IMG/VR virus record: IMGVR_UViG_3300023202_000383 | Location: 186,001 to 250,000 of that record | Direction: 5' to 3' (one strand) | Length of the DNA stretch: 64,000 bases | Shown: piece after piece, positions 1 to 64,000 of the stretch | Layout: each line of letters begins with the position of its first letter | Position numbering within the stretch: position 1 is the stretch's first letter | The notes under the pieces: generated by a model | Database searches by the model: none | What the model saw: only the letters and a program-made list of their open reading frames with translations | Told to the model about the DNA's origin: nothing | Program-made: the position numbers and the translations under genes

Positions 1-1
1 C

Positions 2-649
2 AAGAGATTAGACGCACCTTGGAGCGAAGGCACGAATGATGGTGGTTTGGCTAGTTCGCTATCTGTTCAACCAAATAGAACTTATCATGTTTTCTTGATT
101 GCCAAGCCTGATGGGACAGTGGATGGTGGATTTGATGAGGATGTGTCGGCCTCCGCATTATTAGCGGATGGTTCACCATCTGGGTACACAACTTATCGTA
201 GGGTTGGGTCTATAGAGACCGATGGCAATAGCAGAATCAGAGATTTTGTCTCGAATGAGACTCCTGGTGGCGGCTTAGAAATCCTATGGTCCCAAGACAG
301 GACCAAACCGTTGTCAACAGTTGGTTCGGGGGGATTTTTTGAACTCAATGTACCGTTTGGCGTAAGTTATGAGGCTATAATAAATGCCAGACTTAGCGGG
401 CAAGGCGGCAACGGAGGAGAATTGCGGATAACAACTCCATCTGGTCCTATTCATAATTCCGATGTCCCAGCTATAGAAATTGGTGGTTCTTTTATAAGAG
501 ATAGTGACCAAACAGATAATTTTATTTTGTCATCTCAATTGAGGGTAAGAACCAACGCAGCCAAACAAGTTGTAGTGTCTATCAGTGGCGATGACGATGA
601 ATCAGAAGTGACAACAATCGGATTTATAGACTCCAGAAGACAAATTTAA
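2..649 (+). CDS. Phage tail fibre protein, 5'-partial
   Basis: Frame is open from base 2 (KRLDAPWSEGTNDGG...TYHVFLIAKPDGTVDGGFD), a motif pattern typical of phage tail fibre domains; followed by other virion genes. Confidence 0.6.
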   Translation, partial: KRLDAPWSEGTNDGGLASSLSVQPNRTYHVFLIAKPDGTVDGGFDEDVSASALLADGSPSGYTTYRRVGSIETDGNSRIRDFVSNETPGGGLEILWSQDRTKPLSTVGSGGFFELNVPFGVSYEAIINARLSGQGGNGGELRITTPSGPIHNSDVPAIEIGGSFIRDSDQTDNFILSSQLRVRTNAAKQVVVSISGDDDESEVTTIGFIDSRRQI

Positions 650-654
650 AATAG

Positions 655-663
655 GTAAATATA
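655..663 (+). promoter_or_regulatory. Candidate late promoter GTAAATATA
   Basis: Same 9-mer precedes the virion genes at 680, 22893 (22871-22879) and 27257 (27212-27220); resembles T4 late TATAAATA. Confidence 0.45.
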
Positions 664-679
664 ATAGGGAAATTTAGGT

Positions 680-2359
680 ATGCCTAATTTTAATTCAGGA
701 TTAGTTCCAACAATAACGCCAGGGACCATTTTTGATAGGTTCTTGTCGGATGAGACGATCAATATACGGTGGTTGACTGCTTTAGATCCAGCTTACTTTG
801 AGGCTATCAACCGTCCGATGGCTGACATAACGCTGCGTCAGTTAATTATAGCCAAAGCTCTTGATACACAAAATGCTAAGCTTGGTGCCGCCTCTATATT
901 CCCGTTCTTGATTACTCCACAGGTCACTAACGGTTCGTCAAGTGTAGAACTCCCCGTACGGTTGTTTTGGGACATGCATGTGTCGATACCAGGCAGGTGG
1001 AGGAATTTGAGGTTAGCTAGAGTTGACAGGATATCTGGGGCAAACAATCCAGATATCACTGGAACCGCCAGATTTATTTGGGCTGCTGAAGATTCGAGCG
1101 ATGGCGATACTGAAAAAGCTTTGTTTTATGCTGACTATGAAATAGATAGCGATGTCACGTATCAAATAGCTCCAATAACATTGGTTGATTCCGGAATTGC
1201 AAATCCTCTAACTGCCGCACCAGATGGTCAAGCCAATTTTATTGGTGGACTGGTGGTATTTAGGACGGGCGATCTGGATGACTCGACATTCAGTTCATTT
1301 TTCGAGTTTGTTGGTCCAGGCACTAATTTCAAATATGAAGTTGTCGATACTGATGGATCTGAAGTTGAGACATTTAGTGAATTTGGCCTAAGCCACGGTC
1401 GTGGGTTAATGGTTGCTAGTGCCTTCAATGTAATTCCTGGCACTGGTGGTGCTGGGACAGATGGTGGCACCGAAGGTGGTAGTGGTCTTGGATTCGATAT
1501 CGAGCCAGCAGGTAGCTCGGTTACAGTCACGTTTGATGACTCGACCAATACGTTTACGATCGGAATCGATCCGACAGAGATCGCACACCAATCATTGAAC
1601 GGTGTTGGGTCATTTACCCACGCCGACATTGATGACCATATTGTAGACAAAACGAACCCACATGCTGTTACTGCTGCCCAGGTTGGTAGGGATACTGCTC
1701 AATGGAATGCTAGCAAGATCCAGGGTACTCCTGTGGACGGTGCAGCACCAGCGGCCACTAATGACATTTTAGCGTACAACCTTGGCACGAACAGATATGA
1801 GCCGAAAGCATTAAGTTCTGATATTCTTACTGTAGATCTTCCGAGCGGTGACACAGTTAGCTTGACCGATTACGTTAGCTTGATCCCATCGGTAATAATT
1901 ATAACAGAAGTTAGCGACACTGCATTGTCAGTAGTTAAGGATGACTGGCAACCAAGAAGACTTAATACAATAGCTGCCAATAGTGCTGGATCAACCGTTT
2001 CTCTTCAAAATGTTACTTTTGGCAGTGACACATATAGTGCTGCTGTCCGGATACCTAAAGGTAATTATATAATTAGAGCGATAGCATCTACGACTCATGG
2101 CGGTGATGATGGCACAGTCACATTGAGAATTAGTGCTTCGGATGGCCAAATTATAAATGGTACTCAAACGAGGCAGGACGGAGACAGCGGTGCCGGTACG
2201 GTTAATTCTATGGTAGCATATATGGAATTTGCCGGGACAGTTGATGTGCAGTTACAGCAATATAGCACGGCGTCTGTCAATAGGATAGGCACTAACAATC
2301 CCAATACCGCTGTCGGAGACGTAGTACATACAACGCTAGAATTTACGAGGATTGGATAA
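680..2359 (+). CDS. Virion structural / tail-fibre-associated protein
   Basis: 559 aa, acidic and Gly/Thr-rich; contains the THADIDDHI..KTNPHAVTAAQVG tail-fibre-type module also present in 27257..28537. Confidence 0.65.
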   Translation: MPNFNSGLVPTITPGTIFDRFLSDETINIRWLTALDPAYFEAINRPMADITLRQLIIAKALDTQNAKLGAASIFPFLITPQVTNGSSSVELPVRLFWDMHVSIPGRWRNLRLARVDRISGANNPDITGTARFIWAAEDSSDGDTEKALFYADYEIDSDVTYQIAPITLVDSGIANPLTAAPDGQANFIGGLVVFRTGDLDDSTFSSFFEFVGPGTNFKYEVVDTDGSEVETFSEFGLSHGRGLMVASAFNVIPGTGGAGTDGGTEGGSGLGFDIEPAGSSVTVTFDDSTNTFTIGIDPTEIAHQSLNGVGSFTHADIDDHIVDKTNPHAVTAAQVGRDTAQWNASKIQGTPVDGAAPAATNDILAYNLGTNRYEPKALSSDILTVDLPSGDTVSLTDYVSLIPSVIIITEVSDTALSVVKDDWQPRRLNTIAANSAGSTVSLQNVTFGSDTYSAAVRIPKGNYIIRAIASTTHGGDDGTVTLRISASDGQIINGTQTRQDGDSGAGTVNSMVAYMEFAGTVDVQLQQYSTASVNRIGTNNPNTAVGDVVHTTLEFTRIG

Positions 2360-2838
2360 TGGGTTACAAGGACACACTAAGTACGCTCCTTGAGAACAAA
2401 AGCATATTTGTTAAAATGTCCAGTATTTTGGGAGAGCTGGAGGACGCTGAATCTGGTTTGTCTCAGTTGAAGAGCTCTTTGAGAGACGCTGTGAATGAAG
2501 CCACGGAAGCATTGAAGATTAAGGTATTGAAATTGAACCCTGATCTTGATGCTGAGGTAGATAAAAAAGGAAAGTTGACGATAAAAGAGAAGGATCCTAA
2601 ACCCGGCAGGCGTCTAGAATTAGTATATGATACTGGGAAAAAGAAGTTTACGGTTGTCGGGAAAACGGAATTTCAGAAAATATTTAGAACCGGGTATCAT
2701 CACAGGAAAGCGTTGACTCCCAAAGGAAACTCTGACTATATTCAAGATGTGGCGCATGAAGTATCAAAATATTTCAAAACCACTAAGAATAAAAAGATGA
2801 AAAGATCTAGGTGGGAGAGCAAAGGGCTAAAGGCGTGA
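2359..2838 (+). CDS. Hypothetical protein
   Basis: 159 aa ORF translationally coupled (TAATG) to the upstream gene. Confidence 0.7.
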   Translation: MGYKDTLSTLLENKSIFVKMSSILGELEDAESGLSQLKSSLRDAVNEATEALKIKVLKLNPDLDAEVDKKGKLTIKEKDPKPGRRLELVYDTGKKKFTVVGKTEFQKIFRTGYHHRKALTPKGNSDYIQDVAHEVSKYFKTTKNKKMKRSRWESKGLKA

Positions 2839-3281
2839 AAATAAGGGAAGACCAAAATAAGTATCCTACTGGTAAACATAGACGCGATCAATCTATGTAC
2901 CCTAGCTCTTTCTCTAAGTCGAAATCATTCGGTGGTGTAGCAAATGGTGGTAGCAAAAAGAAGTCAAAAAAGAAAAAATCAAAATCCCTAGCAGAAAGAT
3001 TGGATGCTGCATTCAGCAACTTGTCCGAGGACACCGAGGATAATGCTATATCTGAGGCTGCAGATCTGATAATAAGTGCTGATGGAGCTAAGTTAGACGC
3101 GCAGGGCGGCATATTATATGTTGACGGAGAGCCAGTAGAAGGTTTAGATAATCATGCTGACATATTGATGAATTTAGTAGCGTGGTTTGCTAATTCTTCA
3201 AATTCTAGCGAACGTATCTCATTGGATCTCGCGATCAGTGGGCTAGCAGACATGGCCAGAAGCGGAGTTGGGTTCGAATGA
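2811..3281 (+). CDS. Hypothetical protein (basic N-half, acidic C-half)
   Basis: 156 aa ORF in a co-oriented run; true start may be GTG 2835. Confidence 0.65.
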   Translation: MGEQRAKGVKIREDQNKYPTGKHRRDQSMYPSSFSKSKSFGGVANGGSKKKSKKKKSKSLAERLDAAFSNLSEDTEDNAISEAADLIISADGAKLDAQGGILYVDGEPVEGLDNHADILMNLVAWFANSSNSSERISLDLAISGLADMARSGVGFE

Positions 3282-3286
3282 TAAAC

Positions 3287-3430
3287 ATGAATGAAAAATA
3301 CCAAAATATGAGAGGTGAGCTCGAAATTATAGTTCGAGACAAAAAGGGCAGGATTGTAGATTTAAAGCGAGAGAACGAGCCCAAAAACAAGAAATCGCCC
3401 GATGGAACAGGAAATAGAAATGCTAAGTGA
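3287..3430 (+). CDS. Small ORF resembling the N-terminus of the next gene
   Basis: 47 aa MNEKYQNMRGELEIIVRDKKGRIVD... versus LKGIVEIITKDRHGNIIN in 3402..4460; absent from the ORF track. Confidence 0.5.
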   Translation: MNEKYQNMRGELEIIVRDKKGRIVDLKRENEPKNKKSPDGTGNRNAK

Positions 3431-4460
3431 TAAATTTGAATATCTAAAGGGTATAGTCGAAATAATTACCAAGGACCGTCATGGTAATATTATTAACGTA
3501 GACACATATCCTAACATAATCAAAATATTCGCCAAAGATATGCTCGCCCACAGAATCATATATTCTAAGCTGTGGGACACTGGCACCGATGGTGGTAGCT
3601 GGGTAGACCACAATATAGACCCAGATGAAGAATTTGCTATTAAGTATATCCTTCTTGGGGCATCCTTCGACGACGATGGAAACCCGCTAGGCCAAGCTGA
3701 CACAAGATATTATCTGTCTGACCCAGTTACTGGCGGATTTATCGCCAAGGTCCCAGAGATCGGCGCAGATAACATGGGCGATCTCATAAACCCAATTCCG
3801 ATATCTGCGCCAGACAGGCCGCTCAAGAAGGTAGAAAATGTGCTGTTTGAACCTTCATATCAACCAGCCGATTCCCCGCTGCTTGATGAGAATGTTCGTG
3901 CTATAAACAATACTGTGGTGCTAGAAACAACGATACGTACCGATGAGTACAACGGATTTGGTAGCACATCGTCAGATTTCTTTACAATAACTGAGATAGC
4001 GTTGGCTGGCGGCAAAACGCTAGAAGATCCTCTAACTGGCTGTGAATGTGTGCCAAGAATTTTATTCTTAGAGGGCGCTGGTGGCGACAGAGACGTGTCA
4101 ATAGATGCAACAGCCAACAGCTCGGCTACGATAACTATTGATGCTGGTGTACCGGCATCCGATGTCAATAGGATCAACGAAGGCGACCAGATCTTGATAG
4201 TTGGTCGAGCGACAACCGAAGAAACATATGATACTATTGACCAGGTAAATCCATATTACTTGGTGGTTCAAAAATGCCCTGGTGGTAGAGAATTTGTTCT
4301 AGATAGAACCCCCACCGATTCTACTGGCACTGCTTTGAGCGGCGAGATTGGGGTATATAGAAGCACCTTGAGATTGTTCAGCCAGCGCATATTGTCAACG
4401 CCATTTAAGAAAACAGATAGCTTTGAAGTCACAATTCGATGGCGCATTATAATGTCTTAA
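3402..4460 (+). CDS. Virion structural protein (baseplate/tail-fibre attachment type)
   Basis: KGIVEII N-terminus, ITEIAL and C-terminal LFSQRI..PFKKTDSFEVTIRWRII, typical of phage tail/baseplate proteins. Confidence 0.6.
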   Translation: MEQEIEMLSDKFEYLKGIVEIITKDRHGNIINVDTYPNIIKIFAKDMLAHRIIYSKLWDTGTDGGSWVDHNIDPDEEFAIKYILLGASFDDDGNPLGQADTRYYLSDPVTGGFIAKVPEIGADNMGDLINPIPISAPDRPLKKVENVLFEPSYQPADSPLLDENVRAINNTVVLETTIRTDEYNGFGSTSSDFFTITEIALAGGKTLEDPLTGCECVPRILFLEGAGGDRDVSIDATANSSATITIDAGVPASDVNRINEGDQILIVGRATTEETYDTIDQVNPYYLVVQKCPGGREFVLDRTPTDSTGTALSGEIGVYRSTLRLFSQRILSTPFKKTDSFEVTIRWRIIMS

Positions 4461-4501
4461 TCGGCTATAAGAAAAAACATTCCACAAATCAAACATATTA
4501 T

Positions 4502-5992
4502 ATGGCTAGAATAGATTGGTCAAAGTATGATCAGGCTATAGTCGACTATATGCCTAATTATTGTGCAAAAGAGTTTAGAAATCTATATGCCCCAGATATA
4601 TCCTATAGTGCTATTTGCAATAGGGCGAAGTTTCTTGGTGTTAAACCAAAGAAATATAGAATTACTGAGAAGCACAAAAAAGCAACATCAAACGGTGCGA
4701 GAAAGAAGTTAAGTTCAGATCAATATGATTATATTTCAAAGAATCTTAATAAAATCCCAAGAACTGATATAGCAAAACACTTGGGGATATCATTGCATTT
4801 AGTTACTAGAGCGTCTAAAGATCTAGGAATCCAAATAGATACAAGGAAATGGAGAAAATTTAGTGCAGATAGGTCTAAAAAACATATTCATAAAGCCACG
4901 CAAGCTTCTGTCAATAAAATAATGAATATGTCAGAATCAGAAAAGGCCGAATATTCAAAGAAGAAATCCAATGATACAAAGAAATTATGGGAAGACCCAG
5001 AATACAGGCTAAAAGTCCGTAATGGAATAAAAGCTGCCTACAATAATACAGATTTGAGAGATAGACTAAGCACAATAGGCAAAGACAGATTTAAAAATGA
5101 TAAGAGCGTCAGAGATGCACTAATAAACAAAAGTTTTGAAACTAAGAATAGCAAATTAAACGATACAATATCTATAAAATTGGATAATTTAAATATAAAA
5201 CATGATAGAGAATTTGAAATAGGTAATTATTCGTTTGATTTTAGAGTTGGCAATATTCTATTAGAGGTTAATGGAAATTATTGGCATAATTTACCCGAAA
5301 ATATTAGAAATGATCGAGCGAAATCAACCTATATAGAAAAATATACAAATTACAAATTAAAGGTCTTGTGGGAAAATGAAGCAAAATCTGTAAGATGCAA
5401 TGATAGATTATTAGAACTGCTTGAAATAAAAAAGCCGGATCAAAAACAGATAAAATTAAATGAACTAACTATAGATTACGATGTTGATAAGCTTGAATCC
5501 AGAAAATTTCTTACTAGTTTTCATTATCTTGGCGACACAAGCAGGAAAAAATATGTCTTTGGGTTAAGACTGCATGGCGAGCTCGTTTCGGTAGTTGTAT
5601 TTGGTAATTTGATAAGGCAGAACATAGATAATAATTGTTTGGAATTGTCTAGAATGTGCAGGCATCCATACTTCTACAATAAAAATATGATGAGCTGGTT
5701 TCTGTCTAAATGCACAAAATATTTAAAATCGAATTACAATTACAGTGGCATTATAAGTTATGCTGACAAAAGGTACCATGATGGTGCTGTCTATAAAGCT
5801 AGTAATTGGGGCGACTGCGGGGACACCCAGCCAGACTATTGTTACATGACTGAGGATAATATTCCAATGCACAAGAAAACTCTATATAATAGAGCGGTGA
5901 AAAAGGGTATGAAAGAAAGAGAATATGCCGAACTTATGAACATGAAAAAGACAAAAATCGGTTCTAAACGCAAATTTAAGATTACATTTTGA
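4502..5992 (+). CDS. Hef-like free-standing endonuclease (HTH/NUMOD3-like repeats + Vsr/DUF559-like nuclease + GNAT/Mom-like C-domain)
   Basis: FDF..GNILLEVNGNYWH nuclease motif; FLTSFHYLG...ELSRMC...IISYAD..YHDGAVYKASNW C-domain; AT-rich; start placed at ATG 4502 (track 4439). Confidence 0.7.
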   Translation: MARIDWSKYDQAIVDYMPNYCAKEFRNLYAPDISYSAICNRAKFLGVKPKKYRITEKHKKATSNGARKKLSSDQYDYISKNLNKIPRTDIAKHLGISLHLVTRASKDLGIQIDTRKWRKFSADRSKKHIHKATQASVNKIMNMSESEKAEYSKKKSNDTKKLWEDPEYRLKVRNGIKAAYNNTDLRDRLSTIGKDRFKNDKSVRDALINKSFETKNSKLNDTISIKLDNLNIKHDREFEIGNYSFDFRVGNILLEVNGNYWHNLPENIRNDRAKSTYIEKYTNYKLKVLWENEAKSVRCNDRLLELLEIKKPDQKQIKLNELTIDYDVDKLESRKFLTSFHYLGDTSRKKYVFGLRLHGELVSVVVFGNLIRQNIDNNCLELSRMCRHPYFYNKNMMSWFLSKCTKYLKSNYNYSGIISYADKRYHDGAVYKASNWGDCGDTQPDYCYMTEDNIPMHKKTLYNRAVKKGMKEREYAELMNMKKTKIGSKRKFKITF

Positions 5993-6011
5993 TTTCCACG
6001 GTGGAAACCAA
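5993..6011. promoter_or_regulatory. Palindromic operator-like site TTTCCAC-G-GTGGAAA(CCAA)
   Basis: 15-bp odd palindrome; 19 nt identical to 32404-32422; ends just before the sulfotransferase ATG. Confidence 0.55.
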
Positions 6012-6012
6012 T

Positions 6013-6669
6013 ATGCAAATAAAATGCCTCAATGTCATTGGTGTCGAGCGCAGTGGCACCAATTGGCTTGAGGTATTATTACGCGATAATGTATGTACCG
6101 AAGTTTGGCCGCATAAGAAGCACGAGCCCAGGCCGCAACTGTTTACCGGTTGGAATAGAGAATACGGCAACAAAATGAAAGATGCTGGATTCTCGAATGA
6201 TAATGTTGGTTATGTTGCAATAATCAAAAACCCCTGGGCATGGGCGGTTAGTTTTACTAAAAAAGTCAATTGGAAAGTAAAACCGAGATTTAATATAACT
6301 GGCAAAGAATTGCCTAATGATCTTAAATTATGCATTGAGCATTATTGGAATGGTAACAATCTTTCATATATAAATATGGCCGAGAAATATCCAGATAGAT
6401 TTATGGTGGTCACATATGACGATATGATTTTGAATGATTGGCGCAAGACTATCAGAAAAATAGCTTCACATTTTGATATTGAATTAAATAGGCCACTTAG
6501 GAATACGCCAAAAACTATAGGCGCAAATAGAAAGGTACATAATAAGAAATTCAACTACGATTACTATAACACAAAACAATATTTACAAAAGTTGACCAAG
6601 AGCGAGATAAGATGGATAAATAATAACGCAAATGCTCGTGTAATGACTTACTGCGGCTTCGCTCTATAG
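6013..6669 (+). CDS. Sulfotransferase-family protein
   Basis: 5'-PAPS-binding-like G..RSGTNWL, KNPWAW..S and YDDM motifs; start ATG 6013 (track 5989). Confidence 0.7.
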   Translation: MQIKCLNVIGVERSGTNWLEVLLRDNVCTEVWPHKKHEPRPQLFTGWNREYGNKMKDAGFSNDNVGYVAIIKNPWAWAVSFTKKVNWKVKPRFNITGKELPNDLKLCIEHYWNGNNLSYINMAEKYPDRFMVVTYDDMILNDWRKTIRKIASHFDIELNRPLRNTPKTIGANRKVHNKKFNYDYYNTKQYLQKLTKSEIRWINNNANARVMTYCGFAL

Positions 6670-6934
6670 CTAAGCATGTTCTGCGTATGTTGAATTTCGC
6701 ATTGGCCCACGAAAGCATCATTTGAGCTAGAGCTTTCGATGTATAATAGTGACAAGCAGAGTCTCCATTTACTAAATATTCTTCGTCTTCTTCACTCCAC
6801 TCTATCTTCTCAACTATTTCTGGAGTCATTAATATATGGGAATCATGGAATCCGTTCCAGAAATATAGTTTCATTCCTAATTTAATGATTACACCGTCTG
6901 CTGTTTTCGGTCTATCGTCGACTTCTGATTTCAT
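6551..6934 (-). CDS. Hypothetical protein
   Basis: 127 aa ORF coupled to the upstream minus-strand gene; overlaps the convergent sulfotransferase end. Confidence 0.5.
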   Translation of the reverse strand: MKSEVDDRPKTADGVIIKLGMKLYFWNGFHDSHILMTPEIVEKIEWSEEDEEYLVNGDSACHYYTSKALAQMMLSWANAKFNIRRTCLAIERSRSKSLHEHLRYYLSILSRSWSTFVNIVLCYSNRS

Positions 6935-7637
6935 CTATTTCCATAAGCCTTTTAAATGACACTTGATAAATCGATGATTCTTTGTCCGCGTGGTCTAATG
7001 TTGTTTTGTACCAATGATCCGCCTGATAGTAATCGCCTAAATGTTTATATTTTACATGTGCAAGCCTATATGCAATAAATGCCATGTTCTCTTTGTCTCT
7101 ATTAGCTTCTGCGATAGCCCATGACTTAAACATATACTTTTCCCAGACATCCCAGTATTCACCAAGATCTGGATGCTTGGTAAGATACGGCAACATAGTG
7201 TCTGCTGCTATGTACTGAGCAGAAATGCTGCGATTGTTATCGCTAGACAATTCATATAAGATGTTGATACCATCTTGCCATGCGCCCTCTCCGATTTCTA
7301 ATTTGCCCCTCTTCCAGTCGGCCCATTGAGAGAACATAAGGATTGCCGTCGATTCGTATGCATATATATCGGTCTTGTCGATCTCTATGATCCTAAGTCC
7401 TATTTTTATTGGGATCTTATAGCTTCCAGGCGGATCATCCCACCCATTGTGGTGTTGAAAGTACGACATAGCATTGTATAATTTATCCTTGTCGAATTCT
7501 TTGTCCAGATTATTATAGACAGCCATATGCTTATTGTGGTCCGGATGCAGATTACTTTTGCGTTCGTGTTGAACGGTTTGGGGCGATGCACATCCGCCGA
7601 CATAAATTGCGATTATTAATGGCAGAATATATTTCAT
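6912..7637 (-). CDS. Putative lipoprotein with helical (TPR-like) C-terminus
   Basis: MKYILPLIIAIYVGG|C signal peptide and lipobox; AYRLAHV...YYQADHWYK helical repeat-like segment. Confidence 0.55.
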   Translation of the reverse strand: MKYILPLIIAIYVGGCASPQTVQHERKSNLHPDHNKHMAVYNNLDKEFDKDKLYNAMSYFQHHNGWDDPPGSYKIPIKIGLRIIEIDKTDIYAYESTAILMFSQWADWKRGKLEIGEGAWQDGINILYELSSDNNRSISAQYIAADTMLPYLTKHPDLGEYWDVWEKYMFKSWAIAEANRDKENMAFIAYRLAHVKYKHLGDYYQADHWYKTTLDHADKESSIYQVSFKRLMEIDEIRSRR

Positions 7638-7646
7638 TGGTATCCT

Positions 7647-8204
7647 CTAATGTCTTTCTCTTGCTTGTTTTGTGACAATCTTTGCCCGCATCTCTGCTCT
7701 TGTCTTTTCATAATCTATGAATACATATCCATGCTTATTGTTTTTGTCTGGACTATGCACCTCATAATTTATTATTTCCCATCCTATAGGTTTGAATTCT
7801 GGAAAGTAAGAGTCACCTTCAAACTTATCTCTTACTATTGTCAAGTACATCTTGTCGGCTATCTGCAGCCCCCTTTTAAAAATTGATGATCCGCCAATTA
7901 GAAATGTATCATTTCCATATAATTTACATATTTTCATCGCATTGCACATACCTCTAGATATTACCAATCTATTGTCTTTTATATATTCATGCACTCCAGA
8001 AAATACACTGGTTTTAGTCAACACTATGTTTTTTCTATCTACTAACGGTTTCCCGATTGATTCATATGTTTTTCTGCCCATTATGACATTGTTTCCAATA
8101 GTCAGTGATTTAAATCTTTTAAGGTCGGCAGGCAGGTACCACGGCAACTTATTACCGGCCCCAATAACCCGGTTCTCTGACATCGCGGCGATAACTGCTA
8201 TCAT
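7647..8204 (-). CDS. folA: Dihydrofolate reductase
   Basis: IAAMSENRVIG..NKLPWYLPADLKRFK..T.G..VIMGRKTYESIGKPL..RKNIVL, IGGSSI, EGDSYFP. Confidence 0.95.
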   Translation of the reverse strand: MIAVIAAMSENRVIGAGNKLPWYLPADLKRFKSLTIGNNVIMGRKTYESIGKPLVDRKNIVLTKTSVFSGVHEYIKDNRLVISRGMCNAMKICKLYGNDTFLIGGSSIFKRGLQIADKMYLTIVRDKFEGDSYFPEFKPIGWEIINYEVHSPDKNNKHGYVFIDYEKTRAEMRAKIVTKQARERH

Positions 8205-8276
8205 TATATTGTGGTGTTGTTCCGTTATGCCTGTGAAAATTCGCCCAAAGTATCTTTAAATGTATTCAAACAGAAT

Positions 8277-8963
8277 ATGAATATTGCCATTGCTATGATA
8301 GCTTGCCAGAGGCAATGTATTGGTACTCGGACTGCTATTAAAAATCTAAGATTCGGCGGGTTTTACGGGCAGGTAGATGTATTTGCTGAACCTGGTTGTG
8401 AAATTAAAAATTCAGAATTGGTAACGGTTCATAGAAATAGTGAGAACTTGGGCGGCCAGGCCAACTGGAGGCAAGCTTTATGTTGGCTTTTAGAGAATAC
8501 TAATAGCAACCACCTGATGGTAGTTGAGGATGATGTGGATTATTGCATTAGTGCCAAGAGAGCTCTCTTGAAAGCAATAAATAAGCCATATGGGTACATT
8601 AGCTTGCACACCCCAGAGAAGGACCGAGAAGCGTTAAAAACCGAATCTGGATGGGTGGATTATAATACCGGCTATGTCTGGGGGACGCAGGCAATTTGCT
8701 TCAGCAGGCACACTCTAGAGAAGTTCATTAGACACGATAAGTTATGGGAAGGTCAGGAAGAACCATATGATTTTATAATGTGTCAATTTTATAAGAACGA
8801 AATAAGTGAGCCAACATACTACCATGTCCCGTCCTTGGCCGATCACGTCGGGTGGGAGGAAACAACACTGGCAAACAAAGATATTAATCTATCGCCGAAG
8901 CATTTCAACAAGAAATGGAGACGCGGGTTGATGTTCAACAAAGAGTGGACCGATGGTTATTGA
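8277..8963 (+). CDS. Glycosyltransferase (GT-A fold, GT25-like)
   Basis: LMVVEDDV DxD-type motif, GTQAICFSR, PSLADHVG; start ATG 8277 (track 8211). Confidence 0.6.
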   Translation: MNIAIAMIACQRQCIGTRTAIKNLRFGGFYGQVDVFAEPGCEIKNSELVTVHRNSENLGGQANWRQALCWLLENTNSNHLMVVEDDVDYCISAKRALLKAINKPYGYISLHTPEKDREALKTESGWVDYNTGYVWGTQAICFSRHTLEKFIRHDKLWEGQEEPYDFIMCQFYKNEISEPTYYHVPSLADHVGWEETTLANKDINLSPKHFNKKWRRGLMFNKEWTDGY

Positions 8964-9678
8964 TATTAGTTTGTTCGATGTCGTTTTTGAACCGCTGCAC
9001 GATAAAAGAGTTGGGTATGTCATTGGAGACGGAAATGTTGGTGATGATCTAATTAATGCAGCCACATTCCAGTTGATGGATAAATATGATATTGATTATG
9101 ATATATGGTTGCCAGGAGACAATGCTAAATATGATGTGCTTACATATAGCGGCGGCGGCAATATGGGGTCATACTACCCGAAAACTTTAGCAGTAAGGAG
9201 AGAAGCATTAAAGACTGGAATTCCAGTTATTATATTGCCGCAGTCATTTATGTGGCCGGAAGATCTTGGGTATTATAAAGTATACGCTAGGGAGTTAGCT
9301 AGCTTGGAATTATGTGATGGGATTTTGGCTCCTGATTTGGCTCTTGGCTATGAAGCAGATTTTGATATTGGCGAGCCTATTTATGATGAAGGCTTGTTCC
9401 TGCGAGGTGACAGGGAGGGCTTATTTGGGGATATAGGGAGCATTGGTGATCCTATATATATGGTAAAAGACTACATTGAATATGTTGAATTGGCTAGTAG
9501 ATATAATCATGTAATAACAGACAGACTACATTTTGCAATATCGGGTCTTTTGTGCAATCGCAAAGTTACGATTCTTCCAAATTCGTATCACAAAAACATG
9601 AGCATGTATGAGACTTGGTTAAAAGACTTGGGGTGTAACTATTCAGACTCCCCAATCCTTCCCAGCGTTGGCGACTAA
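8953..9678 (+). CDS. Polysaccharide pyruvyltransferase family protein
   Basis: GNVGDDLI, SGGGNMG, ILPQSF, YARELAS, APDLAL, VITDRLHFAI, NSYHKN motifs. Confidence 0.85.
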   Translation: MVIDISLFDVVFEPLHDKRVGYVIGDGNVGDDLINAATFQLMDKYDIDYDIWLPGDNAKYDVLTYSGGGNMGSYYPKTLAVRREALKTGIPVIILPQSFMWPEDLGYYKVYARELASLELCDGILAPDLALGYEADFDIGEPIYDEGLFLRGDREGLFGDIGSIGDPIYMVKDYIEYVELASRYNHVITDRLHFAISGLLCNRKVTILPNSYHKNMSMYETWLKDLGCNYSDSPILPSVGD

Positions 9679-10335
9679 TTGGCCTGCTTCGATGTTATTC
9701 AGGCTTATATTCATGTTTCTATCCATCATTGACCTGTCTTGATTCTCGATGTTGCCATATCTGTCTTCGTCTCCGTGATCTATCCATTTTAATATATCTG
9801 TCGGTTGCCAATAAAACTTTATTCCTATTGCTCTGGCACGCATGATTAAATCGTCATCTTCGTACCCATACCCCTCAAACTCTTCATTATATCCACCCAT
9901 ATGGTAAAACCACCACCTTTTTATTGCTATCCTTCCGAATGCTCCATTCCAATGTTTGGGTTCACTTTTTGAGGCCATAAAATTATAGCCGCCATTGAAT
10001 ACCTCTCTCAGTTTTTGCATGTATTCCTTGGTTACTATGTTATCCGCGTCGAGATTTACTAATATTGCCCCATTGCCCATCTTATGTGCTATGTTTTTAG
10101 CATGTGGCGGCCTAAAATACTTTGGTTTATCGGTTCTTTTGAATTTTAACTTGCCCGTGTTGATATGGCTTTGCATATCATTGTATATCCATTCTTCTAA
10201 TCCATCGGTTGAGCCATAATCTAGAACGACGAATTCCACATCATCTTGGCTATTATTTATGCTTTCTTGGAGTGTTTGTTTTAGATGGTGCAATCGATTC
10301 ATGCAAGAAGTGCAAAAACTAATATACATATCCAT
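9643..10335 (-). CDS. Glycosyltransferase GT2 / GT7-C (galactosyltransferase-like)
   Basis: VVLDYGSTD, NLDAD, GGYNEEFEGYGYEDDDLIMRA. Confidence 0.85.
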   Translation of the reverse strand: MDMYISFCTSCMNRLHHLKQTLQESINNSQDDVEFVVLDYGSTDGLEEWIYNDMQSHINTGKLKFKRTDKPKYFRPPHAKNIAHKMGNGAILVNLDADNIVTKEYMQKLREVFNGGYNFMASKSEPKHWNGAFGRIAIKRWWFYHMGGYNEEFEGYGYEDDDLIMRARAIGIKFYWQPTDILKWIDHGDEDRYGNIENQDRSMMDRNMNISLNNIEAGQLVANAGKDWGV

Positions 10336-10366
10336 ATCCTTGGAGGTTGGACCATTTAAATACTAA

Positions 10367-10450
10367 TGCACGGAGAGGGACTTGAACCCCCAAGCCCTTT
10401 CGGGATCCGAGTTACAGTCGGAGATGCTACCAATTACGCTCTATCCGTGC
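10367..10450 (-). tRNA. tRNA-Tyr(GTA)
   Basis: Cloverleaf, anticodon loop CTGTAAC, long variable arm, TTCAAGT T-loop; no encoded CCA. Confidence 0.92.
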
Positions 10451-10469
10451 AGGCGTGAAAAGATAAATT

Positions 10470-11099
10470 ATGGAATTAAGACATCCTTTAAAGAATGATA
10501 TATGGGCTCTGGAACTATTCGACTTTATGGAGGGCGGCTTCTTTGTAGAAGCTGGTTGTACCAATGGAAAAAGCGGTTCTGCTACGTGGAATCTCGAAAA
10601 AGAATATGGATGGAATGGCCTGTGTGTGGAGCCAAACCACGTGATGTATGGGAAAATGATCAATGCTGGATGGAGATCATGTCATACAGCCAATGTTTGT
10701 TTATATGATAAGGAAGGTGAAATAACTTTTGCCGAATACCATGATGGCTCTGATGTATTCAGGAGCCATATTATAAATAACTGCAATGACAAAAATTTGC
10801 CAAAACCAGACAAGATATCAGTGAGACGATGCGTTTCGTTAACATCTCTATTGGATGAAATATCGGCACCAAAGATTATTCACTACTGCTGCTTAGATGT
10901 TGAAGGAGCCGAGTATAAGGTACTCAAAGGCATAGATTTCAATAAGTATAAGATATTGTCTATGTCTGTAGAAGTTAGTAAGAATTTCACTACTAAATGT
11001 GCTAAATTAATGCTTAAAAATGGGTATATTAGATCAACTAATAAATATACTGACAAACCATTTGAACAGTATTGGATTCACAATAGCATAACGCCCTAG
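10470..11099 (+). CDS. FkbM-family methyltransferase
   Basis: FFVEAGCTNG, GWNGLCVEPN, LDVEGAE..VLKGIDF motifs. Confidence 0.85.
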   Translation: MELRHPLKNDIWALELFDFMEGGFFVEAGCTNGKSGSATWNLEKEYGWNGLCVEPNHVMYGKMINAGWRSCHTANVCLYDKEGEITFAEYHDGSDVFRSHIINNCNDKNLPKPDKISVRRCVSLTSLLDEISAPKIIHYCCLDVEGAEYKVLKGIDFNKYKILSMSVEVSKNFTTKCAKLMLKNGYIRSTNKYTDKPFEQYWIHNSITP

Positions 11100-11164
11100 A
11101 CGGGGATCGAACCCGCAGCCTTTCGCGTGACAAGCGAATGATCTTCCACTTGATCTTCTAGGGC
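11092..11164 (-). tRNA. tRNA-Asp(GTC)
   Basis: Stem GCCCTAG/CTAGGGC, anticodon loop TTGTCAC, TTCGATC T-loop. Confidence 0.9.
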
Positions 11165-11542
11165 TTGTTCTCTATCTCTAAAATCGCATCAATCATGTCA
11201 TCAACCATCTCGAATGGGTCGAATGATGGATCGTGTGCTTCGTCCAACCTGAATTGTATTTCGTATTCAGCCTTTACGTCTACTGGCGATTTCCGTATTG
11301 CCGATAAGTCATAAAATGGGAATTCTGGTAGATCTTTTTCATATCTCTCTTATCGAATTGATCTTAGAACACCCAGCAATCCAGTCATTGCCAGATATCA
11401 AAAAGCATCCGTACAGACTAACTGACTCATGTACAACATTTAATTGCAGGTCTAAATATATCTTGTCACGCAACAGCTTGTGTATTGCGTCGACTAACGA
11501 GTTTTCTTTAGTATATGGCATAATATTCTCGCTATATTCCAA
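11158..11542 (-). pseudogene. Frameshifted member of the DPxFxP small-protein family
   Basis: ORF 11542-11339 stops in an AGAGAGATATGA context; an overlapping frame (11349-11158, 63 codons, no early start) carries HDPSFDPFEMVDDMI. Confidence 0.45.
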
Positions 11543-12054
11543 GCGTCGCTGTCACCCCTATGGTGTGTTCCTTCCATTGGGATTTTGCAGATCTCGCATG
11601 CTTCTTTAAGGCCAACTTCTCTTCTCAGTCCCGCAGCTATCGCAAACAATGTTTTTGCATTCAAATGCCGAGACCCGAAAGGATACCATATCTTGTGGGC
11701 TCTACATACCTTGTTGAATTGATTGCGGTCGTAATCGCCCCAGCTCGCCCAGAGTCGAGCGGTTGTGTCGTACTCTTCTTTGAGTATGGCACATGCTTCG
11801 GCCAGTGATATTCCGTGTTCATCTATTTGCTCTTGAGTGATGGTTGTCAATTGGGTACAGAAATCACTAATGTTAGATCTGGTTGGGGTGACCAATATGC
11901 TTCTTTTTTCTTCAGGTCGAAGCGTTTTGACATTTATCGGGCATATCCCGATCTCTATGATGTCGCTTTCTTCCCCTCTCGGAGGCGATGTGTCCCAGCA
12001 AGTGGACTCGATGTCGACCACGATTATTTTATCTTGCTTCTTATGTCTACTCAT
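11494..12054 (-). CDS. DEDDh 3'-5' exonuclease (ERI-1/KapD-like)
   Basis: VVDIESTCW, IIEIGI, WASWGDYD, GTHHRGDSDAWNIA. Confidence 0.9.
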   Translation of the reverse strand: MSRHKKQDKIIVVDIESTCWDTSPPRGEESDIIEIGICPINVKTLRPEEKRSILVTPTRSNISDFCTQLTTITQEQIDEHGISLAEACAILKEEYDTTARLWASWGDYDRNQFNKVCRAHKIWYPFGSRHLNAKTLFAIAAGLRREVGLKEACEICKIPMEGTHHRGDSDAWNIARILCHILKKTR

Positions 12055-12075
12055 AATATCTCCTTATTGATTGAA

Positions 12076-12146
12076 TCCGCCCGGATGGAGTTGAACCAAC
12101 GTCGGACCGTTATCAGCGGTCTGCTCTACCGTTGAGCTACGGGCGG
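12076..12146 (-). tRNA. tRNA-Ile(GAT)
   Basis: Cloverleaf, anticodon loop CTGATAA. Confidence 0.9.
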
Positions 12147-12221
12147 TTAAACTTGATCTATTAACTTCTGAATTCTTTTATAGGAATTGTAACAACTCTG
12201 AAGCTAGATAGAAATAATAAA

Positions 12222-12304
12222 CACGCCGGGTAGGATTCGAACCTACAGGCCCTTTGCGGGCACGGTTTTGGAGACCGCTTGGCTCACCAATGCACTGCCG
12301 ACGT
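12222..12304 (-). tRNA. Atypical class II tRNA with CCA (Trp) anticodon
   Basis: Acceptor ACGTCGG/CCGGCGT, G73, loop CTCCAAA, long V-arm GCCC-GCAAA-GGGC, T-arm GTAGG-TTCGAAT-CCTAC; non-canonical D-arm. Confidence 0.75.
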
Positions 12305-12318
12305 ATAAGAATGGGGAA

Positions 12319-12391
12319 TGGACCTGGAGGGATTCCAACCCTCGACCTCTTCCTTGCAAGGGAAGCGTTCTCGCTACTGAACTACAGGCCC
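12319..12391 (-). tRNA. tRNA-Ala(TGC)
   Basis: G3.U70 pair, loop CTTGCAA; T-loop variant TTGGAAT. Confidence 0.88.
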
Positions 12392-12424
12392 AAAATCGCA
12401 AACCGCAATTGAAATTAAATCCAA

Positions 12425-12496
12425 TGGAGCCATTGGGATTCGAACCCAAGATTCTACCATGCCATGGTAGCGTGATCCCTGTTTCACCATAGCCCC
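12425..12496 (-). tRNA. tRNA-Ala(GGC)
   Basis: G3.U70 pair, loop ATGGCAT, TTCGAAT T-loop. Confidence 0.88.
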
Positions 12497-12548
12497 ATGT
12501 GATAGGGCTTTTTATTACGCGACGCCCCGAATTCCACAAATACCGCAT

Positions 12549-13238
12549 TCAGTTTTTGTTTGCGTTGGCTTGTTCGCTAACATCCTCCCATTTTTCCCAT
12601 TCTGCTTCTAGTTTGTCTCTCGGCAAATCTGGTAGGTGGTGCATGTGTATTACTTTTGGTCTAGCAACTAATTTAAAGTTTGACGACCTAACATTCCATT
12701 CTGGCGAAAGTTTTTGTACGTTTATGTCTCTGTTGAATATTAGGTGGTTTAGAACAGATTGGTCCGATGTCCACCCTTCTTGTTCACCTATCTCATTATA
12801 TCTATCTATTGCTTCGTCTAAAACATTTATCACTCTGTCATTCATCCTATAAAATATTACACCAGTATTTAAGTGGCCTGGGTTATATCCCAAAAACAGT
12901 TTCTTGTCGTAATCAACACTCATATCTTTAGCTGCTGCGATATCAAAATTAAACCACATCACATCTTCTGGCCGACTTAGTATCTCGGTATCTGAATCGA
13001 AGAAAACTGTTTGGTCATATGGTGATGCTCGTAATGCTCGGAGTTTTGTCAAACCCCAATTATCATCCTGCTCTATTGGTCTCTGAGTTATTTTCATAGA
13101 TCCTGCCAGGGGCAGAATCGCGTCTGTGAATATGGTTATTGGTATATCACTCAGTTTCCTTAGGCTTGCTATGCTATGCAAAGCCCATCTATTGTACATT
13201 TCTCCAGTAGCAATATAAACAGCCCCATATGTCGCCAT
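12549..13238 (-). CDS. Glycosyltransferase (GT8 / nucleotide-diphospho-sugar transferase-like)
   Basis: YDQTVFFDSD, LNTGVIFY, SDQSVLN, EWNVR. Confidence 0.8.
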   Translation of the reverse strand: MATYGAVYIATGEMYNRWALHSIASLRKLSDIPITIFTDAILPLAGSMKITQRPIEQDDNWGLTKLRALRASPYDQTVFFDSDTEILSRPEDVMWFNFDIAAAKDMSVDYDKKLFLGYNPGHLNTGVIFYRMNDRVINVLDEAIDRYNEIGEQEGWTSDQSVLNHLIFNRDINVQKLSPEWNVRSSNFKLVARPKVIHMHHLPDLPRDKLEAEWEKWEDVSEQANANKN

Positions 13239-13247
13239 TATTTAAGT

Positions 13248-13424
13248 TCATTCTCCTCTGATTGCTTTATTTATTGACTTAGCCATATCTTTTACTAACT
13301 TCTCTTGTAAGTCAGTACCATGCAGCTTTTTAAGATTTTGTGTGGTTTCAAATGTCCATACTCCCATCAACTTACGTTCTTTTACAAATCGTTTGTAAAT
13401 TTGATGTAGTAGACTTCCCCACAT
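13248..13424 (-). CDS. Small protein resembling an internal segment of the T4 gp23-type major capsid protein
   Basis: 58 aa, not in the track; RKLMGVWTFETTQNLKKLHGTDLQEKLVKDMAKSI matches the recalled gp23 pattern RKLKA.W..E..QDL...HG.D.E.EL. Confidence 0.55.
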   Translation of the reverse strand: MWGSLLHQIYKRFVKERKLMGVWTFETTQNLKKLHGTDLQEKLVKDMAKSINKAIRGE

Positions 13425-13429
13425 ATCAA

Positions 13430-13834
13430 TTAAATACCGTCGCGGCTGCGGCGGGTATCCGACTCCGCGAGTGAATCGGCGATTTCGGTATTCTTGTGTG
13501 GGTATTCGCTGTCGAACTCAACAAGTAGTGCCAGTTGACTCCGCTCGTAACGCAAATGAGTATTGTCTAGATGCTCGAGCAAATTCAGCCAGAGTTCGTA
13601 TCCCGCGCCAGTGACGTTGCAGTCTTTCGCTTCGACAACGAGCTTTTTCAGCGGGGATCGGCGCTCATCCAGTTCAATTGCGTATTCGTTTAGAATCTCT
13701 TGCACCTGCGAGGTGTCATCGAGCGTCCCCGAGAGCGTGATCCTCCGAGGTCCTCGAATGAGTTTGAATTTTTCAGCCATCTGTCTTCTCCTTCTCATTC
13801 TACGATTTTGGTTGAGACTCTTGGGATGCCGCAA
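13430..13834 (-). CDS. Hypothetical protein, possibly STAS-like
   Basis: ITLSGTLD...V..IL...LVVEAKDC.V...G..W pattern; GC-richer than flanks; likely start MAEKFK. Confidence 0.45.
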   Translation of the reverse strand: MRHPKSLNQNRRMRRRRQMAEKFKLIRGPRRITLSGTLDDTSQVQEILNEYAIELDERRSPLKKLVVEAKDCNVTGAGYELWLNLLEHLDNTHLRYERSQLALLVEFDSEYPHKNTEIADSLAESDTRRSRDGI

Positions 13835-13854
13835 CCATTGTGATTGTAGCAGTT

Positions 13855-14292
13855 TCAGGTACTCTTAGGCCGAATGGATCGAAGATTCTTGTATTTCTCA
13901 AAATGAGGGCTGTCTTCTGGAATGAACAAATGATCGTGTGGCTGCATGTAGCGGATCGCGAAAGCAAGCACCGGACACGTGAGCACCGACTTCCACCGGG
14001 GATTGTAAACGGCGGGGGATCCACATCCATGGTAGAACTGGCCAAGCATGAGGCCCACATCTATAAAGATCGGCTTGATCTGGTCATATAATCTGTCAAT
14101 CGGCTCGCATGGTTTGCCTTTGGCTAGCGGGTAGCTGTCGAAAAACGTGAGAAAGGTCTTCAGGTTTGTCGGGTCGGCCGGCATGCCATCTCGGTCGACG
14201 TCATGTACGGGTTCTGTACGAAGAAAAAGCTCGATTTGTTCACACAGCTCTGTCTCAATATTGGCGCAGAAATTGTTGGGGCACGTTTCTTG
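13855..14292 (-). CDS. DUF6875-like protein (recalled family)
   Basis: GLMLGQFY..C..PAVYNP.W....CP..AFAIRYMQPHD.LF; frame open from 14292, first ATG at 14184. Confidence 0.5.
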   Translation of the reverse strand, partial: QETCPNNFCANIETELCEQIELFLRTEPVHDVDRDGMPADPTNLKTFLTFFDSYPLAKGKPCEPIDRLYDQIKPIFIDVGLMLGQFYHGCGSPAVYNPRWKSVLTCPVLAFAIRYMQPHDHLFIPEDSPHFEKYKNLRSIRPKST

Positions 14293-14557
14293 TTATATCT
14301 TCAGCTGCTTCTTGTTGATAAAAATAACTTGATACTACTAAATCCCACGGGTTTCTTACGAATGCGAATTTGAAATATTCTTCCCAACACCCAATATGTT
14401 CTTTTAATTTAGACGCTGGTACATGGTGAGCATATGGCGAGTTAGGATCATTTTTTGATCGTATATCTGAATAATCATTCAGCGCATATCTAATGCTGCT
14501 ACTGCCGGTCTTAGGTATAGCAATGAATATGAATTTGTACTTGTGTGACAGCCTCAC
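14255..14557 (-). pseudogene. Truncated sulfotransferase (Sulfotransfer_2-like N-half)
   Basis: FIFIAIPKTGSSSI and FAFVRNPWDLVVSSY are present, but the ORF ends at 100 aa where GC-richer sequence starts. Confidence 0.6.
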
Positions 14558-14760
14558 TTGGCCAATTCTTCTAGCGGGGCACCATTTTCGTCTGCTATGA
14601 TAATTCTATGACCTTGTTCTTGGTGCTTCCTGATATAGTCGAAGGCCACCACCGATCTTCGTACAACTTCTCCCGGTGCGATATTTTGGTCTAATGCACG
14701 CTGTTCGACAATTTCTTCAGCTTCACCTGTTAGGTTAACATTCATCTTCTTATCCTCCAC
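14554..14760 (-). CDS. Ribbon-helix-helix-like small DNA-binding protein
   Basis: MNVNLT.EA.EIVE..A.......EVVRRSV beta-alpha-alpha pattern. Confidence 0.55.
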   Translation of the reverse strand: MEDKKMNVNLTGEAEEIVEQRALDQNIAPGEVVRRSVVAFDYIRKHQEQGHRIIIADENGAPLEELAK

Positions 14761-14777
14761 AATATATTTGTGGAGGA

Positions 14778-15170
14778 CTATTTGGAACTACATCTCTTTG
14801 CTATTGCTTCATAATAGATTTTGGCTTTTTCATACATATCTCTTTCCAGCCAGTGCAGTCTGCAAAATACACCGAGCAGAAAGATTCTCTTAAAGTTGTT
14901 CTCCATCTCCCCGTCGTAACCATATGCGAATTTTTTCTTTTCTATATCGAACACGACTGACGAAACTGGGTCCAGCTCGGCCTCTACTCGTCCATCGGGA
15001 AGTGCTGTGAGCGTACTGTATGATACACCGCACGCCGGATCATCGACAGAAATATAAAGCTTTTTGGCTTCCGGGTTTTCTATATCATATTTTATTTTAT
15101 CATCATCAATCCAAATCAAGTTCATACCAAATGGGCCAGCGTCAGTGGATATTGTTATGCTAGTGTTCAT
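14778..15170 (-). CDS. Hypothetical, family B paralogue
   Basis: LIWIDDDKIKYDIENPEAKKLYISV. Confidence 0.7.
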   Translation of the reverse strand: MNTSITISTDAGPFGMNLIWIDDDKIKYDIENPEAKKLYISVDDPACGVSYSTLTALPDGRVEAELDPVSSVVFDIEKKKFAYGYDGEMENNFKRIFLLGVFCRLHWLERDMYEKAKIYYEAIAKRCSSK

Positions 15171-15534
15171 TATTGCTCGCTATTAATTCCAGATATTCTT
15201 TGGCACTTTTATTAAATAATTTTATGTTGTGCTTATCAAATATTATCGGAAAGTTTGTGAGGCTAGTATACACTCTGCTGTTTCTGGTCTGCGCCCATAC
15301 TCTGTTTTCAATATCTATTAAATATCCACATTCTACTAAGTAATCGAATGATTTACCAAACGATACATAAATATGGCGTGCCTTCGGATTATCAACATCG
15401 AACCTTACATTTATATTATCTAGCCATGCCAATTTTATGTCATATAAATCGCCACCAACATAGCATTTATATACGCCATTTATGGCAGTAGGTGCGCCGT
15501 CAACGTCAATCAGAAAAATATTACTCATTGCCAT
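15160..15534 (-). CDS. Hypothetical, family B paralogue
   Basis: LAWLDNINVRFDVDNPKARHIYVSF. Confidence 0.7.
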   Translation of the reverse strand: MAMSNIFLIDVDGAPTAINGVYKCYVGGDLYDIKLAWLDNINVRFDVDNPKARHIYVSFGKSFDYLVECGYLIDIENRVWAQTRNSRVYTSLTNFPIIFDKHNIKLFNKSAKEYLELIASNNEH

Positions 15535-15949
15535 AGTATTTATTCGTGTTCTTTTTGAGAAACGTTTCTGTAGTTTCTAATAGTTGCTCAAAATACTCTC
15601 TTCTGAATCCGTTTTTTGACCATTTGGTGCTTATGTCTTCCCACCCCTTAATTTGTGGTCTTACATCATGTATTGTGTGTTTATGTGTACCACCTGATTT
15701 TCTAAGCTCTCCATCATAATGGACTGCAGAGATCCGTTTGTTAATGATGTCAATTACCCAGCATATAGGCTTATGGATTTGCACACACACTAATTCAGCG
15801 TCCGGATTGTCAACGTCTTTTCTGACATATCCATTGTCATCAATCCATACTAATTCCATTTCGTTGATATATAATACCCTATTGAACAGGCTGTATTTTC
15901 TTGAACTCATTGGTATCGCCCTCGTGTCCGCAATCAGGGCAGCTACCAA
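15521..15949 (-). CDS. Hypothetical, family B paralogue
   Basis: LVWIDDNGYVRKDVDNPDAELVCVQI; likely start ATG 15910. Confidence 0.7.
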   Translation of the reverse strand: MVAALIADTRAIPMSSRKYSLFNRVLYINEMELVWIDDNGYVRKDVDNPDAELVCVQIHKPICWVIDIINKRISAVHYDGELRKSGGTHKHTIHDVRPQIKGWEDISTKWSKNGFRREYFEQLLETTETFLKKNTNKYYGNE

Positions 15950-16184
15950 TCATTTCGTTCATTGATGTGTCTGGGTGTATTTCTTTGCATGTGGCTTTTT
16001 CAGAACCACAATTTGGGCATTTGTAATATGTAGGAGTAAACTCCATATGTGTGATTGACCCGTCATCTTCGATATTCAAGCCTAGGGAATTTGCGAATTT
16101 TTTGAACCCAGGTGTAATCGATTCTGGGTCTAGCTTATTTGTTTCCTCTGACAGTACCTTATCAAGTTTATCTTTATAGTCCAT
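15879..16184 (-). CDS. Zinc-ribbon protein
   Basis: CPNCG...CPDCGH. Confidence 0.7.
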   Translation of the reverse strand: MDYKDKLDKVLSEETNKLDPESITPGFKKFANSLGLNIEDDGSITHMEFTPTYYKCPNCGSEKATCKEIHPDTSMNEMIGSCPDCGHEGDTNEFKKIQPVQ

Positions 16185-16482
16185 CGTTGTTCCCTAAACG
16201 TTTTAAAGAAAATTCAGCGTCTGCTATATATGGACCTATAGTAGCAGGATCTGACTCCCAGCCGCATATTTGCATGGCGTCTGGCCCATCGGTTATTTTG
16301 GCTGGGCCATTGTAATATTCCATGACTCTAGATGCTCTCTTATTTTCTATATCTACTACAACTATTGATGTCCAATAGTTAATTAGAACACATATAGCTT
16401 CTGAATCCGGATCATCAATGTCATGGCGGATCCGCCCATCGTCATCAACCCATACTAAACAGTTGTCCAATTTATAAAACAT
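16174..16482 (-). CDS. Hypothetical, family B paralogue
   Basis: LVWVDDDGRIRHDIDDPDSEAICVLI. Confidence 0.7.
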   Translation of the reverse strand: MFYKLDNCLVWVDDDGRIRHDIDDPDSEAICVLINYWTSIVVVDIENKRASRVMEYYNGPAKITDGPDAMQICGWESDPATIGPYIADAEFSLKRLGNNDGL

Positions 16483-16525
16483 TATTGATTGGAGGTTCGA
16501 AACTGTGCTTTGCCATATATTTGAA

Positions 16526-16796
16526 CTCCCCTGCCTGGACTTGAACCAGGAACCTAGCGGTTACAGCTACCCGGAAATTTCTATCCGGACTGGACTTTCT
16601 CTTGGCCATGTCTTTCGATTTAGGCCCATCCCGTAAAGTCTCTACACTTGCCCGGCTTTCGCCTGCTAGCTCGGTCGGGATTACCATGCCATTATGGGTT
16701 AGGCTTCCCCGAATTAGGGATGTTTTCACCATGTAGTTTCCTACATGGGCTGCAATTGTTTACAGCCGCTCGCTCTACCAATTGAGCTACAGAGGA
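16526..16796 (-). tRNA. tRNA-Asn(GTT) interrupted by a group I intron
   Basis: 5' exon TCCTCTGTAGCTCAATTGGTAGAGCGAGCGGCTGT (16796-16762) plus 3' exon TAACCGCTAGGTTCCTGGTTCAAGTCCAGGCAGGGGAG (16563-16526) rebuild the loop CTGTTAA. Confidence 0.9.
16564..16761 (-). ncRNA. Group I self-splicing intron, 198 nt, no ORF
   Basis: 5' splice after U with IGS GCAGCC pairing to GGCTGT (G.U); P2 CCATGTAG-GAAA-CTACATGG; P3 CATCCC/GGGATG; P4 AATTCGGGGAA/TCCCGA; R TGTAGAGACT; S AAGAGAAAGTCC; P9 CCGGA/TCCGG; terminal G. Confidence 0.9.
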
Positions 16797-16855
16797 ATAT
16801 ATTGATTTAGTTGGTGGCTGCCTTACCAAGTCGGCCATCCGCCAAAATTCATCGA

Positions 16856-16960
16856 TCATTCGCAATACTCATTCGTTGGGCAAAGAACCACACCATATGG
16901 TGCTTTGCAGTCAGGACACGCTACACGAGCGATTCCCTCATTCCGCACCGACCGTTTCAT
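16856..16960 (-). CDS. Small Cys-rich (Zn-ribbon-like) peptide
   Basis: 34 aa MKRSVRNEGIARVACPDCKAPYGVVLCPTNEYCE with AGGAAG RBS; not in the track. Confidence 0.5.
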   Translation of the reverse strand: MKRSVRNEGIARVACPDCKAPYGVVLCPTNEYCE

Positions 16961-16968
16961 GGCTTCCT

Positions 16969-17442
16969 TCAATACGGACTTTTGCTATCAAATCTTTTCC
17001 TAATGTTCATTATGTAATCTATGACAGCTATTATTTTGTCGATCACTTTTTGCGGATCATAATTTGGGTCGACATAGTCTCCAAATGGGAAATCGAAGAT
17101 TGCACCGGCATTAATATCTATTATCACATGAAATTTGTTGGGGTCTCCGGTTCCGTCGTTAGTAATGTTTATATTTATTGAGCCCATTTCTGACATTATT
17201 GAAAGTCGATAAGTTTCGGCTTCTTCAAGAGCGAATTGGTCAGAGTTGTCAATTAGTTCAAAAACTGGCATTTTACTTGGTGGATACCATAAGTCCACCC
17301 TCTGGTAAAATCGATTCCTGACTTCCTTTAATATCAGCTTAGCCGTCCGCAACTTTGGTTCTCGTTTTACTCGTTTTACTGGCTTGCAGCTTCTTGACCT
17401 GCAATAACAATCAACTGGGCATTTATATGGACCAGATGGCAT
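16969..17442 (-). CDS. Hypothetical, family A (DPxF/YxP) paralogue
   Basis: DYVDPNYDPQKVIDKI; N-terminal CPVDC.C..C. Confidence 0.65.
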   Translation of the reverse strand: MPSGPYKCPVDCYCRSRSCKPVKRVKREPKLRTAKLILKEVRNRFYQRVDLWYPPSKMPVFELIDNSDQFALEEAETYRLSIMSEMGSININITNDGTGDPNKFHVIIDINAGAIFDFPFGDYVDPNYDPQKVIDKIIAVIDYIMNIRKRFDSKSPY

Positions 17443-17466
17443 GTGCTATTAGTTCGGGCAGCTCTA

Positions 17467-17928
17467 TTATGATCCCATTTCAAATCCCATTAATTTGACA
17501 TTGCTGTGTGGGGTGTTTGGTTTCTCGTAAATGTTCTCCAAAAACTTATGGTGGAAGTCTTTGGTTGTGTGAATCATCTCGTTGGCTAGCAATGCAACTT
17601 CTAGCCATGTTGGGTCTTCAACTACGTCGCTCGTGTAAGGTTTGCCACCGCCAGATAACCACCCATGTTGTAATTCTTCAAACACCACTCTTCCTTCAAC
17701 GGCGATATCGTCGAGGTTGCTTAATGGGATTTTAAAAATGTTGTTTTTATATGTCTGGTAATACCCGCAATATATAACCTTGGGTTCAAAAAGAGAATTT
17801 TCCATTATGTGTCTGATGACAAAGAATCTGTTGATTTTCCAATATAGCCAATTGTCGATGCTATATAATTTGTGGATGATCCAGTCAATAATGTTCGATA
17901 TTTTGATTTCTTTGAATTCAAAATTCAT
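17467..17928 (-). CDS. Hypothetical protein
   Basis: 153 aa ORF coupled to the upstream gene. Confidence 0.65.
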   Translation of the reverse strand: MNFEFKEIKISNIIDWIIHKLYSIDNWLYWKINRFFVIRHIMENSLFEPKVIYCGYYQTYKNNIFKIPLSNLDDIAVEGRVVFEELQHGWLSGGGKPYTSDVVEDPTWLEVALLANEMIHTTKDFHHKFLENIYEKPNTPHSNVKLMGFEMGS

Positions 17929-18784
17929 TGATTATTATACCATATATATCGTCGCTGATCATCGTCGGATTTAAACACAATATGTAATTGGCAAGATTAG
18001 AGTTGCCGTGGACAAAATGATTGCACCTTGACAATAGTATAGAGTCCACCAATGCTTCTTTACCCATTTCATACGGGTCGCCAGCCGCATTTGCATGCGG
18101 TTCTCCGTCGTGCAGTCTTATCGCTGGCGTTGTTTGTATTCTTTTGCCGTACCTATCTGACATTCTATTTACCACAACCTGTGCATCTGTTCCGAGCAAT
18201 ATGTTGGCATCTGGATGCTTGTGCAGATACTTGTCTATTTTGCTCATATATAGATGATATGGCGGATTGCCCACATTAAGCAACTTGTTTAGGTATGGGA
18301 CACCACCATGTATCCTGCCTGGGCCTCTAATATGAACTCCAATTGTGTGACCACTTACTAAGTCACTATTAGAATCTGCTGCAGCAATAATTTCATCCCT
18401 AAATGGCAGATATTTGTTTATTATCTTGTTCGGTTTGTATCGATCTTTAGGTGGCAACAAGATTGTTGCCGGACCGTTGTATCTTTCTGGTTCTGGTATA
18501 GTAGGTCCGGTCCGTCGCATTATTCTATGCTGCGGATATGCTTCGAATATATCGATGTCATTTCTGGTATTGTTCGAGTCTAAAACATCGTTAAATGTGT
18601 GGTCTATACGATAAAAATATTGATCCCACGTATCGCCTGGTCCACCGGCGTTGTAATACTTGCTATTCCAATATGGCATTATGATAATATTATTATTGTC
18701 ACCATAAGAAAACGCGGTAACTGCTCTACTTATCACAACTCCTATGCCATTGTTGGCAGTAAGTGTAACGCGTAACTTATTCAT
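17918..18784 (-). CDS. NodZ / O-FucT-like fucosyltransferase
   Basis: TIGVHIRG, ILLGTD, ALVDSILLSRCNHFVHGNSNL GDP-fucose-binding motifs. Confidence 0.75.
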   Translation of the reverse strand: MNKLRVTLTANNGIGVVISRAVTAFSYGDNNNIIIMPYWNSKYYNAGGPGDTWDQYFYRIDHTFNDVLDSNNTRNDIDIFEAYPQHRIMRRTGPTIPEPERYNGPATILLPPKDRYKPNKIINKYLPFRDEIIAAADSNSDLVSGHTIGVHIRGPGRIHGGVPYLNKLLNVGNPPYHLYMSKIDKYLHKHPDANILLGTDAQVVVNRMSDRYGKRIQTTPAIRLHDGEPHANAAGDPYEMGKEALVDSILLSRCNHFVHGNSNLANYILCLNPTMISDDIYGIIINEF

Positions 18785-19101
18785 TGTGTTAAATTAGACA
18801 GGTATCGTGATATCATTTCTGTATCATATCTCGGTTTATAATATTTATCGATCTTTGATAATTTGATAACCCATTCGATCAGTTCCTGGGGGTTGAAATT
18901 GGGGTCTGTTATGTCATAATCTTTGCGCAGCGGGCACGCTGTCGCCCATCTTTGAACAATAGTTTCACTGTTAGATATCCTAGCGAGTTCATGCCCAATA
19001 CCAGTTGCCTTAATTCTAGTATGGTCATTTAATCTCCATACATGTGTGCATGGAAGTTGGTCTGATATAGCACACGCGATTTCTAAGTGGAATTGCTTCA
19101 T
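18781..19101 (-). CDS. Hypothetical, family A paralogue
   Basis: YDITDPNFNPQELIEWV. Confidence 0.7.
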   Translation of the reverse strand: MKQFHLEIACAISDQLPCTHVWRLNDHTRIKATGIGHELARISNSETIVQRWATACPLRKDYDITDPNFNPQELIEWVIKLSKIDKYYKPRYDTEMISRYLSNLTQ

Positions 19102-19225
19102 AATGGGGAGATTACGCTCGCCGCTTTTTGGCCATTGCGAAGTTGGCTATCCATGCCGCCTCCCCGATAACTACTGATACATATGTGCGAAGCACATAAT
19201 AATTTATGTGTCAAACATAACTTAA

Positions 19226-19311
19226 CAGCGGCTGTAGGATTCGAACCTACGTGGGGCTTGTAGCCCTGCAGCTTCAAAGGCTGCCGCGATCGTCCACTCC
19301 GCCAAGCCGCT
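19226..19311 (-). tRNA. Atypical class II tRNA with TTG (Gln) anticodon
   Basis: Acceptor AGCGGCT/AGCCGCT, G73, class II D-arm GCG-GAGTGGACGAT-CGC, loop CTTTGAA, V-arm GGGCT-ACA-AGCCC, T-arm GTAGG-TTCGAAT-CCTAC. Confidence 0.8.
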
Positions 19312-19321
19312 AGGTGCAAAA

Positions 19322-20012
19322 ATGAGCAAATTAGATAATATTCCAAAAGATAGGTTTATAAAAACATATGAATCGTCTGAATCAATAAGCGATATGCTGC
19401 TAAAAATGCGGATTAATTGCCGCTGGCGGAAACTATAAGACTCTTAAAAATAGACTCAAAATCTATGATCTTGACTACGACGAGCTTAAAAGCCGAGGAC
19501 GTAATTCAGCAAATTCTAAGCTGATTACAAATAAAGGCGTGCCACTAGATGAAATTATGGTGGAAAATTCAACATATAAAAGAAGTAGCTTAAAACATAG
19601 GATCATAAGATCTGGAATAATTCCATATAAATGCGCTATCTGTGACCAGAATTCAACATGGCGCGGCGAGAATCTTACATTAATTCTAGATCATATCAAT
19701 GGTGTTGGTAATGATCATAGAAAAGAGAATTTGAGATTCTTATGTCCAAATTGCAACAGCCAAACTCCAACATTTGCTGGTCGGAACATAGATTGGTCTG
19801 GTACAAAAAATAAGTGTGTCGATTGCAATAATATCATTACTAGAAAAGCGTTAAGATGTCCAAAATGTAATAGTATAAATAGGCGTAAAATCGAGTGGCC
19901 AGACAATTTATCAGATTTGGTTGCTGAGTCGTCTAAATTAGCGGTTGCAAAATCTCTTGGAGTATCTAATGTTGCCGTTGCGAAACGCCTAAAGTATATA
20001 AACCAAGTTTAG
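19322..20012 (+). pseudogene. HNH homing endonuclease with a +1 frameshift near 19409
   Basis: LILDHINGVGNDHRKENLRFLCPNCNSQT; the N-terminal GGNYKTLK segment is out of frame with ATG 19322; total span 691 nt = 3n+1. Confidence 0.75.
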
Positions 20013-20024
20013 CTGCCTATTACA

Positions 20025-20690
20025 CTACGGGCCAATAGTGTTAAAACTCTTACATCTGTTCAGTCTCTTGCACGGCGTGCACTTCATGCATCGTTTGTAT
20101 CCGGTCATTTCCACAGTGTGGATGAAGTCTGGGCTTTCACAAACCCATAGTTTATTTAATATCGGTTTATTAAGTTTCTTTTCTATCTTCTTCAAATAGC
20201 TTATAATGTGACCTTTGTGCGTGTTGATAAATGGCGTATATAGCGTTGGTGTGTGAGTATCTTCAAAGCTCATTAATTCCCAATGCGCTCTAAGCAGGTC
20301 TATTATGTCATTTATGTAATCTCTCGCTTCGTCGCCTCTATTGTATCCAACACAAATCTGATCGGCCTCGTGTTCCCCTGCAGCAAAAGCAGCTGCTTGT
20401 ATCCACAGTGGTGGTTGAGAAAAACCATCTTTGGGCCGCCCGTAAACACTGATTTCAGTATTTACGAATTTTACTCTTTTATCGCATATTTGAAGATCTA
20501 TATGGTAATTGTCGTCATAGATCGATTCTAGATATTTTACTACCTGCCTTTCGCACCAGGCTTTGCCCGCATTGGCAGGCGACAGATCTACATATAAAGC
20601 GATAATTTTATCGGTAGTTTCCTCTAGAAGCTTGAAGAAGCAAGCTGTTGAGTCTAGGCCACCCGATAAAAGCAGAATAGTAGTCTTCAT
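20025..20690 (-). CDS. queC: 7-cyano-7-deazaguanine synthase-like ATP pyrophosphatase
   Basis: LLSGGLDS PP-loop, TPFIN..K..I, WVCESP...CMKCTPC Zn motif; ATG 20690 directly after tRNA-Glu. Confidence 0.7.
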   Translation of the reverse strand: MKTTILLLSGGLDSTACFFKLLEETTDKIIALYVDLSPANAGKAWCERQVVKYLESIYDDNYHIDLQICDKRVKFVNTEISVYGRPKDGFSQPPLWIQAAAFAAGEHEADQICVGYNRGDEARDYINDIIDLLRAHWELMSFEDTHTPTLYTPFINTHKGHIISYLKKIEKKLNKPILNKLWVCESPDFIHTVEMTGYKRCMKCTPCKRLNRCKSFNTIGP

Positions 20691-20692
20691 AA

Positions 20693-20764
20693 TGCTCCCA
20701 AGGGGAATCGAACCCCTATTTCCTGCGTGAAAAGCAGGTGTCCTAGCCGTTAGACGATGGGAGC
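20693..20764 (-). tRNA. tRNA-Glu(TTC)
   Basis: Cloverleaf, loop TTTTCAC, TTCGATT T-loop. Confidence 0.9.
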
Positions 20765-20767
20765 ATA

Positions 20768-20880
20768 TCGCCCCGTGCATACTCAACGGGGCGTTAGTAA
20801 TAATCCAACCTCGCTAGCTGGCTGACCTGGGCAACAGGTACCTTTACAACCCTGCCGGGAACTCCAGCATCGCAAGGATA
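20768..20880 (-). ncRNA. Candidate structured RNA (imperfect rod plus hairpin) between tRNA-Phe and tRNA-Glu
   Basis: GCTGG/CCAGC, CAGG/CCTG and TCC/GGA nested stems plus CGCCCCGT/ACGGGGCG hairpin. Confidence 0.3.
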
Positions 20881-20906
20881 TGAACTTGTCAAAGATCACT
20901 TCTTAA

Positions 20907-20978
20907 TGGGTCAGACCGGGATTGAACCAGTGTCTCACGGGCTTCAACCGTGCGCTCTACCAACTGAGCTACTGACCC
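20907..20978 (-). tRNA. tRNA-Phe(GAA)
   Basis: Cloverleaf, loop TTGAAGC. Confidence 0.9.
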
Positions 20979-21036
20979 AAGACGCCCTGTGGCGTCTTAT
21001 GCGATCGCCTTGTTGGCGATTTTGCTAATATTCTCC

Positions 21037-21501
21037 TTAAACTCCTTCAAAAGCGTTCCGGCTGCTTAAGGTCCCAGTACGCTCCTTCATCGCTCGCGGA
21101 ACCTCTTCTCCAAGAAACTTCTCAAGCTCTTCGGGTGTATCGAACATGTGAGCGTTATTGGCTAACGTTACGCACATATTCTTTACGCTCTCGTCGTCTG
21201 CGTCTTCCCAAGAGTCGCATCCGCTGCATGATCCGTAGTAGTCAGTAAGGACTACAAGCTTGAAGAAGTCTGGTCCATACCAAACAGCATAAATATAGCC
21301 AACCATTCCCTGATAATCACCAGAGCAGTATTCGGCAATGACCATAGAATCCTTGAATAGGGATTCCATGATTTCAGTATGTCCGCCAGCATAACGCGGC
21401 TGAATCATGATCTTGTCCCAATCCAACATATCTTTCAACATCAAATCGGCCATCATGCGCCTCCCAATAAAACAACGACCTTGCCCGGATTTACCGAGCA
21501 A
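21037..21501 (-). CDS. Hypothetical phage protein
   Basis: SGDYQG...DYYGSCSGCDSWE conserved-looking motif; true start probably the later ATG. Confidence 0.7.
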   Translation of the reverse strand: MLGKSGQGRCFIGRRMMADLMLKDMLDWDKIMIQPRYAGGHTEIMESLFKDSMVIAEYCSGDYQGMVGYIYAVWYGPDFFKLVVLTDYYGSCSGCDSWEDADDESVKNMCVTLANNAHMFDTPEELEKFLGEEVPRAMKERTGTLSSRNAFEGV

Positions 21502-21640
21502 GGTCGTCAGTGGAGTAGTGGAATTGCTCGGTGAAGTTACGTCCTATTATCCTGGATATAGGCGTTATCTGCATTCGCTTCTTCAGCGAACCAGATTTGG
21601 CCAAATTGGATAAAGTTACGCATCATTTCGAGATCCTCAA

Positions 21641-21715
21641 TAGCGGGTACCAGTACCGCCCTGGTCTATCTTGGTCATGAGCCAAGCCTCTGCGCTCTAT
21701 GCCGAGTCACCCGCG
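21641..21715 (-). tRNA. Atypical tRNA-like element with CAT anticodon
   Basis: Acceptor CGCGGGT/ACCCGCT (C1xU72 mismatch), anticodon arm CTTGG-CTCATGA-CCAAG, T-stem ACCAG/CTGGT with non-canonical loop GGCGGTA. Confidence 0.5.
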
Positions 21716-21850
21716 TCATAAATTACTTTTGCCTAAAATACGTCGTCTGTTATGGCGCATCTTTGTTTTGCAAGAAATTATATAGGTCAGATGATTTTTA
21801 TCAATCGTTTTGTAATGCATCTGTGCGATATCTAATAACGGAGAAAAATC

Positions 21851-22456
21851 ATGCAACTAGGATGGAAAAAGAGATGTTATAAAGCATATGGTGGTGATTA
21901 TTATAAATTTAGGCGTACTAATAAACAAGATGCATTATATAGAATGACTCAATATTCTGAAATGGTGTTGGCTTCTACATCGGTTGGAAATATTCTCGTG
22001 CCACGATGGATAGCTGTTGCCGATTGTGACGATAATGACTCTTTTGTTGTAGCAAGGAATTGGCTGAAACAACATCTTAATGTTGGATTTGGAACCATAT
22101 GCAGCTCTCCCGGTCGATTCTGGATTATAACTGATTATGTCAGCACATTTAGTAAGACAATTAAATTTATGAGCAACATTCCAGGTAATGACAAAAAATT
22201 CGTAAGAGATGGCTGCGTGAATGCTATTGCTATGAGAATAGGTCCAAAAGTTATAGAAAATAAAATGGGGCCATCCCCCTCTCAATTTGATATAGGGACT
22301 CTGTCAAACCCCAAGGTCATTAAGTGGTTTGAAGAATTTCAAGGACTTTTGCAAGACCCCGATTACAAATTAGCTATTAAAAGGTTGGAATTGGAACTGG
22401 CTCGGCAGAGGGGAGATATTATGTCCCTAGCTGCTGATCCTGATTTTGTAGTTTAG
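21851..22456 (+). CDS. Hypothetical protein
   Basis: 201 aa, GGAG RBS; weak resemblance to primase-polymerase-type motifs (VADCDD, SSPGRFW, MRIGPK). Confidence 0.65.
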   Translation: MQLGWKKRCYKAYGGDYYKFRRTNKQDALYRMTQYSEMVLASTSVGNILVPRWIAVADCDDNDSFVVARNWLKQHLNVGFGTICSSPGRFWIITDYVSTFSKTIKFMSNIPGNDKKFVRDGCVNAIAMRIGPKVIENKMGPSPSQFDIGTLSNPKVIKWFEEFQGLLQDPDYKLAIKRLELELARQRGDIMSLAADPDFVV

Positions 22457-22791
22457 TCTTCGGACTTATCTTTATCTTTTTTGGATTTCTTCTCTTTTGC
22501 TTTCTTCTTGGGTTTCTCTCCACCCGGATCAATAAATAGTTTGGCAGCAGATGCTGGGCCTATAGATTTGGCATATGCTGACATCGTTTTGAAGTTCGGA
22601 TTCCTTCTAGATGTCTTGCCTTTAGATGCCTTTCCTAAGTGCCTAGATATAGTTGATGGATCGACCCCCAGTTCATTGGCAAGCTCTTCCTGAGACTTAT
22701 CCAATTTATCTAGAACATCTTGGGCGATGTTTGTTCTGTCTTTTAATTCCATCAGATGGAGGTTTTCTAATTTCATAATAAAATGATCCAA
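22453..22791 (-). CDS. XRE-type helix-turn-helix regulator
   Basis: SQEELANELGVDPSTISRH...NPNFKTM. Confidence 0.75.
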   Translation of the reverse strand: MDHFIMKLENLHLMELKDRTNIAQDVLDKLDKSQEELANELGVDPSTISRHLGKASKGKTSRRNPNFKTMSAYAKSIGPASAAKLFIDPGGEKPKKKAKEKKSKKDKDKSED

Positions 22792-22892
22792 TCCAAATTT
22801 ATTTTATATTTGCTGTAATTATGTTTGATGGTTACCCAAAGGACCAAAGAACTGGCAATCTGCGTCTAAAGTAAATATACAAAGAGGACATT

Positions 22893-25800
22893 GTGGCAGA
22901 ACTTAAGGACTTCCATAACCCATCTTTTGTGGCGTGGCCACTATTTACTGACAGAACTGCCTATAAACCATTTGGGCAGCCTGTAATTCTTGTAGTGCCC
23001 CACGTCAGGGATGAAGAAGGCCGCAAATTTGCTAACAGCCTTCCCAGGCGAGTAAGCGTATGTATAGAAGAAGGCCCCGATCGGTGCCCAGTCGTCCAAA
23101 ACCCAGGCGTTTTTTCTCCAGATTTAGATATATTCACCGTAGACCTCAATGAGAGGCAATTACTAGATCGCAAGATAGATCTAAATACTGTACAATATAT
23201 AAATAGTGACGGAGATCTGCTCCCATCAGGGACGCAATGCGACCAAGCAGACATAGACAATAATGAGTGTCGATTTAGGTACACCACCAGAACTGGTTTA
23301 GTTGATGATATATTATTCCTGAGCCATGCCGATTATTTTGATCTATCGGACATATTGTTGCCGACTGATTCTCTGCCTCCCGGCTTATATAATTTAGTTT
23401 ATAAGGTTGATTTTAATGTAAGAAAAGTCAATGAAGACACTGACACATTTGTTTGTGTTGATCCAGATAATTTCAGAATCATCAGATCAACTTTCTTGTT
23501 CAATCATCCAGGAGACGTCCTCCTGCAGATGGTTAATGGAACGCCAGCTCTTTACTTTACTGGTGAGTCTCGGTCTGATGATGAATTAATAGAATTCTAT
23601 CGTCCGTTTTCGGATATACTGCAAGATATACACGATGAACAGAGATTTATCGAAGGCATAAATCATGTTTTTGATGTTCAATTCAATCTGATACCACACC
23701 TTGGCGCTTTGCTTGGGTGGGATATACCATATTTCCCGCGTTCGGCAGATAGTTTAAGGCGCGCTTTCCTTAGAAACACTGTCAGGTTCCAGAAGCTAAA
23801 GGGCACCAATCGTGTTGTCAGAGAATTGTTCGACCTGTTCGGATTCACTATAGATATCACCAACTTGTTCTGGTCCGCTGATGGATCGTCTTATGTTGGT
23901 CCTGGCGATTCTACAAAACCTGAATTCATAATAGAGAAAAAGCAGGTTATAACAACAGAGCCAGTCTTGACAGAATACGATCAAGACGGATTCGGCAATC
24001 TAAATGTGCCGTTGCTGCGCAGGCCCGCTGAGGACTCCATAACTGTCAGGTCTTTTTTGGTTGAAGAAGGATCAGCAGCTGATGAAGAGCTCAAGAAAAT
24101 AACTGGTGCATTGTCCGATGACATAGATAAATTCAATGACGAACTTAGGTCAGATGGGTGCGGCAATAGCCCAGCACAATCCATTCCGACAACGTTTATA
24201 CCGGTCACAATACCAGACGACGTAAGCACGGCAGTAGACAGTTTAGATGATGTGGCCGATCTTGATGGAGTTGCTGGCGATTCTACGATTTTTATCGGAG
24301 AAGATGGTAAAGCATCATCAATTAGGACGTCTAATCTTTCAACCGCACCGGTGTCGCTGACTAATATCAGGTTCGATTCAAACACCAACACTTTGTGTCT
24401 TGGGTTCGCTAGATATCTAGACTTCTCTGCTACTGGCACTGTCCTATATATTCTGGTGACCTATGGTTTTAATGACATAAGACCGCCAGAACAAATGGAG
24501 AACCTACAGTCTAATAGGTTCGACATAGATATAGTCTTCAAGAACGGCCAGCTTCCAGATTCTGAGCTTCTTGAATTCTTGATCGACATGTTGTTTAAGG
24601 TCAAGGCATTCCACTCGCTTTTGCGGGTTATCGGAATATCGTTTGATGATGAAACGATCGAAACGTACAATGTAAATGATTTGTGCGTCGGTGGTGACTT
24701 CTTGCAGAGATGTGACACTGACGCGGGCCAGTTGCAGGTTCCGCAAGAAGCCATAATACCGGAAGAATGCATACTGTCCTCCGACGATCCGTGTTTCACT
24801 ATTCTTGAAGAGACATATGGATTCAGGGAACAAGATTTTACCTATAGAGATAGAGTTTTAAGAGGTCTTGAACAAGAATTCAATGCCTATAAAGCCCTAG
24901 ACCCTAGAAATTGCAGGTTTACGCCTACCGGACAAGACAGGACCAAGGAGGACATAACTCAAGAAGTAGAGATCGAAGACGGCAAGAACACTTACTTTAC
25001 CCCACAAAGAGAGTCTCTGTGTGATCTCGACGGTGATGACTTCTGTTATAGCGGAAGGGTTGCAGATCAGCTAATATTTCAGCCAACTATTCCATTCGTG
25101 GAAGTGTCCAGATTCAAGAAGTGCAGATTGAATCTGGGCGTTGGAGTATATTACACTTATCCAGCTCCAGATTGTGGGGTAAAGGTTCCGGGATTGCACT
25201 CTAGAGGAAGAAGTCTTCTGGGAAATACCCAGATAACCACACATGGTGCTACTAGAATATTCGGCAAATTCGATTCTACAGACCCTCCGAGATCTCTTTT
25301 GTATTCGGAACGTGGTGATCCAAGATTTGACAATTTGTTGGGTAACCTCACTAGATCATATGATGGGCTAATACCACAGGAATCCCGCAGCCTCCATTTC
25401 TCGGATGCATTATATTTAGAGAATTCGGTGTTCGCCAATCGACATCTGGCCATTCAGAGATTCCCTCTTGATGTTGAGAAAGACAATTTAGCATTCGCCC
25501 AACACAGATTGCCGACACTCGGCAATCTCGAAAGCGATTTCACTCATTCAAGCTACAAGCTGAAACCACATGACGATGAATTAGAATGTGCATGCGAAAT
25601 AAGATTTCCTAATAGCCTAGATGCAGAAATAACGATTGGGACCGATGGCGACGAATATCTATCGTATGATGACGAGTCATTCGCCATAGAGGCCAATGGT
25701 CTTCCAGCTGATATCTCGTCGTTAGGAACGCACGACACATCGACTTTCATAAATGCCGATGATGTCACACACAAAGTTTATTTGCAGCACGACAATGCTG

Positions 25801-27206
25801 GACTGTTAGACTCTGGCTTTAATCCATTTTTCGATCAGAATCTAGGCCATCCGTCCATAGAATTAGAATCAGCCATCGATTCTGTGTGCGTAATTGAGAC
25901 AACCGATCGTCCGATATTTAATTCAGCTGGCGTGTGCTCTTCTGGCGATATTAGCGATTACTCTGATGGCTATCCGGCAGTAAGTGGCTACCTGATGACT
26001 GATTTGGATGATCAGGAATATTTCCCTGGCCTTAGTGACAAAGCCGCAGCTTGTTTAGAGAAGCTACTAGAAATTCCGGAAGAAATGGGCACTGGCTCTG
26101 ATATACTGTTCTTACTGTCATCGCACATATTTGTAAATGATGGCGACGCTAGGTTTGGATTTTATAGACCATTCAGATTAGATTGTGGGTGCTTAACAAT
26201 TGCGCCCGAATGTGATGAAGGCACTGGTGACTGCTTTGGTATTACCGTTCCTGATGACTGTCTTGGCGGAGCAGACTTTGACCAGGTAGAATTTGTAAAC
26301 GATAGAATGGCCCTTGAGGAGAATTTTGGTGCTAGGGATATATGCTTAGACGATCCAAATAGTAGCCTGTTCGAATTAAGACAATTACTAGACGGTACTG
26401 TGTCTCCTCGTGGAACACGAGGCGATGAGCCATTTCCACCGAACGGATCTTTTTCATTTAAAGACACATGGGGTACAATATTCGACGTCGAGTGGTCTAC
26501 TACCGGAAACATATTTGAAATATCAATAACCACTAAGGAGCCTAGAATATGGGGCGAATCTTCACTAGATGGTGAAGTTGACAGTGGGACTGTGTTTAGA
26601 AGGGGAATAAGAACAACTGTTGTTCAGAGATACAGAATCGTGGGGGACGAGTACGTGCTAATAGCGCATTCTTCGACTGCGCCGCCGCCTGTTCGAGGCG
26701 TGCCTGTAAGCTCAGATGTCGATCAAGACGTGATACAGTCTATAGATCTATTTGCACATTCCGGCAGAAATATATCATTCATTAATCCGTTCTTATTTAA
26801 CTTAGACTTTAGGATGCAAGATTGCTTCGGTGGACTCTCTATTCCTCTACATGAAGTTGATGAAGGACCGGCTTGGTCTGATGCAGACGACGACACAGAT
26901 GGATTTATATGGGCCGAACCGTGTGGGCTTGGTGGAACTGAACCTGGCGCACCTATAGGTGATTCTGATGTTACTGGGTTTGGATCTCTCGGCCCCATGT
27001 GCTGGTTGGATATATGGACCGAAGACGAAGAATGCGAATGTGCAATTATACCATCAAGTTCTAGCAGTGCAAGCAGCTCTAGCAGCTCTACTTCTAGTGC
27101 TAGCAGTTCGTCTAGTTCTGGTAGCAGCTCATCAGAATTTGATGTATGCGTGGAAATATTTGGGTCGTCAAGCTCTAGTGGGTCGTCGTCCAGTAGCTCG
27201 GCATAG
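22893..27206 (+). CDS. Large baseplate wedge-like virion protein with C-terminal poly-Ser tracts
   Basis: P2 gpI-like segment LIPHLGALLGW...RRAFLRN.VRFQKLKGT...RELFDLFG; Cys/Asp-rich; ends SSSSSASSSSSSTSS... Confidence 0.7.
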   Translation: MAELKDFHNPSFVAWPLFTDRTAYKPFGQPVILVVPHVRDEEGRKFANSLPRRVSVCIEEGPDRCPVVQNPGVFSPDLDIFTVDLNERQLLDRKIDLNTVQYINSDGDLLPSGTQCDQADIDNNECRFRYTTRTGLVDDILFLSHADYFDLSDILLPTDSLPPGLYNLVYKVDFNVRKVNEDTDTFVCVDPDNFRIIRSTFLFNHPGDVLLQMVNGTPALYFTGESRSDDELIEFYRPFSDILQDIHDEQRFIEGINHVFDVQFNLIPHLGALLGWDIPYFPRSADSLRRAFLRNTVRFQKLKGTNRVVRELFDLFGFTIDITNLFWSADGSSYVGPGDSTKPEFIIEKKQVITTEPVLTEYDQDGFGNLNVPLLRRPAEDSITVRSFLVEEGSAADEELKKITGALSDDIDKFNDELRSDGCGNSPAQSIPTTFIPVTIPDDVSTAVDSLDDVADLDGVAGDSTIFIGEDGKASSIRTSNLSTAPVSLTNIRFDSNTNTLCLGFARYLDFSATGTVLYILVTYGFNDIRPPEQMENLQSNRFDIDIVFKNGQLPDSELLEFLIDMLFKVKAFHSLLRVIGISFDDETIETYNVNDLCVGGDFLQRCDTDAGQLQVPQEAIIPEECILSSDDPCFTILEETYGFREQDFTYRDRVLRGLEQEFNAYKALDPRNCRFTPTGQDRTKEDITQEVEIEDGKNTYFTPQRESLCDLDGDDFCYSGRVADQLIFQPTIPFVEVSRFKKCRLNLGVGVYYTYPAPDCGVKVPGLHSRGRSLLGNTQITTHGATRIFGKFDSTDPPRSLLYSERGDPRFDNLLGNLTRSYDGLIPQESRSLHFSDALYLENSVFANRHLAIQRFPLDVEKDNLAFAQHRLPTLGNLESDFTHSSYKLKPHDDELECACEIRFPNSLDAEITIGTDGDEYLSYDDESFAIEANGLPADISSLGTHDTSTFINADDVTHKVYLQHDNAGLLDSGFNPFFDQNLGHPSIELESAIDSVCVIETTDRPIFNSAGVCSSGDISDYSDGYPAVSGYLMTDLDDQEYFPGLSDKAAACLEKLLEIPEEMGTGSDILFLLSSHIFVNDGDARFGFYRPFRLDCGCLTIAPECDEGTGDCFGITVPDDCLGGADFDQVEFVNDRMALEENFGARDICLDDPNSSLFELRQLLDGTVSPRGTRGDEPFPPNGSFSFKDTWGTIFDVEWSTTGNIFEISITTKEPRIWGESSLDGEVDSGTVFRRGIRTTVVQRYRIVGDEYVLIAHSSTAPPPVRGVPVSSDVDQDVIQSIDLFAHSGRNISFINPFLFNLDFRMQDCFGGLSIPLHEVDEGPAWSDADDDTDGFIWAEPCGLGGTEPGAPIGDSDVTGFGSLGPMCWLDIWTEDEECECAIIPSSSSSASSSSSSTSSASSSSSSGSSSSEFDVCVEIFGSSSSSGSSSSSSA
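27054..27203 (+). repeat. Poly-serine low-complexity coding tract
   Basis: Two Ser runs separated by EFDVCVEIFG, encoded by mixed TCN/AGY codons. Confidence 0.9.
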
Positions 27207-27256
27207 TTACGGTAAATATACTTAAGATAAGTATTGTATACTAACAGGAGGTCTGA

Positions 27257-28537
27257 ATGACGCTTCCAGACAATAGAATTAGATACCCGGCTGGACTGGT
27301 TGATTTTGCTGGGGAAGTTGGTCTTACTGGGCAAGACCATGATAGTTATCCTCTGCAAAATACACAAGCTCGATTTGACTGGATGCGGCTAACCCTAATA
27401 GGTTTGTTGAGCAATCAGTCTTCTGTGGGTGATGAGCCAACACAATTCAGGCAAGGCACTACGTGGTTTGATCTTGATGGTGGGCCAGATGGTGCTATGA
27501 AAGTCCGGATAAGGGAAGGGTCGGACGGTACCTGGACAACTCTTGCAGATGTAATACTTCTTGAAACAGTTGACGGCACTGTATTCACTTTAAGCGAATT
27601 CTTTCAGCAAGTTGCATTAGAGAATGGTATTGGTGATGCTACCTTAGTCGAAGCCGACCCAAACTCTCCGCAGCTATCGGTGACATTTAATTCCGGTACT
27701 GGTCAATTTATTATCTCTTTCGACCAAACGGAAGTAGATCATAAATTTATTAAAAATTCCGGAACGAAAACGCATGCCCAGATAGATTCCCATATTGATA
27801 GCACTAGCAACCCGCACGGGGTCACAGCGACCCAAGTTGGCAAGGATACTGCACAATGGAATGCTAACAGGATTCTTGGTAATACGGTAGCTGGCACGCC
27901 GTTAGATGATGAGGTGTTAAGATATGATAATTCTTCTAGCCAATGGATCCCTGGTAAGATAAATAATGATAATATAGAATCTGGTAGCATAACTGGAGAC
28001 AACATAGCGTCTGGTACAATCGAGAACGAAAATCTCGCACCTGGTACAGCAAGACTAAAATTCCAGTTATTAGATGCTATAGAAGGAGCTTTCACCTCTG
28101 GCGAATGGATGGCGGGGTCGGAAGGCGATATGTCCAAGACGTTTGAAATCGTCTTATCCGACATAATTAGTGCGGGCGGAGGTAGTGGTTCTGGATTTGC
28201 GTTTTCTGATATTTCGATGTTCTGGGTAGATATCGAGTTTGACATAAGTACTGGAGGCGTATTGCCAGCCAGTTGCCAACTTCGTCAATTCAGCGATTCG
28301 GTTGTTGTTGGCAGCGGTGGTTCCGGGACTGGCGGAGGCCCTGTTCTTGAGAGCTTTGACACTATTTATGAGATAGGATCGACTGCTGGTACTGCACCAG
28401 ATTCTATTACAAAATTCAGAACAACTATATTGGTTCCAAGGATTGAGAACAGCAGATTAAGATTCCAACTGTACTCAGACGACGCGAACTTTTCGGAACT
28501 CAAGTTCGCTGTGGTCGGAATAATGTCATACTTCTAA
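27257..28537 (+). CDS. Virion structural / tail-fibre-like protein
   Basis: THAQIDSHIDSTSNPHGVTATQVGKDTAQWNA module shared with 680..2359; ITGDNIASGTI repeats; AGGAGG RBS. Confidence 0.65.
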   Translation: MTLPDNRIRYPAGLVDFAGEVGLTGQDHDSYPLQNTQARFDWMRLTLIGLLSNQSSVGDEPTQFRQGTTWFDLDGGPDGAMKVRIREGSDGTWTTLADVILLETVDGTVFTLSEFFQQVALENGIGDATLVEADPNSPQLSVTFNSGTGQFIISFDQTEVDHKFIKNSGTKTHAQIDSHIDSTSNPHGVTATQVGKDTAQWNANRILGNTVAGTPLDDEVLRYDNSSSQWIPGKINNDNIESGSITGDNIASGTIENENLAPGTARLKFQLLDAIEGAFTSGEWMAGSEGDMSKTFEIVLSDIISAGGGSGSGFAFSDISMFWVDIEFDISTGGVLPASCQLRQFSDSVVVGSGGSGTGGGPVLESFDTIYEIGSTAGTAPDSITKFRTTILVPRIENSRLRFQLYSDDANFSELKFAVVGIMSYF

Positions 28538-28923
28538 TGGTTACTGCAGAACAGTTAGCCGAAATTATAGAGGAGATAGATCCATCCGCTAGAGAATGGG
28601 TCTATAACAGATATTGTAGGCATTGCGGTAGATATTTATACTCTGATTCTGAATGCAACAAATGTGGTTCGCCAGCAGTCGATCCAGTGACTAGACCGTT
28701 GCCATTTCAAACATCTGCTACTGCCATTGAAAAATTAGTTGTATGGGCTAAGAAGATGGCTAAAAATGATGTTGATGCTGAGATTATACATAATATAAAA
28801 TCTATCGTATATAAGTGGTACGATGTCGATGATGGTTCGTTTTCTAAGGATCCGAAAAAACATCATCAAGACATAATTGAATCAGTATATGACCACTTGA
28901 ACCAGCATGATAGAACAAGTTAG
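28537..28923 (+). CDS. Zinc-ribbon protein
   Basis: CRHCG...CNKCG. Confidence 0.65.
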   Translation: MVTAEQLAEIIEEIDPSAREWVYNRYCRHCGRYLYSDSECNKCGSPAVDPVTRPLPFQTSATAIEKLVVWAKKMAKNDVDAEIIHNIKSIVYKWYDVDDGSFSKDPKKHHQDIIESVYDHLNQHDRTS

Positions 28924-30730
28924 AATCTTAAGGGCCGGACCCAACAAGCATACTAAACAGGTATCTGCGAGGCGCGAGTGGGTTCCTGATGTATCAATAA
29001 TAACGTCAGTATATAATGGCGATCAATTTATTAAGCAGTTTCTCGATGATATTATAAGACAAAGCATTTTTAATAAATGCGAACTTATAATGCTGAATTG
29101 CAACTCTCCAGGCTATGAAGACGCAATCATTAGGCATTATGCAAAAGAGCATAAGAATATTATATATAAGAAATTAGACCATGATCCAGGCATATACAAC
29201 GCTTGGATCATGGGTATAAAAATGGCTAGGGGTAGATATATCACAAATGCTAATCTCGACGACAGGAAGCACCCCCAGAATCTTGAAATCCTTAGGGATG
29301 AACTAGATAACAACCCATCATATGATATTGTATGCGGTTTGACAAAGACTACGCCAATACCAAATGAGATGTGGGAGGATGTAAAATCCAACATAGTATG
29401 GTGGAGAGATGCACCTAATAACATAACAGTTGACTCATTGTTCAGAAAAGAAGACGGAGACATCGTTGGCAACAATGTTATACATTGCATGCCGATGTGG
29501 AGGAAGAAATTACATGCCAAATTTGGATATTTCGAAGAGTCGGAATACGGCACATTCTCTGATTGGGCTTTTTGGCTAAAATGTCTTTCTGGTGGTGCGC
29601 GGGCCAGAAAACTTAATCAAGTTATTGGTGTATACTTAGAAGATCCTGCGTCACACGGACATAGGAATTATGATTATAATATAGTCAACAAGATTATAGA
29701 TGAATATTGTATAAAAGGCAGATCGATAGGGTCGAAGATGAAGTCGGTCTATCATATTGAACACCATTATGATAGAAAATTAAATCTTGGGCAAGAAACA
29801 TTAAAACACATATATGGAGAACACCGGTCTGGGTGGTCATATGCCATGAGTAGCCTCGTGTCTCTTCACACTGCAAATGGTGTCGCGCTCGACCCTTTCA
29901 TAGAGAAGAAATTTAACTGGGGAAACAGCCCTGGTGATCTTAGGAACAATCACTCGCCGCACAATTACCCTTGGGTTGGATTTATTCACAACCCACCAAA
30001 TATGCCATGGTGGTTCCAATATGACCAATCGCCGCACGCAATATTTACTATGGAAAGCTGGAAGCAGAGTATGTTGCATTGCAAAGGCTTGTTCTGCTTG
30101 TCTAAATATCACAAAGATTGGCTAGAGACTAAGCTTGATGTGCCGGTGTGCAATCTCTACCATCCAACTGAGTTCCCAGAAGAAAAATTCGATTTAAATA
30201 GATATGCCGCAAATCAAGACAAGAAAATCATTCAAATTGGCTGGTGGCTTAGAAAACTAAATTCTATATATATGCTCCCAACTAAGAAGTTAAAAAGAGC
30301 GGTGTTGATGCCTAACAAACCATATGTGGCTGAACTGTACAGGAAAGAGAGGGCGGTCAATAACCTTAATGTAGATGAGTCCACGGCAGAGAAAATTTCA
30401 TTTGTTCCCAATAAATTATATGACTCACTTTTGGCTAGCAATCTTGTATTCGTTGATCTGTATGACTCAAGTGCTAATAACGCTGTTATTGAATGCATTG
30501 CTAGGAATACTCCAATAGTGGTCAGGCGAGTACCGGCTGTAATCGAATATCTTGGCGAGGGCTATCCACTCTATTTCGATTATTTAGATGACGCAGCTGC
30601 AAAAGCTGAGAATTTCGAATTAGTATCAGAAGCCCATCAATACCTGTGCGACAATCCTATAAAGGAAAAGTTAACTAGAGAGTATTTTCTAGAATCGTTC
30701 GCTGAGTCAGAGATATATAAGTCATTATGA
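28907..30730 (+). CDS. Two-domain glycosyltransferase (GT2 plus second, GT-B-like domain)
   Basis: VSIITSVYNGDQFI, YITNANLDD, SDWAFWLK; C-half PWVGFIHNPP...SANNAVIECIARNTP. Confidence 0.8.
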   Translation: MIEQVRILRAGPNKHTKQVSARREWVPDVSIITSVYNGDQFIKQFLDDIIRQSIFNKCELIMLNCNSPGYEDAIIRHYAKEHKNIIYKKLDHDPGIYNAWIMGIKMARGRYITNANLDDRKHPQNLEILRDELDNNPSYDIVCGLTKTTPIPNEMWEDVKSNIVWWRDAPNNITVDSLFRKEDGDIVGNNVIHCMPMWRKKLHAKFGYFEESEYGTFSDWAFWLKCLSGGARARKLNQVIGVYLEDPASHGHRNYDYNIVNKIIDEYCIKGRSIGSKMKSVYHIEHHYDRKLNLGQETLKHIYGEHRSGWSYAMSSLVSLHTANGVALDPFIEKKFNWGNSPGDLRNNHSPHNYPWVGFIHNPPNMPWWFQYDQSPHAIFTMESWKQSMLHCKGLFCLSKYHKDWLETKLDVPVCNLYHPTEFPEEKFDLNRYAANQDKKIIQIGWWLRKLNSIYMLPTKKLKRAVLMPNKPYVAELYRKERAVNNLNVDESTAEKISFVPNKLYDSLLASNLVFVDLYDSSANNAVIECIARNTPIVVRRVPAVIEYLGEGYPLYFDYLDDAAAKAENFELVSEAHQYLCDNPIKEKLTREYFLESFAESEIYKSL

Positions 30731-31434
30731 AAATAACAGCCATAACTTTGTCAGTTAATTATGGTGATATTTTAAAAATGACTTTGTTGCATATGCTCGA
30801 TCAGTTTGATTCAGTATATGTAGTTACCGACGAGCAGGATCGTTATACTAGGTCTTTAGCGCGTCGTTTAAATGCAAATCTTGTCGAGACCAACATATTT
30901 TATGATGGCGGAGCTAAATTTAATAAATCTAAAGCAATAAATTTAGCATATAGACTGGCAGATGCAAATGAATGGGTCGCACTAATAGATGCAGATATCA
31001 TGCTGCCAGAAAACTTTAGAGATATTGCCAACAATCATATATGCAATATCGACCACTTATACTCAGCACCAAGGGTGGTTTATAATACATATGAAGACCT
31101 GATCAACAATAATTACTCTAAAGACAATCTCGGTAAAAAGACCGGCTGGGGATACTTACAAATATTCCACCCAAAATGCCCAAAAATAAATAAATATCAA
31201 TTATATAATGAGAGATATCACGACGCTAGTAGTGGTGATGTAGAATTTCGATATCAATGGGGCGAAGACGAAATAATAACTTTGCCGATTGTCTTGAAGC
31301 ACTTGGGGCCAGTAAAATCAAACTGGAGTGGTAGGAGGGCACCTGAATTTAGCCCGCCAAAAACATGGAAAGATTCTATTTCAAAGCTTCGGCCTGCATT
31401 GCTTCCACCCTTGCTAGATGCAGATCGTGCTTAG
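30727..31434 (+). CDS. Glycosyltransferase (GT-A fold)
   Basis: [26 protein letters not shown]. Confidence 0.7.
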
Positions 31435-32386
31435 TCATATCCTCAATCAATTCTTTGAATCCATATTTTGGCTTCCATCCTAGTTTGTCTTTAGCTTTCG
31501 ATGGATTACCTATTAATCTTTCGACCTCTGTTGGTCTTAGATATCTTTCAGCAGTGTCGACGTGGCTTGTTGGATCAATATCTAAGTAATTGAAAGCTAT
31601 ATCTACAACTTCTTTGACTGAATGGTCCTCGCCTGTAGCTATTACATAATCACCTGGTTCGTCTTGTTGAAGCATCAGCCACATTGCTTCAACATAATCC
31701 CTGCTATGGCCCCAATCCCGCCTAGCATCTAAATTTCCTAGATATAGCTTATTCTGCAGCCCATGTTTTATTCTTCCAGCTGCCCTTGTTATCTTGCGTG
31801 TAACAAATGTTTCTCCACGCCGTGCGCTTTCATGGTTGAATAAAATTCCACAATTTATGTGCATCCCGTAACCTTCTCTATAATTTGTAGCTATATTGTG
31901 AGCATATAATTTAGCAGCAGCATATGGGCTTCTGGGATTAAATGGGGTAGATTCATCAGCTGGTTCTGATAGACTACCATACATTTCGCTACTTGACGCT
32001 TGATAAAATCTTATATCTTTCTTTGTCCTTTCTTTGTACGCCCTTATAGCTTCTAGGAGCTTTAGCGTACCTATACCCACGACCTCGCCAGTATACACAG
32101 GCTGCAAGAAAGATACTTTCACGTGGCTTTGAGCGGCCAGGTTGTATACTTCATCGGGTTCGAGATGGTTTATAAGATTCGAGAGAGACCCAGCGTCGGT
32201 CACATCGCCATAATGCAAATGTAGTCGCTCATGGCCAAATATGTGGTCAATTCTATCTGTGTTGAACGTAGATGCTCTTCTAATTATGCCGTGAACTTCG
32301 TAGTCCTTTTCTAGAAGCAATTCTGCTAGGAAAGACCCATCCTGGCCCGATATCCCACTTATAAGCGCAGTTTTCTGAGGCACCAA
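31376..32386 (-). CDS. gmd: GDP-mannose 4,6-dehydratase
   Basis: [70 protein letters not shown]. Confidence 0.96.
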
Positions 32387-32401
32387 ATTCTCCTAATTCG
32401 C

Positions 32402-32420
32402 GGTTTCCACGGTGGAAACC
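32402..32420. promoter_or_regulatory. 19-bp perfect odd palindrome GGTTTCCAC-G-GTGGAAACC
   Basis: Lies just upstream of the gmd RBS; second copy at 5993. Confidence 0.55.
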
Positions 32421-32533
32421 AAAATAACAATCTTATTTCTTATTACTCTTGGAGCCTGCGATCAAGCATATTACGCCAAACAGAATAATTAGTGATGATA
32501 TCGCAACGCATGCCAAGATGAACGCTTCGTCAT

Positions 32534-33028
32534 TCACAGCTTACGCATCTTACAATGTTTGATCAAATTGATGTTGTCCGGTGTCGTCAGAAAGGTCCCG
32601 TCTTTATTGACAAAACCTATCATATCTTCTCCGAGGACACTCGGGATCTTGAAAGCTTCTTTGGGATTTGCCACGATTGTGCAATGCTCAAATGATGCAT
32701 CAGACCCGACCGTCAAGCAGCAGCATTTATGCTTGTCAGAACCCCTCGGAGGTCTAGAAGCACTGCTCAGCATAATCAGGTCGACGTTATCGATATCGGT
32801 AGAATGGACCCCGTCTCTGCATTCCCACACGAAGGTCTTTTTATAAAGTGATCTAACGCCTTTTGGCGTCTTGCCGGGTGGATATATCGATACGTTTTCG
32901 AACGGGGTACCAGCAATAACCGCTAATTTAGCTTTTGTCTTTTTCATTTCTTTATATTTTCTCTCGGACATAAACATTTTCTTTTGCGACGTGGCGTGAC
33001 ACAACCGTTCATGGAGCCGATAAGTCAC
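32534..33028 (-). CDS. Hypothetical protein
   Basis: 164 aa ORF; true start probably a later ATG. Confidence 0.55.
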   Translation of the reverse strand: MTYRLHERLCHATSQKKMFMSERKYKEMKKTKAKLAVIAGTPFENVSIYPPGKTPKGVRSLYKKTFVWECRDGVHSTDIDNVDLIMLSSASRPPRGSDKHKCCCLTVGSDASFEHCTIVANPKEAFKIPSVLGEDMIGFVNKDGTFLTTPDNINLIKHCKMRKL

Positions 33029-33331
33029 ATGCTCGCTAGAGTTTTGGTTCTTGAGTTAGAGCTTATGGCATCAGTATATTCTGTCAATGAGAAAGATGGA
33101 GTCGGAATATATACTTCGCATACGACGAGTGTACCAGCTAAAATATGCCGTGTGAGCGACAGCAAATGCGTTGTTTGGTCTTATCATCATAATATATCAA
33201 CACCAATAGAGCAGATGGTGTTTGAATATTCTATAGAGGACCCGTCGTTTGATCCTCAGAAATTGGCTAATGACGTCTGCAAGTTCGCTTTTGAAGCTGC
33301 GTGCATCGGGAAAGGTGTCCGAGAACAGTGA
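32984..33331 (+). CDS. Hypothetical, family A paralogue
   Basis: YSIEDPSFDPQKLANDV; true start probably an ATG after the upstream motif. Confidence 0.65.
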   Translation: MRRGVTQPFMEPISHMLARVLVLELELMASVYSVNEKDGVGIYTSHTTSVPAKICRVSDSKCVVWSYHHNISTPIEQMVFEYSIEDPSFDPQKLANDVCKFAFEAACIGKGVREQ

Positions 33332-33412
33332 GGTTATGATTGCTTTAGTACGTAAAACTTCACGCAGTATAAGGAATCTAACCTATGTTTGAGAGAAATA
33401 ATGGTTTTTCTC

Positions 33413-33430
33413 GCCGCTCGCGGGAGACAC
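33413..33430 (+). promoter_or_regulatory. Recurring GC-rich upstream motif (T-tract-GCCGC-N6-9-GAGACAC/GCGCCAC)
   Basis: Similar copies at 32986, 35590, 39451, 44715, 54492, 59181 and 62435, all near the 5' end of + strand genes. Confidence 0.55.
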
Positions 33431-33472
33431 ACTCCGGTGAACAAACGTCTTTCCCACTAACCGGAGACAATC

Positions 33473-34366
33473 ATGACGAATACGCAGAAGAGAAATCAGC
33501 TCGTTGGGCTGATGACCGAAGGTGCCAATAAGTTCAGTACCTTGGGTTTCATCGCGTGGTGGAACGTACGAGGTGTCGAGGTCACTCGTGACGAGTTGAT
33601 CGAGATGCTCAAGAAGGCCGACCTCGATCCGAAGTATGCTCGTAAGCATAACTATCGCAGCTCCTTTATCCGGGCACTCAAGGCCTTGGAAGAGCAGCGG
33701 ATTATCAGACTGGTTGAGGAGAACCCGACCAGAATGATCTATCAGTTCACCAGCGAAGTCAAGATCGAGGACCCCGATTCGCCGCACTTCCTGTACACTC
33801 CCGAAACCAATGTGGTCGTCGACAAGACCGAGTACTTCGAGTCTCAGGACTTCGAGAAGGCTCTGATTAAGTGCGACGAACAATTTAAGCAGCATCTGGT
33901 CGATCTGTTCAACAAGGAGCGAGAGACGTACCGATCCGCTGATGTGACTCGGTACGTCAAGAGCATCTTCTCTGACAGTGCCGATATTATTCCGCTTCGG
34001 CAGCAGGGTAGCGTCTACTTCGTGCCGTACGTCTTTAAGGATGTGGTCGACAAGGTCCATAGCCTGCTGACTCAACTCGGCAGTTCCCTGGAGTTCGCAC
34101 CGCTTCCCGATGTTGGTTCGAGCCGTTCGATGGTCGGCAATGTCGTGGTCGATATGATCTCTGCCGATCTGGACAAGATCAAGGAAGAGGTCCATGAGAC
34201 TCAGACCCAATCGATCAAACGTGCCGATCGGTGGACCGAGTACCGTAACAACCAGCTGAACGAAATCGAGGCGAGACTCGATTTCTACGCCGATGCGGTC
34301 GACGATGATGTCCTGGAGAACCTCAAGCAGCGCGTTTCGGAAGTTCGCGTTGAATTGAACAGGTAA
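33473..34366 (+). CDS. DUF6744-like protein (recalled family), GC-rich codon usage
   Basis: GFIAWWNV....V..DEL..ML..A.LD...Y.SSFIRAL...GSVYFVP; GGAG RBS. Confidence 0.6.
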   Translation: MTNTQKRNQLVGLMTEGANKFSTLGFIAWWNVRGVEVTRDELIEMLKKADLDPKYARKHNYRSSFIRALKALEEQRIIRLVEENPTRMIYQFTSEVKIEDPDSPHFLYTPETNVVVDKTEYFESQDFEKALIKCDEQFKQHLVDLFNKERETYRSADVTRYVKSIFSDSADIIPLRQQGSVYFVPYVFKDVVDKVHSLLTQLGSSLEFAPLPDVGSSRSMVGNVVVDMISADLDKIKEEVHETQTQSIKRADRWTEYRNNQLNEIEARLDFYADAVDDDVLENLKQRVSEVRVELNR

Positions 34367-34588
34367 CCATGACTGACGAGTAGCTTGAAGGTGCATGCAC
34401 CACCTTCAAAGGGATTGGCGGGTACCTACCGGAGCACCCGCCCTAACGACTTTCCGAACGGTGTGTAAGCACTTAGGCGGAATTAGCGAGCCGACGCAAG
34501 TGTTTGAGGTTAGGAGCCTCACGTCTAAATGACGCGGTGAAATTCCGGAGCTAGTGCATGGGCGGTGGTGGGCGAGACGGACGGGGCG
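34367..34588 (+). ncRNA. Candidate structured non-coding RNA
   Basis: ORF-poor, GC-rich spacer with stems TTGAAGGTG/CACCTTCAA, GGCGGGT/ACCCGCC and AAGCACTT/AAGTGTTT, ending at a terminator. Confidence 0.4.
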
Positions 34589-34622
34589 GACCGGGGCGAG
34601 GAAACTCGCTCCGGTCTTTTTT
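34589..34622 (+). terminator. Rho-independent terminator
   Basis: GACCGGGGCGAG-GAAA-CTCGCTCCGGTC followed by TTTTTT. Confidence 0.85.
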
Positions 34623-34632
34623 GGAGAGAACT

Positions 34633-35580
34633 ATGAGTAAAGTCACACTGGACGACATAATACCTGAAATTGAATCTGTCTTCGGCAAGGTAGGAGTCAG
34701 ACTCAAGAAAGATGGATTTATCCCTACCAAGTATGAGGAGGGTAAAGAGAAGGTATATGACGTGAAACGAGGAAGGAAAACCAGAAAAGCCAAAACTAAG
34801 AAATTTAGAGCCACATTAAAGCGCGATGGCATGCGCTTAGAAATTTCGTGGTGCATAAATTCTAATCATATAGTCAATGATATTAATGGTTACAACGGTA
34901 CAGCTCAATTCTTTGTCAGGCAGAAGACCGGCGGCTACAAGAGCATGGCCGTTCTAATTGGCAAAAACGGCAAATGCTCATATGGGTGGAAAACCGGTCA
35001 TCCTATAAAGTCTGCATTTATAGAAGCATTGGACACTGAAGTTCATGATATAGATCCATCATGTCGCCGCAGGCGACCAAAGGACGCTGAGCAGAGAAAA
35101 TTCAGGTCGACAAACATCAAGAAGCATCCGGTTTTAGTTAGGATCTTCAAAGGCAAATACAAAACATATTATATTGATAATAATGGCAAAGTAGCCGTCA
35201 GCGAGTTGCCTGTTAAAATAGATAATAATATTGAGTATACGCATTCCTACGCTGATATCAACGCCTCTGTTGTTGGGCTTATCGCCATAAAGGGCAATAA
35301 GGTAACTCAAGATGTGTCTAATCCAAGCAATGACGGTGTGCACTTTATTGTCGAACATCGCTTAGGAACCGAGCGCAATCGTGTAGTGTATGTAAACGAT
35401 AATGCTGACTATTATTATGAAGGCCATTACCATCACTACTATGACAATAAAGCAGAAAAATATGCACATAAATATACATTGCCAAAGAGTAGCAAAAAGG
35501 CACCACTAGATCAAAATGACCAAGGCATTATAAGGTTGGTTGTGCAAGTATTCATTGACGAATTTGCAGAGGACGCATAG
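34633..35580 (+). CDS. Hypothetical protein, family B-like C-domain
   Basis: Start ATG 34633 with GGAG RBS (track start lies inside the terminator); YYIDNNGK...QDVSNPSNDGVHFIV. Confidence 0.7.
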   Translation: MSKVTLDDIIPEIESVFGKVGVRLKKDGFIPTKYEEGKEKVYDVKRGRKTRKAKTKKFRATLKRDGMRLEISWCINSNHIVNDINGYNGTAQFFVRQKTGGYKSMAVLIGKNGKCSYGWKTGHPIKSAFIEALDTEVHDIDPSCRRRRPKDAEQRKFRSTNIKKHPVLVRIFKGKYKTYYIDNNGKVAVSELPVKIDNNIEYTHSYADINASVVGLIAIKGNKVTQDVSNPSNDGVHFIVEHRLGTERNRVVYVNDNADYYYEGHYHHYYDNKAEKYAHKYTLPKSSKKAPLDQNDQGIIRLVVQVFIDEFAEDA

Positions 35581-35663
35581 TGGTTTTTCGCCGCGCGGCT
35601 GTGCGCCACGATCGATAGCAGCCAGCGGGTGGCTGTCAAACATAAAAGTGGAGATAGAACAAT

Positions 35664-36014
35664 ATGGGACAGCACTTCTACGTACCGAGCAACATCGTCG
35701 AGAAGGAACTTGAGGTCAGCAAAGAGCTTGACCCCATCAAGAAACCCGATCTGACTCCGAAGCAGGTGATCGAAGAGCAGATTCTGGGGATTACCGGCAG
35801 ACCCAACAATTTCGACAAAGTCGTATTCAAGGAGTTGTGGTCCGACGAAGCCGGTACGCGGTTCCGCGTCAATGTCTTCACTAAGACGTACGAGAAAGAC
35901 AGCGCCATGCCCGACATTTCGATGGTTGACAGCTATTTCGTCCTGTTCAACAGCGAAATGGGATCGGTTGACCAGATCAGCCCATCTCCGAGACTGAAAT
36001 TCCGCAATAATTGA
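35664..36014 (+). CDS. Hypothetical protein, GC-rich codon usage
   Basis: 116 aa, GGAG RBS, preceded by the upstream motif. Confidence 0.75.
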   Translation: MGQHFYVPSNIVEKELEVSKELDPIKKPDLTPKQVIEEQILGITGRPNNFDKVVFKELWSDEAGTRFRVNVFTKTYEKDSAMPDISMVDSYFVLFNSEMGSVDQISPSPRLKFRNN

Positions 36015-36331
36015 TGAAGAACGTCATGCAAGCCATGGCGGAAGAGCTAGTCCGTAGACTATGCTATTGCGAGCTGGTGCGCAAAAAGTGGCCCTCAAAC
36101 GGATTCCCACACTATAGATGGAATAGTGGTATTGGTGGAGAGCATGGTCTCATTGAGGTAATATATTCTGATTGTATATTGGCTGAATTTTGGCCAGACT
36201 GCTCCACAGTATGGTATCCGAAGTCCAAAGGATGGCATTATATTCTTGAGGACCCAAATTTCGAGCCAGAATTTCTGGTGTACGAAATGTATGCGTACTT
36301 GGTTGCACACTACCTACTAGGGTCTCGATGA
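36011..36331 (+). CDS. Hypothetical, family A paralogue
   Basis: YILEDPNFEPEFLVYEM. Confidence 0.65.
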   Translation: MMKNVMQAMAEELVRRLCYCELVRKKWPSNGFPHYRWNSGIGGEHGLIEVIYSDCILAEFWPDCSTVWYPKSKGWHYILEDPNFEPEFLVYEMYAYLVAHYLLGSR

Positions 36332-38415
36332 AGTTACCAGAAAACATAGAAGCTAGAGACTACCAGCTCCAGATCATATCCGAAACCATTGAAGCAATCG
36401 AGCGTGGGCATAAGTCTATTTTGATAGTCTCGCCAACTGGATCGGGCAAGACTATTACGGGGCACTTACTTCTGCATGAGCTTTACAATAGATATGGTTA
36501 CAATGCTGGGTGGACCTCAATGCGTAGGTTCCTTTGGCGTCAAGCACGTAGATCGAATGAAAAATTGACGAAGTTTCCGCATGTCCGATATTTTAGTCTA
36601 TTTGATAAAGACTTTCCAACCGACGTCGATGTGCGAGTGGAAGATGAGTGCCTTCCGGCACCCACTATAATAGAAACGGAAGATGGGCTAAAAACGATTA
36701 GAGAAATCGTTGATTCAAAATATTCTGGAAGAGTGCTTTCATTCAACGGAACAAACAATGAATGGTGTGAGGTTACTAATTGGTATAAAAGAGACAACGA
36801 TAAAACTTGGATTAATCCAACAAGAAACAACCCAAATAAATACACTGACACATTCAAGCAATTGTGGTGTACACCAGATCATACATTATTCTATATTGAT
36901 GATCCATTAAATCCTATCATAAAACAAATTGCAGCCAAAGACATTGCCGGAAAGTATCTTGTTGCAAAACCAACAAATTATAAACGAAACAACATAAATC
37001 CTTACTATAATAGTGATCAGTTATCGGTCATAATTGGATCTGTCTTGGGTGATGGCTCGGTTGGCAAGTCTGGCAGAGTAAGACTGCAGCATTGCAGTAT
37101 GCAATCTGAATATTTAGACTGGAAAGCCAAAATACTTGGTGGCAATAAATCAAGACATGATAAATGGTCTGGATATAGATGGAAGCACGACGGATTTAGA
37201 GACAATTTTGCCGTAACTAGCCAGACATCTAGAATAAGAGATATATGCTACATAAATAATCAAAAGAAAATCACAAACGACATAGTTGAAATGGCGGATA
37301 TAAAGACTGTTGCTATATGGTATATGGATGATGGGAGTATTAGTAGAAAACGTGCAGTGTTCCATACTGAAGGATTCGACAAAGAATCGGTAATAAACTG
37401 CCAGAAAATATTGGCAAAGTTCGACATAAATAGCAAAATAGCTAAGTCGAAAACAAAATACCATATTATACAATTAAATGTAGAAAATACTAAGAAAATG
37501 ATGGGATTAATATCAAAATACAGATGCTCATCTATGAATTATAAATTTACAGAACATCATGACTTATATAAATGGGACAGCAAAAAATTAGACTTCGGAA
37601 CAATCAAAATAAATCATATTAATAATAAACAAGGTAGGGCGATAAAAGGTAGGAAATTGAAGTATGACATAGAAGTCAAAAAGAATCATAACTTTTATGC
37701 CAATGGATATTTAGTACACAATTGCCACCATAGCGCATGCAATACGTCTATTTGGCAGCGCGAGACCATCGACCCGGCAATTGACATTGGTTTGACGGCT
37801 ACTAACTATCGTACTGACAAGCTGAAGTTGGCTTATAGTAAGGTTGTCAACGGCCCAGATATAGATTTTCTTGTGAATAACGGCTTCTTGAGTCCTTATC
37901 ACTTCTATGCGCTCAGGCAGAGATGGAATGCAGACAACATAGCACGCTTGTATTTGTCGGACGCTGCCAGGTGGGGCAAAAGTGTGATCTTCTTATCCAA
38001 GGTGGACAACTGCTATAAAGCAATGAATATTTTGTCCGATGCTGGAATAAAATGTGATGTTGTGCATGCTAATAGCGACCAAGAGAACCAGATCGAAGCG
38101 TTTATCAACAATGACTTGCAAGTTTTGCTGAACGTCTTTGTTCTTACAGAAGGTTTCGACGTACCAGACTTGAAGACCGTATTTGTTAGATCTGCATCAG
38201 AGGGGCCGACAATACAGATGTGTGGACGAGTGCTTCGTACTCATGGCAGCAAAAAATATGCGCAAATAGTCCAGCCGTATTCTGCCAAGCATCCTTTCAC
38301 CAATATAGCTGAGGCATCAAAGAAATTGGTGCAGAAGAGAGGCAATTGGGATGAAGTTTCTACGAATTCCTTAGTAGAGATAGCGTCTAAAGCTATATTT
38401 AGGAGAAGATGGTGA
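36328..38415 (+). CDS. SF2 helicase (Res/UvsW-like) containing an intein
   Basis: ARDYQ, SPTGSGKT, DE|CHH after splicing, GLTAT, VLTEGFDVP, QMCGRVLR; 337 aa after splicing. Confidence 0.88.
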   Translation: MKLPENIEARDYQLQIISETIEAIERGHKSILIVSPTGSGKTITGHLLLHELYNRYGYNAGWTSMRRFLWRQARRSNEKLTKFPHVRYFSLFDKDFPTDVDVRVEDECLPAPTIIETEDGLKTIREIVDSKYSGRVLSFNGTNNEWCEVTNWYKRDNDKTWINPTRNNPNKYTDTFKQLWCTPDHTLFYIDDPLNPIIKQIAAKDIAGKYLVAKPTNYKRNNINPYYNSDQLSVIIGSVLGDGSVGKSGRVRLQHCSMQSEYLDWKAKILGGNKSRHDKWSGYRWKHDGFRDNFAVTSQTSRIRDICYINNQKKITNDIVEMADIKTVAIWYMDDGSISRKRAVFHTEGFDKESVINCQKILAKFDINSKIAKSKTKYHIIQLNVENTKKMMGLISKYRCSSMNYKFTEHHDLYKWDSKKLDFGTIKINHINNKQGRAIKGRKLKYDIEVKKNHNFYANGYLVHNCHHSACNTSIWQRETIDPAIDIGLTATNYRTDKLKLAYSKVVNGPDIDFLVNNGFLSPYHFYALRQRWNADNIARLYLSDAARWGKSVIFLSKVDNCYKAMNILSDAGIKCDVVHANSDQENQIEAFINNDLQVLLNVFVLTEGFDVPDLKTVFVRSASEGPTIQMCGRVLRTHGSKKYAQIVQPYSAKHPFTNIAEASKKLVQKRGNWDEVSTNSLVEIASKAIFRRRW
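36649..37722 (+). mobile_element. Intein with LAGLIDADG homing endonuclease (358 aa)
   Basis: Starts CLPAPT, ends NFYANGYLVHN followed by Cys; IIGSVLGDGSV and AIWYMDDGSI motifs. Confidence 0.92.
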
Positions 38416-38720
38416 TAAAGTTTAAGAACCCTAGGATCGTAAGACTTGACAATGATGGTTGGCCTACTGAAGAGCATTTAAGTGTGCCAAGCGAAGTTTA
38501 TATTTTGATGAATGGTGAAGTCATCTGGCTTGGTTGTCAGATATGCCTCCTAATTGACATAGAAAAGGCAGTATGTAAGAGATATTTAAATATGCTCAAG
38601 TGTCTAGTAAACGTAGAAGAGCATATGGGAGAGTGGGATTCGGTCAGTAGAATGCCATTAACTCAGCAAGCTTTTGAAGATGCAAAGAAGTGGCTAACTA
38701 CGCACGATTTTGCCAAGTAG
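38409..38720 (+). CDS. Hypothetical, family B-like
   Basis: IVRLDNDGWPTEEHLSVPSEVYILM. Confidence 0.6.
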   Translation: MVIKFKNPRIVRLDNDGWPTEEHLSVPSEVYILMNGEVIWLGCQICLLIDIEKAVCKRYLNMLKCLVNVEEHMGEWDSVSRMPLTQQAFEDAKKWLTTHDFAK

Positions 38721-39408
38721 GGATATCTGTGACTTCTTTGCTCATGCCGTACTCGCGGTTCTGCTTGGCCCATATTTTGACTAATTTTGAAGCCTCATAT
38801 ATTCTTATCAGTTCGTCTCTAGTTAGGCCCATTTCGAGAATTTCTCCAATCTCAGACCCCATTATGGCTGCTACTACTTTAAATGAAGCACTGGTCCTTA
38901 ATGCGCATCTATTTATTGAATTATATACCCAGCCCTTTTGATTCAACTTTTTAACCTCAGAAGCCGCGCGTACAGCCAGCCAGTCGTTGTTTTGTTTGCA
39001 GTTTCTAGCTCTTCTTTTGGCTCTTTTTACTTTTTCTGTCCGCTTTTTCGCTTCATCATGTGATATGTTATACGCGCTGTACTTAAGCACAACAGGGTAC
39101 TTCCCGAGGCTCATAGATGATTTCTTTATCGTCCCATCGGGTGCTTCGCAACTAAACACGGCTGGCCTGTAGAATAATGAGTTACCCCAGTATATTGTCA
39201 GAGGCGATTTTACCAATGTGTGTTTCAGAGTGCACCTTTTTGCAGTTACGGAATCGACAGCCCATGGTATTTCACCCGACACTACGCTCGATGATAAAAG
39301 TCCTGGATTGGCGTCTTGCCCATCGAATTCGACTAAAATCTTCTGCTCAGGATGAAGCATTTTTGCTTCATCTATATCTAAATCCGGCCCGATAGCTGAA
39401 TATATCAT
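38698..39408 (-). CDS. Hypothetical protein
   Basis: 236 aa, GGAG RBS. Confidence 0.65.
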   Translation of the reverse strand: MIYSAIGPDLDIDEAKMLHPEQKILVEFDGQDANPGLLSSSVVSGEIPWAVDSVTAKRCTLKHTLVKSPLTIYWGNSLFYRPAVFSCEAPDGTIKKSSMSLGKYPVVLKYSAYNISHDEAKKRTEKVKRAKRRARNCKQNNDWLAVRAASEVKKLNQKGWVYNSINRCALRTSASFKVVAAIMGSEIGEILEMGLTRDELIRIYEASKLVKIWAKQNREYGMSKEVTDIPTWQNRA

Positions 39409-39487
39409 CCTGTGCTCCTCTTTCTATTGTATATTTTGTCATGACTTTCAGCGCGCGGCGGCTGCGCCACGACAAGCGGAGGAAAGT

Positions 39488-40489
39488 ATGCACAATCTAC
39501 CAACAATAGAACATGAAGTTGCTCAGTTGTCCAAGATCCATGTTGATGACAACGACAGACTCACGCTGCCTGATGGCAGAGTGGTAGAATCAAGCGATAA
39601 ATTCTGGTCTTCATGGTCTTCGATGTTTAAAATCGACACCAACATATTCAAGACCTTTTCGCACAAAGAGGTGTTTGGGAGGGTCGATGGTCGCGTAAGA
39701 GTAATTATGGTTGATAATTTGGCAGTTGGATGTGCTGACCCATCTAAAACCATAGTTGAACCTGGCCACATAGATAGCCTCATGGATCTGGGCCCCATAT
39801 ATTCTATATATGGCGGTGGCATATATAATATGGTATTCCCGGTAAGATTCGACACAAAATTATACGTTGGCTCTGACGCCCTTAAGCCGCGATTTAGTGT
39901 TGACATCTATATCGATAGCGGGAGACTGCCTACAATACATCTCGCTGCCGCAAAGTTCGACGACACTATAATTGTTGCTAGAAACAGAGATTTTAAGGCT
40001 AACATCAATCTCGGTAAGAGCCAAGATAAGGCACTTGATATTCTTAAACGCAATATAGTTTCTTTCAACGATGAAAGCGGCTACAAGGAATTGGCCGAGA
40101 AATTGACCACAGGGTTTGCTTCATGGGCATCTTATTATGAATCGTCGTCTCTGTATAAGATTCTTGGGTCTGCACTAGCGGATCTAAGCCACAGCGATAG
40201 ATCAAAATATTTGAATATGCTCACGGAACTGTGCGGAGACCCACTTGAATGGTACGGTATTTCTACTGGCTCTGATATTTCTGACAAGAAGTCGAAGAAG
40301 ATACCAGTAAAATCCAATGTTTATGACCTGATAAATTTCGCTGGATATGTCTCTACGAAGATCATCGCTAGTAGGTCGGGCAAAATGGAGATTGAAAATT
40401 GGATAGGTAAAGTCTTGATGGACGAGTTCGACCTCGAAAATAGCGTGAAGGCTTTTCCTAGATATGAAGACTTTTTCGATGAAAAATAA
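39488..40489 (+). CDS. Hypothetical protein
   Basis: 333 aa, GGAGG RBS, preceded by the motif at 39451. Confidence 0.75.
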   Translation: MHNLPTIEHEVAQLSKIHVDDNDRLTLPDGRVVESSDKFWSSWSSMFKIDTNIFKTFSHKEVFGRVDGRVRVIMVDNLAVGCADPSKTIVEPGHIDSLMDLGPIYSIYGGGIYNMVFPVRFDTKLYVGSDALKPRFSVDIYIDSGRLPTIHLAAAKFDDTIIVARNRDFKANINLGKSQDKALDILKRNIVSFNDESGYKELAEKLTTGFASWASYYESSSLYKILGSALADLSHSDRSKYLNMLTELCGDPLEWYGISTGSDISDKKSKKIPVKSNVYDLINFAGYVSTKIIASRSGKMEIENWIGKVLMDEFDLENSVKAFPRYEDFFDEK

Positions 40490-40871
40490 CCCACACTGCA
40501 ATTTTGTTAAGCCAAATACAAAAGATGAAATCGAGCAATTAATCTCGTATGAAATTACATATTGTGAAATAGATCGTTTGGTTTCTATACGCAGGTGTGG
40601 TCAAGCAATCGAGATATCTGACAATATATGCGACCCAAACTCATATATATGGGTATTGATATATGTAGAATTTGACAAGATCGAGACTGCTAGTGGCCAT
40701 ATAATTTATGACGGCTATAAAGCATATACATTAATGACTAATCAGCTGCAACACGAACTGCCTTTGTCAGGCAAGAATAAGGAAACACTAGACGACATCA
40801 TGAAGCATGTCCATGAGGCACCAGCGGTTCCATTCGGTGTTTATGATCTTTACAGTTTTATGGCTTTTTGA
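40464..40871 (+). CDS. Hypothetical, family B-like
   Basis: DNICDPNSYIWVLIYV; likely start ATG 40479. Confidence 0.6.
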   Translation: MKTFSMKNNPHCNFVKPNTKDEIEQLISYEITYCEIDRLVSIRRCGQAIEISDNICDPNSYIWVLIYVEFDKIETASGHIIYDGYKAYTLMTNQLQHELPLSGKNKETLDDIMKHVHEAPAVPFGVYDLYSFMAF

Positions 40872-40877
40872 GATAAT

Positions 40878-41357
40878 ATGACAATACAATATGAACCATA
40901 TGTGTTTAAGGGTGATTGGAAGCTTTGGCGTATATGCACCATGGACGTCTGCCATGTAGATAGCAATGGCTGCGTAAGTTTAGATGACATATCAGATCCA
41001 TCTAAAGACGAGTTGTGGTTTCTGATAGGCATTTTAGCCAAGCATCCTAGGCATAGGAGCAACAAGTCCTCAGTTATGACTATTGTAACTGACGGCGAAG
41101 TGTGGTATGATTGTACTATTACAAAATCTTCATTTATTGGGAAAATGACCAAAGTCGATGACAAAGGTGGGGATTTTATAATTAGTTTAGATCAATCACT
41201 ACAGCACGCTGACCTTCATGCTGATCCTATGGATCATGACAGTCCAGAAGCTTACATTATAGCTAGTAGTGTCCCTAGATTTGGATGCGGCTACGCGGAC
41301 TTGTCGCCGGAATCCAAAGAGGTAATCCAGAATGCCATCAAAGAACGATTCGGTTAA
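40878..41357 (+). CDS. Hypothetical, family B-like
   Basis: HVDSNGCVSLDDISDPSKDELWFLI. Confidence 0.65.
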   Translation: MTIQYEPYVFKGDWKLWRICTMDVCHVDSNGCVSLDDISDPSKDELWFLIGILAKHPRHRSNKSSVMTIVTDGEVWYDCTITKSSFIGKMTKVDDKGGDFIISLDQSLQHADLHADPMDHDSPEAYIIASSVPRFGCGYADLSPESKEVIQNAIKERFG

Positions 41358-41892
41358 CGTGTCGTACATACCATTATTGGATGTGGACCACTCGACACCA
41401 ATTGACTATGCGCCGCATATTCTTCGCACAATCCAAGAAGGCGTTGGTCTAATAAGATACATATTTACATATGGTGGCGGGAAGATAGTGTTGTGTTTAA
41501 ATAGGGCAAGAGACATCTATGACCATATGGATAAATGGTGTGACGGCGATATAGAAAATACGATGGTGATAAATGCCGAAAATGGCGACAATCGCTTTTC
41601 TCTATGTATATTCCCCGTACAAGTTAATATTGGCGAAGATATAGTTGTCCCACTCCGGTATCAATCTACTAAAGGGCATGAAGCGCCAGAGTTGGGTCAA
41701 AAAGTCAAAGTTGGCATCGCTGATTCTAGTGGGTTGCCGCAGAAATATTTAATGCCTAGTGATATATACTGGCTTGGGAATCTCCGTACTTCTAGCGTGA
41801 AGTTCGACGGCGAATCGGTCCAATCTAAGATCTTATCATTGCTTCGCGACGTTGGCGGCGACACCAGCGAGAGAGGAACGAACGATGGCTAA
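41332..41892 (+). CDS. Hypothetical protein
   Basis: 186 aa coupled ORF. Confidence 0.6.
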   Translation: MPSKNDSVNVSYIPLLDVDHSTPIDYAPHILRTIQEGVGLIRYIFTYGGGKIVLCLNRARDIYDHMDKWCDGDIENTMVINAENGDNRFSLCIFPVQVNIGEDIVVPLRYQSTKGHEAPELGQKVKVGIADSSGLPQKYLMPSDIYWLGNLRTSSVKFDGESVQSKILSLLRDVGGDTSERGTNDG

Positions 41893-42460
41893 ACGCACAT
41901 GGAAATGGCAACTCGCAGCTATCCAGAAGCTGATTCCAGACGCTCAGGTCGTGAGAGACGACGAGGGCTATCGGGTAGATGCTGCTGCTAAGATAGGCGG
42001 CTATACCGCCGCAGAGCGATTCGATGACCCATTTACTGAGATTGATAGCACCGCAGATAGCCCAGGTGAAGCAGTTATCAAATGGTATGACGCTGTAAGC
42101 TGCTCCGATCCAACACTGTATGTGGCTTACAAAGGCAAGAAGTTCATGCCAGATCCAATTCGAGGCGAATGGCGTGAATTAAGCGACGAAGACGCAGAAT
42201 GCCTTCTCGATACCAGAAAGTCATTCAGGGCGATCCAGCAATCCGAAGCTGTCAAGCCGCAGCACAGAGCGGTCAATATAGATAGTTTCGAAGATTACGA
42301 AGACCCGTCTGAATTGGAGAAGAAGGAAGACAAACCCGAACCTCAAAAAGATAGTGTCCTGGTAGACCATATAAAATTCGGTGCCAAAGCACTCGGACTG
42401 GCATTCTTGATAGGATTTGGCAGAGCCTGGTGGTCGAGCGATACCAGAGAACGCAGATAA
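41885..42460 (+). CDS. Hypothetical protein with C-terminal membrane segment
   Basis: FGAKALGLAFLIGFG hydrophobic tail; ATG 41885 with GAGG RBS. Confidence 0.65.
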   Translation: MAKRTWKWQLAAIQKLIPDAQVVRDDEGYRVDAAAKIGGYTAAERFDDPFTEIDSTADSPGEAVIKWYDAVSCSDPTLYVAYKGKKFMPDPIRGEWRELSDEDAECLLDTRKSFRAIQQSEAVKPQHRAVNIDSFEDYEDPSELEKKEDKPEPQKDSVLVDHIKFGAKALGLAFLIGFGRAWWSSDTRERR

Positions 42461-42633
42461 TTCTTGGCTCCATCAAACTACGTTACTGTGTCCCGTGCAC
42501 TAGCGTATGCTAGAGGAGAACACTTAGATTGGCGAGAGACAACTTAAAATTGAAAACATCTATCAGTCTCCGCAAAGCCAACCTACGTGTAAGTGACCAC
42601 TAATTTATAGTTCTACCAGTCACACTCCTAAGC

Positions 42634-43062
42634 ATGCGTGAAAACCCACAAAGTATCGATGTAGGTGTCAACAAAGGCTCGCCTTTTTGCATGGCCTTTT
42701 TGTTTGCCAAAGATGGCCTCAAGGTATATAGCGGGTCTATCGACAGAATCGAAAGCGCAACATCTACGATGCCAGTTTGCCATGGTATCGTGCACATATA
42801 TTGTAAGATTTCTAACATGCGGAAATATTGGTCTCTGTTTGGCAACAGGCGTGGCCTTGAATTGCTGAAACTCTCGTGGAGGAAGAACGATCGGAGATTC
42901 AGCGGCAGATATGTCAAAAAGAATCACAAATACATTCTATATAGTGGGGAAGTCGACGATTATTACGGCTTCGAACCTAGACCTCTAAAAGAATTTAAGC
43001 TTATTGCGTCGTGGAGGAGGTTACCTAGCGAATTTCTGAATGAACTGGAGCCATATCAATGA
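42634..43062 (+). CDS. Hypothetical protein
   Basis: 142 aa ORF coupled to the next gene. Confidence 0.5.
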   Translation: MRENPQSIDVGVNKGSPFCMAFLFAKDGLKVYSGSIDRIESATSTMPVCHGIVHIYCKISNMRKYWSLFGNRRGLELLKLSWRKNDRRFSGRYVKKNHKYILYSGEVDDYYGFEPRPLKEFKLIASWRRLPSEFLNELEPYQ

Positions 43063-43421
43063 GAAAGAAAATCAGATGGTTCGAGTTCTTCGATAGTTCA
43101 AAGTATGTTGTGTCGAGAGTATTGGCTGTAGAAGCAGTAATGCTGGATAAGAAGCACCGCATTGTCAAAGCTGTTGATCGGCCTGGTGATGCATATTTCT
43201 CTATCACGCTAATCATCATCCCTCGCGACGATCCACAGTCTACAAGGCATACCTCGATTATCTATGATTCACATAACAACAGATGGGTATGGGCCAATCA
43301 CAAGAAGGTGGTCAGTTGGCCATCTAGATACAATCTCACGAAAGAGGACAAGTCGGTTATCGATAAGGCTGTCCATGAGTACGTAGCAACTGTCATAGAC
43401 CCGGAGGTTTCTAATGCATAA
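43059..43421 (+). CDS. Hypothetical, family B-like
   Basis: KAVDRPGDAYFSITLI. Confidence 0.6.
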   Translation: MRKKIRWFEFFDSSKYVVSRVLAVEAVMLDKKHRIVKAVDRPGDAYFSITLIIIPRDDPQSTRHTSIIYDSHNNRWVWANHKKVVSWPSRYNLTKEDKSVIDKAVHEYVATVIDPEVSNA

Positions 43422-44025
43422 AGAAAAGCGATACTTCGTGCACACTGGTGGTAACGGAGAAAAGTCACACAACAAGTTTTGGGTTGTGTGGCAAGAGGCA
43501 GAGAATTCCGTTTCTACTATGAATGGAAGGCTCGGCACAAAAGGCCAAACCCGAACGAAGGAGAGTGATAAAGGTCTCTCGTGGAGTTCGTACGAAGCGT
43601 CTAGATATTATCAGACCAAAATTGACGAAAAGATGTACCGTAAGGGTTACCGCGAAGTAGATCAAGAGAAGTTCGAACTAATGAGCAAGTATGCCGAAGC
43701 TGTCGGATCCGCCAATAAGTTGATGGCTACCGAGTGGGTTGGATTCGACAACAGTGAACTGTCAGTTCGCCCAATACCAAAGAATGATATCATGGACCCT
43801 GATGCAGATATCGCGTTGCTGGCAACCGTTGAGACACGCAAGGTGATTGATGATTACAATGTGTTCGACATTGCCTATACAAATCACGGTGTCTATGCAA
43901 GACCTAAGAGGTATGTGGTCACCGGAATTGAGTCGGGTAGGTTCTCTGCAGTTGCAGAAGATAGCGACCTCGGTAAGATCGCCTATAAAGCGGTCGGTAT
44001 CGTTGAATTGAAGGTGGGAACATGA
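43414..44025 (+). CDS. WGR-domain protein
   Basis: SHNKFWVVW......V....GRLGTKGQ...K....A..YY..KI.EK..KGYREV. Confidence 0.65.
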   Translation: MHKEKRYFVHTGGNGEKSHNKFWVVWQEAENSVSTMNGRLGTKGQTRTKESDKGLSWSSYEASRYYQTKIDEKMYRKGYREVDQEKFELMSKYAEAVGSANKLMATEWVGFDNSELSVRPIPKNDIMDPDADIALLATVETRKVIDDYNVFDIAYTNHGVYARPKRYVVTGIESGRFSAVAEDSDLGKIAYKAVGIVELKVGT

Positions 44026-44210
44026 AAATTATAATGGCTGGGACTGAATTGGACTTTGGTGCAAGCCCAACAAAGGGCGCAAAGGTCATAATCAACGACA
44101 TCGATATGAAAGATCTTATCATTGAAGTTGAAGCTGATAATGCCGAAGTTGTTATAGTTGATGGAATAATCACTATTAGAAAGAAACAAAGCGAGAATAT
44201 TAAGCTATAG
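44022..44210 (+). CDS. Small hypothetical protein
   Basis: 62 aa coupled ORF. Confidence 0.55.
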   Translation: MKIIMAGTELDFGASPTKGAKVIINDIDMKDLIIEVEADNAEVVIVDGIITIRKKQSENIKL

Positions 44211-44687
44211 ATTCTTAATTCTGTCGGCTGTATATTCCAATAGTGATAAGATGCCTGGTGATTTATAAGATTCTATACTTACACCAGCCATTTTAAGCAT
44301 ATTGAGCGTCGCTTGGAAGTCATTGTCATGCACACACACGCACTCTTGGGCGCTATATACTATTCTAGATATTCCCTTTTGAGCAAGCATTTTGGCGCAC
44401 GTTGAGCATGGCGGTCCGGTAACATAAGCAGTACCGCCAGTCAATAGGCCGTTGCTGAACATAATGGCATTCTGCTCAGCATGCACTAACCACATATACT
44501 TCTCTGGTCTAGTGCCAGGGATTTTAGAATCATCTATTCCTTGAATTGATCCGTTGTACCCGACGCCCAATATTCTGTGCTGGTCGTCAGTTATGACACA
44601 GCCATTCTTGTGTTCATGAGGATCAGAAGATCTGGCAGATACAAGAAACGCCATTGCTATAAAGTAATCATCCCATTCTGGCTTCAT
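44205..44687 (-). CDS. dCMP (deoxycytidylate) deaminase
   Basis: WDDYFIAMA.LVSARS.D, HAEQNAI, PCSTCAK; start ATG 44687. Confidence 0.93.
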   Translation of the reverse strand: MKPEWDDYFIAMAFLVSARSSDPHEHKNGCVITDDQHRILGVGYNGSIQGIDDSKIPGTRPEKYMWLVHAEQNAIMFSNGLLTGGTAYVTGPPCSTCAKMLAQKGISRIVYSAQECVCVHDNDFQATLNMLKMAGVSIESYKSPGILSLLEYTADRIKNL

Positions 44688-44760
44688 ATTGTACAAATAC
44701 CTCACGTTTTGATTGCCAGCAGCGGCGCGGCGAGACACGCGGTAGCGGAGGAACGCACGT

Positions 44761-45408
44761 ATGAACGTCGATAAGTTTATGTATTTTTGGCCACCGAGAG
44801 CCAAGACTTCAGTAAAATTCGGATCTGACCATCAGAAAAAGCTCGCTGATTCGAATTTGTGGGTCGCACAATTCAAGCTCAATGGGCAACGCAACCTGAC
44901 ATATATTGACCCAGATGGAAATTTTCAATTCTGGAATAGGCACAAAGAGGAACATAGAAGTTACAGTCCGCCCGATTTCCTCAGGGACGAACTTAGAGAC
45001 GTTCTTGGAGTCGAACGAGGCAAATGGTCGGTGTTTGATGGTGAACTTCTCCACTTGAAGGATAAAACCATCAAGAACACTATCTATCTGTTTGACGTTC
45101 TAGTCTTTAATGGCAAATTCTTGTTGAATTCCACTTATTTCGATAGACATCAATTGCTTCGGGAAACAACAGGCACCACCGATGCTAGCAGAGACGACAT
45201 TGCAATCAAGCCAACTAAGCACGTTTGGGTTGCAGACACATTGCGGCCTAACGAGTGGGACGATGCATGGAAGCATACCGACATTAGCTATATTGAAGGA
45301 TTTGTATTCAAGAAGGTCGATGCTAGATTGAAACCGTGCATCGTGGAGAAGAATAACACTGAGTGGCAAATTCGCTGCCGCAAACCAACCAAGAACTATC
45401 AGTTTTAA
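44761..45408 (+). CDS. ATP-dependent ligase adenylation domain (stand-alone)
   Basis: Motif I KLNG.R, III FDGEL, IIIa FDVL, IV EGFVFK; no OB domain. Confidence 0.75.
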   Translation: MNVDKFMYFWPPRAKTSVKFGSDHQKKLADSNLWVAQFKLNGQRNLTYIDPDGNFQFWNRHKEEHRSYSPPDFLRDELRDVLGVERGKWSVFDGELLHLKDKTIKNTIYLFDVLVFNGKFLLNSTYFDRHQLLRETTGTTDASRDDIAIKPTKHVWVADTLRPNEWDDAWKHTDISYIEGFVFKKVDARLKPCIVEKNNTEWQIRCRKPTKNYQF

Positions 45409-45417
45409 AGGCATCAA

Positions 45418-45801
45418 ATGTACACAATAGGTAATATTATATACGGCATTCCGCTTACGGAAGAACTTGAAAGAGCATTAGACAAATGCGGCATCGAAGA
45501 AGTCGAGTGTGTCGATTTCAATACGTATTATAGTGGTCACAGCGATTATACACCGGGCTACTTAGGCGTTGAATTGAAGAGATTTGATGAATGCAGCGGG
45601 AACATTCTCCTTAGCGAATTAGATGTTGATCTGTCAGGATCGCAACGGAAAGAAGTGGAGAAATTGGTAAATGCGCTTCCGGAGAGGATCGAAGAATATG
45701 TTGATGACGACCCTGAAGTTGGCGATGATGTGATGCAGCAAGTAAAACACATATTAAATGGGTTGAAGATCGACAAATACATCATTTGGAGCACCAGTTA
45801 A
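45418..45801 (+). CDS. Hypothetical acidic protein
   Basis: 127 aa. Confidence 0.7.
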   Translation: MYTIGNIIYGIPLTEELERALDKCGIEEVECVDFNTYYSGHSDYTPGYLGVELKRFDECSGNILLSELDVDLSGSQRKEVEKLVNALPERIEEYVDDDPEVGDDVMQQVKHILNGLKIDKYIIWSTS

Positions 45802-45811
45802 GGAACAGCAA

Positions 45812-46144
45812 ATGCACAGAGCATGGGATGTCTATCGCACCGCACTAAACGAGCATACGGGACGTCTTTACCGTAAACATCTCGATACCGTTTTCTACAA
45901 CGATGGCTGCGATGAGCAGTACGTCCATTCCTCGCTTATCAACCACGACGGTTTCCCTTCAGATATCGAAATTGAGGGAGATGGGCTTGCTATTTGTTCC
46001 GCTTGTGAGGAGACTATTCCCGTAAGTGCTGTGAATTGCCCCCATTGCAAAGCCTATCTCGAAGATGAGTACAAATATCCCCACGTTTTTCCAATCAGTC
46101 GTGAAGTTTTGGAATATGCAGGAGAACTAGATGAAGACAGTTAA
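45812..46144 (+). CDS. Hypothetical protein with Zn ribbon
   Basis: CSAC......CPHC. Confidence 0.7.
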   Translation: MHRAWDVYRTALNEHTGRLYRKHLDTVFYNDGCDEQYVHSSLINHDGFPSDIEIEGDGLAICSACEETIPVSAVNCPHCKAYLEDEYKYPHVFPISREVLEYAGELDEDS

Positions 46145-46586
46145 TGGGAAGCTAGAGGACAATGGAGACGGAACGTGGGCATTTACTTACATGAGCGAAT
46201 CAGTCACTCTGACTGATGAAGAGGTGAAGGAGTTCACGTCTCCGCCCCAAGAGTTGTCAGAGGAAGAATTACGCGAGATTGCAGAGGGAATCTACCACGG
46301 TAGGATTTTTTGTGACCGCCAGGTACATACTCCGCAAGAAATTCCAATGGTCTTCATGCCATTAGCACTTATGGATGACAAAGGCCGGGCTTCCATGATC
46401 TTGCAAGACGCCAATTTTGTCTATGAGTATGTCGAGAAGGCCGGTCCTAGATCGATTAATGGCATGCCGTGCTTTTTCTCGATGCGATTTCTCACAACTG
46501 ATCAAGCAAAAAAGGTTCTTGATTGTCATCACGAAATGGTAGAAGCACGTAAGGACGCCAATGAGACAGACGACGCTAGTAAATGA
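46131..46586 (+). CDS. Hypothetical phage protein
   Basis: 151 aa, GGAG RBS. Confidence 0.7.
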   Translation: MKTVNGKLEDNGDGTWAFTYMSESVTLTDEEVKEFTSPPQELSEEELREIAEGIYHGRIFCDRQVHTPQEIPMVFMPLALMDDKGRASMILQDANFVYEYVEKAGPRSINGMPCFFSMRFLTTDQAKKVLDCHHEMVEARKDANETDDASK

Positions 46587-47568
46587 CAAAATATGCGACC
46601 AAGTAAGAGCCGCATTGTCCAATAGCATTCATGATGTCCATGCTACTGCTAATTACTATCCATCCAACATGGTTTATGAGATCGTAGTACGGCATATGAC
46701 GAATGTCATATTTAAAGAAACGATTCCAGCATGCGATGGCTCGGTTTTATATGATTATATTGGTAAAATCAAGGATATCATCGATGATTATCTCGTAAGC
46801 TATAACAAATTGATGATTAAATGCGATCATTCAATAGAAGAAGTTAAGGTGCCACAGTCGTCATTCAAAATAGTTGATCATGGATTTGGTGCATGTTCAT
46901 ATCAGAGCGTTGGTTATACTAGATATTGTTGGGTTTGGTTCGATATTGTTGGTACACACCGACAATGGCTCAGATTCTATTGGAACAGGGACGATATCAA
47001 GCTGGACAAAATAAAGGATACACTGGAAAGAGATCGTAAGAATCGAGTTTATGAAGATAGCATAGGCGATAACAATCCTCCAAATTGTTTCTTGGTCGAT
47101 GATTCATTAGAAACGATGGTTATGTCATTTATTGATGGCAACGAGAAGCTTCTCAATATGGCCAAGAATCTGCCATTAAATAGATTAGGAACGAGAGAAG
47201 ACACCGAATGGAGTATCGTAATAAAACTCCGGCAGGGCGATGATTTAGTTCCATGCACAAATGGGACATCTGGCAATCCAGACGCTGATCTATGGATTGT
47301 TATCATAGATAACAACAATCAATATACGAACAAAATCGTGAAGGGTTTTGGAATGTCTCTGAGAGACAGCGGCGCAAAGGCTTTTAATCTTGAGAAGGCA
47401 GACAGACAATCGCCATTTATCGATGTAGACGAAGTGTCCATAATAAAGAGCAATAGATTTCACGCACAGTATCAGTACAAGATAACCGATCCGGTAAGAG
47501 AAGACGATGAATACTTGCCAATGATATTAAAGGAGAATATGCCAAGTGACGTATCAGGAAGCCGTTAA
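46561..47568 (+). CDS. Hypothetical, family B-like C-domain
   Basis: GTSGNPDADLWIVIID. Confidence 0.65.
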   Translation: MRQTTLVNDKICDQVRAALSNSIHDVHATANYYPSNMVYEIVVRHMTNVIFKETIPACDGSVLYDYIGKIKDIIDDYLVSYNKLMIKCDHSIEEVKVPQSSFKIVDHGFGACSYQSVGYTRYCWVWFDIVGTHRQWLRFYWNRDDIKLDKIKDTLERDRKNRVYEDSIGDNNPPNCFLVDDSLETMVMSFIDGNEKLLNMAKNLPLNRLGTREDTEWSIVIKLRQGDDLVPCTNGTSGNPDADLWIVIIDNNNQYTNKIVKGFGMSLRDSGAKAFNLEKADRQSPFIDVDEVSIIKSNRFHAQYQYKITDPVREDDEYLPMILKENMPSDVSGSR

Positions 47569-48337
47569 CTTGGAGAGCGGGGATACTAGTGCCTTGCTGT
47601 TCAAGCTCGTAGAGTACTTTGAATCACATGGGTACTCCGTAAATACCAAGAAATTCTGGGTCGACGAATATGCTGGCCACGATGGGCGACATAAGAGAAT
47701 ATATATGGAGAAAGGAGAGAAACCTCCCACTAAGCCATCCGGTCTAGCAAAAGCATCATATATATCTGTGGTGGCCAAGAAAGAGACTACATCAGTTAGA
47801 TTCAACGATTTTGATAAATCTATTGATCTATATTACTCGACAAAACCACAATCAGAAGGCGGATCATATAGAAAGGTAGCTGGGGCATCGATAGATACCA
47901 ATAAATTCTTCTACGAGAGAAATCTCAGATCGCTCCTTGATAAGATTGACACTATCAACAGAACCGGGTCTTTAAAATCGGCCATATTCTCAACCGTCGA
48001 TTTTGATGGCGATAGATTCATACATGGCATTGGTGTTACGACCATAAACAACACAATTTCTTCGGCCAGCGTTAAAGGGATCATCACAATAGATGACAAT
48101 GGTAATATTAGAGAAGTCAAAGATGATCCAGATGCAGATGCATGGTTCCTGATAGAAGTTCAGTACAGATATGTGAATAGGCAGCCTGCAGATATCATAA
48201 CCGATGGTTCTAGTTGGGCACCAATACAAAAGAATCAGATAGTGTCTTTAGATCAGAGCATACCAAGGCTTACGCTCATAGATAGGGATTTAATTGAGGA
48301 AGCACTGGCCAGATATGTCAGCAAGCAGAATGGCTAG
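47546..48337 (+). CDS. Hypothetical, family B C-domain
   Basis: ITIDDNGNIREVKDDPDADAWFLIEV. Confidence 0.7.
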   Translation: MTYQEAVNLESGDTSALLFKLVEYFESHGYSVNTKKFWVDEYAGHDGRHKRIYMEKGEKPPTKPSGLAKASYISVVAKKETTSVRFNDFDKSIDLYYSTKPQSEGGSYRKVAGASIDTNKFFYERNLRSLLDKIDTINRTGSLKSAIFSTVDFDGDRFIHGIGVTTINNTISSASVKGIITIDDNGNIREVKDDPDADAWFLIEVQYRYVNRQPADIITDGSSWAPIQKNQIVSLDQSIPRLTLIDRDLIEEALARYVSKQNG

Positions 48338-49995
48338 ATCACTATTTGCCACTTCTTTTTGCCAATATCGTGCACTTTTTTGTAACCGTTAGATATAAGT
48401 TCAGATTCGCTCTGGTCTCTTCTTCTATGGTATCTGATGCCATTTCGCATCCAACAATACGTTGGTGGCACATCTTTGATTTTTTGCATTCTCATATGTT
48501 CGTAAACCTTTCCATCGAACAGCCTATTATCGCTAAATGTTATAAGAGAGCCATTTATCAATTTATTTGATTTTATCCATTTCATTAGGTATGACCAGAT
48601 CCCATGAATTTTTATGGCCGGGTTTCTAGCCATCCTAGATATCTCCCAATCGTCTTTACAATTTATCCCACTAGGCTTTCTTATGGACAAGCATGCTGAC
48701 AGATTTCCATAAGCAAATACCCCAATATTATAAGATGCCGGGACACCACCCATGTAATGATACATATCATAAAATAACTTAGCTTCCTGGTTATCTATTA
48801 ATTTTATTTCGCATTTTTGTGGCCTTACTGATCTTGTTGGTTTTGCGCCAATTCCTTTTATAATATCTCGTTTTCTAGATATTTCATCGCCAAACAACTT
48901 CAATTTGCCGACGTTATATAAATCTGATTGTGCGTCTCTTATTTTATCAACTGCGTCTAAAAATATATTATCGTCCCATTTCCATTTAGCCAGATTTATG
49001 CATCTAGCAGTTATTCTAATATTGTCCGATTTATATCCTCTGCGTGAATTAATTCTGTCTATAGATGGAGCAAGCGGGCCTGATATTCTGTTATCTAGCG
49101 GCACACCAGACAATCCGCATCTGAGGATTCCATCCGAACTATGATCCAATATCGTTTGTCTGATATCAGATTCTATTAAGTTGAATTTATATTTTCTAAG
49201 TGATCCGGGGTTTGTGTAGATTCCGTTTATTGCAGATTTTGTTCTTTGTTTTATAGTTTCGTGTTCTGCCCATCCCCAATCTTGGTTATTTTCTGTGTTC
49301 AAGCCGTATATCGCAGCGCAGGCATCAATATCGTCCCATTTATTTCTACATAGACTATAAGTTAGTGCGACTATTCTAATATTATTTGGTTCATATCCCC
49401 TGGCATTGTCTATTCTATCAATAGACGGAGACAGGGGATCACTCATGGTGTCTAAAAGTTCGACTCCCGTTACAGAACATTTCATGTTGCATTCTTCTAG
49501 AATCCTTCTAACATCTTTTATCCCGATAGAAAATGATTTATGTCCAATTGCAGTTCTGATCTTACCATCTTTGACTTTTTTCCTTTTAGATTCAATAAGT
49601 TTGTGTTCAATTTTCAGACTTGATGGTCTAGTATAATCTGACTTGGAATATTTTTTGTAAGTTAGTTTTTTGCACTCTTTGCATTTACTGTCATAGTGCC
49701 ATGCAGATGTTGGTTCCTTGCAACAAGGAAAGAATGCATCAAAAGGTAATTCTTTTAAACAATTAGAGCATACTTTATGGTCTGGCTGGAGATTATTCTT
49801 TTCTTTTCGCCGCGACACATTCTTTTGTGCAGCAGCTTTTCTAGCATGATATCGCTCTCTTGCTGATTTATTTAGGCAATCTATGCATCTAGCAGTCAAC
49901 CCATGTTTTTGCCCCGGCCTTCGTTTCTTTTTTCTAAATTTATCGACAGGAAGGCTATTCAAACATTTAGTACATTTTTTGGTATCTTCTGGCAT
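48334..49995 (-). CDS. Endonuclease fusion: Zn ribbons + two His-Me-finger (HNH-like) repeats + Hef/GNAT-like C-domain
   Basis: CSVTG...SPSIDRID..RGY..NNIRI and CGLSG...APSIDRIN..RGY..DNIRI; YHYMGG...WEISRM...ITFSDNRLFDGKVY; start ATG 49995. Confidence 0.7.
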   Translation of the reverse strand: MPEDTKKCTKCLNSLPVDKFRKKKRRPGQKHGLTARCIDCLNKSARERYHARKAAAQKNVSRRKEKNNLQPDHKVCSNCLKELPFDAFFPCCKEPTSAWHYDSKCKECKKLTYKKYSKSDYTRPSSLKIEHKLIESKRKKVKDGKIRTAIGHKSFSIGIKDVRRILEECNMKCSVTGVELLDTMSDPLSPSIDRIDNARGYEPNNIRIVALTYSLCRNKWDDIDACAAIYGLNTENNQDWGWAEHETIKQRTKSAINGIYTNPGSLRKYKFNLIESDIRQTILDHSSDGILRCGLSGVPLDNRISGPLAPSIDRINSRRGYKSDNIRITARCINLAKWKWDDNIFLDAVDKIRDAQSDLYNVGKLKLFGDEISRKRDIIKGIGAKPTRSVRPQKCEIKLIDNQEAKLFYDMYHYMGGVPASYNIGVFAYGNLSACLSIRKPSGINCKDDWEISRMARNPAIKIHGIWSYLMKWIKSNKLINGSLITFSDNRLFDGKVYEHMRMQKIKDVPPTYCWMRNGIRYHRRRDQSESELISNGYKKVHDIGKKKWQIVI

Positions 49996-50138
49996 TTTAA
50001 ATCCTCTATGTGTATTATACATTATATTTGAACGAGGGGACATCGAGGCAGAAGCATCACAATTTTTGCTGAAACGTCGCAGCGCGACAAGACGCTGCAA
50101 GAAGTCTCTCACCGCGTCTCAAAGATAAGGAGAAGCAA

Positions 50139-51371
50139 ATGCGGGTGAAGCAACTTAAAGAAGCGACCATGTTGTGTCGCGAAGCTGGCGTCACAGCTTT
50201 CGTATGGGGCCACCGTGGCGTTGGTAAGTCCTCGATCATTCGGCAGGTCTGCGATGAACACCAGATGGGATGCATCGACCTTCGATGCAGCCAGCTGGAA
50301 GCGTCCGACCTCCGTGGTCTCCCCGACCGGATCGACGGTCGTACGGTGTTCTGTCCTCCGGAAGACATGCCGCGTGGCGGTCTGTCGTTCGAGGAATACG
50401 CCAAGCGACTGGAAGACGATCCGGATAACGCCTACAAGCTGGCAGTCGAACTGCAGCCGCAGATCAACAACGGCATCCTGTTCCTGGACGAGTTGAATCG
50501 TGCACAAGATGACGTGATTCAGGCTGTGTTCCAGCTGGTTCTGGACCGCCGCCTGGGTCAGTACGCCCTGCCTCCGGGCTGGTCGGTGGTCGTCGCGGGC
50601 AACTACATGGAAGGTTACATGACCAACGGGTTCACCGATGCAGCCTTCATCGATCGATTCTGCCACATGCAGCTGTCGGTCGGTGAGTCGACCCTCGAAG
50701 AGTGGGTCAACTACATGTCCAAGGTCCACGAGCAGGGTGCGACGCAGGTGATCGAATTCGCCTCGCAGAATGTCAAGCATCTCGACGGCGAAGTCAAGGG
50801 TGAGATGGGCTTCTCGGTCCAACCCTCCCGACGTTCGTGGGAAGCGGTTGTCCGTGTCGAAGCCGCCTTCAAGGAATCCAAGCACTCCTACTCCGAAGAT
50901 ACCCGCCACGCTGTTTTGGCTGGTTTGCTCGGATGGGAACTGGCGACGTCCTATTCGCGATACAACTGCCCGGTCCGTCCAGACATGGTCATCAAGCAGG
51001 GTGTCAAGTCCCTCGAAGGCAAGCTGGCCAAGCTCAACCGCAACCAGCTGACCGGTCTGATGTGGGGCTTGGCTTCCAAGCTCAAGAACAAGGTGGACGA
51101 AGAGAAGGAAGGCAAGATCGCACTGGACTTCGTCCGGTGGATGTGCAAGCACGCGAACGACAAGGATATCGCAGTGGCGTTCTGTAACGTCATGGTCGGC
51201 GGTGACGAGTTCGTCCGCGAGCGGCACGCGATGATCTCCAACCCGAACATCGCCAACCTGTTCAAGAAGTACCGCAACAAGGATGCCAAGAAGACGTTCA
51301 TCGACCGTCTGACGGACGATCCGGAACTGCAGGAGCTGGTGTCCCGAACCGCCTGGGGCAAGGAGAAGTAA
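50139..51371 (+). CDS. MoxR-like AAA+ ATPase
   Basis: GHRGVGKS, SQLEASDLRGLP, ILFLDELNRA, VVVAGN, AFIDRF, SRRSWE; GC-rich codons; AGGAG RBS. Confidence 0.9.
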   Translation: MRVKQLKEATMLCREAGVTAFVWGHRGVGKSSIIRQVCDEHQMGCIDLRCSQLEASDLRGLPDRIDGRTVFCPPEDMPRGGLSFEEYAKRLEDDPDNAYKLAVELQPQINNGILFLDELNRAQDDVIQAVFQLVLDRRLGQYALPPGWSVVVAGNYMEGYMTNGFTDAAFIDRFCHMQLSVGESTLEEWVNYMSKVHEQGATQVIEFASQNVKHLDGEVKGEMGFSVQPSRRSWEAVVRVEAAFKESKHSYSEDTRHAVLAGLLGWELATSYSRYNCPVRPDMVIKQGVKSLEGKLAKLNRNQLTGLMWGLASKLKNKVDEEKEGKIALDFVRWMCKHANDKDIAVAFCNVMVGGDEFVRERHAMISNPNIANLFKKYRNKDAKKTFIDRLTDDPELQELVSRTAWGKEK

Positions 51372-51377
51372 CCCGCA

Positions 51378-51425
51378 GCATACGGGGGCTACCGGTGATC
51401 AATTGCCGGTAGCCCTTCCGTATGC
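51378..51425 (+). terminator. Long 3' hairpin after the AAA gene
   Basis: GCATACGG/CCGTATGC plus GGGCTACCGG/CCGGTAGCCC stems; no clear U-tract. Confidence 0.55.
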
Positions 51426-51467
51426 ATATGTTGTGTGAGGTATGTTCTCTATCCCTAGGAGGTCTGC

Positions 51468-51755
51468 ATGGACCGTCATGTTATAATCGACGAGGACCAA
51501 GATGTCCCTCAAACTACCGTAATAGAAGTAACAGACAGCGATTTCGAATCGATCGTTGATGCTATCAGTGGATGCATGGTTGGTGATGATGTGTTCACTA
51601 TCGATGATGCGATCAAAGCCAGAACGACCAGGATGCTTCTGAATCTGCAGTATTCAGAGCATACTGCTTTCATCTTCGACAAGTGGATGATAGAGACGTC
51701 GCTACTCACTGTCCTACAACAAGGATATAAGTATTCAGAACACCGAGATGCCTAG
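51468..51755 (+). CDS. Hypothetical protein
   Basis: AGGAGG RBS; the same frame stays open 67 codons past its TAG. Confidence 0.65.
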   Translation: MDRHVIIDEDQDVPQTTVIEVTDSDFESIVDAISGCMVGDDVFTIDDAIKARTTRMLLNLQYSEHTAFIFDKWMIETSLLTVLQQGYKYSEHRDA

Positions 51756-51921
51756 TGCGCCCAAACCGACATAAACGGCCCGATAGTCGAAGTCAAGCGT
51801 ATCGTAGATGTCGAAATCGTTAGATTTGTCAAGGATGATAATGGCCCGTCGCTCAACAATGACAAGCATTGGCTGGTCAAGAATCCCGAAATCATCATAC
51901 AAATGGTAGAGGACTTCATCA

Positions 51922-52209
51922 ATGAGCAACAGCCCGATCATCGCGGAAGCTATTCTTAACGATATTATTGTAAAATGTATGTCGATCAAGGACTTGTCTA
52001 TAGACAAGAACAACGAATATGTAAGATTATCTTCTAGTCAAGGAAGCGACGCTAAAATCAACGATAACAGAATAGATATTTGCATCAAGAAGAGATTAAG
52101 ATTCGATTCTGCTGATCCATCATTTAATCCCAATAAAATATCAGATTTGATATCATCTATTGTTAGGTTAGCCGAACCATCACTGGAGACAGGAAGTGCC
52201 CAAACCTGA
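51922..52209 (+). CDS. Hypothetical, family A paralogue
   Basis: FDSADPSFNPNKISDLI. Confidence 0.7.
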   Translation: MSNSPIIAEAILNDIIVKCMSIKDLSIDKNNEYVRLSSSQGSDAKINDNRIDICIKKRLRFDSADPSFNPNKISDLISSIVRLAEPSLETGSAQT

Positions 52210-52705
52210 TGTCAAAATAGCAATCTCCGCTATGAGCGGAATGATCGCTAAGATACGCGACAATGACAACAGGTTCAAATCGCAAGAACAGTTCGTGTTG
52301 GAATTCGGTAGGCATTGGGAGCCGATGCCACTTCCTGATGAATTTGAAGCCATGGAGCCAAAACAATGTTTTGGTAATGCATTCAATTTGGTTTTGGCGA
52401 ACCGAGACCTGACATATGTTGAGGGATATGGGATCTCTAACTCAGTTCCGATCCCTATTCAGCATGCCTGGGCTGTTGATAAATCCGGGAATGTTGTTGA
52501 TCCTACTTGGGCAAATCCAGAAGAAAGATCATACTTCGGCATCCCGTTTAAATTCGATTTCGTCAGAGACACAGTGATAGAAAAAGAAACGTACGGCGTT
52601 ATCGATGATTGGGCGCGTGGATGGCCTCTATTGACTGAATTGTGGAAAGAACCTGAGAAATGGTTGGAATTACAGGAGATTGAAAATGTATCAGAAAGCA
52701 CTTGA
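52196..52705 (+). CDS. Phage protein with papain/transglutaminase-like C-H-D motifs
   Basis: KQCFGNA, YVEGY, QHAWAVD, VVDPTW. Confidence 0.55.
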   Translation: MPKPDVKIAISAMSGMIAKIRDNDNRFKSQEQFVLEFGRHWEPMPLPDEFEAMEPKQCFGNAFNLVLANRDLTYVEGYGISNSVPIPIQHAWAVDKSGNVVDPTWANPEERSYFGIPFKFDFVRDTVIEKETYGVIDDWARGWPLLTELWKEPEKWLELQEIENVSEST

Positions 52706-52826
52706 CGTTGCAATAGCACACGCAGGACAAATGGACTCCGAATCGGTCGCTGTTCGACTAGTTTAACCTGTTCTAAATTCCCTTGTAACAGATATAAAAA
52801 GCCAAGCGATACTTGGAGAGGGGACA

Positions 52827-53090
52827 ATGGTAGTTTTTATTATCAACAATTCAAGAGAAGTCGAGACGAATTGGTGGGTAATAGATATGTCGCTGTGGCG
52901 ACCTGCTTCACTGGAAGAACAAGAAGTCTATAATGCTATTACCAACGCCATTAATGCCCCCGTAGGAAACAGGTGGTACTCGGAAATGGGATATAGAACT
53001 TCGGGCGTTCTGGGTCAATATGCGAAAAATGCATTACTTGTGCCGCCATGTAAAATAGACATTGTTGTGGAATGCTTTTCGGAAGTCTAG
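52827..53090 (+). CDS. Hypothetical protein
   Basis: 87 aa with RBS. Confidence 0.5.
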   Translation: MVVFIINNSREVETNWWVIDMSLWRPASLEEQEVYNAITNAINAPVGNRWYSEMGYRTSGVLGQYAKNALLVPPCKIDIVVECFSEV

Positions 53091-53105
53091 TCAGGAGGTT
53101 GTGTA

Positions 53106-53582
53106 ATGGGATGCGACATACATATCTGGGCAGAAACTAAGATCGATGGCAAGTGGCTGCTTTCTACAAAAGCCGCTGGCTTCAATAATCGGAGGCATGA
53201 ATTTAATCATTGTGCTCAAGACGAGGAAGAGAAGTGGAGAAACATGATTGTGGATGCTTCCCCATATGCTGGTCGTAATTATTATTTGTTTGCTATGTTG
53301 GCTAATGTTCGTAATTATCATAACGAAGTTGTGCCAATTTCGGAACCGCGAGGCGTTCCAGATGATGCATCAGATATATATTTAAAGATTGTTAAATTTT
53401 GGGATGGCGATGGGCATAGTCACAGCTATTTAACCTTAAAAGAATTACATGATGCGGTAAATGAAAGAGAAGCCGAATTTGCATCACAAACATATTTCAT
53501 CAAGACGTACGAATACTTGCTAAAACTTGCATCAGATCCTAATGTAGAAGACGTTAGGCTAGTATTTTTCTTTGATAATTAA
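53106..53582 (+). CDS. Conserved hypothetical phage protein (MGCDIH family)
   Basis: MGCDIH, RNY.LFA.LANVRN, PRGVPDD, DGHSHSYLTL.EL, RLVFFFDN. Confidence 0.8.
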   Translation: MGCDIHIWAETKIDGKWLLSTKAAGFNNRRHEFNHCAQDEEEKWRNMIVDASPYAGRNYYLFAMLANVRNYHNEVVPISEPRGVPDDASDIYLKIVKFWDGDGHSHSYLTLKELHDAVNEREAEFASQTYFIKTYEYLLKLASDPNVEDVRLVFFFDN

Positions 53583-53649
53583 TGCCTAGTATGCTAGCAC
53601 AATTCGTGTTTGATCATCTTATATCGGCGGAAACGCTCGACGGAGTTTA

Positions 53650-53943
53650 TTGGAGCAATTCCAGAATAATGCAATAAATGTTTGGGGAAACGCCTTAGTA
53701 GAAATTAAATTTATGGATGGTTTAGTCAGACTGTCCGACGATGAATACGGAATATGGTACGATATTAAGTTTGATCTATGCAATCCGAGATTTGATATGA
53801 AACAATTAGTCGATTTAATAATCGATTGGGTTGAGCGAATCGACTATCAAGTATATGCATATATGCAAGAAAGAAGAAGAATTATGATTAACACGCTCCA
53901 TAAATATGCAATCGATGAAGTCAAAAGACTGGAAGAAGTTTGA
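53650..53943 (+). CDS. Hypothetical, family A paralogue
   Basis: FDLCNPRFDMKQLVDLI. Confidence 0.65.
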   Translation: MEQFQNNAINVWGNALVEIKFMDGLVRLSDDEYGIWYDIKFDLCNPRFDMKQLVDLIIDWVERIDYQVYAYMQERRRIMINTLHKYAIDEVKRLEEV

Positions 53944-54008
53944 TCCGATCAACAAAGATGAAGTAATTGAAGGCATGCAAGAATTGGTAAAAAGGTCAGT
54001 GGAAGCTA

Positions 54009-54482
54009 ATGTTTAAAACAATAAACATCAAAGACAAGACACACGCCATCCTATTTTGGAATGCAAAATGGTCAATATATAGAAGGAATCCAACTGATCA
54101 CTATACATCACATCCCATCACATATACGTCGATGGTATGGTTACCGCCAAACTCGATAACGTTGCCTAGATCGTTCGATCAGCTATCTGTTCCAGGCACG
54201 GAACCAATGATGGTAATCAATATTAAGACTACGCCAGCGTCTACTAGACGCATGAATCGCACACCGAACCCGTTGGAGAGTTACATTTTGTCGAGACTTG
54301 ATGGGAAAGCGTACTTAATAGAGATGGGCGAATATTGGAGTATGGTTAATGATAGAAAAGACGTAGTTCTACATGTAAGTGATTATACTAAATATTATTC
54401 ACCAGAAATACTTGGTCAAGAAGAATTTGATGATATAGTGAAAAAATTCAAGACCAAATTCAGAAAGAAACTTGGTCTATGA
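54009..54482 (+). CDS. Hypothetical, family B-like
   Basis: DQLSVPGTEPMMVINI. Confidence 0.6.
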   Translation: MFKTINIKDKTHAILFWNAKWSIYRRNPTDHYTSHPITYTSMVWLPPNSITLPRSFDQLSVPGTEPMMVINIKTTPASTRRMNRTPNPLESYILSRLDGKAYLIEMGEYWSMVNDRKDVVLHVSDYTKYYSPEILGQEEFDDIVKKFKTKFRKKLGL

Positions 54483-54518
54483 GTTTTTGTTGCCGCCGAG
54501 CAGAGACACCTTCGACAG

Positions 54519-54974
54519 ATGGTGCAGAACGACAAAATACAGCTACCTAAGAAACGTCCATTCGTGACGCCCGCGCCGCCAAGAATATTTGACGGCCCAG
54601 ATGGTATGTTCTATTCATTCAAATATGGGGTTGTAACCAATCTAATTGGTATCTATCAATTCAGTGGTTATAGGTTTCTAACCAAAGATTATGCCAATCC
54701 AGGTTACAAACCGCTACTGTTGTTCATAGCACGATACAGAACCACATGGATCCATGGTATGCGGCCTCCAGTTAGGTCACCCAAGCTGTTTGCTGTTGAT
54801 GATGATGGAGACGGTTACTGGTCTATTGGATCTAAATCTAAGACATGGAACATACGCACTCTGCTAGAACAAGATTACTGGATTCAGAAGACTAGCAGAA
54901 CCACATTGTGCACCGATGTTTTAGATGCCGTTTCCCCAATGATCAAGCGATTCGGCAGTAAGATCAATGAATAG
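54519..54974 (+). CDS. Hypothetical, family B-like
   Basis: KDYANPGYKPLLLFI; preceded by the motif at 54492. Confidence 0.6.
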   Translation: MVQNDKIQLPKKRPFVTPAPPRIFDGPDGMFYSFKYGVVTNLIGIYQFSGYRFLTKDYANPGYKPLLLFIARYRTTWIHGMRPPVRSPKLFAVDDDGDGYWSIGSKSKTWNIRTLLEQDYWIQKTSRTTLCTDVLDAVSPMIKRFGSKINE

Positions 54975-55014
54975 CATCAGAATTGGGATTTAACTCTAAA
55001 ACAAAACGAGGAGA

Positions 55015-55461
55015 ATGACACTCAAGCCAAAGAAAAGAAGATTGCCAGAGAGCAAAACAAAGTTGCCTGTAAGCAAATTAATATGGCTAAGGCTTGTGTC
55101 ATTGAACTATATCGGCCACGTTAAAACAAAATATCGAAAGCGACGAAATATATTCCTCGACAAGATAGAGAGTATACCAGTCAACGTAGGATATTACCAC
55201 TACGAGGTATCTGATGTCGCTAGACCCGGTTCGGACGCATATATATTGGTTGGGGTAGAAATGAAATGTAGAAATATCAAGGGTAACCCAGTAGTTGAGG
55301 CATTCGTTATTAGTAACGACTTGAAATATGTGTGGCGAATGAAGAATAAGAACCCGCTTGGGTCTGAAGTCGAAATAACGTACGAGCCATACGAAGTGCC
55401 AACTGTGCGACAAGTTAAAACATGGCTTAGGAAGCATTTTGACGCCTATGGTCCACAATAA
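55015..55461 (+). CDS. Hypothetical, family B-like
   Basis: SDVARPGSDAYILVGV; GAGGAG RBS. Confidence 0.65.
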   Translation: MTLKPKKRRLPESKTKLPVSKLIWLRLVSLNYIGHVKTKYRKRRNIFLDKIESIPVNVGYYHYEVSDVARPGSDAYILVGVEMKCRNIKGNPVVEAFVISNDLKYVWRMKNKNPLGSEVEITYEPYEVPTVRQVKTWLRKHFDAYGPQ

Positions 55462-55876
55462 CATAAAAGCTAAACCTAGAAGAGAGAAAAAACTCTCTGA
55501 ATCGCCGCATATTGGTACGGTTGATCTTAAGAATTCTAGATTTATATCTTTAGCATATATTGAATCTAAAGGAAGCGTACATTATTTTAGAATTCTTCCG
55601 CCAGATGACCCAAATAAGAAGATATATCTGTGCGCACATTTAATATGTTATACTCATCGCAGTCATCGTTGTATGCCCAGATTTTTAAACCTTCTGATAG
55701 ATTTCGATAAAAAACACGTGTGGCATATCCACAAGCCCCACCAAGATCGCAATAAGGGGGAAGGCGTTGTTATGGTAACGATGGTTCAAAATGATCGAGA
55801 CATTCCACAGCAAGGTGCTATAGATAATTGGGTTGAAGAGACTATAAAGAGAACGAATGTCTACGTGGATAAATAA
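55439..55876 (+). CDS. Hypothetical, family B-like
   Basis: PPDDPNKKIYLCAHL. Confidence 0.6.
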   Translation: MTPMVHNNIKAKPRREKKLSESPHIGTVDLKNSRFISLAYIESKGSVHYFRILPPDDPNKKIYLCAHLICYTHRSHRCMPRFLNLLIDFDKKHVWHIHKPHQDRNKGEGVVMVTMVQNDRDIPQQGAIDNWVEETIKRTNVYVDK

Positions 55877-56237
55877 ACCGTATCTCCAACATACATTTCC
55901 AGTTAGTGACACAGAACTTGCTGGAAAGATGCATAAGCGGGATAATATTGACGATTTTGATATACGATTAGTCCGTGTTGTATCGTTTAGAAAATACCAA
56001 AAAAGTGCATGGATAGTTAATCTATCAAATGAAATTATCAGCCCCAACATTAACGAAGAAGAATTGTGTTGGTGTTTGATTGGTTCGTGTGTAATTCTTA
56101 CAGATGGTATCAAATATTCTCGTATATTATTGTACAATCCTAGTAGACTATATTATATGACTTCTAGCATACGTAGATCTTTCTTTAATTTCTTTAAATG
56201 GGAAGTGCACGAAAAGATTAATGAATTAATGGAATGA
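55857..56237 (+). CDS. Hypothetical protein
   Basis: 126 aa coupled ORF. Confidence 0.55.
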   Translation: MSTWINKPYLQHTFPVSDTELAGKMHKRDNIDDFDIRLVRVVSFRKYQKSAWIVNLSNEIISPNINEEELCWCLIGSCVILTDGIKYSRILLYNPSRLYYMTSSIRRSFFNFFKWEVHEKINELME

Positions 56238-56254
56238 ATTAATGGACGCTACTA

Positions 56255-56572
56255 ATGAATATTAAAATCGTATTAGCAAAAATGTTGGCTGAAAAATTGA
56301 CCACGTATTTCGATTGCAATATTATAATAGATGATCAAAACCGGGCGGTAGTATCATTATGGGCACAAATAGATAATAGTGGAGATCAATTATTGCTTGC
56401 TCATGTTGGAGAAGAATATATAGACTTCCCAAGATTATTCTACAAATATGATATAAACAACCCAGAATTCGATCCTGAAAGATTTTCTGAGGTTATTGCT
56501 TCTGATATCATAAAATTAGATCTTAAATTGAGCTTCCCTATGTTGTTTTCCAGAAGAAGGACCAATCAATGA
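56255..56572 (+). CDS. Hypothetical, family A paralogue
   Basis: YDINNPEFDPERFSEVI. Confidence 0.7.
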   Translation: MNIKIVLAKMLAEKLTTYFDCNIIIDDQNRAVVSLWAQIDNSGDQLLLAHVGEEYIDFPRLFYKYDINNPEFDPERFSEVIASDIIKLDLKLSFPMLFSRRRTNQ

Positions 56573-57222
56573 GCGACGAACAGAACAAAAATGCCGAGAC
56601 GCCAGATGTGGAGGCCAAGAAATGGGTCGAGTGGGCAAATTATTATTTTCGCTGCCAAAGCGTCCCGTTGCTCACATCCGAGCAACGTAACGTGGTTATG
56701 ACCGCCCTCGTCAACGCGATTAAGACGGAGCGGGAGAGGGCGATCGAGGGGTTGTCAGCAGACGAGATCAACAACCTGCCAGATTCCGTGCGTCGGTACA
56801 TCGCGGCGATAGAAACAAAGTGCGACCCTGCTGGCGACATACGTTTGATTGCGGACCTCAAGGAACAACGAGATGCCCTAATCAAGCGGCTCGAACAGGC
56901 CGAGCGGGAGCGGGACGAGGCATTGCGTTGGAAAGAATCGGCGATGTCTGTAACTCCACCTATACAGGACATTGGCCGCGAACTTGACCTTAATCTTGGC
57001 GAGTCGATTCACGACAAGATTTTGCCCGGCATCAAAGAACAGAAAGTCACCATTGCCCGCCTCACCGACCTGCTGCGGGAAGCGAGACCGTACATCGGGC
57101 ACGCCCCGTATTGCGACTATCTACACAGCGGAAGGACGAAGCCGTGCGATTGCAAGCAACTAGACGTGTGCTTACGCATCAACTCCGCCTTGGCCGAAAG
57201 CGAGGACACCGATGCCGACTGA
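56569..57222 (+). CDS. Coiled-coil hypothetical protein, GC-rich
   Basis: LKEQRDALIKRLEQAERERDEAL; C-terminal H..YC....C.C. Confidence 0.7.
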   Translation: MSDEQNKNAETPDVEAKKWVEWANYYFRCQSVPLLTSEQRNVVMTALVNAIKTERERAIEGLSADEINNLPDSVRRYIAAIETKCDPAGDIRLIADLKEQRDALIKRLEQAERERDEALRWKESAMSVTPPIQDIGRELDLNLGESIHDKILPGIKEQKVTIARLTDLLREARPYIGHAPYCDYLHSGRTKPCDCKQLDVCLRINSALAESEDTDAD

Positions 57223-57478
57223 CCACAGACAGACGGAGGACGATCATGTGCGCCTGCTGGTAGAGCGGCTGTGTCCGCCAGACCTTGCGTTCAGTGTGAC
57301 ACGGTATGACGTTGGCCGGTGGCACATCGTAATCGCGAGTGCGCCCGAGCCGCCTCATTACGTCATCGAGCGAGTAGTAAATGTTCGCGGGGCTGTTTTT
57401 CCAGAAGGAATCATCACGCGTAACGTTGACGAAATGGTGACGCACATCCTCGAAAGGATTGCCCAACATGCCGAATGA
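57212..57478 (+). CDS. Hypothetical protein, GC-rich
   Basis: 88 aa, GAGG RBS. Confidence 0.6.
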   Translation: MPTDHRQTEDDHVRLLVERLCPPDLAFSVTRYDVGRWHIVIASAPEPPHYVIERVVNVRGAVFPEGIITRNVDEMVTHILERIAQHAE

Positions 57479-57520
57479 CCCCAGACACCTTGCAACAACC
57501 AGAGATTGAGCCACAGCAGC

Positions 57521-59023
57521 TTACCGCTCGTAGACAAATCTTAACTTCTTGCTACCCCATACCTTCACATAGCCATTTGTTTCAGCGTATTCACGCTCTT
57601 TCATTTTCATCTTCACAGCACGCTGATAGAGCGTTTTCTTATGCATTGTCCACCCATTCTCATCAGTATACCAATAACTTGGTGGTACATCTCCGTCGGG
57701 CTTGAAATTCAACGACTTATACACAGCACCATCATGATTAAAAGTGGTATCACAATACGATATTATTAACTTGTACTTATCTGGCAGTTTTTTTAGACAC
57801 CTGCTAACAAACCACGACGCGAAATTCTTCTTCTGATAGCGAGGGTGAATACATAACCTAGATAATTCGCGGCATTCTTTCTTCTTATATCTGCCAGTCC
57901 TAATATTGTGACGTACCAACGGTGAAAAAACGCAAACAGCAATCAACTCTTCTTCAAGATAGGCACCATAACAAATTCCGCCTCGACCAGCATCGGATAG
58001 GTAATGATATTTCGAAAGAAGAAGCCTGTATTCGCTAGCTGGACAGTCATTAATTTCTACATTATTGAAATCGTATTCGACAGTATTCAGTTTAGTAATT
58101 CCGAGCCAATATTTGAGCAATTCGACCACTTTATTATAATTGTGAAATTCATGCTCCCAAATGCATTTCAATTCGTACTGATTTGGGAAGTTATTTGCGA
58201 CGTATGATGCCTTCCGTTTATCATTAGCATGCCCTCGATCTGTAGAATGCCAGTATTCGCCTTGGCATTCTATAAGGAGATCTGGTGCGTTCTGCCTAGG
58301 GATGACGCAATCAAAGCTATATGGCCCGATTTTGGTCTGTAAATCGTCTTGTTTGCTATTGTGCTCTCTGTAATAAGAAATATTTAAGTCGTCTAGGATA
58401 GAATAGAGTGTTTCTTGTATAGATGAGACCTTTGGCATATTATCTCTAGCTAGAGACAAGGACTCGCAGATTTTGGCTCTATATTCGGGATTCTCCCATG
58501 ACTTTTTAGTTGCTTCTGATATCTTACGCCTATATTCTTGATTCCCCCACGCCTCTTTGGATACCTGCCCCAAAATTTCTGTCATTTTGTCTCTGTATTT
58601 CCCATCCAACCACCTCTTTTTGCCGAGTTCTGACATCTTTTGTTTAAATTCTGGGGTAACTTTCTTGCGGTTAATCTCTGTCATTCTTTCAGCGAAATCG
58701 TCACTCTGCCTAAAAGCACTCATCCTGTCTCGTAATTCAGGATCATTCCAAATTTCTTTGCTATTGGTTACAATTTTGTTTCTATACCTATCATCCTTCC
58801 ATGCTTCTTTTGCTCCTTTCCTAGATGCTTTTCTTTTCTCTGGATCGTTTGCTACACACTTGGCGCATTCCCATGGTATTTGATTTCTTATAACCTCGGA
58901 TTTCTTGCGAATGGATTTTGTGCCCTCGCTGCCGCAATTATCACATTCAACGACTACCTTTGGCCTATGTCCAGATAGATCTATTCTATTAAATTTTTCT
59001 AGCGTCTTATTCCAATTTATCAT
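57521..59023 (-). CDS. Hef-like endonuclease (NUMOD3-like repeats + Vsr/DUF559-like + GNAT/Mom-like)
   Basis: YSFDC...LLIECQGEYWH; YHYL..AGRGG...ELSRLCIHPRYQKKNFASWFV...IISYCD..FNHDGAVYK. Confidence 0.75.
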   Translation of the reverse strand: MINWNKTLEKFNRIDLSGHRPKVVVECDNCGSEGTKSIRKKSEVIRNQIPWECAKCVANDPEKRKASRKGAKEAWKDDRYRNKIVTNSKEIWNDPELRDRMSAFRQSDDFAERMTEINRKKVTPEFKQKMSELGKKRWLDGKYRDKMTEILGQVSKEAWGNQEYRRKISEATKKSWENPEYRAKICESLSLARDNMPKVSSIQETLYSILDDLNISYYREHNSKQDDLQTKIGPYSFDCVIPRQNAPDLLIECQGEYWHSTDRGHANDKRKASYVANNFPNQYELKCIWEHEFHNYNKVVELLKYWLGITKLNTVEYDFNNVEINDCPASEYRLLLSKYHYLSDAGRGGICYGAYLEEELIAVCVFSPLVRHNIRTGRYKKKECRELSRLCIHPRYQKKNFASWFVSRCLKKLPDKYKLIISYCDTTFNHDGAVYKSLNFKPDGDVPPSYWYTDENGWTMHKKTLYQRAVKMKMKEREYAETNGYVKVWGSKKLRFVYER

Positions 59024-59239
59024 AATTTATTTTTGAGCCGTGATATGGCAATATGGTTATTGTCTTTTAAATACAATATCAGTTGTTGCGCGACAACAAA
59101 CGCTTCACAGCAAGCTAGAAATGCGTCAACACATCAAAAATAACTCATTGGATTCGCGAAGCCGTTTTGTGCCAATTGTTGCCGCCATGCTGCAGCGACA
59201 CAGCAGCGTGTGAGGGAACGTCTTTCTGGAGAACATGCT

Positions 59240-60868
59240 ATGATGACACCTGAGGAAAAGTTGGTAGCTGCACGATGTCGTTTGATGACACGTGAGCCAT
59301 GGTACGGGCATATGGCCATGATGATCACGTGGAAGAAGTCCGACATGAATTGGGTCGATGATGAAGCGGCCCGATCGATCGGCATTAAGATCGCCAGCAC
59401 CGGCGAGATTACTGCTTACTGGTATCAGGATTGGGTTGAGCGGATGTCGCTCAAGCAGATCTACGGTACTATCGAACACATGATCAATCACCTGGTTCGC
59501 CTGCACCCGGTTCGGGCTGGTGAGCATGAGAAGGCTCCGTGGAACATCGCGACCGACATGGCCGTAAATGGTTCTGCCAACAGCCCCCACATCGGATATA
59601 AGGACGAGAACGGCAAGACCGTCCTCCCTTGCTCATATGATGTGTCCAAGGGAAGCGACACCTGGACAATCCCCAACTACGACGACGCTTTGGTGTTCGC
59701 AGACAAGAAGGGGATCGGCGTCGACAATGTTAAGCCGCACGGCGACAGTCTCGTGTTCGTGCCCAATGACTGGCCTAGTGACGAATCAGCCGAATTCTAC
59801 TACGAGAAGTTGATCGAGCAATTCGGTGACGATGGCCAGCAGGGCCAGCAGGGCCAGCAGTGCGATGGTGAAGGCCAGGACCAATGCCAAACGTGCGGTG
59901 GCAGCGGGCAAGCTCCCGACGACGAAGATGGCGACGAAGACCAGCAGGGCCAAGGCCAAGGTCAGGGTCAGGATGATGACCAGCAGGGCCAGGGCCAAGG
60001 CCAAGGTCAGGGTCAGGATGATGACCAGCAGGGCCAGGGTGGTGGCGGTGGCCAACCCCAGGGCGAATGCAGCGACAGCAGCGGTGAAAGTGATGGTCAG
60101 GGAAGCGGCAGCCCGTGCCCCGATTGTCAGGGAACCGGCAAGGAAGGCGGTCAAAGCGGCGGCAACGGCCAGGCCAAGCACAACTACGGCCCATTCCAGA
60201 ATAACGCTGTCGACGACCACAGCACGTGGACACAGTCCGATATCAGCCACGACGAGGCACGGCAGCTGGTCCATGATATGGTCAAGGAAGCGACCGACAA
60301 GAGCCAGGGTCACACACCCGGTCACTTGGCACAGGCGATCGACGAACTCAAGAAACCGATCGTCCGGTGGCGTGAAATCCTGCGTCAGATCATCGGCACG
60401 CACGTTGGCAACCGTCGCAAGACGTATGCCCGACGCAACCGCCGATATGATATCTGGGGTATCAAGGGCATCAGCCATCACGCAGCCGCAACCGTGTCGG
60501 TGATCATCGACACGTCCGGATCAATCGGAACCAAGGAACTGGAACAGTTCTTCGGTGAAATCGAGGCGATCAGTTACCGTGCCAAGGTCAACGTTCTGCA
60601 GTGGGACCACGCATTCCAGGGCTTCGACCAGTACCGCCGAGGTGACTGGAAGAAGATCACTGCTAATGGACGTGGGGGCACGGATATGGCAGCCCCGGTC
60701 AAGTGGTTAGAAGAGAATGGCCAGGTCGCTGATCTGCAGATTATGCTGACCGATGGCTATTGCAATTGGCCCGCGCCACGTGAGTATCCGATGGTGTTCT
60801 GCATCACGACCGACAATACTTCGGAACCTGAGTGGGGTGTGTCGATCCGCATGAAGATCACTGAGTGA
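59240..60868 (+). CDS. Zincin-like (DUF2201-type) + vWA domain protein, MoxR partner
   Basis: EHMINH..RLH, WNIATDMAVN, SAEFYY, DDHSTW, IDTSGSI MIDAS, GRGGTD, IMLTDGY; ATG 59240. Confidence 0.88.
   Translation: MMTPEEKLVAARCRLMTREPWYGHMAMMITWKKSDMNWVDDEAARSIGIKIASTGEITAYWYQDWVERMSLKQIYGTIEHMINHLVRLHPVRAGEHEKAPWNIATDMAVNGSANSPHIGYKDENGKTVLPCSYDVSKGSDTWTIPNYDDALVFADKKGIGVDNVKPHGDSLVFVPNDWPSDESAEFYYEKLIEQFGDDGQQGQQGQQCDGEGQDQCQTCGGSGQAPDDEDGDEDQQGQGQGQGQDDDQQGQGQGQGQGQDDDQQGQGGGGGQPQGECSDSSGESDGQGSGSPCPDCQGTGKEGGQSGGNGQAKHNYGPFQNNAVDDHSTWTQSDISHDEARQLVHDMVKEATDKSQGHTPGHLAQAIDELKKPIVRWREILRQIIGTHVGNRRKTYARRNRRYDIWGIKGISHHAAATVSVIIDTSGSIGTKELEQFFGEIEAISYRAKVNVLQWDHAFQGFDQYRRGDWKKITANGRGGTDMAAPVKWLEENGQVADLQIMLTDGYCNWPAPREYPMVFCITTDNTSEPEWGVSIRMKITE
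59939..60040 (+). repeat. Tandem GQ/DDDQQGQGQ coding repeats
   Basis: gaccagcagggcc...ggtcagggtcaggatgat units occur 2-3 times. Confidence 0.85.
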
Positions 60869-60910
60869 TATCCATGTGATGACCGCAGCCATGTCGGTCA
60901 AATATATTTC

Positions 60911-62428
60911 ATGATCGATTGGGAAGCAAGCAAAGCTGAGTTCGGAACCACCATGGGTCTAAAAGGCAATAGACCCATGGTGGTTGTTTTATGTGACAAG
61001 TGCAAGTCTAAAGGATCTATTCGGATTCGCAACAAATCTCTGATCAAAAAGACTGGCGACCGCACATGGCTGTGTAGATCATGCGTGAATAACCAACCTA
61101 ACAAGATAGCAAAACTTAAGAATGCTTCTAAAAAATTATGGGAAAATGATAAGTATAGATCAAAAAATTTAAGCTCAGTCAGAAGTGCAGAAAATCGCAA
61201 AAAGCTTAGCGACAATTGGTATAAAAATATGAAATCAATTGTCGCCAGTGACGAATATAAATCAAAGCAAAGAAAATCATCAATCAAATCATGGCGTGAT
61301 AGTAAGTATGCAAGCAAGATTATCAAGTCATCAACAGAGATGTGGAATAATGCTTCTTTACGTGACAAGATGTTGTCATCTAGAAGAACTGATAAATATA
61401 GAGAGAATCAGCGTATAAAGGCAATAGAACGGTGGCAAGACCCTAATTATATAAAGAAGCAGGACTCTGCAAAAGCTAGAGCGGTTAGATCACCAGAGAA
61501 CTTGGCGAAATTGCGAGCCAACCAGAAAAAAGTGTCATCAATACAAAATATGTTGTATTCAATCCTCGATGATTTAGAAGTTAAATATTATAGAGAATAC
61601 AATGATAAAATAGATGATCACGAGGTCAAGATTGGTCCATATAACTTCGACTGTTTGGTGCCACGTGACAACAAGCCAGACTTGCTAATAGAATGTCAGG
61701 GCGAATACTGGCATTCTATTAGAGAAGGCAGCGATAAAGCTAAAGCATCATATATATCAAACAACCACAGCGATAAGTATGAGCTTAAATATATATGGGA
61801 GCATGAATTTCATAATAAGAATAGAGTTGTTGAGCTTGTTAAATATTGGTTAGGCATTGCCGCGATTGACTCAATAGAATTCGATTTTGATTCAGTTGAG
61901 ATAAGAAAATGTCCACCAAAAGATTATAAACTTTTGCTTGGCAAATATCATTATCTTCCAACAGCAGGTCGCGGTGGCATCGCTTTTGGTGCATATTTGG
62001 AGTCCGGGTTAATAGCTGTATGTATTTTTTCTCCGATGCCTCGGCAAAACATGCCATATAATAATAAATCGCATAGAGAATTGTCTAGGTTATGTATTCA
62101 CCCTCGCTACCAGAAGAAGAATTTTGCGTCGTGGTTTGTGTCGCGGTGTATCAAATTGCTACCGACAAAATACAAAACAATAATATCATATTGTGATACT
62201 ACATTCAACCATGATGGGGCGGTCTATAAAGCATGCAATTTCAAATTGGATGGTGAAGTTAAGCCAGATTATTGGTATGCTAGCAAAAGCGGCTGGATTA
62301 TGCATAAAAGAACAATGTATGGGCATGCAACAAAGATGAAGAAAAATGAATCCGATTATGCCAAAGAGATGGGCTACAAGAAAATATGGGGCAGCAAGAA
62401 ATTAAGATTTGTTTTTGACAGATCATGA
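60911..62428 (+). CDS. Hef-like endonuclease, close paralogue of 57521..59023
   Basis: Same domain order; YNFDC...LLIECQGEYWH; ELSRLCIHPRYQKKNFASWFV identical. Confidence 0.75.
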   Translation: MIDWEASKAEFGTTMGLKGNRPMVVVLCDKCKSKGSIRIRNKSLIKKTGDRTWLCRSCVNNQPNKIAKLKNASKKLWENDKYRSKNLSSVRSAENRKKLSDNWYKNMKSIVASDEYKSKQRKSSIKSWRDSKYASKIIKSSTEMWNNASLRDKMLSSRRTDKYRENQRIKAIERWQDPNYIKKQDSAKARAVRSPENLAKLRANQKKVSSIQNMLYSILDDLEVKYYREYNDKIDDHEVKIGPYNFDCLVPRDNKPDLLIECQGEYWHSIREGSDKAKASYISNNHSDKYELKYIWEHEFHNKNRVVELVKYWLGIAAIDSIEFDFDSVEIRKCPPKDYKLLLGKYHYLPTAGRGGIAFGAYLESGLIAVCIFSPMPRQNMPYNNKSHRELSRLCIHPRYQKKNFASWFVSRCIKLLPTKYKTIISYCDTTFNHDGAVYKACNFKLDGEVKPDYWYASKSGWIMHKRTMYGHATKMKKNESDYAKEMGYKKIWGSKKLRFVFDRS

Positions 62429-62508
62429 TTTCTTGCTGCAACACGCTGTGTCACAGCAAAGTAAGGCCAGAGGAAAAGAGTGATGATTGATTACCCCGAA
62501 GGAGAGAA

Positions 62509-62895
62509 ATGAAACTTAATAAACTAATTACCGAAAGTCGCCTACCAAAAGTAGGCATTTTCTGGATAATTGGCGGTGATGTGATCAGCTTCCTAGAAGA
62601 AGCCAGAGATGTGTCTAGCATTAGTGGATTTAAGGATGCTACACATGATCACCACACAATGTGGGATAAAGTTGTGACCTCTTATCCTAAATTCAGAAAT
62701 ATGGAATATTATGAAGTCCCCAGAGGCAGAGTCCTGTTTGCTGGTCCTCGCGAACGATATGAAATTATAACGAGCAAGAAGATAGCCGAAAACGGCAAGT
62801 ATATTAGAAAAATCATGCGAGAATTCTCTCTGCCGATTTCTAAAACAGCGATTGTGATGGATGAGCACTACGAAATAGAACCTGATTTAGACTAG
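62509..62895 (+). CDS. Hypothetical protein
   Basis: AGGAG RBS; VGIFW...PRGRV...DEHY. Confidence 0.7.
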   Translation: MKLNKLITESRLPKVGIFWIIGGDVISFLEEARDVSSISGFKDATHDHHTMWDKVVTSYPKFRNMEYYEVPRGRVLFAGPRERYEIITSKKIAENGKYIRKIMREFSLPISKTAIVMDEHYEIEPDLD

Positions 62896-62924
62896 CCTTC
62901 AGAGAGCAAGCTGACGCCCGGAGA

Positions 62925-63323
62925 ATGAAGACTCCAGAGAACCATGGGGCCGGATCGGCAATGGTCCGGCCCTGTGTGTTTAACGAAATGACATACTGCA
63001 ATAGAGAATGCTTCCAGTTCCTCATAACCCATCGTGTCTATGAATCGCTTGTATGCAGATATAATTGGTTTATAAAACATTCCACAGTGAATTTTGATGG
63101 TGAGAAATGTGATAGATTCGATGTTTATATGGGCCTAGATGTCGGTGTAGTCAGAATAACGAGAAATAAAGTATCGATAAATGGCATAACAGACCAATAT
63201 GATATAAGCGATCCAAAATTTAACCCAGATAATTTTGCCGCAGCTATCATACATAACGTCGTAGAGCAACGATGCCGCCGGTTGAGACTATCAGATGGCT
63301 TGGCACACAACCTTTACGCGTGA
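62925..63323 (+). CDS. Hypothetical, family A paralogue
   Basis: YDISDPKFNPDNFAAAI. Confidence 0.7.
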   Translation: MKTPENHGAGSAMVRPCVFNEMTYCNRECFQFLITHRVYESLVCRYNWFIKHSTVNFDGEKCDRFDVYMGLDVGVVRITRNKVSINGITDQYDISDPKFNPDNFAAAIIHNVVEQRCRRLRLSDGLAHNLYA

Positions 63324-63577
63324 TTAATAGGCTCCGCGATTGGGAATTGTTGTCGAATTTCAATAGAACCATAGTTATAAATTATGTGATTGATAATGAT
63401 GAACTAATGGATTTGGATGATATGTCCAGATATATGAAAGTGTCAAAGAGAACAATTCACAAATGGATAAAATCTGGTATAATTCCTAACCCAGACATGT
63501 CAGTGAGCAGGACCAAGCGTTGGTTCAAATCAACCATCATAAAAATGATGAAAGGTAACAAATGCAAAGCACAGTAA
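63272..63577 (+). CDS. Excisionase/AlpA-like HTH DNA-binding protein
   Basis: LMDLDDMSRYMKVSKRTIHKWIKSGIIP...RW; true start probably further downstream. Confidence 0.7.
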   Translation: MPPVETIRWLGTQPLRVINRLRDWELLSNFNRTIVINYVIDNDELMDLDDMSRYMKVSKRTIHKWIKSGIIPNPDMSVSRTKRWFKSTIIKMMKGNKCKAQ

Positions 63578-64000
63578 ATCCTACCGTACAAAAGTTGGGC
63601 ATCAAATCACCATATCGTTTACTCGAAAAGATGTATGAGGATTGTGCGCAAAATCAATTTATACGTGAATTTACAGAAAATGCAATAGAAGCGATCGATG
63701 GCATGCAAAGCGAAATATATTGGGGCTATATTAAAATCGGCAGTGTGAATAAGTTATTTGTGGCAGATAACGGGCCAGGTATGACTGGAGATGAGCTATT
63801 TCAATATATTGGTAATCTGGCGGCCTCTAAGGTTATTCGATCTCAGCATGGTGTGGGTGCCAAAATATCGGCAATAGTAGAAAATAGACTTGGATTGATA
63901 TACGTGTCGTGAAGCAATCCAGAAAACCCATCTGCAATAAAATTTTATGTCAATTCGAGCGGCGAAATACTTACACGTAAAGTAGATGTACCAGATTGGG
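63562..64000 (+). CDS. GHKL (HATPase_c) ATPase N-terminus, interrupted by in-frame TGA at 63910; 3'-partial
   Basis: FIREFTENAIEA, VADNGPGM, HGVGAKI; frame continues 29 codons past the TGA to the window end. Confidence 0.7.

What the first reader, a model, noticed from the sequence alone, without database searches (positions are those of the whole stretch)
5993..32420. Dispersed phage glycosylation toolkit: about 11 glycan enzymes, bracketed by a shared palindrome
Seen: GT25-like (8277), pyruvyltransferase (8953), GT2/GT7 (9643), FkbM methyltransferase (10470), GT8-like (12549), two sulfotransferases (6013; 14255 truncated), NodZ-like fucosyltransferase (17918), GT2 two-domain (28907), GT (30727) and Gmd (31376). 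Known: Gmd makes the precursor of GDP-fucose/rhamnose, and NodZ-type enzymes use GDP-fucose; pyruvyl-, sulfo- and methyltransferases decorate glycans. Inference: a full build-and-decorate pathway for an anionic, fucosylated glycan, either on the virion (compare giant-virus glycosylation) or on the host surface for superinfection exclusion. GDP-fucose synthase is not in this window.
Basis: partly seen in the sequence, partly recalled or inferred. Interest (0 to 1): 0.75.

Follow-up and report, generated by a model that had tools for sequence, protein, structure and literature searches.

The report
Jumbo phage glycan-building gene island
A very large phage from Namib salt-pan microbial mats carries about 22 sugar-building and sugar-decorating genes, half of them in this stretch; they include a complete GDP-fucose branch and several sulfotransferases, which is a rich but recognisable example of a known phage habit, and the 'bracketing' palindrome is a real two-copy element that does not mark the edges of the gene set.

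Summary
All 11 ORFs exist at the stated coordinates. Seven pass Pfam's curated cut-offs: sulfotransferase, pyruvyl transferase, GT2/GT7C, FkbM methyltransferase, a sulfotransferase fragment, a 607-aa GT2 and Gmd. One GT is borderline. The 'NodZ-like' ORF is strongly confirmed by a family profile (NodZ 1.9e-28, FUT8 1.4e-16) and by fold. The 'GT25-like' and 'GT8-like' ORFs are supported only as GT-A-fold leads.

The palindrome is real, with exactly two copies in the 256-kb record. Each copy sits just 5' of a start codon (sulfotransferase, gmd). It is not a boundary. The interval also holds 9 tRNA genes, DHFR, an exonuclease and a tail-fibre module. Eleven more glycan genes lie elsewhere in the genome, including the 'missing' GDP-fucose synthase, four intact sulfotransferase paralogs, a second FkbM and five GTs.

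No recombinase, initiating phosphoglycosyl transferase, polytopic membrane protein, PAPS or GDP-mannose synthesis gene, or base hydroxymethylase was found. All the enzymes look soluble.

Best reading: a cytoplasmic toolkit that uses host GDP-mannose, PAPS, PEP and SAM to make a fucosylated, methylated and anionic glycan. Virion proteins are the slightly favoured acceptor, because two GTs are coupled to tail-fibre genes. Host lipid-linked glycans are a close rival. DNA is unlikely. This is a new member of a known kind.

The parts
5989..6014 (.). Palindrome copy 1. The extended form is TTGATTTCCAC-G-GTGGAAACCAA (11-nt arms, 1 mismatch). It overlaps the stop codon of the homing-endonuclease-like ORF 4439-5992 and ends 2 nt before the sulfotransferase ATG at 6013.
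6013..6669 (+). Sulfotransferase of the Sulfotransfer_1/3 type, 218 aa from the ATG. PAPS-loop-like GVERSGT and KNPWAWAVS motifs are present.
8277..8963 (+). GT-A-fold glycosyltransferase with an EDDVD motif. The family is unresolved (GT25/GT2/GNT-I-like neighbours).
   Evidence: no Pfam hit
8953..9678 (+). Polysaccharide pyruvyl transferase. Its start overlaps the stop of the preceding GT.
9643..10335 (-). GT2 / GT7C-type glycosyltransferase. It has two paralogs at record positions 22352-23143 and 23092-23859.
10470..11099 (+). FkbM-family SAM methyltransferase. It has a paralog at record position 171416-172135(-).
12549..13238 (-). GT-A-fold nucleotide-sugar transferase with a DSD motif. Its neighbours are Nucleotid_trans/GT8-like.
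   Evidence: no Pfam hit
14255..14557 (-). Decayed Sulfotransfer_2 gene, holding the N-terminal 100 aa only. It has four intact paralogs elsewhere in the genome.
17918..18784 (-). GT23-type (NodZ/FUT8-like) fucosyltransferase with the motifs GVHIRG, LLGTDA and LSRCNHFVHGNSN.
22453..22791 (-). Small HTH_3/Xre-like DNA-binding protein inside the interval. It is a candidate binder of the palindrome, but this was not tested.
   Evidence: one search gave no result
22893..27206 (+). 1437-aa structural protein with a Tail_P2_I (baseplate gpI-like) domain. It is the first gene of the co-directional string that ends with the two GTs.
27257..28537 (+). Probable tail-fibre protein. It is a paralog of 680-2359 and of the N-terminus of the 1288-aa ORF that ends at window 649.
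   Evidence: (D2)
28537..28923 (+). 128-aa ORF of unknown function. It sits where a tail-fibre assembly gene would be expected and overlaps the GT2 start by 17 nt.
28907..30730 (+). Two-module glycosyltransferase: an N-terminal GT2 domain (residues 30-186) plus a conserved C-terminal module of about 330 aa with no Pfam family.
30727..31434 (+). Probable GT-A glycosyltransferase with borderline GT2 support and a DAD motif. It is an orphan. Its start overlaps the previous stop by 4 nt.
31376..32386 (-). GDP-mannose 4,6-dehydratase (Gmd) with [10 protein letters not shown] and YAAAK motifs.
32400..32425 (.). Palindrome copy 2. It contains the perfect palindrome GGTTTCCAC-G-GTGGAAACC and lies 14-20 nt upstream of the gmd start, ahead of its AGGAG ribosome-binding site.

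Best explanation
The interval is the richer of two glycan-gene islands in a lytic jumbo myovirus of at least 332 kb from Namib salt-pan mats. The phage encodes soluble enzymes that build and decorate an oligosaccharide in the infected cell's cytoplasm.

Shown:
- Gmd (in the window) and Fcl (record 156859-157866) together convert host GDP-mannose to GDP-L-fucose.
- A GT23-type enzyme is the likely fucose transferase.
- About ten further GT-A/GT-B transferases could add other sugars.
- One pyruvyl transferase, two FkbM methyltransferases and five intact sulfotransferases could add pyruvate ketal, methyl and sulfate groups.

Inferred:
- The donors GDP-mannose, PAPS, PEP and SAM come from the host.
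- The product is a fucose-containing, methylated, anionic glycan.
- The acceptor is most likely phage structural protein, that is, virion glycosylation (my estimate about 0.4). Two reasons: no lipid-carrier or export machinery is encoded, and two GT genes are translationally coupled to a baseplate/tail-fibre gene string.
- Host lipid-linked surface glycan is the next most likely acceptor (about 0.35).

The palindrome is a two-copy, operator-like or hairpin element placed directly 5' of the sulfotransferase and gmd start codons. It may co-regulate those two genes. It does not mark a cassette boundary.
For: - Family assignments.
- Fcl in the genome: best PDB sequence hits are GDP-L-fucose synthases at 2.9e-62, and the top NCBIfam model is Fcl. 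SDR motifs are intact in both Gmd and Fcl.
- Extra paralogs: four intact Sulfotransfer_2 genes, a second FkbM, one GT1 and three or four more GT2.
- No ORF with more than 6 predicted membrane segments; the only multi-segment large ORF is an 889-aa protein in the structural region.
- No Bac_transf, APS kinase or NTP_transferase.
- The GT2 and GT genes overlap the upstream tail-fibre-string ORFs by 17 and 4 nt. The string begins with a Tail_P2_I protein.
- No integrase or resolvase, and uniform GC, which fits a lytic lifestyle.
- Palindrome: two copies only, both intergenic and start-proximal.
- Precedent for phage gmd+fcl+NodZ+GT sets: cyanophage S-SCSM1 (PMC9602691). Precedent for virion glycosylation by phage GTs: Freeman et al. 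2023, as cited in PMC12619734.
Against: - There is no expression, glycan or virion data.
- The enzyme families are the same as those of bacterial EPS and O-antigen clusters. The closest cellular homologues of the 607-aa GT (47-50% identity) are in filamentous cyanobacteria, which make sulfated EPS (PMC8205485). This fits host-surface remodelling equally well.
- Only two of 22 genes are linked to structural genes. Most sit among tRNAs, homing endonucleases and small ORFs, as accessory 'moron' genes do.
- A candidate upstream motif (CAAANATA) that precedes the tail-sheath gene is absent before most glycan genes in the interval.
- About 76 kb of the 332-kb genome was not available, so the absences are provisional.
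- One sulfotransferase is decayed, so not every gene is under selection.
- The palindrome's function is untested. RNA-fold z-scores are unremarkable (-0.4 to -1.6).
Confidence: 0.5

Rival explanations
1. Host-surface remodelling. The phage enzymes act on the host's undecaprenyl-linked LPS, EPS or capsule intermediates at the cytoplasmic face. The infected cell then displays an altered fucosylated and sulfated surface that blocks superinfection or keeps progeny from adsorbing to lysing cells. Host machinery does the export.
For: - The families are those of polysaccharide clusters: PS_pyruv_trans, Sulfotransfer, FkbM, GT2, Gmd/Fcl.
- The nearest cellular homologues of the two-module GT are cyanobacterial, and cyanobacteria make sulfated EPS (PMC8205485).
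- This is the standard reading of cyanophage 'LPS genes' (PMC9602691).
Against: - No initiating transferase, flippase, polymerase, ligase or exporter is encoded in the 256 kb held.
- No lysogeny genes were found, so any conversion would last only one latent period.
- Two GTs are coupled to tail-fibre genes.
Confidence: 0.33
2. Loose collection of accessory genes. The genes were acquired independently, act on different substrates (some perhaps not glycans) and do not form one pathway. Some of them are decaying.
For: - The genes are dispersed over more than 200 kb on both strands, among tRNAs and at least 10 homing-endonuclease paralogs.
- One sulfotransferase is a fragment fused to a DUF6875 fragment.
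- One GT is an orphan with borderline support.
Against: - The precursor genes and their user match: Gmd, Fcl and a GT23 transferase in one genome.
- Paralog families are expanded (5 intact sulfotransferases, 3 GT2/7C, 2 FkbM), which suggests selection for the function.
- Glycan-gene density in the interval is about 8.7 times that of the rest of the record (11 genes in 26.4 kb against 11 in 230 kb; my count from the calls above).
Confidence: 0.12
3. DNA hypermodification. The GTs, and perhaps the sulfotransferases, decorate modified bases in phage DNA to evade restriction.
For: - Phage GTs often glycosylate DNA (Pyle et al. 2024, cited in PMC12619734).
- GT/sulfotransferase base-modification systems have been predicted (Iyer et al. 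2013, cited in PMC10829341).
- A PurZ-like gene whose stop overlaps a sulfotransferase start shows that this phage does alter its DNA chemistry.
Against: - The only thymidylate-synthase-family gene is a canonical ThyA (about 396 bits to solved ThyA structures), paired with DHFR.
- No TET/JBP was found (but that search had no positive control). No TGT/DpdA was found.
- Gmd, Fcl, a GT23 fucosyltransferase, a pyruvyl transferase and FkbM have no known role in DNA modification (my knowledge).
Confidence: 0.05
4. The two palindromes are the ends of a 26.4-kb mobile or recombining cassette that carries the toolkit.
For: A 21/22-nt direct repeat flanks the interval. Palindromic cores resemble recombinase binding sites.
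Against: - No serine or tyrosine recombinase was found in the record.
- Similarity does not extend beyond 22 nt.
- The interval contains core structural genes and tRNAs.
- Glycan genes continue outside the interval.
- The flanks are identical in the other assemblies, so no empty site is known.
Confidence: 0.04

Closest known systems
T4-like cyanophage 'cell-wall/LPS' auxiliary gene sets (e.g. S-SCSM1: gmd, fcl, NodZ, O-FucT, alpha-1,2-FucT, several GTs; PMC9602691)
   Same: A phage-encoded GDP-fucose branch, fucosyltransferase(s) and multiple GT2-type enzymes in a large myovirus. Function is inferred only from annotation.
   Different: - This phage has no psbA and no close similarity to any cultured phage.
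- It adds five intact sulfotransferases, a pyruvyl transferase and two FkbM methyltransferases.
- Its genes are dispersed in two islands rather than one cluster.
- It comes from a hypersaline mat and its host is unknown.
Mycobacteriophage virion glycosylation (Freeman et al. 2023, as cited in PMC12619734)
   Same: Soluble phage-encoded GTs modify capsid and tail proteins in the cytoplasm without export machinery. This is the mechanism I favour here.
   Different: Those systems have only a few GTs next to the structural genes and are experimentally shown. Here there are about 22 genes, mostly away from the structural genes, and no experiment.
Giant-virus autonomous glycosylation (chloroviruses, mimiviruses; my knowledge)
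   Same: Virus-encoded nucleotide-sugar enzymes (including GMD), multi-domain GTs and methyltransferases build fucose- and methyl-sugar-containing glycans on capsid proteins.
   Different: Those are eukaryotic viruses with unrelated virion architecture. To my knowledge no sulfation or pyruvylation is documented there.
Rhizobial Nod-factor decoration enzymes (NodZ fucosyltransferase, with sulfo- and methyl-transferases; NodZ structures 2hhc/3six)
   Same: ORF 17918-18784 belongs to the same GT23-type superfamily as NodZ by profile, fold and motifs. The combination of fucose, sulfate and methyl groups is chemically analogous.
   Different: Identity to NodZ is only about 16-17%, and the protein itself does not reach Pfam NodZ. 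No chitin-oligosaccharide synthesis genes are present. The acceptor is unknown.
Cyanobacterial sulfated EPS (synechan) clusters (PMC8205485)
   Same: Sulfotransferases occur together with GTs. The closest cellular homologues of the 607-aa two-module GT are cyanobacterial.
   Different: Those clusters include Wzx/Wzy/Wza-type polymerisation and export genes. None is present here.
Single glycan-decorating genes annotated in other large phages (Rhizobium phages RHph_TM30/TM40 pyruvyl transferase; Ralstonia phiRSL1 and uncultured huge-phage sulfotransferase-like genes)
   Same: Distant homologues at 25-30% identity.
   Different: Those are isolated genes. Here they are combined and expanded in one genome.

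Membership tests
GDP-mannose 4,6-dehydratase (NCBIfam TIGR01472 / Pfam PF16363) | Full-length match above the curated cut-off | tested here: met
   485.1 bits against a cut-off of 415, covering profile positions 1-341 of 342. PF16363 scores 447.8 bits.
GDP-mannose 4,6-dehydratase (NCBIfam TIGR01472 / Pfam PF16363) | SDR cofactor and catalytic motifs (GxxGxxG, S/T-x-E, YxxxK) | tested here: met
   GISGQDG at residue 11, SSE at 132, YAAAK at 155.
GDP-L-fucose synthase Fcl (NF047922), record 156859-157866(-), outside the window | Score above NCBIfam's equivalog cut-off | tested here: not met
   278.8 bits against a cut-off of 500. Fcl is still by far the best model; the next is at 115 bits.
GDP-L-fucose synthase Fcl (NF047922), record 156859-157866(-), outside the window | Nearest characterised relatives are Fcl, and the SDR motifs are intact | tested here: met
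   The top 15 PDB sequence hits are all GDP-fucose synthases, from 2.9e-62 to 5.5e-37. GGAGFLG and YGVAK are present.
GT23-type fucosyltransferase superfamily (NodZ / FUT8 / POFUT) | Direct Pfam NodZ, FUT8_N_cat or O-FucT match | tested here: not met
   The protein itself has no Pfam hit. 45 of 83 aligned relatives hit NodZ and 12 hit FUT8_N_cat.
GT23-type fucosyltransferase superfamily (NodZ / FUT8 / POFUT) | Profile-level homology to solved members | tested here: met
   The profile of alignment A1 hits NodZ 2hhc at 1.9e-28, FUT8 at 1.4e-16 and POFUT1 at 5e-4.
GT23-type fucosyltransferase superfamily (NodZ / FUT8 / POFUT) | GT-B-like fucosyltransferase fold | tested here: met
   The model has pLDDT 91.9. 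Its top 50 Foldseek PDB hits are all NodZ, FUT8, POFUT1/2 or plant FUT1, with TM 0.54-0.64 for the best. Atlas structure neighbours have TM 0.66-0.80.
GT23-type fucosyltransferase superfamily (NodZ / FUT8 / POFUT) | Conserved H-x-R (GDP-fucose-binding) motif and the two downstream motifs | tested here: met
   H151, R153 and S262 are invariant; G154, D200 and G260 are conserved in at least 90% of the 83 sequences. GVHIRG aligns with NodZ GVHVRH and FUT8 GVHVRR.
GT23-type fucosyltransferase superfamily (NodZ / FUT8 / POFUT) | GDP-fucose donor, linkage and acceptor | not testable with these tools
   Needs an enzyme assay.
Polysaccharide pyruvyl transferase (PF04230) | Match above the gathering score over the whole profile | tested here: met
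   50.8 bits against 25.3, covering profile positions 1-279 of 280.
FkbM methyltransferase (PF05050) | Match above the gathering score | tested here: met
   40.3 bits against 22.7. The paralog scores 72.5 bits.
PAPS-dependent sulfotransferases (PF00685 / PF13469 / PF03567) | Match above the gathering score and a 5'-phosphosulfate-binding loop | tested here: met
   ORF 6013: 30.7 bits against 22 and 27. The four paralogs score 50-72 bits over the full profile. All have a PKTGG(S/T)S-type loop.
PAPS-dependent sulfotransferases (PF00685 / PF13469 / PF03567) | ORF 14255-14557 is a complete enzyme | tested here: not met
   It covers profile positions 5-102 of 252 only and stops after 100 aa.
GT2 (PF00535) | Match above the gathering score | tested here: met
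   9643-10335 scores 42.1 bits and 28907-30730 scores 61.1 bits. 30727-31434 scores 23.0 against 23.3, just below.
GT25 (PF01755) for 8277-8963 | Pfam or CAZy-type HMM match | tested here: not met
   No Pfam hit. Atlas neighbours are mostly unannotated, and 12-17% of the members of two clusters carry PF01755. A GT-A fold is likely, but the family is open.
GT8 (PF01501) for 12549-13238 | Pfam or CAZy-type HMM match | tested here: not met
   No Pfam hit. Atlas neighbours carry PF03407 and PF01501, with TM 0.72-0.81. Glycogenin is hit only at E of about 1.
Self-sufficient surface-polysaccharide pathway (Wzx/Wzy- or ABC-dependent) | Initiating phosphoglycosyl transferase, flippase/polymerase/ligase or exporter | tested here: not met
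   No PF02397. No ORF has 8 or more hydrophobic segments by a crude Kyte-Doolittle scan. Only 256 of about 332 kb were searched.
Phage DNA-base glycosylation system (T4-type or TET/JBP-type) | A base hydroxymethylase or dioxygenase that creates the acceptor | tested here: not met
   The single TS-family gene is a canonical ThyA. No Tet_JBP was found, but that search had no positive control.
Mobile cassette bounded by repeats | Cognate recombinase or transposase, and an empty site | tested here: not met
   No resolvase or integrase. The other assemblies are identical at the left copy.
Intrinsic terminator | GC-rich hairpin followed by a U-tract | tested here: not met
   Neither copy was called by the scan, and no T-run follows on either strand.

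The most novel reading that the evidence does not exclude
The phage coats its own particle, tail fibres and perhaps the capsid, with a sulfated, pyruvylated, methyl-fucose glycan built entirely by phage enzymes. It would be the first sulfated glycan on a bacteriophage virion. It might be an adaptation to hypersaline mats, through charge shielding, adhesion to sulfated EPS, or masking of receptor-binding proteins. The two-copy palindrome would be the operator of a phage regulator that gates sulfation and GDP-fucose supply.
Probability: 0.15. Interest if true: 0.8.

Novelty: new member of a known kind. Interest (0 to 1): 0.42.

Why it matters
Phage-encoded glycan genes are usually noted and then left unexplained. 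This genome offers an unusually complete and testable set:
- a matched precursor pathway (Gmd plus Fcl) and its user (a GT23 fucosyltransferase);
- three kinds of decorating enzyme, including an expanded sulfotransferase family, which is rare in phages.

If the glycan is on the virion, phage particle glycosylation would extend beyond actinobacteriophages and would add sulfation to its chemistry. If it is on the host, it would be a case of transient surface conversion by a lytic jumbo phage.

In either case the enzymes are candidate tools for making fucosylated or sulfated glycans. The work also corrects the idea that the palindrome defines a cassette.

Tried and rejected
- Megablast and tblastn against 50,697 phage records found no near relative. 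Only distant tail-sheath and ATPase matches appeared.
- IMG/VR scans: Gmd relatives are abundant but at most 66% identical and uninformative. The fucosyltransferase has no close relative there.
- The palindrome 19-mer occurs once elsewhere in IMG/VR, inside a coding ORF of an unrelated contig. I judge that a chance match.
- A Gmd scan of 185,579 species genomes gave about 60-63% identity to Planctomycetota, Verrucomicrobiota, Cyanobacteria and others alike, so it gives no host call. No psbA was found.
- Single-sequence AF2 of the 607-aa GT failed (pLDDT 30.5), so its C-terminal module has no fold assignment. Only weak hints point to SenB-type GT-B enzymes, at E of about 0.1.
- Complex prediction of the HTH dimer with the palindrome was not folded by the service. 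This is no evidence either way.
- Sigma-70 promoter and terminator scans were not above shuffles.
- The other assemblies are identical around the left palindrome, so no conservation test was possible. The Gmd look-up by exact sequence found nothing.
- Sequencing-run search found only DNA metagenomes of the same study. No RNA runs were found, so expression timing could not be examined and read laying was not used.
- The QueC-like ORF (36 bits) has no TGT/DpdA partner, so I did not pursue a 7-deazaguanine reading.

Full report
**Context.** The window is positions 186001-250000 of a 256,507-bp IMG/VR virus record. The record is labelled 'provirus' and CheckV estimates it at 70% complete. The same phage occurs on JGI metagenome contigs of 332,374 and 301,007 bp. 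Those metagenomes come from Namib Desert salt-pan microbial mats and halites (bioRxiv 10.1101/2022.02.18.481119).

The phage is a myovirus. It has a tail sheath, a portal and a large terminase, the latter two oversized as if they carry inteins, plus a UvsX-like recombinase. No cultured relative is close. GC content is uniform at about 0.37-0.46. No integrase or resolvase was found, so the 'provirus' label is doubtful.

**The observation.** All eleven ORFs exist.
- Seven reach Pfam's gathering scores: sulfotransferase 6013-6669, pyruvyl transferase 8953-9678, GT2/GT7C 9643-10335, FkbM methyltransferase 10470-11099, a Sulfotransfer_2 fragment 14255-14557, the 607-aa GT2 28907-30730, and Gmd 31376-32386.
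- Gmd also exceeds NCBIfam's equivalog cut-off (485 against 415 bits) and keeps its GxxGxxG, SSE and YxxxK motifs.
- ORF 30727-31434 is borderline (23.0 against 23.3 bits). It has a DAD motif and is an orphan.
- The truncated sulfotransferase is confirmed. It holds 100 residues including the PAPS loop, then a stop, then the C-terminal part of an unrelated DUF6875 in another frame.

**The three ORFs without Pfam hits.** ORF 17918-18784 is a solid GT23-type fucosyltransferase.
- HMMER against 1.84 billion representatives found 879 relatives.
- An 83-sequence alignment has invariant H151, R153 and S262.
- Its profile hits NodZ at 1.9e-28 and FUT8 at 1.4e-16, with GVHIRG aligned to the GVHVR(H/R) GDP-fucose motif.
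- 45 of the 83 relatives hit Pfam NodZ.
- The AF2 model (pLDDT 91.9) matches only fucosyltransferases among its top 50 PDB hits.

ORFs 8277-8963 and 12549-13238 are GT-A-fold transferases by ESM-Atlas neighbours and DxD motifs. The specific GT25 and GT8 labels are not supported by any HMM.

**Beyond the interval.** The 'missing' GDP-L-fucose synthase is in the genome at record 156859-157866(-). Its 15 best PDB sequence hits are all Fcl, down to 2.9e-62. Fcl is also the best NCBIfam model, though below the equivalog cut-off.

The record also holds:
- four intact Sulfotransfer_2 paralogs (18376, 120180, 139415, 150698);
- a second FkbM (171416);
- a GT1 (21286);
- two paralogs of the GT2/GT7C (22352, 23092);
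- a strong GT2 (32238) and a weak one (172134).

That makes about 22 glycan genes in total. Eleven are in the 26.4-kb interval and eleven in the other 230 kb, a density ratio of about 8.7. A second island lies at 18-33 kb.

Glycan genes occupy only 33% of the interval. The rest includes DHFR, an RNase T-like exonuclease, a QueC-like ORF, an HNH gene, an HTH gene, about 20 small unknown ORFs, nine minus-strand tRNA genes and a baseplate/tail-fibre string.

**What is absent in the 256 kb held.**
- APS kinase.
- Sugar-1-phosphate nucleotidyltransferase.
- Bac_transf phosphoglycosyl transferase.
- Any ORF with 8 or more hydrophobic segments.

So the phage must take GDP-mannose and PAPS from the host. 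It encodes nothing to start a lipid-linked glycan or to move it across a membrane.

For the DNA alternative, the only thymidylate-synthase-family gene is a canonical ThyA, which pairs with DHFR. No TET/JBP (no positive control) and no TGT/DpdA was found.

**The palindrome.** TTTCCACGGTGGAAACCAA[T/A]AT occurs at 5993 and 32404 and nowhere else in the record.
- Copy 2 contains a perfect 9+1+9 palindrome. Copy 1 is an 11+1+11 palindrome with one mismatch.
- A repeated 19-mer alone would not be rare in 256 kb: my estimate is about 0.2 expected, and one search lists about 30 repeated loci, mostly tandem repeats, tRNAs and endonuclease paralogs. That the repeat is also a palindrome, and that both copies are intergenic and start-proximal, makes chance unlikely.
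- Copy 1 abuts the stop codon of a homing-endonuclease-like ORF and ends 2 nt before the sulfotransferase ATG. Copy 2 lies just upstream of gmd's AGGAG site.
- Both genes read inward.
- Each copy can form an 6-8-bp hairpin, but the fold z-scores are ordinary and there is no U-tract.
- I read it as an operator-like or leader-hairpin element shared by two genes. It is not a cassette boundary. An HTH protein encoded at 22453-22791 is a candidate binder, but the complex prediction was not run by the service.

**Mechanism.** Shown by sequence: a matched precursor pair (Gmd, Fcl), a GT23 transferase, other GTs, and pyruvyl-, methyl- and sulfo-transferases, all apparently soluble.

Inferred: cytoplasmic assembly of a fucose-containing, methylated, anionic glycan from host donors. 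The acceptor is the open question.

In favour of virion proteins:
- no membrane or export genes;
- a lytic lifestyle;
- the 607-aa GT and the next GT overlap, by 17 and 4 nt, a co-directional string that begins with a 1437-aa Tail_P2_I protein and a tail-fibre paralog;
- experimental precedent in mycobacteriophages (cited in PMC12619734).

In favour of the host surface:
- the families are those of EPS and O-antigen clusters;
- the closest cellular homologues of the two-module GT (47-50% identity) are from filamentous cyanobacteria, which make sulfated EPS (PMC8205485);
- this is the usual reading for cyanophage gene sets such as S-SCSM1 (PMC9602691).

My estimates are about 0.4 for virion proteins, 0.33-0.35 for the host surface, about 0.12 for uncoordinated accessory genes and about 0.05 for DNA.

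**Comparison and novelty.** A phage with gmd, fcl, NodZ-type and other fucosyltransferases and several GTs has already been described (S-SCSM1, PMC9602691). Pyruvyl transferases are annotated in 190-208-kb Rhizobium phages. Sulfotransferase-like genes occur in phiRSL1 and in uncultured huge phages.

What is unusual here is the combination and the numbers, especially five intact sulfotransferases, in an uncultured phage of at least 332 kb from a hypersaline mat. This is a new member of a known kind. It is worth an experimental look but is not a conceptual surprise.

The C-terminal ~330-aa module of the 607-aa GT has no Pfam family. Elsewhere it is found alone or fused to GT2, sulfotransferase or pyruvyl-transferase domains. 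It is a small lead of its own.

Noticed in passing
outside the window: record 18948-20156(-) = L186:1951-3156:-: A 402-aa PurA-family ORF. Its best solved relatives are phage PurZ-type enzymes (6fko/6fm1 at 4e-28; 7odx, labelled PurZ, at 2.5e-23), ahead of cellular adenylosuccinate synthetases (1e-9 to 1e-12). The phage may therefore use 2-aminoadenine (Z) in its DNA. The ORF's stop overlaps the start of a Sulfotransfer_2 paralog.
   Followed up: partly
window 4439-5992, 48334-50112, 57521-59023, 60911-62428; record 33699, 36778, 63349, 67937, 75536, 111323: At least ten paralogous ORFs of 500-610 aa combine HNH/homing-endonuclease PHROGs with a Pfam 'Mom' domain. The inverted repeats I1/I2 (57534-58222 against 61733-62412) are two of these paralogs facing each other.
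   Followed up: partly
window 36328-38415; record 47576-49741, 100860-104144, 104748-107738: A helicase carrying a LAGLIDADG insert, and oversized UvsX (721 aa), TerL (1094 aa) and portal (996 aa) genes. Several inteins are likely.
   Followed up: no
window 10366-20979: Nine tRNA genes (Tyr, Asp, Ile, Trp, Ala x2, Gln, Glu, Phe), all on the minus strand and interleaved with the glycan genes. The listed ORFs 12243-12548 and 19098-19346 overlap tRNAs and are probably spurious. The QueC-like gene probably starts at 20690, just downstream of tRNA-Glu.
   Followed up: partly
outside the window: record 25569-26615(+) = L012:5569-6612: An ORF with a strong match to Pfam Volactin (5.9e-49), an actin-like family. 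This suggests a phage-encoded cytoskeletal protein.
   Followed up: no
window 28907-30730, residues ~280-607: A conserved ~330-aa module with no Pfam family. In other organisms it occurs alone or fused to GT2, Sulfotransfer_1/3, Sulfotransfer_2 or PS_pyruv_trans domains. There are weak hints to SenB-type GT-B glycosyltransferases, at E of about 0.1.
   Followed up: partly
whole record; e.g. window 22812 and 22827 (-), 35637 (+), 50120 (+), 59035 (-), 60899 (+): The motif CAAANATA, often TCAAATATA, lies 10-75 nt upstream of 39 same-strand ORF starts. These include the tail-sheath gene, the ORF leading into Fcl and the ORF leading into sulfotransferase 150698. It may be a phage promoter or leader element. 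It is absent before most glycan genes of the interval.
   Followed up: partly
window 13855-14184 (-): A C-terminal fragment (profile positions 76-165 of 178) of a DUF6875 protein, directly downstream of the sulfotransferase fragment. The two gene remnants appear to have been joined by a deletion.
   Followed up: partly
window 50001-52000: A local GC peak (0.53 against about 0.42) over a MoxR/CobS-like ATPase gene (50139-51371, phrog_1297 at 5.6e-57). This may be a recent acquisition.
   Followed up: no
window 59819-60045: Imperfect 9- and 45-nt tandem repeats encoding a Gln/Gly/Asp-rich low-complexity insert inside the HNH-endonuclease-like ORF 59210-60868.
   Followed up: no
whole record: The IMG/VR 'provirus' label looks wrong. 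No integrase or resolvase was found, GC is uniform, no host-like flank is visible, and the same sequence sits on a 332-kb contig.
   Followed up: partly

Follow-up and report, generated by a model that had tools for sequence, protein, structure and literature searches.

The described proteins closest in shape to the family analyzed here are YjbR, DUF5655 and CyaY/frataxin, which share with its predicted fold an N-terminal helix, an antiparallel sheet and a C-terminal helix arranged in two layers within about 100 amino acids, at likeness scores (Z 5.6-6.5, TM 0.53-0.63 to Atlas models) that lie in a range common for unrelated proteins. YjbR and DUF5655 differ in having no sequence similarity to the family, and the searches made here linked no DP.FDP motif to them. 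The C-terminal (double-wing) domain of MotA from phage T4 is also a phage product and resembles the family in size and fold class, but MotA is a single-copy, two-domain activator with a basic DNA-binding face, whereas the family is multi-copy, mostly acidic and mostly single-domain, and is without sequence similarity to MotA. A further point of comparison is DMP12 of Neisseria (PDB 3w1o), which has been described as a novel fold of five helices and four strands (PMC3643605). DMP12 is a small protein and the sole PDB entry whose sequence comes near the family profile, in an alignment that is nearly full-length and includes the turn-and-helix (E = 0.13); it is itself acidic, whereas charge varies within the family. 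Finally, the expanded small-protein families of jumbo phages are also dispersed or tandem sets of fast-diverging paralogues in accessory regions, but the nearest BFVD models, unnamed proteins of phages 201phi2-1, EL, PaBG and G, match the family only weakly (E about 0.01-0.07), and cultured phages hold no detectable relative of it.

The window, a 64,000-nucleotide stretch from the genome of an uncultivated giant phage (IMG/VR record IMGVR_UViG_3300023202_000383), contains nine ORFs that are true paralogues of an undescribed small-protein family. Eight are intact and translate as the sequence-only reading had given them, and the ninth, a split copy, carries HDPSFDP; inspection of the translations found [YF]D..[DN]P.F[DN]P in all nine, with a helix after it. 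Two intact members lie on the minus strand. The one at 16969..17442 encodes 157 aa with the motif YVDPNYDP and a Cys-rich basic N-terminal extension, and is retrieved by a leave-one-out HMM at E = 0.014 and by the family profile with 66.6 bits, while that at 18781..19101 (106 aa; YDITDPNFNP; leave-one-out E = 2.8e-8) served as an AlphaFold target. The latter is situated directly downstream of tRNA-Gln (19225-19312). The remaining members are on the plus strand, beginning with 32984..33331 (YSIEDPSFDP; leave-one-out E = 1.8e-5), which is 115 aa long when read from a TTG, more likely starts at the ATG at 33011 to give 106 aa, matching database protein P0006, and aligns near full-length to external members by BLAST. 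The member at 36011..36331 (105-106 aa; YILEDPNFEP) is only weakly retrieved by the leave-one-out search (E = 0.83), and its 55.9 bits against the A3 profile arise by construction, because that profile includes it. Its stop codon overlaps the start of an intein-containing helicase gene (36328-38415). Farther along are the member at 51922..52209 (95 aa; FDSADPSFNP; leave-one-out E = 8.9e-6), aligned by BLAST over 74 aa to a member at genome position 136126; a reduced member at 53650..53943 (97 aa from a TTG; FDLCNPRFDM; leave-one-out E = 0.0086); the member at 56255..56572 (105 aa; YDINNPEFDP; leave-one-out E = 4.7e-4), which BLAST aligns over 63-86 aa to members of the array on contig L012; and the member at 62925..63323 (YDISDPKFNP; leave-one-out E = 1.3e-4), which has 132 aa from its ATG and for which database gene callers chose a 78 aa form from a GTG at 63087 (P0010). 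The lengths are 95-157 aa or, depending on the start codon, 78-157 aa. Isoelectric points of the members span 4.1-9.7, with 16 of 25 below 6 and nine neutral or basic.

The motif is far more frequent in this phage than composition predicts. Across all frames of 40 aa or longer, the 256.5 kb genome contains its core, [DN]P.[FY][DNE]P, 13 times; shuffling the residues of the same frames leads one to expect 0.54 (shuffle mean; maximum 4). Third codon positions vary among the copies (GAC/GAT, CCA/CCC/CCG/CCT, TTT/TTC), and the variation at synonymous sites shows that the motif is conserved as protein and not as a DNA repeat. Its place is always the final third of a small ORF whose order of secondary structure elements is constant, and D, N, H and E replace one another at its two polar positions. 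Three to four polar residues are conserved: an Asp at position -3, [DN] at 0 and +4, and a Lys/Arg 12 residues into the helix.

Leave-one-out HMMs retrieve seven of the eight intact members (E 3e-8 to 0.014). Homology is also detectable outside the motif, where column identity is about 11-15%. Several pairs of members align over 70-120 aa by BLAST, the N-terminal helix has a conserved hydrophobic periodicity, and an Asp in the hairpin (20/34) and the Lys/Arg of the helix (24/33) are retained. Leave-one-out scores were not significant when only the regions before the motif in the window's paralogues were used, and a signal from this region emerged only once external sequences were included: a pre-motif profile built from external members ranks the truncated members of this genome 1, 2, 6, 22 and lower among 185 small proteins (Mann-Whitney p = 1.2e-4). 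Judged by these comparisons, the homology beyond the motif is weak but real. The outcome that the sequence-only reading had set against a family, with homology confined to the motif and folds that differ, mostly does not describe these proteins, given the weak homology that is detectable, though the fold of the 53650 member is reduced.

At least two further members lie beyond the window, at genome positions 121570-121881 and 136126-136473, and the phage carries about 11 very divergent copies. A distantly related phage of 234 kb (G001), whose common tail protein is only 36% identical, has at least 15 dispersed members, and the strand-motif-helix module is found there also at the N-terminus of longer, otherwise different proteins. 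An unrelated 6 kb contig (L012) holds eight members in tandem. Thus, the part of the earlier proposal that saw paralogues multiplied within a phage genome is borne out, whereas the expansion is not specific to one lineage, the family being multi-copy in G001 and L012 as well. External relatives were found among 1.84 billion representatives, their best-matched stretches covering 60-80% of the 114-position profile, and family proteins have been called as genes in independent assemblies. Two-domain relatives of 215-225 aa are located upstream of an NAD-dependent DNA ligase; the genome record of the window contains no such ligase, so this association has no counterpart here. YD[hydrophobic].DP.F[DN]P, searched as a degenerate DNA pattern that covers part of the family and therefore yields lower bounds, returned 17 loci in viral contigs, of which one is genuine (L029), 72 loci in 185,579 prokaryote genomes, none of them genuine, and 107 loci in metagenomes, where genuine instances are confined to the G001 contig, L194 and possibly L226; the same decapeptide pattern is also met in unrelated large proteins of viral and cellular contigs. 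With three members as tblastn queries, no meaningful match emerged from 50,697 GenBank phage records, and searching proteins through a word index with the paralogue alignment brought back the window's own proteins only. Members come only from a few uncultivated large phages, several of which carry multiple copies.

In agreement with the earlier statement that no known family could be recognized, searches of Pfam, PHROGs and PADLOC with single members and with alignments produced no family-wide match, only scattered matches to one member each (Tad8, DUF3669, various PHROGs). Of 36 members, never more than a single one matched a given PHROG (best E 0.013), and PADLOC gave no match. With E allowed up to 10, the YjbR/MmcQ model (PF04237, cut-off 30.1 bits) had no match anywhere in the genome, and a scan of 25 members that admitted E values to 5 gave none either; neither DUF5655 (PF18899, cut-off 24 bits), whose resemblance to the family is one of fold only (TM 0.52-0.63), nor DMP12 (PF16779, cut-off 27 bits) matched anything in the genome at E up to 10. 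Two more specific identities were considered and are not supported. The Thoeris inhibitor Tad8 (PF25189) matches the 53650 member alone, with 15.6 bits (E = 0.013), below its 27-bit cut-off, and none of 24 others. Identity with DMP12 would rest on the non-significant match of the family profile to the PDB sequence, and the 50 best structural matches do not include DMP12. Nor does a uniformly acidic, DNA-mimicking surface like that expected of a DMP12 relative fit the nine of 25 members that are neutral or basic, with pI up to 9.7.

AlphaFold models of two members, both built on alignments of the family itself, place a helix after the motif, as had been suggested from the sequence. The model of the 18781 member (pLDDT 80.4, pTM 0.69) has the order H-E-E-E-E-E-motif-H, with helices at residues 4-15, 71-87 and 94-105 in addition to the five strands. 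In this model the motif occupies the junction between the last strand and the C-terminal helix, which begins at P71 after N70, so that the second [DN]-P provides the N-cap and N1 residues; pLDDT is 94-95 across the motif. Asp and Asn are favored at helix N-caps and Pro at N1, and the Asx-Pro turn is a known element of protein structure. The model of the 53650 member (pLDDT 82.6) is without most of the sandwich, comprising a hairpin (E25-30, E35-40), the motif and one long helix (H50-96), with no confident N-terminal helix and a pLDDT of 56-62 over the first 20 residues. The nearest solved folds to 18781 are frataxin/CyaY, YjbR, the MotA C-terminal domain, DR2400 and PsiB, all middling matches (Z 5.6-6.9, below 8; Foldseek E above 0.19) at Z values common for unrelated proteins, and Mediator and type III chaperone folds come out just as high. 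For the MotA domain the values are Z 5.7-6.0, rmsd 2.7-2.8 over 77 residues with 14% identity, and a Foldseek TM of 0.47. Atlas searches, including one with the ESM Atlas single-sequence model of 18781, led to YjbR, DUF5655 and TfoX_N, and the scores of 18781 against 2fki (Z 6.5), 2a1v (Z 5.6) and the Atlas YjbR clusters (TM 0.53-0.60) are below a distinctive level. The ESM Atlas model of the paralogue 56255 has neighbors different from those of 18781.

The preferred explanation of these observations, whose chances we consider evenly balanced, is that the true paralogues are diversified, non-enzymatic binders, encoded by dispensable accessory genes, in which the motif is a structural keystone. 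Every member would share a module of beta-hairpin, [YF]D..[DN]P.F[DN]P and amphipathic helix, and in most members this module would close a two-layer alpha/beta sandwich composed of an N-terminal helix, about five antiparallel strands and the C-terminal helix, an arrangement as in CyaY/frataxin, YjbR and the MotA C-terminal domain. The motif would fold into two Asx-Pro turns in succession; the later of its [DN]-P pairs would cap and open the C-terminal helix, and the aromatic residue would pack into the core. A keystone role of this kind would explain how the motif survived while the remaining sequence drifted. Because surfaces and net charge differ between copies, they are most likely a set of binders with individual targets, putatively serving in host takeover, counter-defense or regulation. 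The modeled geometry at the strand-helix junction accommodates a structural role no less readily than a binding one; the conserved polar residues could equally constitute a functional patch or a metal site.

If the motif instead were a docking site shared by all paralogues, a single host or phage hub protein would be the common partner, and the variable parts would bring cargo or activities, which corresponds to the conserved binding surface put forward in the sequence-only reading. That the motif is the sole strongly conserved polar feature across 36 sequences, with 11% column identity otherwise, is consistent with docking, as are the module's placement at the N-terminus of different longer proteins in G001, expected of a portable unit, and one family member in which a perfect 42-nt tandem repeat has triplicated the motif unit. 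However, all-against-all BLAST detected no recurrent partner family beside members; the strand-helix junction, the N-cap/N1 geometry and the top model confidence are typical of a folded core element and not of a linear peptide, and the D/N/H/E substitutions at the two polar positions fit capping propensities. A common docking site is unlikely. It is possible, but not probable, that the turn-and-helix is a portable docking module for one hub protein and that the 10-20 or so paralogues per genome make up a new adaptor or inhibitor system, which could represent, for instance, a new class of counter-defense on a CyaY/YjbR-like scaffold in an uncultivated jumbo-phage clade.

An arsenal of anti-defense or immunity-like inhibitors, DNA mimics among them, diversifying in an arms race, an idea in line with the sequence-only reading, would account for small, multi-copy, extremely divergent and mostly acidic proteins of accessory regions, and the tandem arrays recall poly-immunity loci; the weak, near full-length match to the DNA mimic DMP12 (E = 0.13) and the presence of the RecA inhibitor PsiB among the fold neighbors point the same way. 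This assignment is unlikely, since the DMP12 match is non-significant, with nothing found by the Pfam model and no place in the top 50 structural matches, Tad8 is approached by one of 25 proteins (E = 0.013), PADLOC is silent and charge is not consistently negative. It overlaps the functional part of the keystone-and-binder explanation and differs from it only by naming the class of target.

A battery of double-wing phage transcription factors resembling MotA-C or YjbR, each recognizing one site, is very unlikely. The fold neighbors do include the MotA C-terminal domain (Z 5.7-6.0) and YjbR (Z 6.5), Atlas searches return YjbR and TfoX_N, and MotA is itself of phage origin. Against DNA binding, the Pfam models of YjbR and DUF5655 are without a match in the genome even when E values as high as 10 are admitted, a pI below 6, and as low as 4.1, in 16 of 25 members is unfavorable for DNA contact, and the equal scores of frataxin, PsiB, Mediator and type III chaperone folds indicate that the fold is not specific for it. 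The idea that chance, or repetition at the DNA level, has placed a short motif in ORFs that are unrelated or non-coding, to which the non-significant pre-motif scores within the window and the decapeptide's occurrence in unrelated large proteins lend something, was tested and rejected as having next to no probability, given 13 occurrences against 0.54 expected, variable synonymous sites, the fixed position and structural context of the motif, and external relatives that match across most of the domain and are called as genes in independent assemblies.

On present evidence, these proteins represent a new family rather than a new mechanism. The family is missing from current family libraries and has multiplied independently in several uncultivated phages, and it is cleanly defined by its motif, predicted fold and about 40 sequences, which would allow its registration as a new domain family. 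Small uncharacterized genes are numerous in large phages, and among them paralogous expansions are a good search ground for host-manipulation and counter-defense functions, and small, probably soluble proteins of this kind are good subjects for structure determination and for binding and anti-defense screens.

The split copy (11158..11542, minus strand) has two parts: an N-terminal part at 11339-11542, with a probable ATG at 11521, is closed by a TGA, and the motif part, carrying HDPSFDP, follows at 11158-11349 in the +1 frame, where it is open for 63 residues from stop to stop (11161-11349). The C-terminal piece is retrieved in a profile search with E = 1.8e-4. The frameshift is real; four assemblies from different samples show the same sequence for this copy, and the switch of frame is confined to 11342-11349. 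The last codons of the copy overlap tRNA-Asp (11092-11164).

Family A, the set of small paralogues that share a C-terminal [YF]D..[DN]P.F[DN]P motif followed by a helix, is clearly real and new, and so far nothing suggests a new mechanism. The eight intact ORFs assigned to it by the sequence-only reading (window starts 16969, 18781, 32984, 36011, 51922, 53650, 56255 and 62925) translate to exactly the motifs quoted there, and a six-frame scan recovered a ninth copy on the minus strand at 11161-11349. The count of nine holds for the window and rises for the genome, which adds two members (genome 121570-121881 and 136126-136473); copy numbers are minimum values, since the record does not cover the whole genome. 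Recurrence of the motif as an artefact is rejected, as the core [DN]P.[FY][DNE]P is present at 13 places in the genome, whereas residue-shuffled frames average 0.54 occurrences and reach at most 4, and the motif codons vary at synonymous positions among copies, showing that selection acts on the protein and not on a DNA element. The genome-136126 member carries a perfect 42-nt tandem triplication (genome 136293-136420; L002:1294-1421 in the locus extracted around it) encoding the 14-residue motif unit IEFDPCDPDFDPIR three times, and the 100% identity of the units suggests a recent event.

The copy at 11158 is split. Its N-terminal part of 60-67 aa, in which the pattern of N-terminal helix and central hairpin typical of the family is visible, ends at a stop at 11339; the rest, with the motif, continues in the +1 frame. 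The shift is confined to 11342-11349, a region identical in four assemblies from different samples, and is therefore no assembly error; the split belongs to the phage population, and the copy is a pseudogene or else a gene in two parts.

Evidence for homology outside the short motif is thin when drawn only from this genome: leave-one-out profiles retrieve seven of the eight intact members (E 3e-8 to 0.014), and profiles of the pre-motif parts of the genome's own members retrieve none. When 185 small predicted proteins are scored with a profile built solely from the pre-motif parts of external proteins, the genome's motif-trimmed members take ranks 1, 2, 6, 22, 26, 29, 31, 37, 38 and 135 (Mann-Whitney p = 1.2e-4). 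Furthermore, several member pairs give collinear pairwise BLAST alignments of 70-120 residues, and a 36-sequence alignment shows three positions of the N-terminal helix that are hydrophobic throughout, an Asp in the hairpin kept in 20 of 34 sequences, and a Lys/Arg in the C-terminal helix kept in 24 of 33. Together, these observations argue that most members have one whole domain in common. Homology outside the motif is thus found for most members, but for 16969, 36011 and 53650 similarity is detectable only across the hairpin, motif and helix, the module common to every member.

The structural evidence is wholly predicted, from input alignments drawn from the family itself. AlphaFold2 modelled 18781 from a 25-sequence family alignment (pLDDT 80.4, pTM 0.69) as a helix (4-15), five strands (19-24, 27-32, 38-42, 46-49 and 58-61), the motif (62-71) and two helices (71-87 and 94-105), with the motif region the most confident part (94-95). 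The modelling and Foldseek comparison proposed in the sequence-only reading thus produced a model, but no PDB match below E = 0.19, and BFVD, a set of viral-protein models, returned only unnamed jumbo-phage proteins (E about 0.01-0.07). An exhaustive VIA search gave Z scores of 5-6.9 to frataxin/CyaY/Nqo15, YjbR, DR2400, the MotA C-terminal domain, PsiB, type III secretion chaperones and Mediator Med17, and an ESM Atlas search gave TM scores of 0.53-0.59 to YjbR, TfoX_N and DUF5655 clusters, neighbours that were unchanged when the single-sequence Atlas model of 18781 was used. Since YjbR has been described as combining a CyaY-like fold with the double-wing fold of the MotA C-terminal domain (PMC7641849), these matches make up one fold class; with scores in a range common for unrelated proteins, they indicate a fold class and not a family assignment. 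The family is probably built on this known class. Two models limit any claim of one fold for all copies: that of 53650 (36 sequences, pLDDT 82.6), a reduced member, is just a hairpin, the motif and a single 47-residue helix, and the Atlas model of 56255 has neighbours that differ from those of 18781.

The helix anticipated after the motif is present in both the 18781 and 53650 models. In 18781 it starts at the second Pro, immediately preceded by the second [DN]. Among the classical signals of local structure are Asp or Asn at the N-cap, Pro at N1 and the Asx-Pro turn. The two polar motif positions are D, N and occasionally H or E, substitutions that fit capping propensities. With the start of the helix, this leads us to infer that [DN]P.F[DN]P forms two consecutive Asx-Pro turns, which would fasten the helix to the last strand and place the aromatic residue in the core. 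Alternatively, the conserved Asp at -3 and the helix Lys/Arg could form a functional patch.

The family is undescribed and yet of a familiar kind, the small accessory proteins that have expanded in large phages. Consistent with the earlier statement that no known family was recognised, membership in YjbR, DUF5655, DMP12 and Tad8 fails by the respective Pfam models, and no PHROG or PADLOC model is common to more than one member. Searching 1.84 billion representative proteins with a family profile did reveal small relatives of 93-116 aa, as well as proteins of 215-225 aa in which the domain is the C-terminal half; the best-matched stretch in both covers about 60-80% of the 114-position profile. 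The contigs of these relatives hold further copies: one of 6.1 kb (L012) carries eight in tandem, and L007 and L015 carry two apiece. A DNA-pattern scan of IMG/VR, which detects only members with Y-D-hydrophobic-x-D-P-x-F-[DN]-P, led to G001, a 234-kb phage record (89% complete) with at least 15 dispersed matches and a tail protein 36% identical to that of the window's genome. Some G001 proteins (L043, L041:806-1162, L049 and L042) have the strand, motif and helix at the extreme N-terminus, ahead of about 100 other residues, an arrangement that may reflect circular permutation or domain shuffling. In two of three contexts an NAD-dependent DNA ligase lies directly downstream of the two-domain relative, the genes overlapping (contigs L009:9555-12129, L010 and L011; context of database protein P0013); this ligase is absent from the window's genome record. 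No member of the family turned up in cultured phages, nor in 185,579 prokaryote genomes with a DNA pattern covering only part of the family.

YDL.DP.FNP is not confined to the family: on IMG/VR contigs (L019, L021, L025, L026, L028 and L031-L034) this decapeptide is found in unrelated proteins, with no helix-like segment after it. Those on phage contigs (GTYDLADP.FNP) are about 1150-1400 aa long, and those on giant-virus contigs (AIYDLDDPDFNPYFY) about 1300-1500 aa. DDPNFNPF is found in P0015, a eukaryotic TACC-like repeat protein.

With regard to function, the most economical reading is a diversified set of putative binding proteins: if the scaffold is retained while surfaces diversify, the members would be binding proteins of an accessory pool with differing targets. 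Members range in pI from 4.1 to 9.7, no recurrent neighbour family was found beside them, tested neighbours contain no Pfam domains, and nothing points to enzyme activity. A putative role in host takeover or counter-defence, as first suggested, is plausible. Rival readings are that the motif is a common docking motif, that the proteins bind DNA in the manner of MotA, whose C-terminal domain is among the structural matches, or that they act in DNA mimicry or immunity.

Members are mildly enriched near tRNA genes. The genome has 35, nine of them in the window, in two clusters (window 10366-12497 and 19225-20979, minus strand; genome 129258-154108). Of the 11 members, four are located in the two tRNA regions, and three have a tRNA gene as their immediate neighbour (the 11158 copy, tRNA-Asp; 18781, tRNA-Gln; genome 136126, tRNA-Gly). 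The ORF at 19098-19346 overlies the tRNA-Gln and is thus probably spurious. At genome 132690-132764, ARAGORN also predicts a tRNA with anticodon tta, which reads UAA; it is encoded on the other strand from its neighbours.

The source is an uncultivated jumbo, myovirus-like phage. Its IMG/VR record (256,507 bp, 41% GC, classed as a provirus) is an estimated 70% or so complete, identical sequence is contained in 301-kb and 332-kb contigs from other metagenome assemblies, and no close cultured phage was found by megablast and tail-protein tblastn against 50,697 phage records. The genome has sugar-nucleotide and glycosyltransferase genes, and in the window sugar-modification genes adjoin tail genes (22893-32386): the gene for a 1437-aa tail protein with a P2-I-type domain (Tail_P2_I) precedes those for a glycosyltransferase (28907-30730) and a GDP-mannose 4,6-dehydratase (31376-32386, minus strand). 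Mom-like/HNH homing-endonuclease paralogues number 11, four of them in the window (4439-5992, 48334-50112, 57521-59023 and 60911-62428), in addition to a separate HNH endonuclease (59210-60868); several of these genes lie within 0.5-2 kb of family A members. A DNA helicase gene (36328-38415) has an intein-like LAGLIDADG homing-endonuclease insert at about residues 230-409, the part that intein-containing polymerases of other phages match by tblastn. Further groups of small paralogues were identified by BLAST, among them one of three adjacent genes of 102-142 aa (window 14778-16482; genome 200778-202482) and another of five members of about 100-212 aa dispersed in the genome (window 14255-14557).

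What the first reader, a model, noticed from the sequence alone, without database searches (positions are those of the whole stretch)
12222..12304. Class II (long variable arm) tRNA with a Trp CCA anticodon and Sec-like features
Seen: 83-nt cloverleaf with A1-U72, G73, loop CTCCAAA, a 4-bp V-stem, C at position 8, and a D-arm that folds best as a long stem with a TTGG loop. Known: bacterial long V-arms are normally restricted to Ser, Leu, Tyr and Sec, and the V-arm is the main SerRS determinant. The loop is one base from the tRNA-Sec loop CTTCAAA. A1-U72 and G73 fit Trp identity. Inference: either a remodelled Trp tRNA (e.g. nuclease-resistant), a missense tRNA that puts Ser or Leu at UGG, or a UGA-reading variant (see the GHKL TGA finding).
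Basis: partly seen in the sequence, partly recalled or inferred. Interest (0 to 1): 0.8.

Follow-up and report, generated by a model that had tools for sequence, protein, structure and literature searches.

The report
Phage tryptophan tRNA with extra arm
A large uncultured phage encodes a tryptophan tRNA carrying the long extra arm that bacteria normally reserve for serine, leucine and tyrosine tRNAs, and it belongs to a widespread, apparently undescribed family of phage tRNAs that keep every mark of tryptophan identity.

Summary
A tRNA gene lies on the minus strand at 12222-12304, with anticodon CCA, A1-U72, G73, C8 and a 15-nt variable region forming a 4-bp hairpin. Three separately assembled samples carry it without a single difference.

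It is not a one-off. In cellular genomes the same pattern gave only 16 of 120, several of them in phage-like tRNA arrays.

Across the family the cloverleaf and the variable-arm helix both covary. The 1-72 pair is A-U, G-U or U-A in about 85%, and N73 is G in about 92%. The variable stems are short (3-4 bp), like phage Tyr tRNAs and unlike phage Ser tRNAs (5-7 bp).

The window tRNA lacks the G1-C72 and G2-C71 of bacterial tRNA-Ser. It has C2-G71, a known SerRS antideterminant, and G73, which blocks LeuRS and TyrRS. TGA is the commonest stop in the window, and UGG sits at invariant Trp positions.

Verdict: a genuine UGG-reading, Trp-accepting phage tRNA on a class II scaffold. It is not Sec-like, not a Ser/Leu missense tRNA and not a UGA reader. 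Why the arm is kept is unresolved. I found no published description.

The parts
12222..12304 (-). Class II tRNA-Trp(CCA) gene, 83 nt from position 1 to discriminator 73. No CCA end is encoded.
   Evidence: ARAGORN; Rfam RF00005 at 37.3 bits; bracket structure; identical in three assemblies
12298..12304 (-). Acceptor stem 5' strand (ACGUCGG), giving A1-U72 and C2-G71
12280..12297 (-). C8, A9 and the degenerate D arm. Only G12-C23 and C13-G22 pair. The loop is AUUGGUGA, with A14, G18-G19 and A21 present.
   Evidence: covariation of the two inner pairs in relatives
12262..12278 (-). Anticodon arm, with anticodon CCA at 12269-12271. The 15-nt core CGGUCUCCAAAACCG is identical to E. coli trpT.
12247..12261 (-). 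Variable arm: 4-bp stem GCCC/GGGC, loop GCAAA, 2 unpaired 3' nucleotides (CU)
   Evidence: the helix covaries in the subfamily and in the wider family
12230..12246 (-). T arm (GUAGG / UUCGAAU / CCUAC)
12222..12229 (-). Acceptor stem 3' strand and discriminator G73 (at 12222)
19226..19311 (-). Second non-canonical class II tRNA of the same phage: tRNA-Gln(UUG). It has a 17-nt variable region, A1-U72, G73, and the same T arm as the Trp tRNA.
   Evidence: family of 41 distinct class II Gln tRNAs in IMG/VR
10367..10450 (-). The phage's ordinary class II tRNA-Tyr(GUA). Its short variable hairpin (CCC-GAAA-GGG) is the closest structural analogue of the Trp variable arm within the window.
12076..12497 (-). 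The tRNA cluster that holds the gene, in transcript order Ala(GGC), Ala(UGC), Trp(CCA), Ile(GAU). The Ala-then-Trp order recurs in related huge-phage contigs.

Best explanation
This is a working phage tRNA-Trp. It is most likely charged with tryptophan by the host TrpRS and reads UGG. It is built on a class II body with a variable arm instead of the class I body that cellular Trp tRNAs have. It belongs to a diversified, essentially phage-restricted family of class II Trp tRNAs.

The variable arm is a conserved structural helix and not an identity switch. It is short, like the Tyr arm, which keeps it below what SerRS normally reads. TrpRS identity rests on the anticodon, G73 and the 1-72 pair, so the arm can be tolerated.

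Shown here:
- The gene exists and is reproducibly assembled.
- The family exists and is concentrated in phages.
- The cloverleaf and the variable helix are under selection.
- The Trp identity marks are conserved.
- UGG means Trp in this phage, and TGA is a stop.

Inferred, not shown: the reason the arm is kept. My preferred reading is that it makes the phage's Trp tRNA structurally unlike the host's, so that a tRNA-targeting nuclease (host defence or phage shut-off) that recognises host tRNA-Trp spares it. In this particular subfamily the arm may also brace a tRNA core whose D stem has shrunk to two pairs.
For: - **Gene and structure:**
- **Reproducible assembly:**
- **Family size:** ARAGORN of them tRNA-Trp(cca) of 81-92 nt, and 77 are distinct.
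- **Phage enrichment:** only 16 of 120 hits in 185,579 cellular genomes are such tRNAs, and several lie in tRNA arrays.
- **Selection on the fold:** 19 of 20 cloverleaf pairs show compensatory changes in 71 sequences.
- **Selection on the variable helix:** its three core pairs each show GC, CG, AU and UA types in 32 sequences, with 0 of 500 shuffles reaching the observed scores. In the 19 closest relatives the pairs read GC11/GU5/AU1, CG7/GC5/UA5 and CG13/UA2/AU1/GC1/UG1.
- **Trp identity in the family:** 1-72 is A-U 37, G-U 22, U-A 6 of 77, and N73 is G in 71 of 77. Phage tRNA-Ser in the same loci has G1-C72 in 38 of 41.
- **Published identity rules:** PMC9976931.
- **Similarity to E. coli trpT:** the anticodon-arm core is identical.
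- **Arm length:** the variable stem is 3-4 bp in Trp, 3 bp in phage Tyr and 5-7 bp in phage Ser.
- **Other isotypes:** other non-canonical class II tRNAs in the same phages keep their own discriminators (Lys A73, Cys U73, Asn G73, Met A73), which argues against a common Ser identity.
- **Codon meaning:** UGG stands at three invariant Trp positions of the phage Gmd. Stop usage is TGA 34, TAG 27, TAA 26.
- **Precedent for the evasion idea:** phage T5 tRNA-Tyr escapes retron-Eco7, which cleaves the variable loop, because its variable loop differs (as summarised in PMC13096335, which cites PMC11555353).
- **Non-redundancy hint:** four loci hold both a class I and a class II Trp tRNA.
Against: - No RNA run could be listed, so there is no evidence of expression, aminoacylation or the mature 3' end.
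- G73 plus a variable arm is also the core of Ser identity, and the window's 4-bp stem overlaps the low end of phage tRNA-Ser stems (6 of 41 have 4 bp). Some serylation cannot be excluded by sequence alone.
- C8 and a 2-bp D stem are unusual and could reduce function.
- The minor B. subtilis element G5-C68 is C5-G68 here.
- Nothing in the window links the arm to any nuclease or defence system. The evasion role is analogy only.
- Class II Trp tRNAs are a minority: 0 of 20 Trp tRNAs are class II in an independent sample of phage loci.
- The host is unknown, and there is no cultured relative (best match 26% identity).
Confidence: 0.6

Rival explanations
1. Neutral legacy. The tRNA is a functional Trp tRNA, but the variable arm has no benefit of its own. 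It is left over from remoulding of a class II template (most plausibly tRNA-Tyr, possibly tRNA-Ser) by anticodon and acceptor-end changes within fast-evolving phage tRNA arrays. It is kept only because breaking the helix would misfold the tRNA.
For: - Most family members have a full class II type D arm, with a 3-bp stem and a long loop such as GCCGAGUGGUUAAAGGC.
- C8 is common in phage Tyr (8 of 20) and class II Trp (25 of 73). It is rare in Ser (2 of 41) and Leu (1 of 48), and it is not among the three commonest bases at position 8 in 443 class I tRNAs.
- The variable stems have Tyr-like length.
- The only cultured-phage BLAST hit of the window tRNA is a T5-like Aeromonas phage tRNA-Tyr, and the alignment shows a shared 23-nt 3' segment.
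- Almost every isotype occurs as class II at low frequency.
Against: - No recent paralogy was found. The nearest tRNA in the same locus is only 50-70% identical and of no consistent isotype.
- The geometry differs among subfamilies, with 1, 2 or 3 unpaired 3' nucleotides, which suggests repeated gain or long maintenance.
- Some phages carry both a class I and a class II Trp tRNA.
Confidence: 0.25
2. Missense tRNA. SerRS charges it through the variable arm and G73, so it inserts Ser at UGG. Alternatively LeuRS or TyrRS charges it.
For: - Variable arm plus G73.
- SerRS ignores the anticodon (PMC9976931).
- Precedents exist: nev-tRNAs (PMC3333845) and allo-tRNAs (PMC5389517).
- Some solitary class II CCA tRNAs in bacterial genomes do look Ser-like, with G1-C72, G2-C71, G73 and a 5-bp variable stem (L194).
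Against: - A1-U72 and C2-G71 replace the G1-C72 and G2-C71 conserved in bacterial tRNA-Ser, and C2-G71 is a documented SerRS antideterminant.
- G73 excludes LeuRS and TyrRS, which need A73.
- Family-wide, 1-72 is weak in about 85% of members, against G-C in 93% of phage tRNA-Ser.
- The variable stems are shorter than Ser stems.
- UGG stands at invariant Trp positions.
Confidence: 0.05
3. UGA reader. The remodelled D arm acts like the Hirsh suppressor change in E. coli tRNA-Trp (my recollection, not checked here). It would let the CCA anticodon read UGA for programmed read-through of a phage gene.
For: - D-arm positions 10-25 and 11-24 are mismatched, and position 24 is the Hirsh site (the Hirsh part is my own knowledge).
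Against: - TGA is the commonest terminator (34 of 87), and the standard code gives 92% coding.
- I could not locate the GHKL/TGA case. The two candidate TGA-separated ORF pairs gave no Pfam match.
- Most family members have normal D stems.
Confidence: 0.04
4. Not a translational tRNA. It could be a decaying pseudogene, a processing signal in the polycistronic transcript, or a decoy.
For: - C8, the 2-bp D stem and a low Rfam score (37 bits, against 55-68 for its neighbours).
- The MFE z-score is only -1.5.
- There are no expression data.
Against: - The same odd features are conserved with compensatory changes in 19 relatives from unrelated samples.
- The anticodon loop, T loop, G18-G19, A14 and A21 are intact.
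- It is the only Trp tRNA gene found in the 64-kb window.
Confidence: 0.06

Closest known systems
Bacterial tRNA-Trp (e.g. E. coli trpT)
   Same: Anticodon CCA, A1-U72, G73, U31-A39 and a 15-nt identical anticodon-arm core. The T loop and the D-loop GG are also shared (identity rules in PMC9976931).
   Different: The cellular form is class I (trpT is 76 nt including CCA). This tRNA has a 15-nt variable region with a 4-bp hairpin, C8 instead of U8, only two D-stem pairs, and no encoded CCA.
Bacterial and phage tRNA-Tyr (class II with a short variable arm)
   Same: A short 3-4-bp variable stem capped by a 4-5-nt loop, with unpaired nucleotides on its 3' side. C8 is frequent in both phage Tyr and class II Trp. 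The 3' segment is shared with a T5-like phage tRNA-Tyr.
   Different: Tyr has A73, G1-C72 and anticodon GUA. This tRNA has G73, A1-U72 and CCA, so TyrRS should reject it.
nev-tRNAs of nematodes (PMC3333845)
   Same: Class II tRNAs carrying anticodons of class I amino acids.
   Different: By that paper's abstract, nev-tRNAs decode an alternative code for leucine, so they misread. Here the acceptor-end identity matches the anticodon, so no recoding is expected. The setting is also different: phage rather than eukaryote.
allo-tRNAs (PMC5389517)
   Same: A long variable arm, G73 or U73, non-Ser anticodons, found in metagenomes and some phages.
   Different: allo-tRNAs have 8/4 or 9/3 acceptor/T branches and a tRNA-Sec-like D arm, and they are predicted Ser acceptors. 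This tRNA is 7/5 with Trp identity marks.
tRNA-Sec
   Same: Variable arm and G73. The loop differs from CUUCAAA by one base.
   Different: tRNA-Sec has an 8/5 branch, a 6-bp D stem with a 4-nt loop and anticodon UCA. None of these is present or supported by covariation.
Phage T5 tRNA-Tyr that escapes retron-Eco7 (PMC11555353, PMC13096335)
   Same: A phage tRNA whose variable region differs from the host's, which makes it resistant to a defence nuclease that cuts there.
   Different: That case is a sequence variant within an isotype that is already class II. Here a whole arm sits on an isotype that is class I in cells, and no nuclease partner is known.

Membership tests
tRNA (Rfam RF00005) | Full-length match to the covariance model above the gathering score | tested here: met
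   37.3 bits against 29, model positions 1-71. The default filters missed it.
Bacterial-type tRNA-Trp | Anticodon C34 C35 A36 | tested here: met
   Loop CUCCAAA
Bacterial-type tRNA-Trp | Discriminator G73 | tested here: met
   G at 12222; G in 71 of 77 family members
Bacterial-type tRNA-Trp | A1-U72 first pair (G1-U72 in some systems) | tested here: met
   A1-U72 here. In the family: A-U 37, G-U 22, U-A 6 of 77. Rule from PMC9976931.
Bacterial-type tRNA-Trp | Charged with Trp by TrpRS | not testable with these tools
   Needs an aminoacylation assay
Class II tRNA | Variable region of 10 or more nucleotides forming a stem-loop | tested here: met
   15 nt with a 4-bp stem; the helix covaries
Bacterial tRNA-Ser | G1-C72 and G2-C71 conserved, with a long variable arm whose size is the main determinant | tested here: not met
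   A1-U72 and C2-G71 here. The 4-bp stem compares with 5-7 bp in 35 of 41 phage tRNA-Ser genes.
tRNA-Leu / tRNA-Tyr | Discriminator A73 | tested here: not met
   G73. All 48 class II Leu and 20 class II Tyr tRNAs of the phage loci have A73.
tRNA-Sec | 8/5 acceptor/T branch, 6-bp D stem with a 4-nt loop, anticodon UCA | tested here: not met
   7/5 fold. U(-1) opposite N73 occurs in eight of the nine tRNA genes of the window. The alternative D stem is not supported by covariation. The anticodon is CCA.
allo-tRNA | 8/4 or 9/3 acceptor/T branch | tested here: not met
   5-bp T stem and 7-bp acceptor stem, both covarying in the family

The most novel reading that the evidence does not exclude
Class II conversion of normally class I tRNAs (Trp, Gln, Lys, His, Cys, Asn, Met and others) is a general and so far unrecognised phage strategy. 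The added arm marks phage tRNAs as structurally different from host tRNAs. They would then survive host tRNA-cleaving defence systems, or the phage's own destruction of host tRNAs, while the host synthetases still charge them. This window's phage uses it for at least Trp and Gln.
Probability: 0.25. Interest if true: 0.85.

Novelty: new variant of a known kind. Interest (0 to 1): 0.68.

Why it matters
Textbook tRNA biology says that in bacteria only Leu, Ser, Tyr and Sec tRNAs carry a long variable arm, and that the arm is a key signal for SerRS. This work found dozens of distinct phage Trp tRNAs with a conserved, covarying arm and intact Trp identity marks. It also found parallel families for Gln (41 distinct) and smaller sets for Lys, His, Cys, Asn and Met.

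- The class I / class II division is therefore not fixed by isotype.
- The family gives a natural test set for how TrpRS, GlnRS and LysRS tolerate an arm, and for how SerRS rejects one.
- It may be a new layer in the conflict over tRNAs between phages and bacterial defence.
- It matters for annotation, because default Rfam filtering missed this gene.
- It offers natural scaffolds for tRNA engineering, such as arms that can carry tags.

Tried and rejected
1. **Near-identical cultured phage.** None was found: megablast of 5 kb gave no match, and a protein search gave at most 26% identity.
2. **Origin by recent duplication of a neighbouring tRNA.** Rejected. The nearest tRNA in each locus is 50-70% identical and of no consistent isotype.
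3. **Stop-codon recoding.** Rejected.
Not located. Two TGA-separated ORF pairs gave no Pfam match.
5. **RNA evidence.** No RNA run could be listed.
6. **Promoter and terminator scan around the cluster.** No more hits than in shuffles.
7. **Hairpin length against shuffles of the variable region alone.** Only a weak test (3.75 against 2.8 bp). The aligned pair counts are the informative ones.
8. **RNAalifold on the MAFFT alignment of all 71 sequences.** It did not recover the variable helix because registers differ between subfamilies. Sub-alignments were needed.
9. **BLAST of the tRNA against E. coli genomes.** No match, because the query is too short. trpT was fetched by accession instead.
10. 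**Cultured phages with a true class II Trp hairpin.** BLAST with three further family members found none. The nearest cases are:
    - Brevundimonas phage Kabachok: an 82-nt Trp tRNA with an 8-nt variable loop.
    - Caulobacter phage CcrBL9: an 87-nt tRNA-Lys(CUU).
11. **Literature.** Nine searches found no description of 7/5 class II Trp tRNAs in phages.
12. **Neighbouring ORFs.** They are glycosyltransferases, a methyltransferase and a DEDDh exonuclease. None is an obvious tRNA partner.

Full report
**1. What is there**

ARAGORN finds nine tRNA genes in the window, all on the minus strand. One is a tRNA-Trp(cca) at 12221-12305. Rfam's tRNA model matches 12222-12304 over its full length at 37.3 bits (gathering score 29). 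It does so only with the permissive filters; the default scan of the whole window lists seven tRNAs and misses this one.

The sequence and the ARAGORN bracket string give the following:
- a 7-bp acceptor stem with A1-U72 and C2-G71;
- C8 and A9;
- a D region in which only G12-C23 and C13-G22 pair, around an AUUGGUGA loop;
- a 5-bp anticodon stem with loop CUCCAAA;
- a 15-nt variable region with stem GCCC/GGGC, loop GCAAA and two unpaired 3' nucleotides;
- a normal T arm;
- discriminator G73.

No CCA is encoded.

The gene is not an assembly error. Contigs assembled separately from three samples of one study cover it with zero differences. An IMG/VR contig of 256,507 bp holds the identical sequence (L067).

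**2. Setting**

The window is part of a large uncultured phage. It encodes:
- a P2-I-like tail protein;
- three Mom-like proteins;
- an intein-bearing helicase;
- a homing endonuclease;
- glycosyltransferases and a GDP-mannose dehydratase.

GC content is 42%. No cultured phage is close. A greedy gene call gives 87 genes at 92% coding density in the standard code. Stops are TGA 34, TAG 27 and TAA 26, and TGG makes up 18.2 per 1000 codons. There is no sign of stop-codon recoding.

**3. It is one of many**

I scanned IMG/VR for the Trp anticodon loop followed 19-30 nt later by the T-loop core. That spacing needs a long variable region. ARAGORN of these loci tRNA-Trp(cca) of 81-92 nt, and 77 are distinct sequences.

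The same pattern in one genome for each of 185,579 bacterial and archaeal species also reached 120 rows. There only 16 are such tRNAs. Several of those sit in dense tRNA arrays typical of phage DNA, and a few solitary ones look like Ser tRNAs.

In an independent sample of phage loci, fetched for another reason, 0 of 20 Trp tRNAs are class II. The class II form is therefore a minority, but a large and diverse one, and it is concentrated in phages. Many source contigs exceed 100 kb.

**4. The family is under selection as a tRNA with an extra helix**

- In 71 aligned members, 19 of 20 cloverleaf pairs show compensatory double changes.
- In a 32-sequence sub-alignment sharing one register, the three core pairs of the variable stem each occur as GC, CG, AU and UA. 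None of 500 shuffles reaches the observed covariation, and slid controls collapse.
- A second scan targeted the window tRNA's own D loop. It found 5 IMG/VR loci (including the source contig L067 and L040) and 28 metagenome loci. Nearly all of the Trp tRNAs they hold are 78-85 nt.
- In the resulting 19 distinct close relatives, the variable-stem pairs read GC11/GU5/AU1, CG7/GC5/UA5 and CG13/UA2/AU1/GC1/UG1.
- In the same relatives the two inner D-stem pairs also covary (UA8/CG5/GC3 and CG13/UA4/GC1/UG1).

The odd features of the window tRNA are therefore conserved traits of a lineage and not decay. Those features are C8, a two-pair D stem, an arm that starts right after position 43, and a 2-nt 3' linker.

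The alternative Sec-like D hairpin would pair position 12 with the invariant A21. It fails because position 12 covaries with position 23 instead.

Relatives L040 and L244 (the latter from a 357-kb contig) show the same Ala-genes-then-Trp order as the window.

**5. Which amino acid**

The review PMC9976931 gives these published rules:

| Synthetase | What it reads |
|---|---|
| Bacterial TrpRS | The anticodon, G73 and the first pair. This is A1-U72, or G1-U72 in rice mitochondria. U31-A39 is a predicted determinant. |
| Bacterial SerRS | Mainly the size of the extra arm. G1-C72 and G2-C71 are conserved in tRNA-Ser. C2-G71 is an antideterminant. |
| LeuRS and TyrRS | They need A73. G73 is an antideterminant. 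|

The window tRNA has CCA, G73, A1-U72, U31-A39 and C2-G71. Its anticodon arm shares a 15-nt identical core with E. coli trpT.

Across the family:
- 1-72 is A-U (37), G-U (22) or U-A (6) of 77.
- N73 is G in 71 of 77.
- tRNA-Ser genes in the same loci have G1-C72 in 38 of 41.
- Leu and Tyr genes in the same loci all have A73.

Variable stems are 3-4 bp in class II Trp and 3 bp in phage Tyr. They are 4-5 bp in Leu and 5-7 bp in Ser.

Other class II tRNAs of class I isotypes in these phages keep their own discriminators: Lys A73, Cys U73, Asn G73 and Met A73. That is what is expected if each is still charged by its own synthetase, and not if the arm made them all Ser acceptors.

Finally, the three Trp residues of the phage's GDP-mannose 4,6-dehydratase align with invariant Trp in solved homologues. 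UGG therefore still means Trp for this phage. I conclude that this is a Trp acceptor reading UGG. This is inference from sequence; no charging assay exists.

**6. Why an arm**

This is the weak point. Two facts are shown:
- The arm is conserved.
- It is not confined to Trp. The same phage has a class II tRNA-Gln(UUG) at 19226-19311, and a scan finds 41 distinct class II Gln tRNAs in IMG/VR.

My preferred reading is that the arm makes the phage tRNA unlike its host counterpart and so protects it from a tRNA-directed nuclease. The only support is analogy:
- T5 tRNA-Tyr resists retron-Eco7 because its variable loop differs (as summarised in PMC13096335).
- A few phages keep both a class I and a class II Trp gene.

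The main rival is that the arm is a neutral remnant of remoulding from a class II template. The following fit a Tyr-like origin:
- C8 is enriched in both phage Tyr and class II Trp.
- The stems are of Tyr-like length.
- The window tRNA's BLAST hit is to a T5-like phage tRNA-Tyr.

TyrRS and TrpRS are sister enzymes with a similar way of docking tRNA (my own knowledge, not tested here), which would make a Tyr-like arm easy for TrpRS to tolerate. However, no recent paralogy is detectable. The geometry also differs between subfamilies, so the origin is open.

In the window's subfamily the arm may additionally compensate for the shrunken D stem. That is speculation.

**7. Comparison with known systems**

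- It works like an ordinary bacterial tRNA-Trp and passes every sequence-level identity test for one.
- It differs in architecture from every cellular Trp tRNA that I know of.
- It is not an allo-tRNA (those are 8/4 or 9/3, with Ser identity).
- It is not a tRNA-Sec.
- It is unlike nematode nev-tRNAs, because identity and anticodon agree.

Nine full-text searches found no description of such phage tRNAs. GenBank records of cultured jumbo phages simply label related long tRNAs as tRNA-Trp or tRNA-Lys. The library does not cover all journals, so prior mention elsewhere cannot be excluded.

**8. Verdict**

The Sec-like, missense and UGA readings are not supported. The remodelled Trp tRNA reading is supported and extends to a large phage-specific family. 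The function of the arm remains to be tested.

Noticed in passing
window 19226-19311 (-): A second non-canonical class II tRNA: tRNA-Gln(UUG), 86 nt, with a 17-nt variable region, A1-U72, G73, and a T arm identical to that of the Trp tRNA. A pattern scan found 41 distinct class II Gln(UUG) tRNAs in IMG/VR, and most of their ARAGORN sequences begin with U.
   Followed up: partly
window: all nine tRNA genes (10366-20979, minus strand): None of the nine tRNA genes encodes CCA. In eight of them a U at position -1 can pair with the discriminator, so ARAGORN draws 8-bp acceptor stems. This looks like a shared precursor-processing feature of this phage.
   Followed up: no
window 10367-10450 (-): The phage tRNA-Tyr scores below Rfam's gathering score (26.9 bits) because Infernal chooses a shifted acceptor register. 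It also has an A11-A24 mismatch in the D stem.
   Followed up: no
window 11494-12054 (-): A DEDDh exonuclease of the RNase_T Pfam family lies directly downstream of tRNA-Ile in the same orientation. It could trim the 3' trailers of the CCA-less phage tRNAs, or it could be a DNA proofreading subunit.
   Followed up: no
window 4439-5992 (+), 57521-59023 (-), 60911-62428 (+): Three paralogous proteins of about 500 aa with C-terminal Mom-family domains, one of which also scores as GNAT. This hints at DNA hypermodification.
   Followed up: no
window 36328-38415 (+): A helicase (ResIII plus Helicase_C) interrupted by an intein with a LAGLIDADG endonuclease.
   Followed up: no
window 8211-13238 and 28907-32386: A dense set of sugar-chemistry genes surrounds the tRNA cluster. 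It includes several GT2/GT8-like glycosyltransferases, an FkbM methyltransferase and a GDP-mannose 4,6-dehydratase very close to cellular enzymes (E = 1.9e-124 to PDB 1n7g).
   Followed up: partly
L040 7222-7585 and L244 3356-3719: Related huge-phage contigs carry a tmRNA gene inside the tRNA array, close to their class II Trp tRNA. The tag peptide is AEDIMSIPTSLTRGRSVFVESAELIAA.
   Followed up: no
L246 7996-8082 (Caulobacter phage CcrBL9) and L245 5974-6055 (Brevundimonas phage Kabachok): Cultured jumbo phages hold long versions of class I isotypes. One is an 87-nt tRNA-Lys(CUU) with a class II type D arm and U73. The other is an 82-nt tRNA-Trp with an 8-nt variable loop. Both are annotated without comment.
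   Followed up: partly
L194 (Pelagibius sp. 7325, 1.5-Mb scaffold), and also L208, L213, L231, L238: Solitary class II tRNAs with a CCA anticodon call in bacterial chromosomes. Their sequences begin with GG (ARAGORN sequences). L194, read by eye, has G1-C72, G2-C71, G73, an encoded CCA and a 5-bp variable stem. It is a candidate genuine Ser-at-UGG missense or regulatory tRNA, distinct from the phage family.
   Followed up: no
IMG/VR loci L001-L120: C at position 8 is common in phage tRNA-Tyr (8 of 20) and class II tRNA-Trp (25 of 73). It is rare in Ser (2 of 41) and Leu (1 of 48), and it is not among the three commonest bases at position 8 in 443 class I tRNAs of the same loci.
   Followed up: partly
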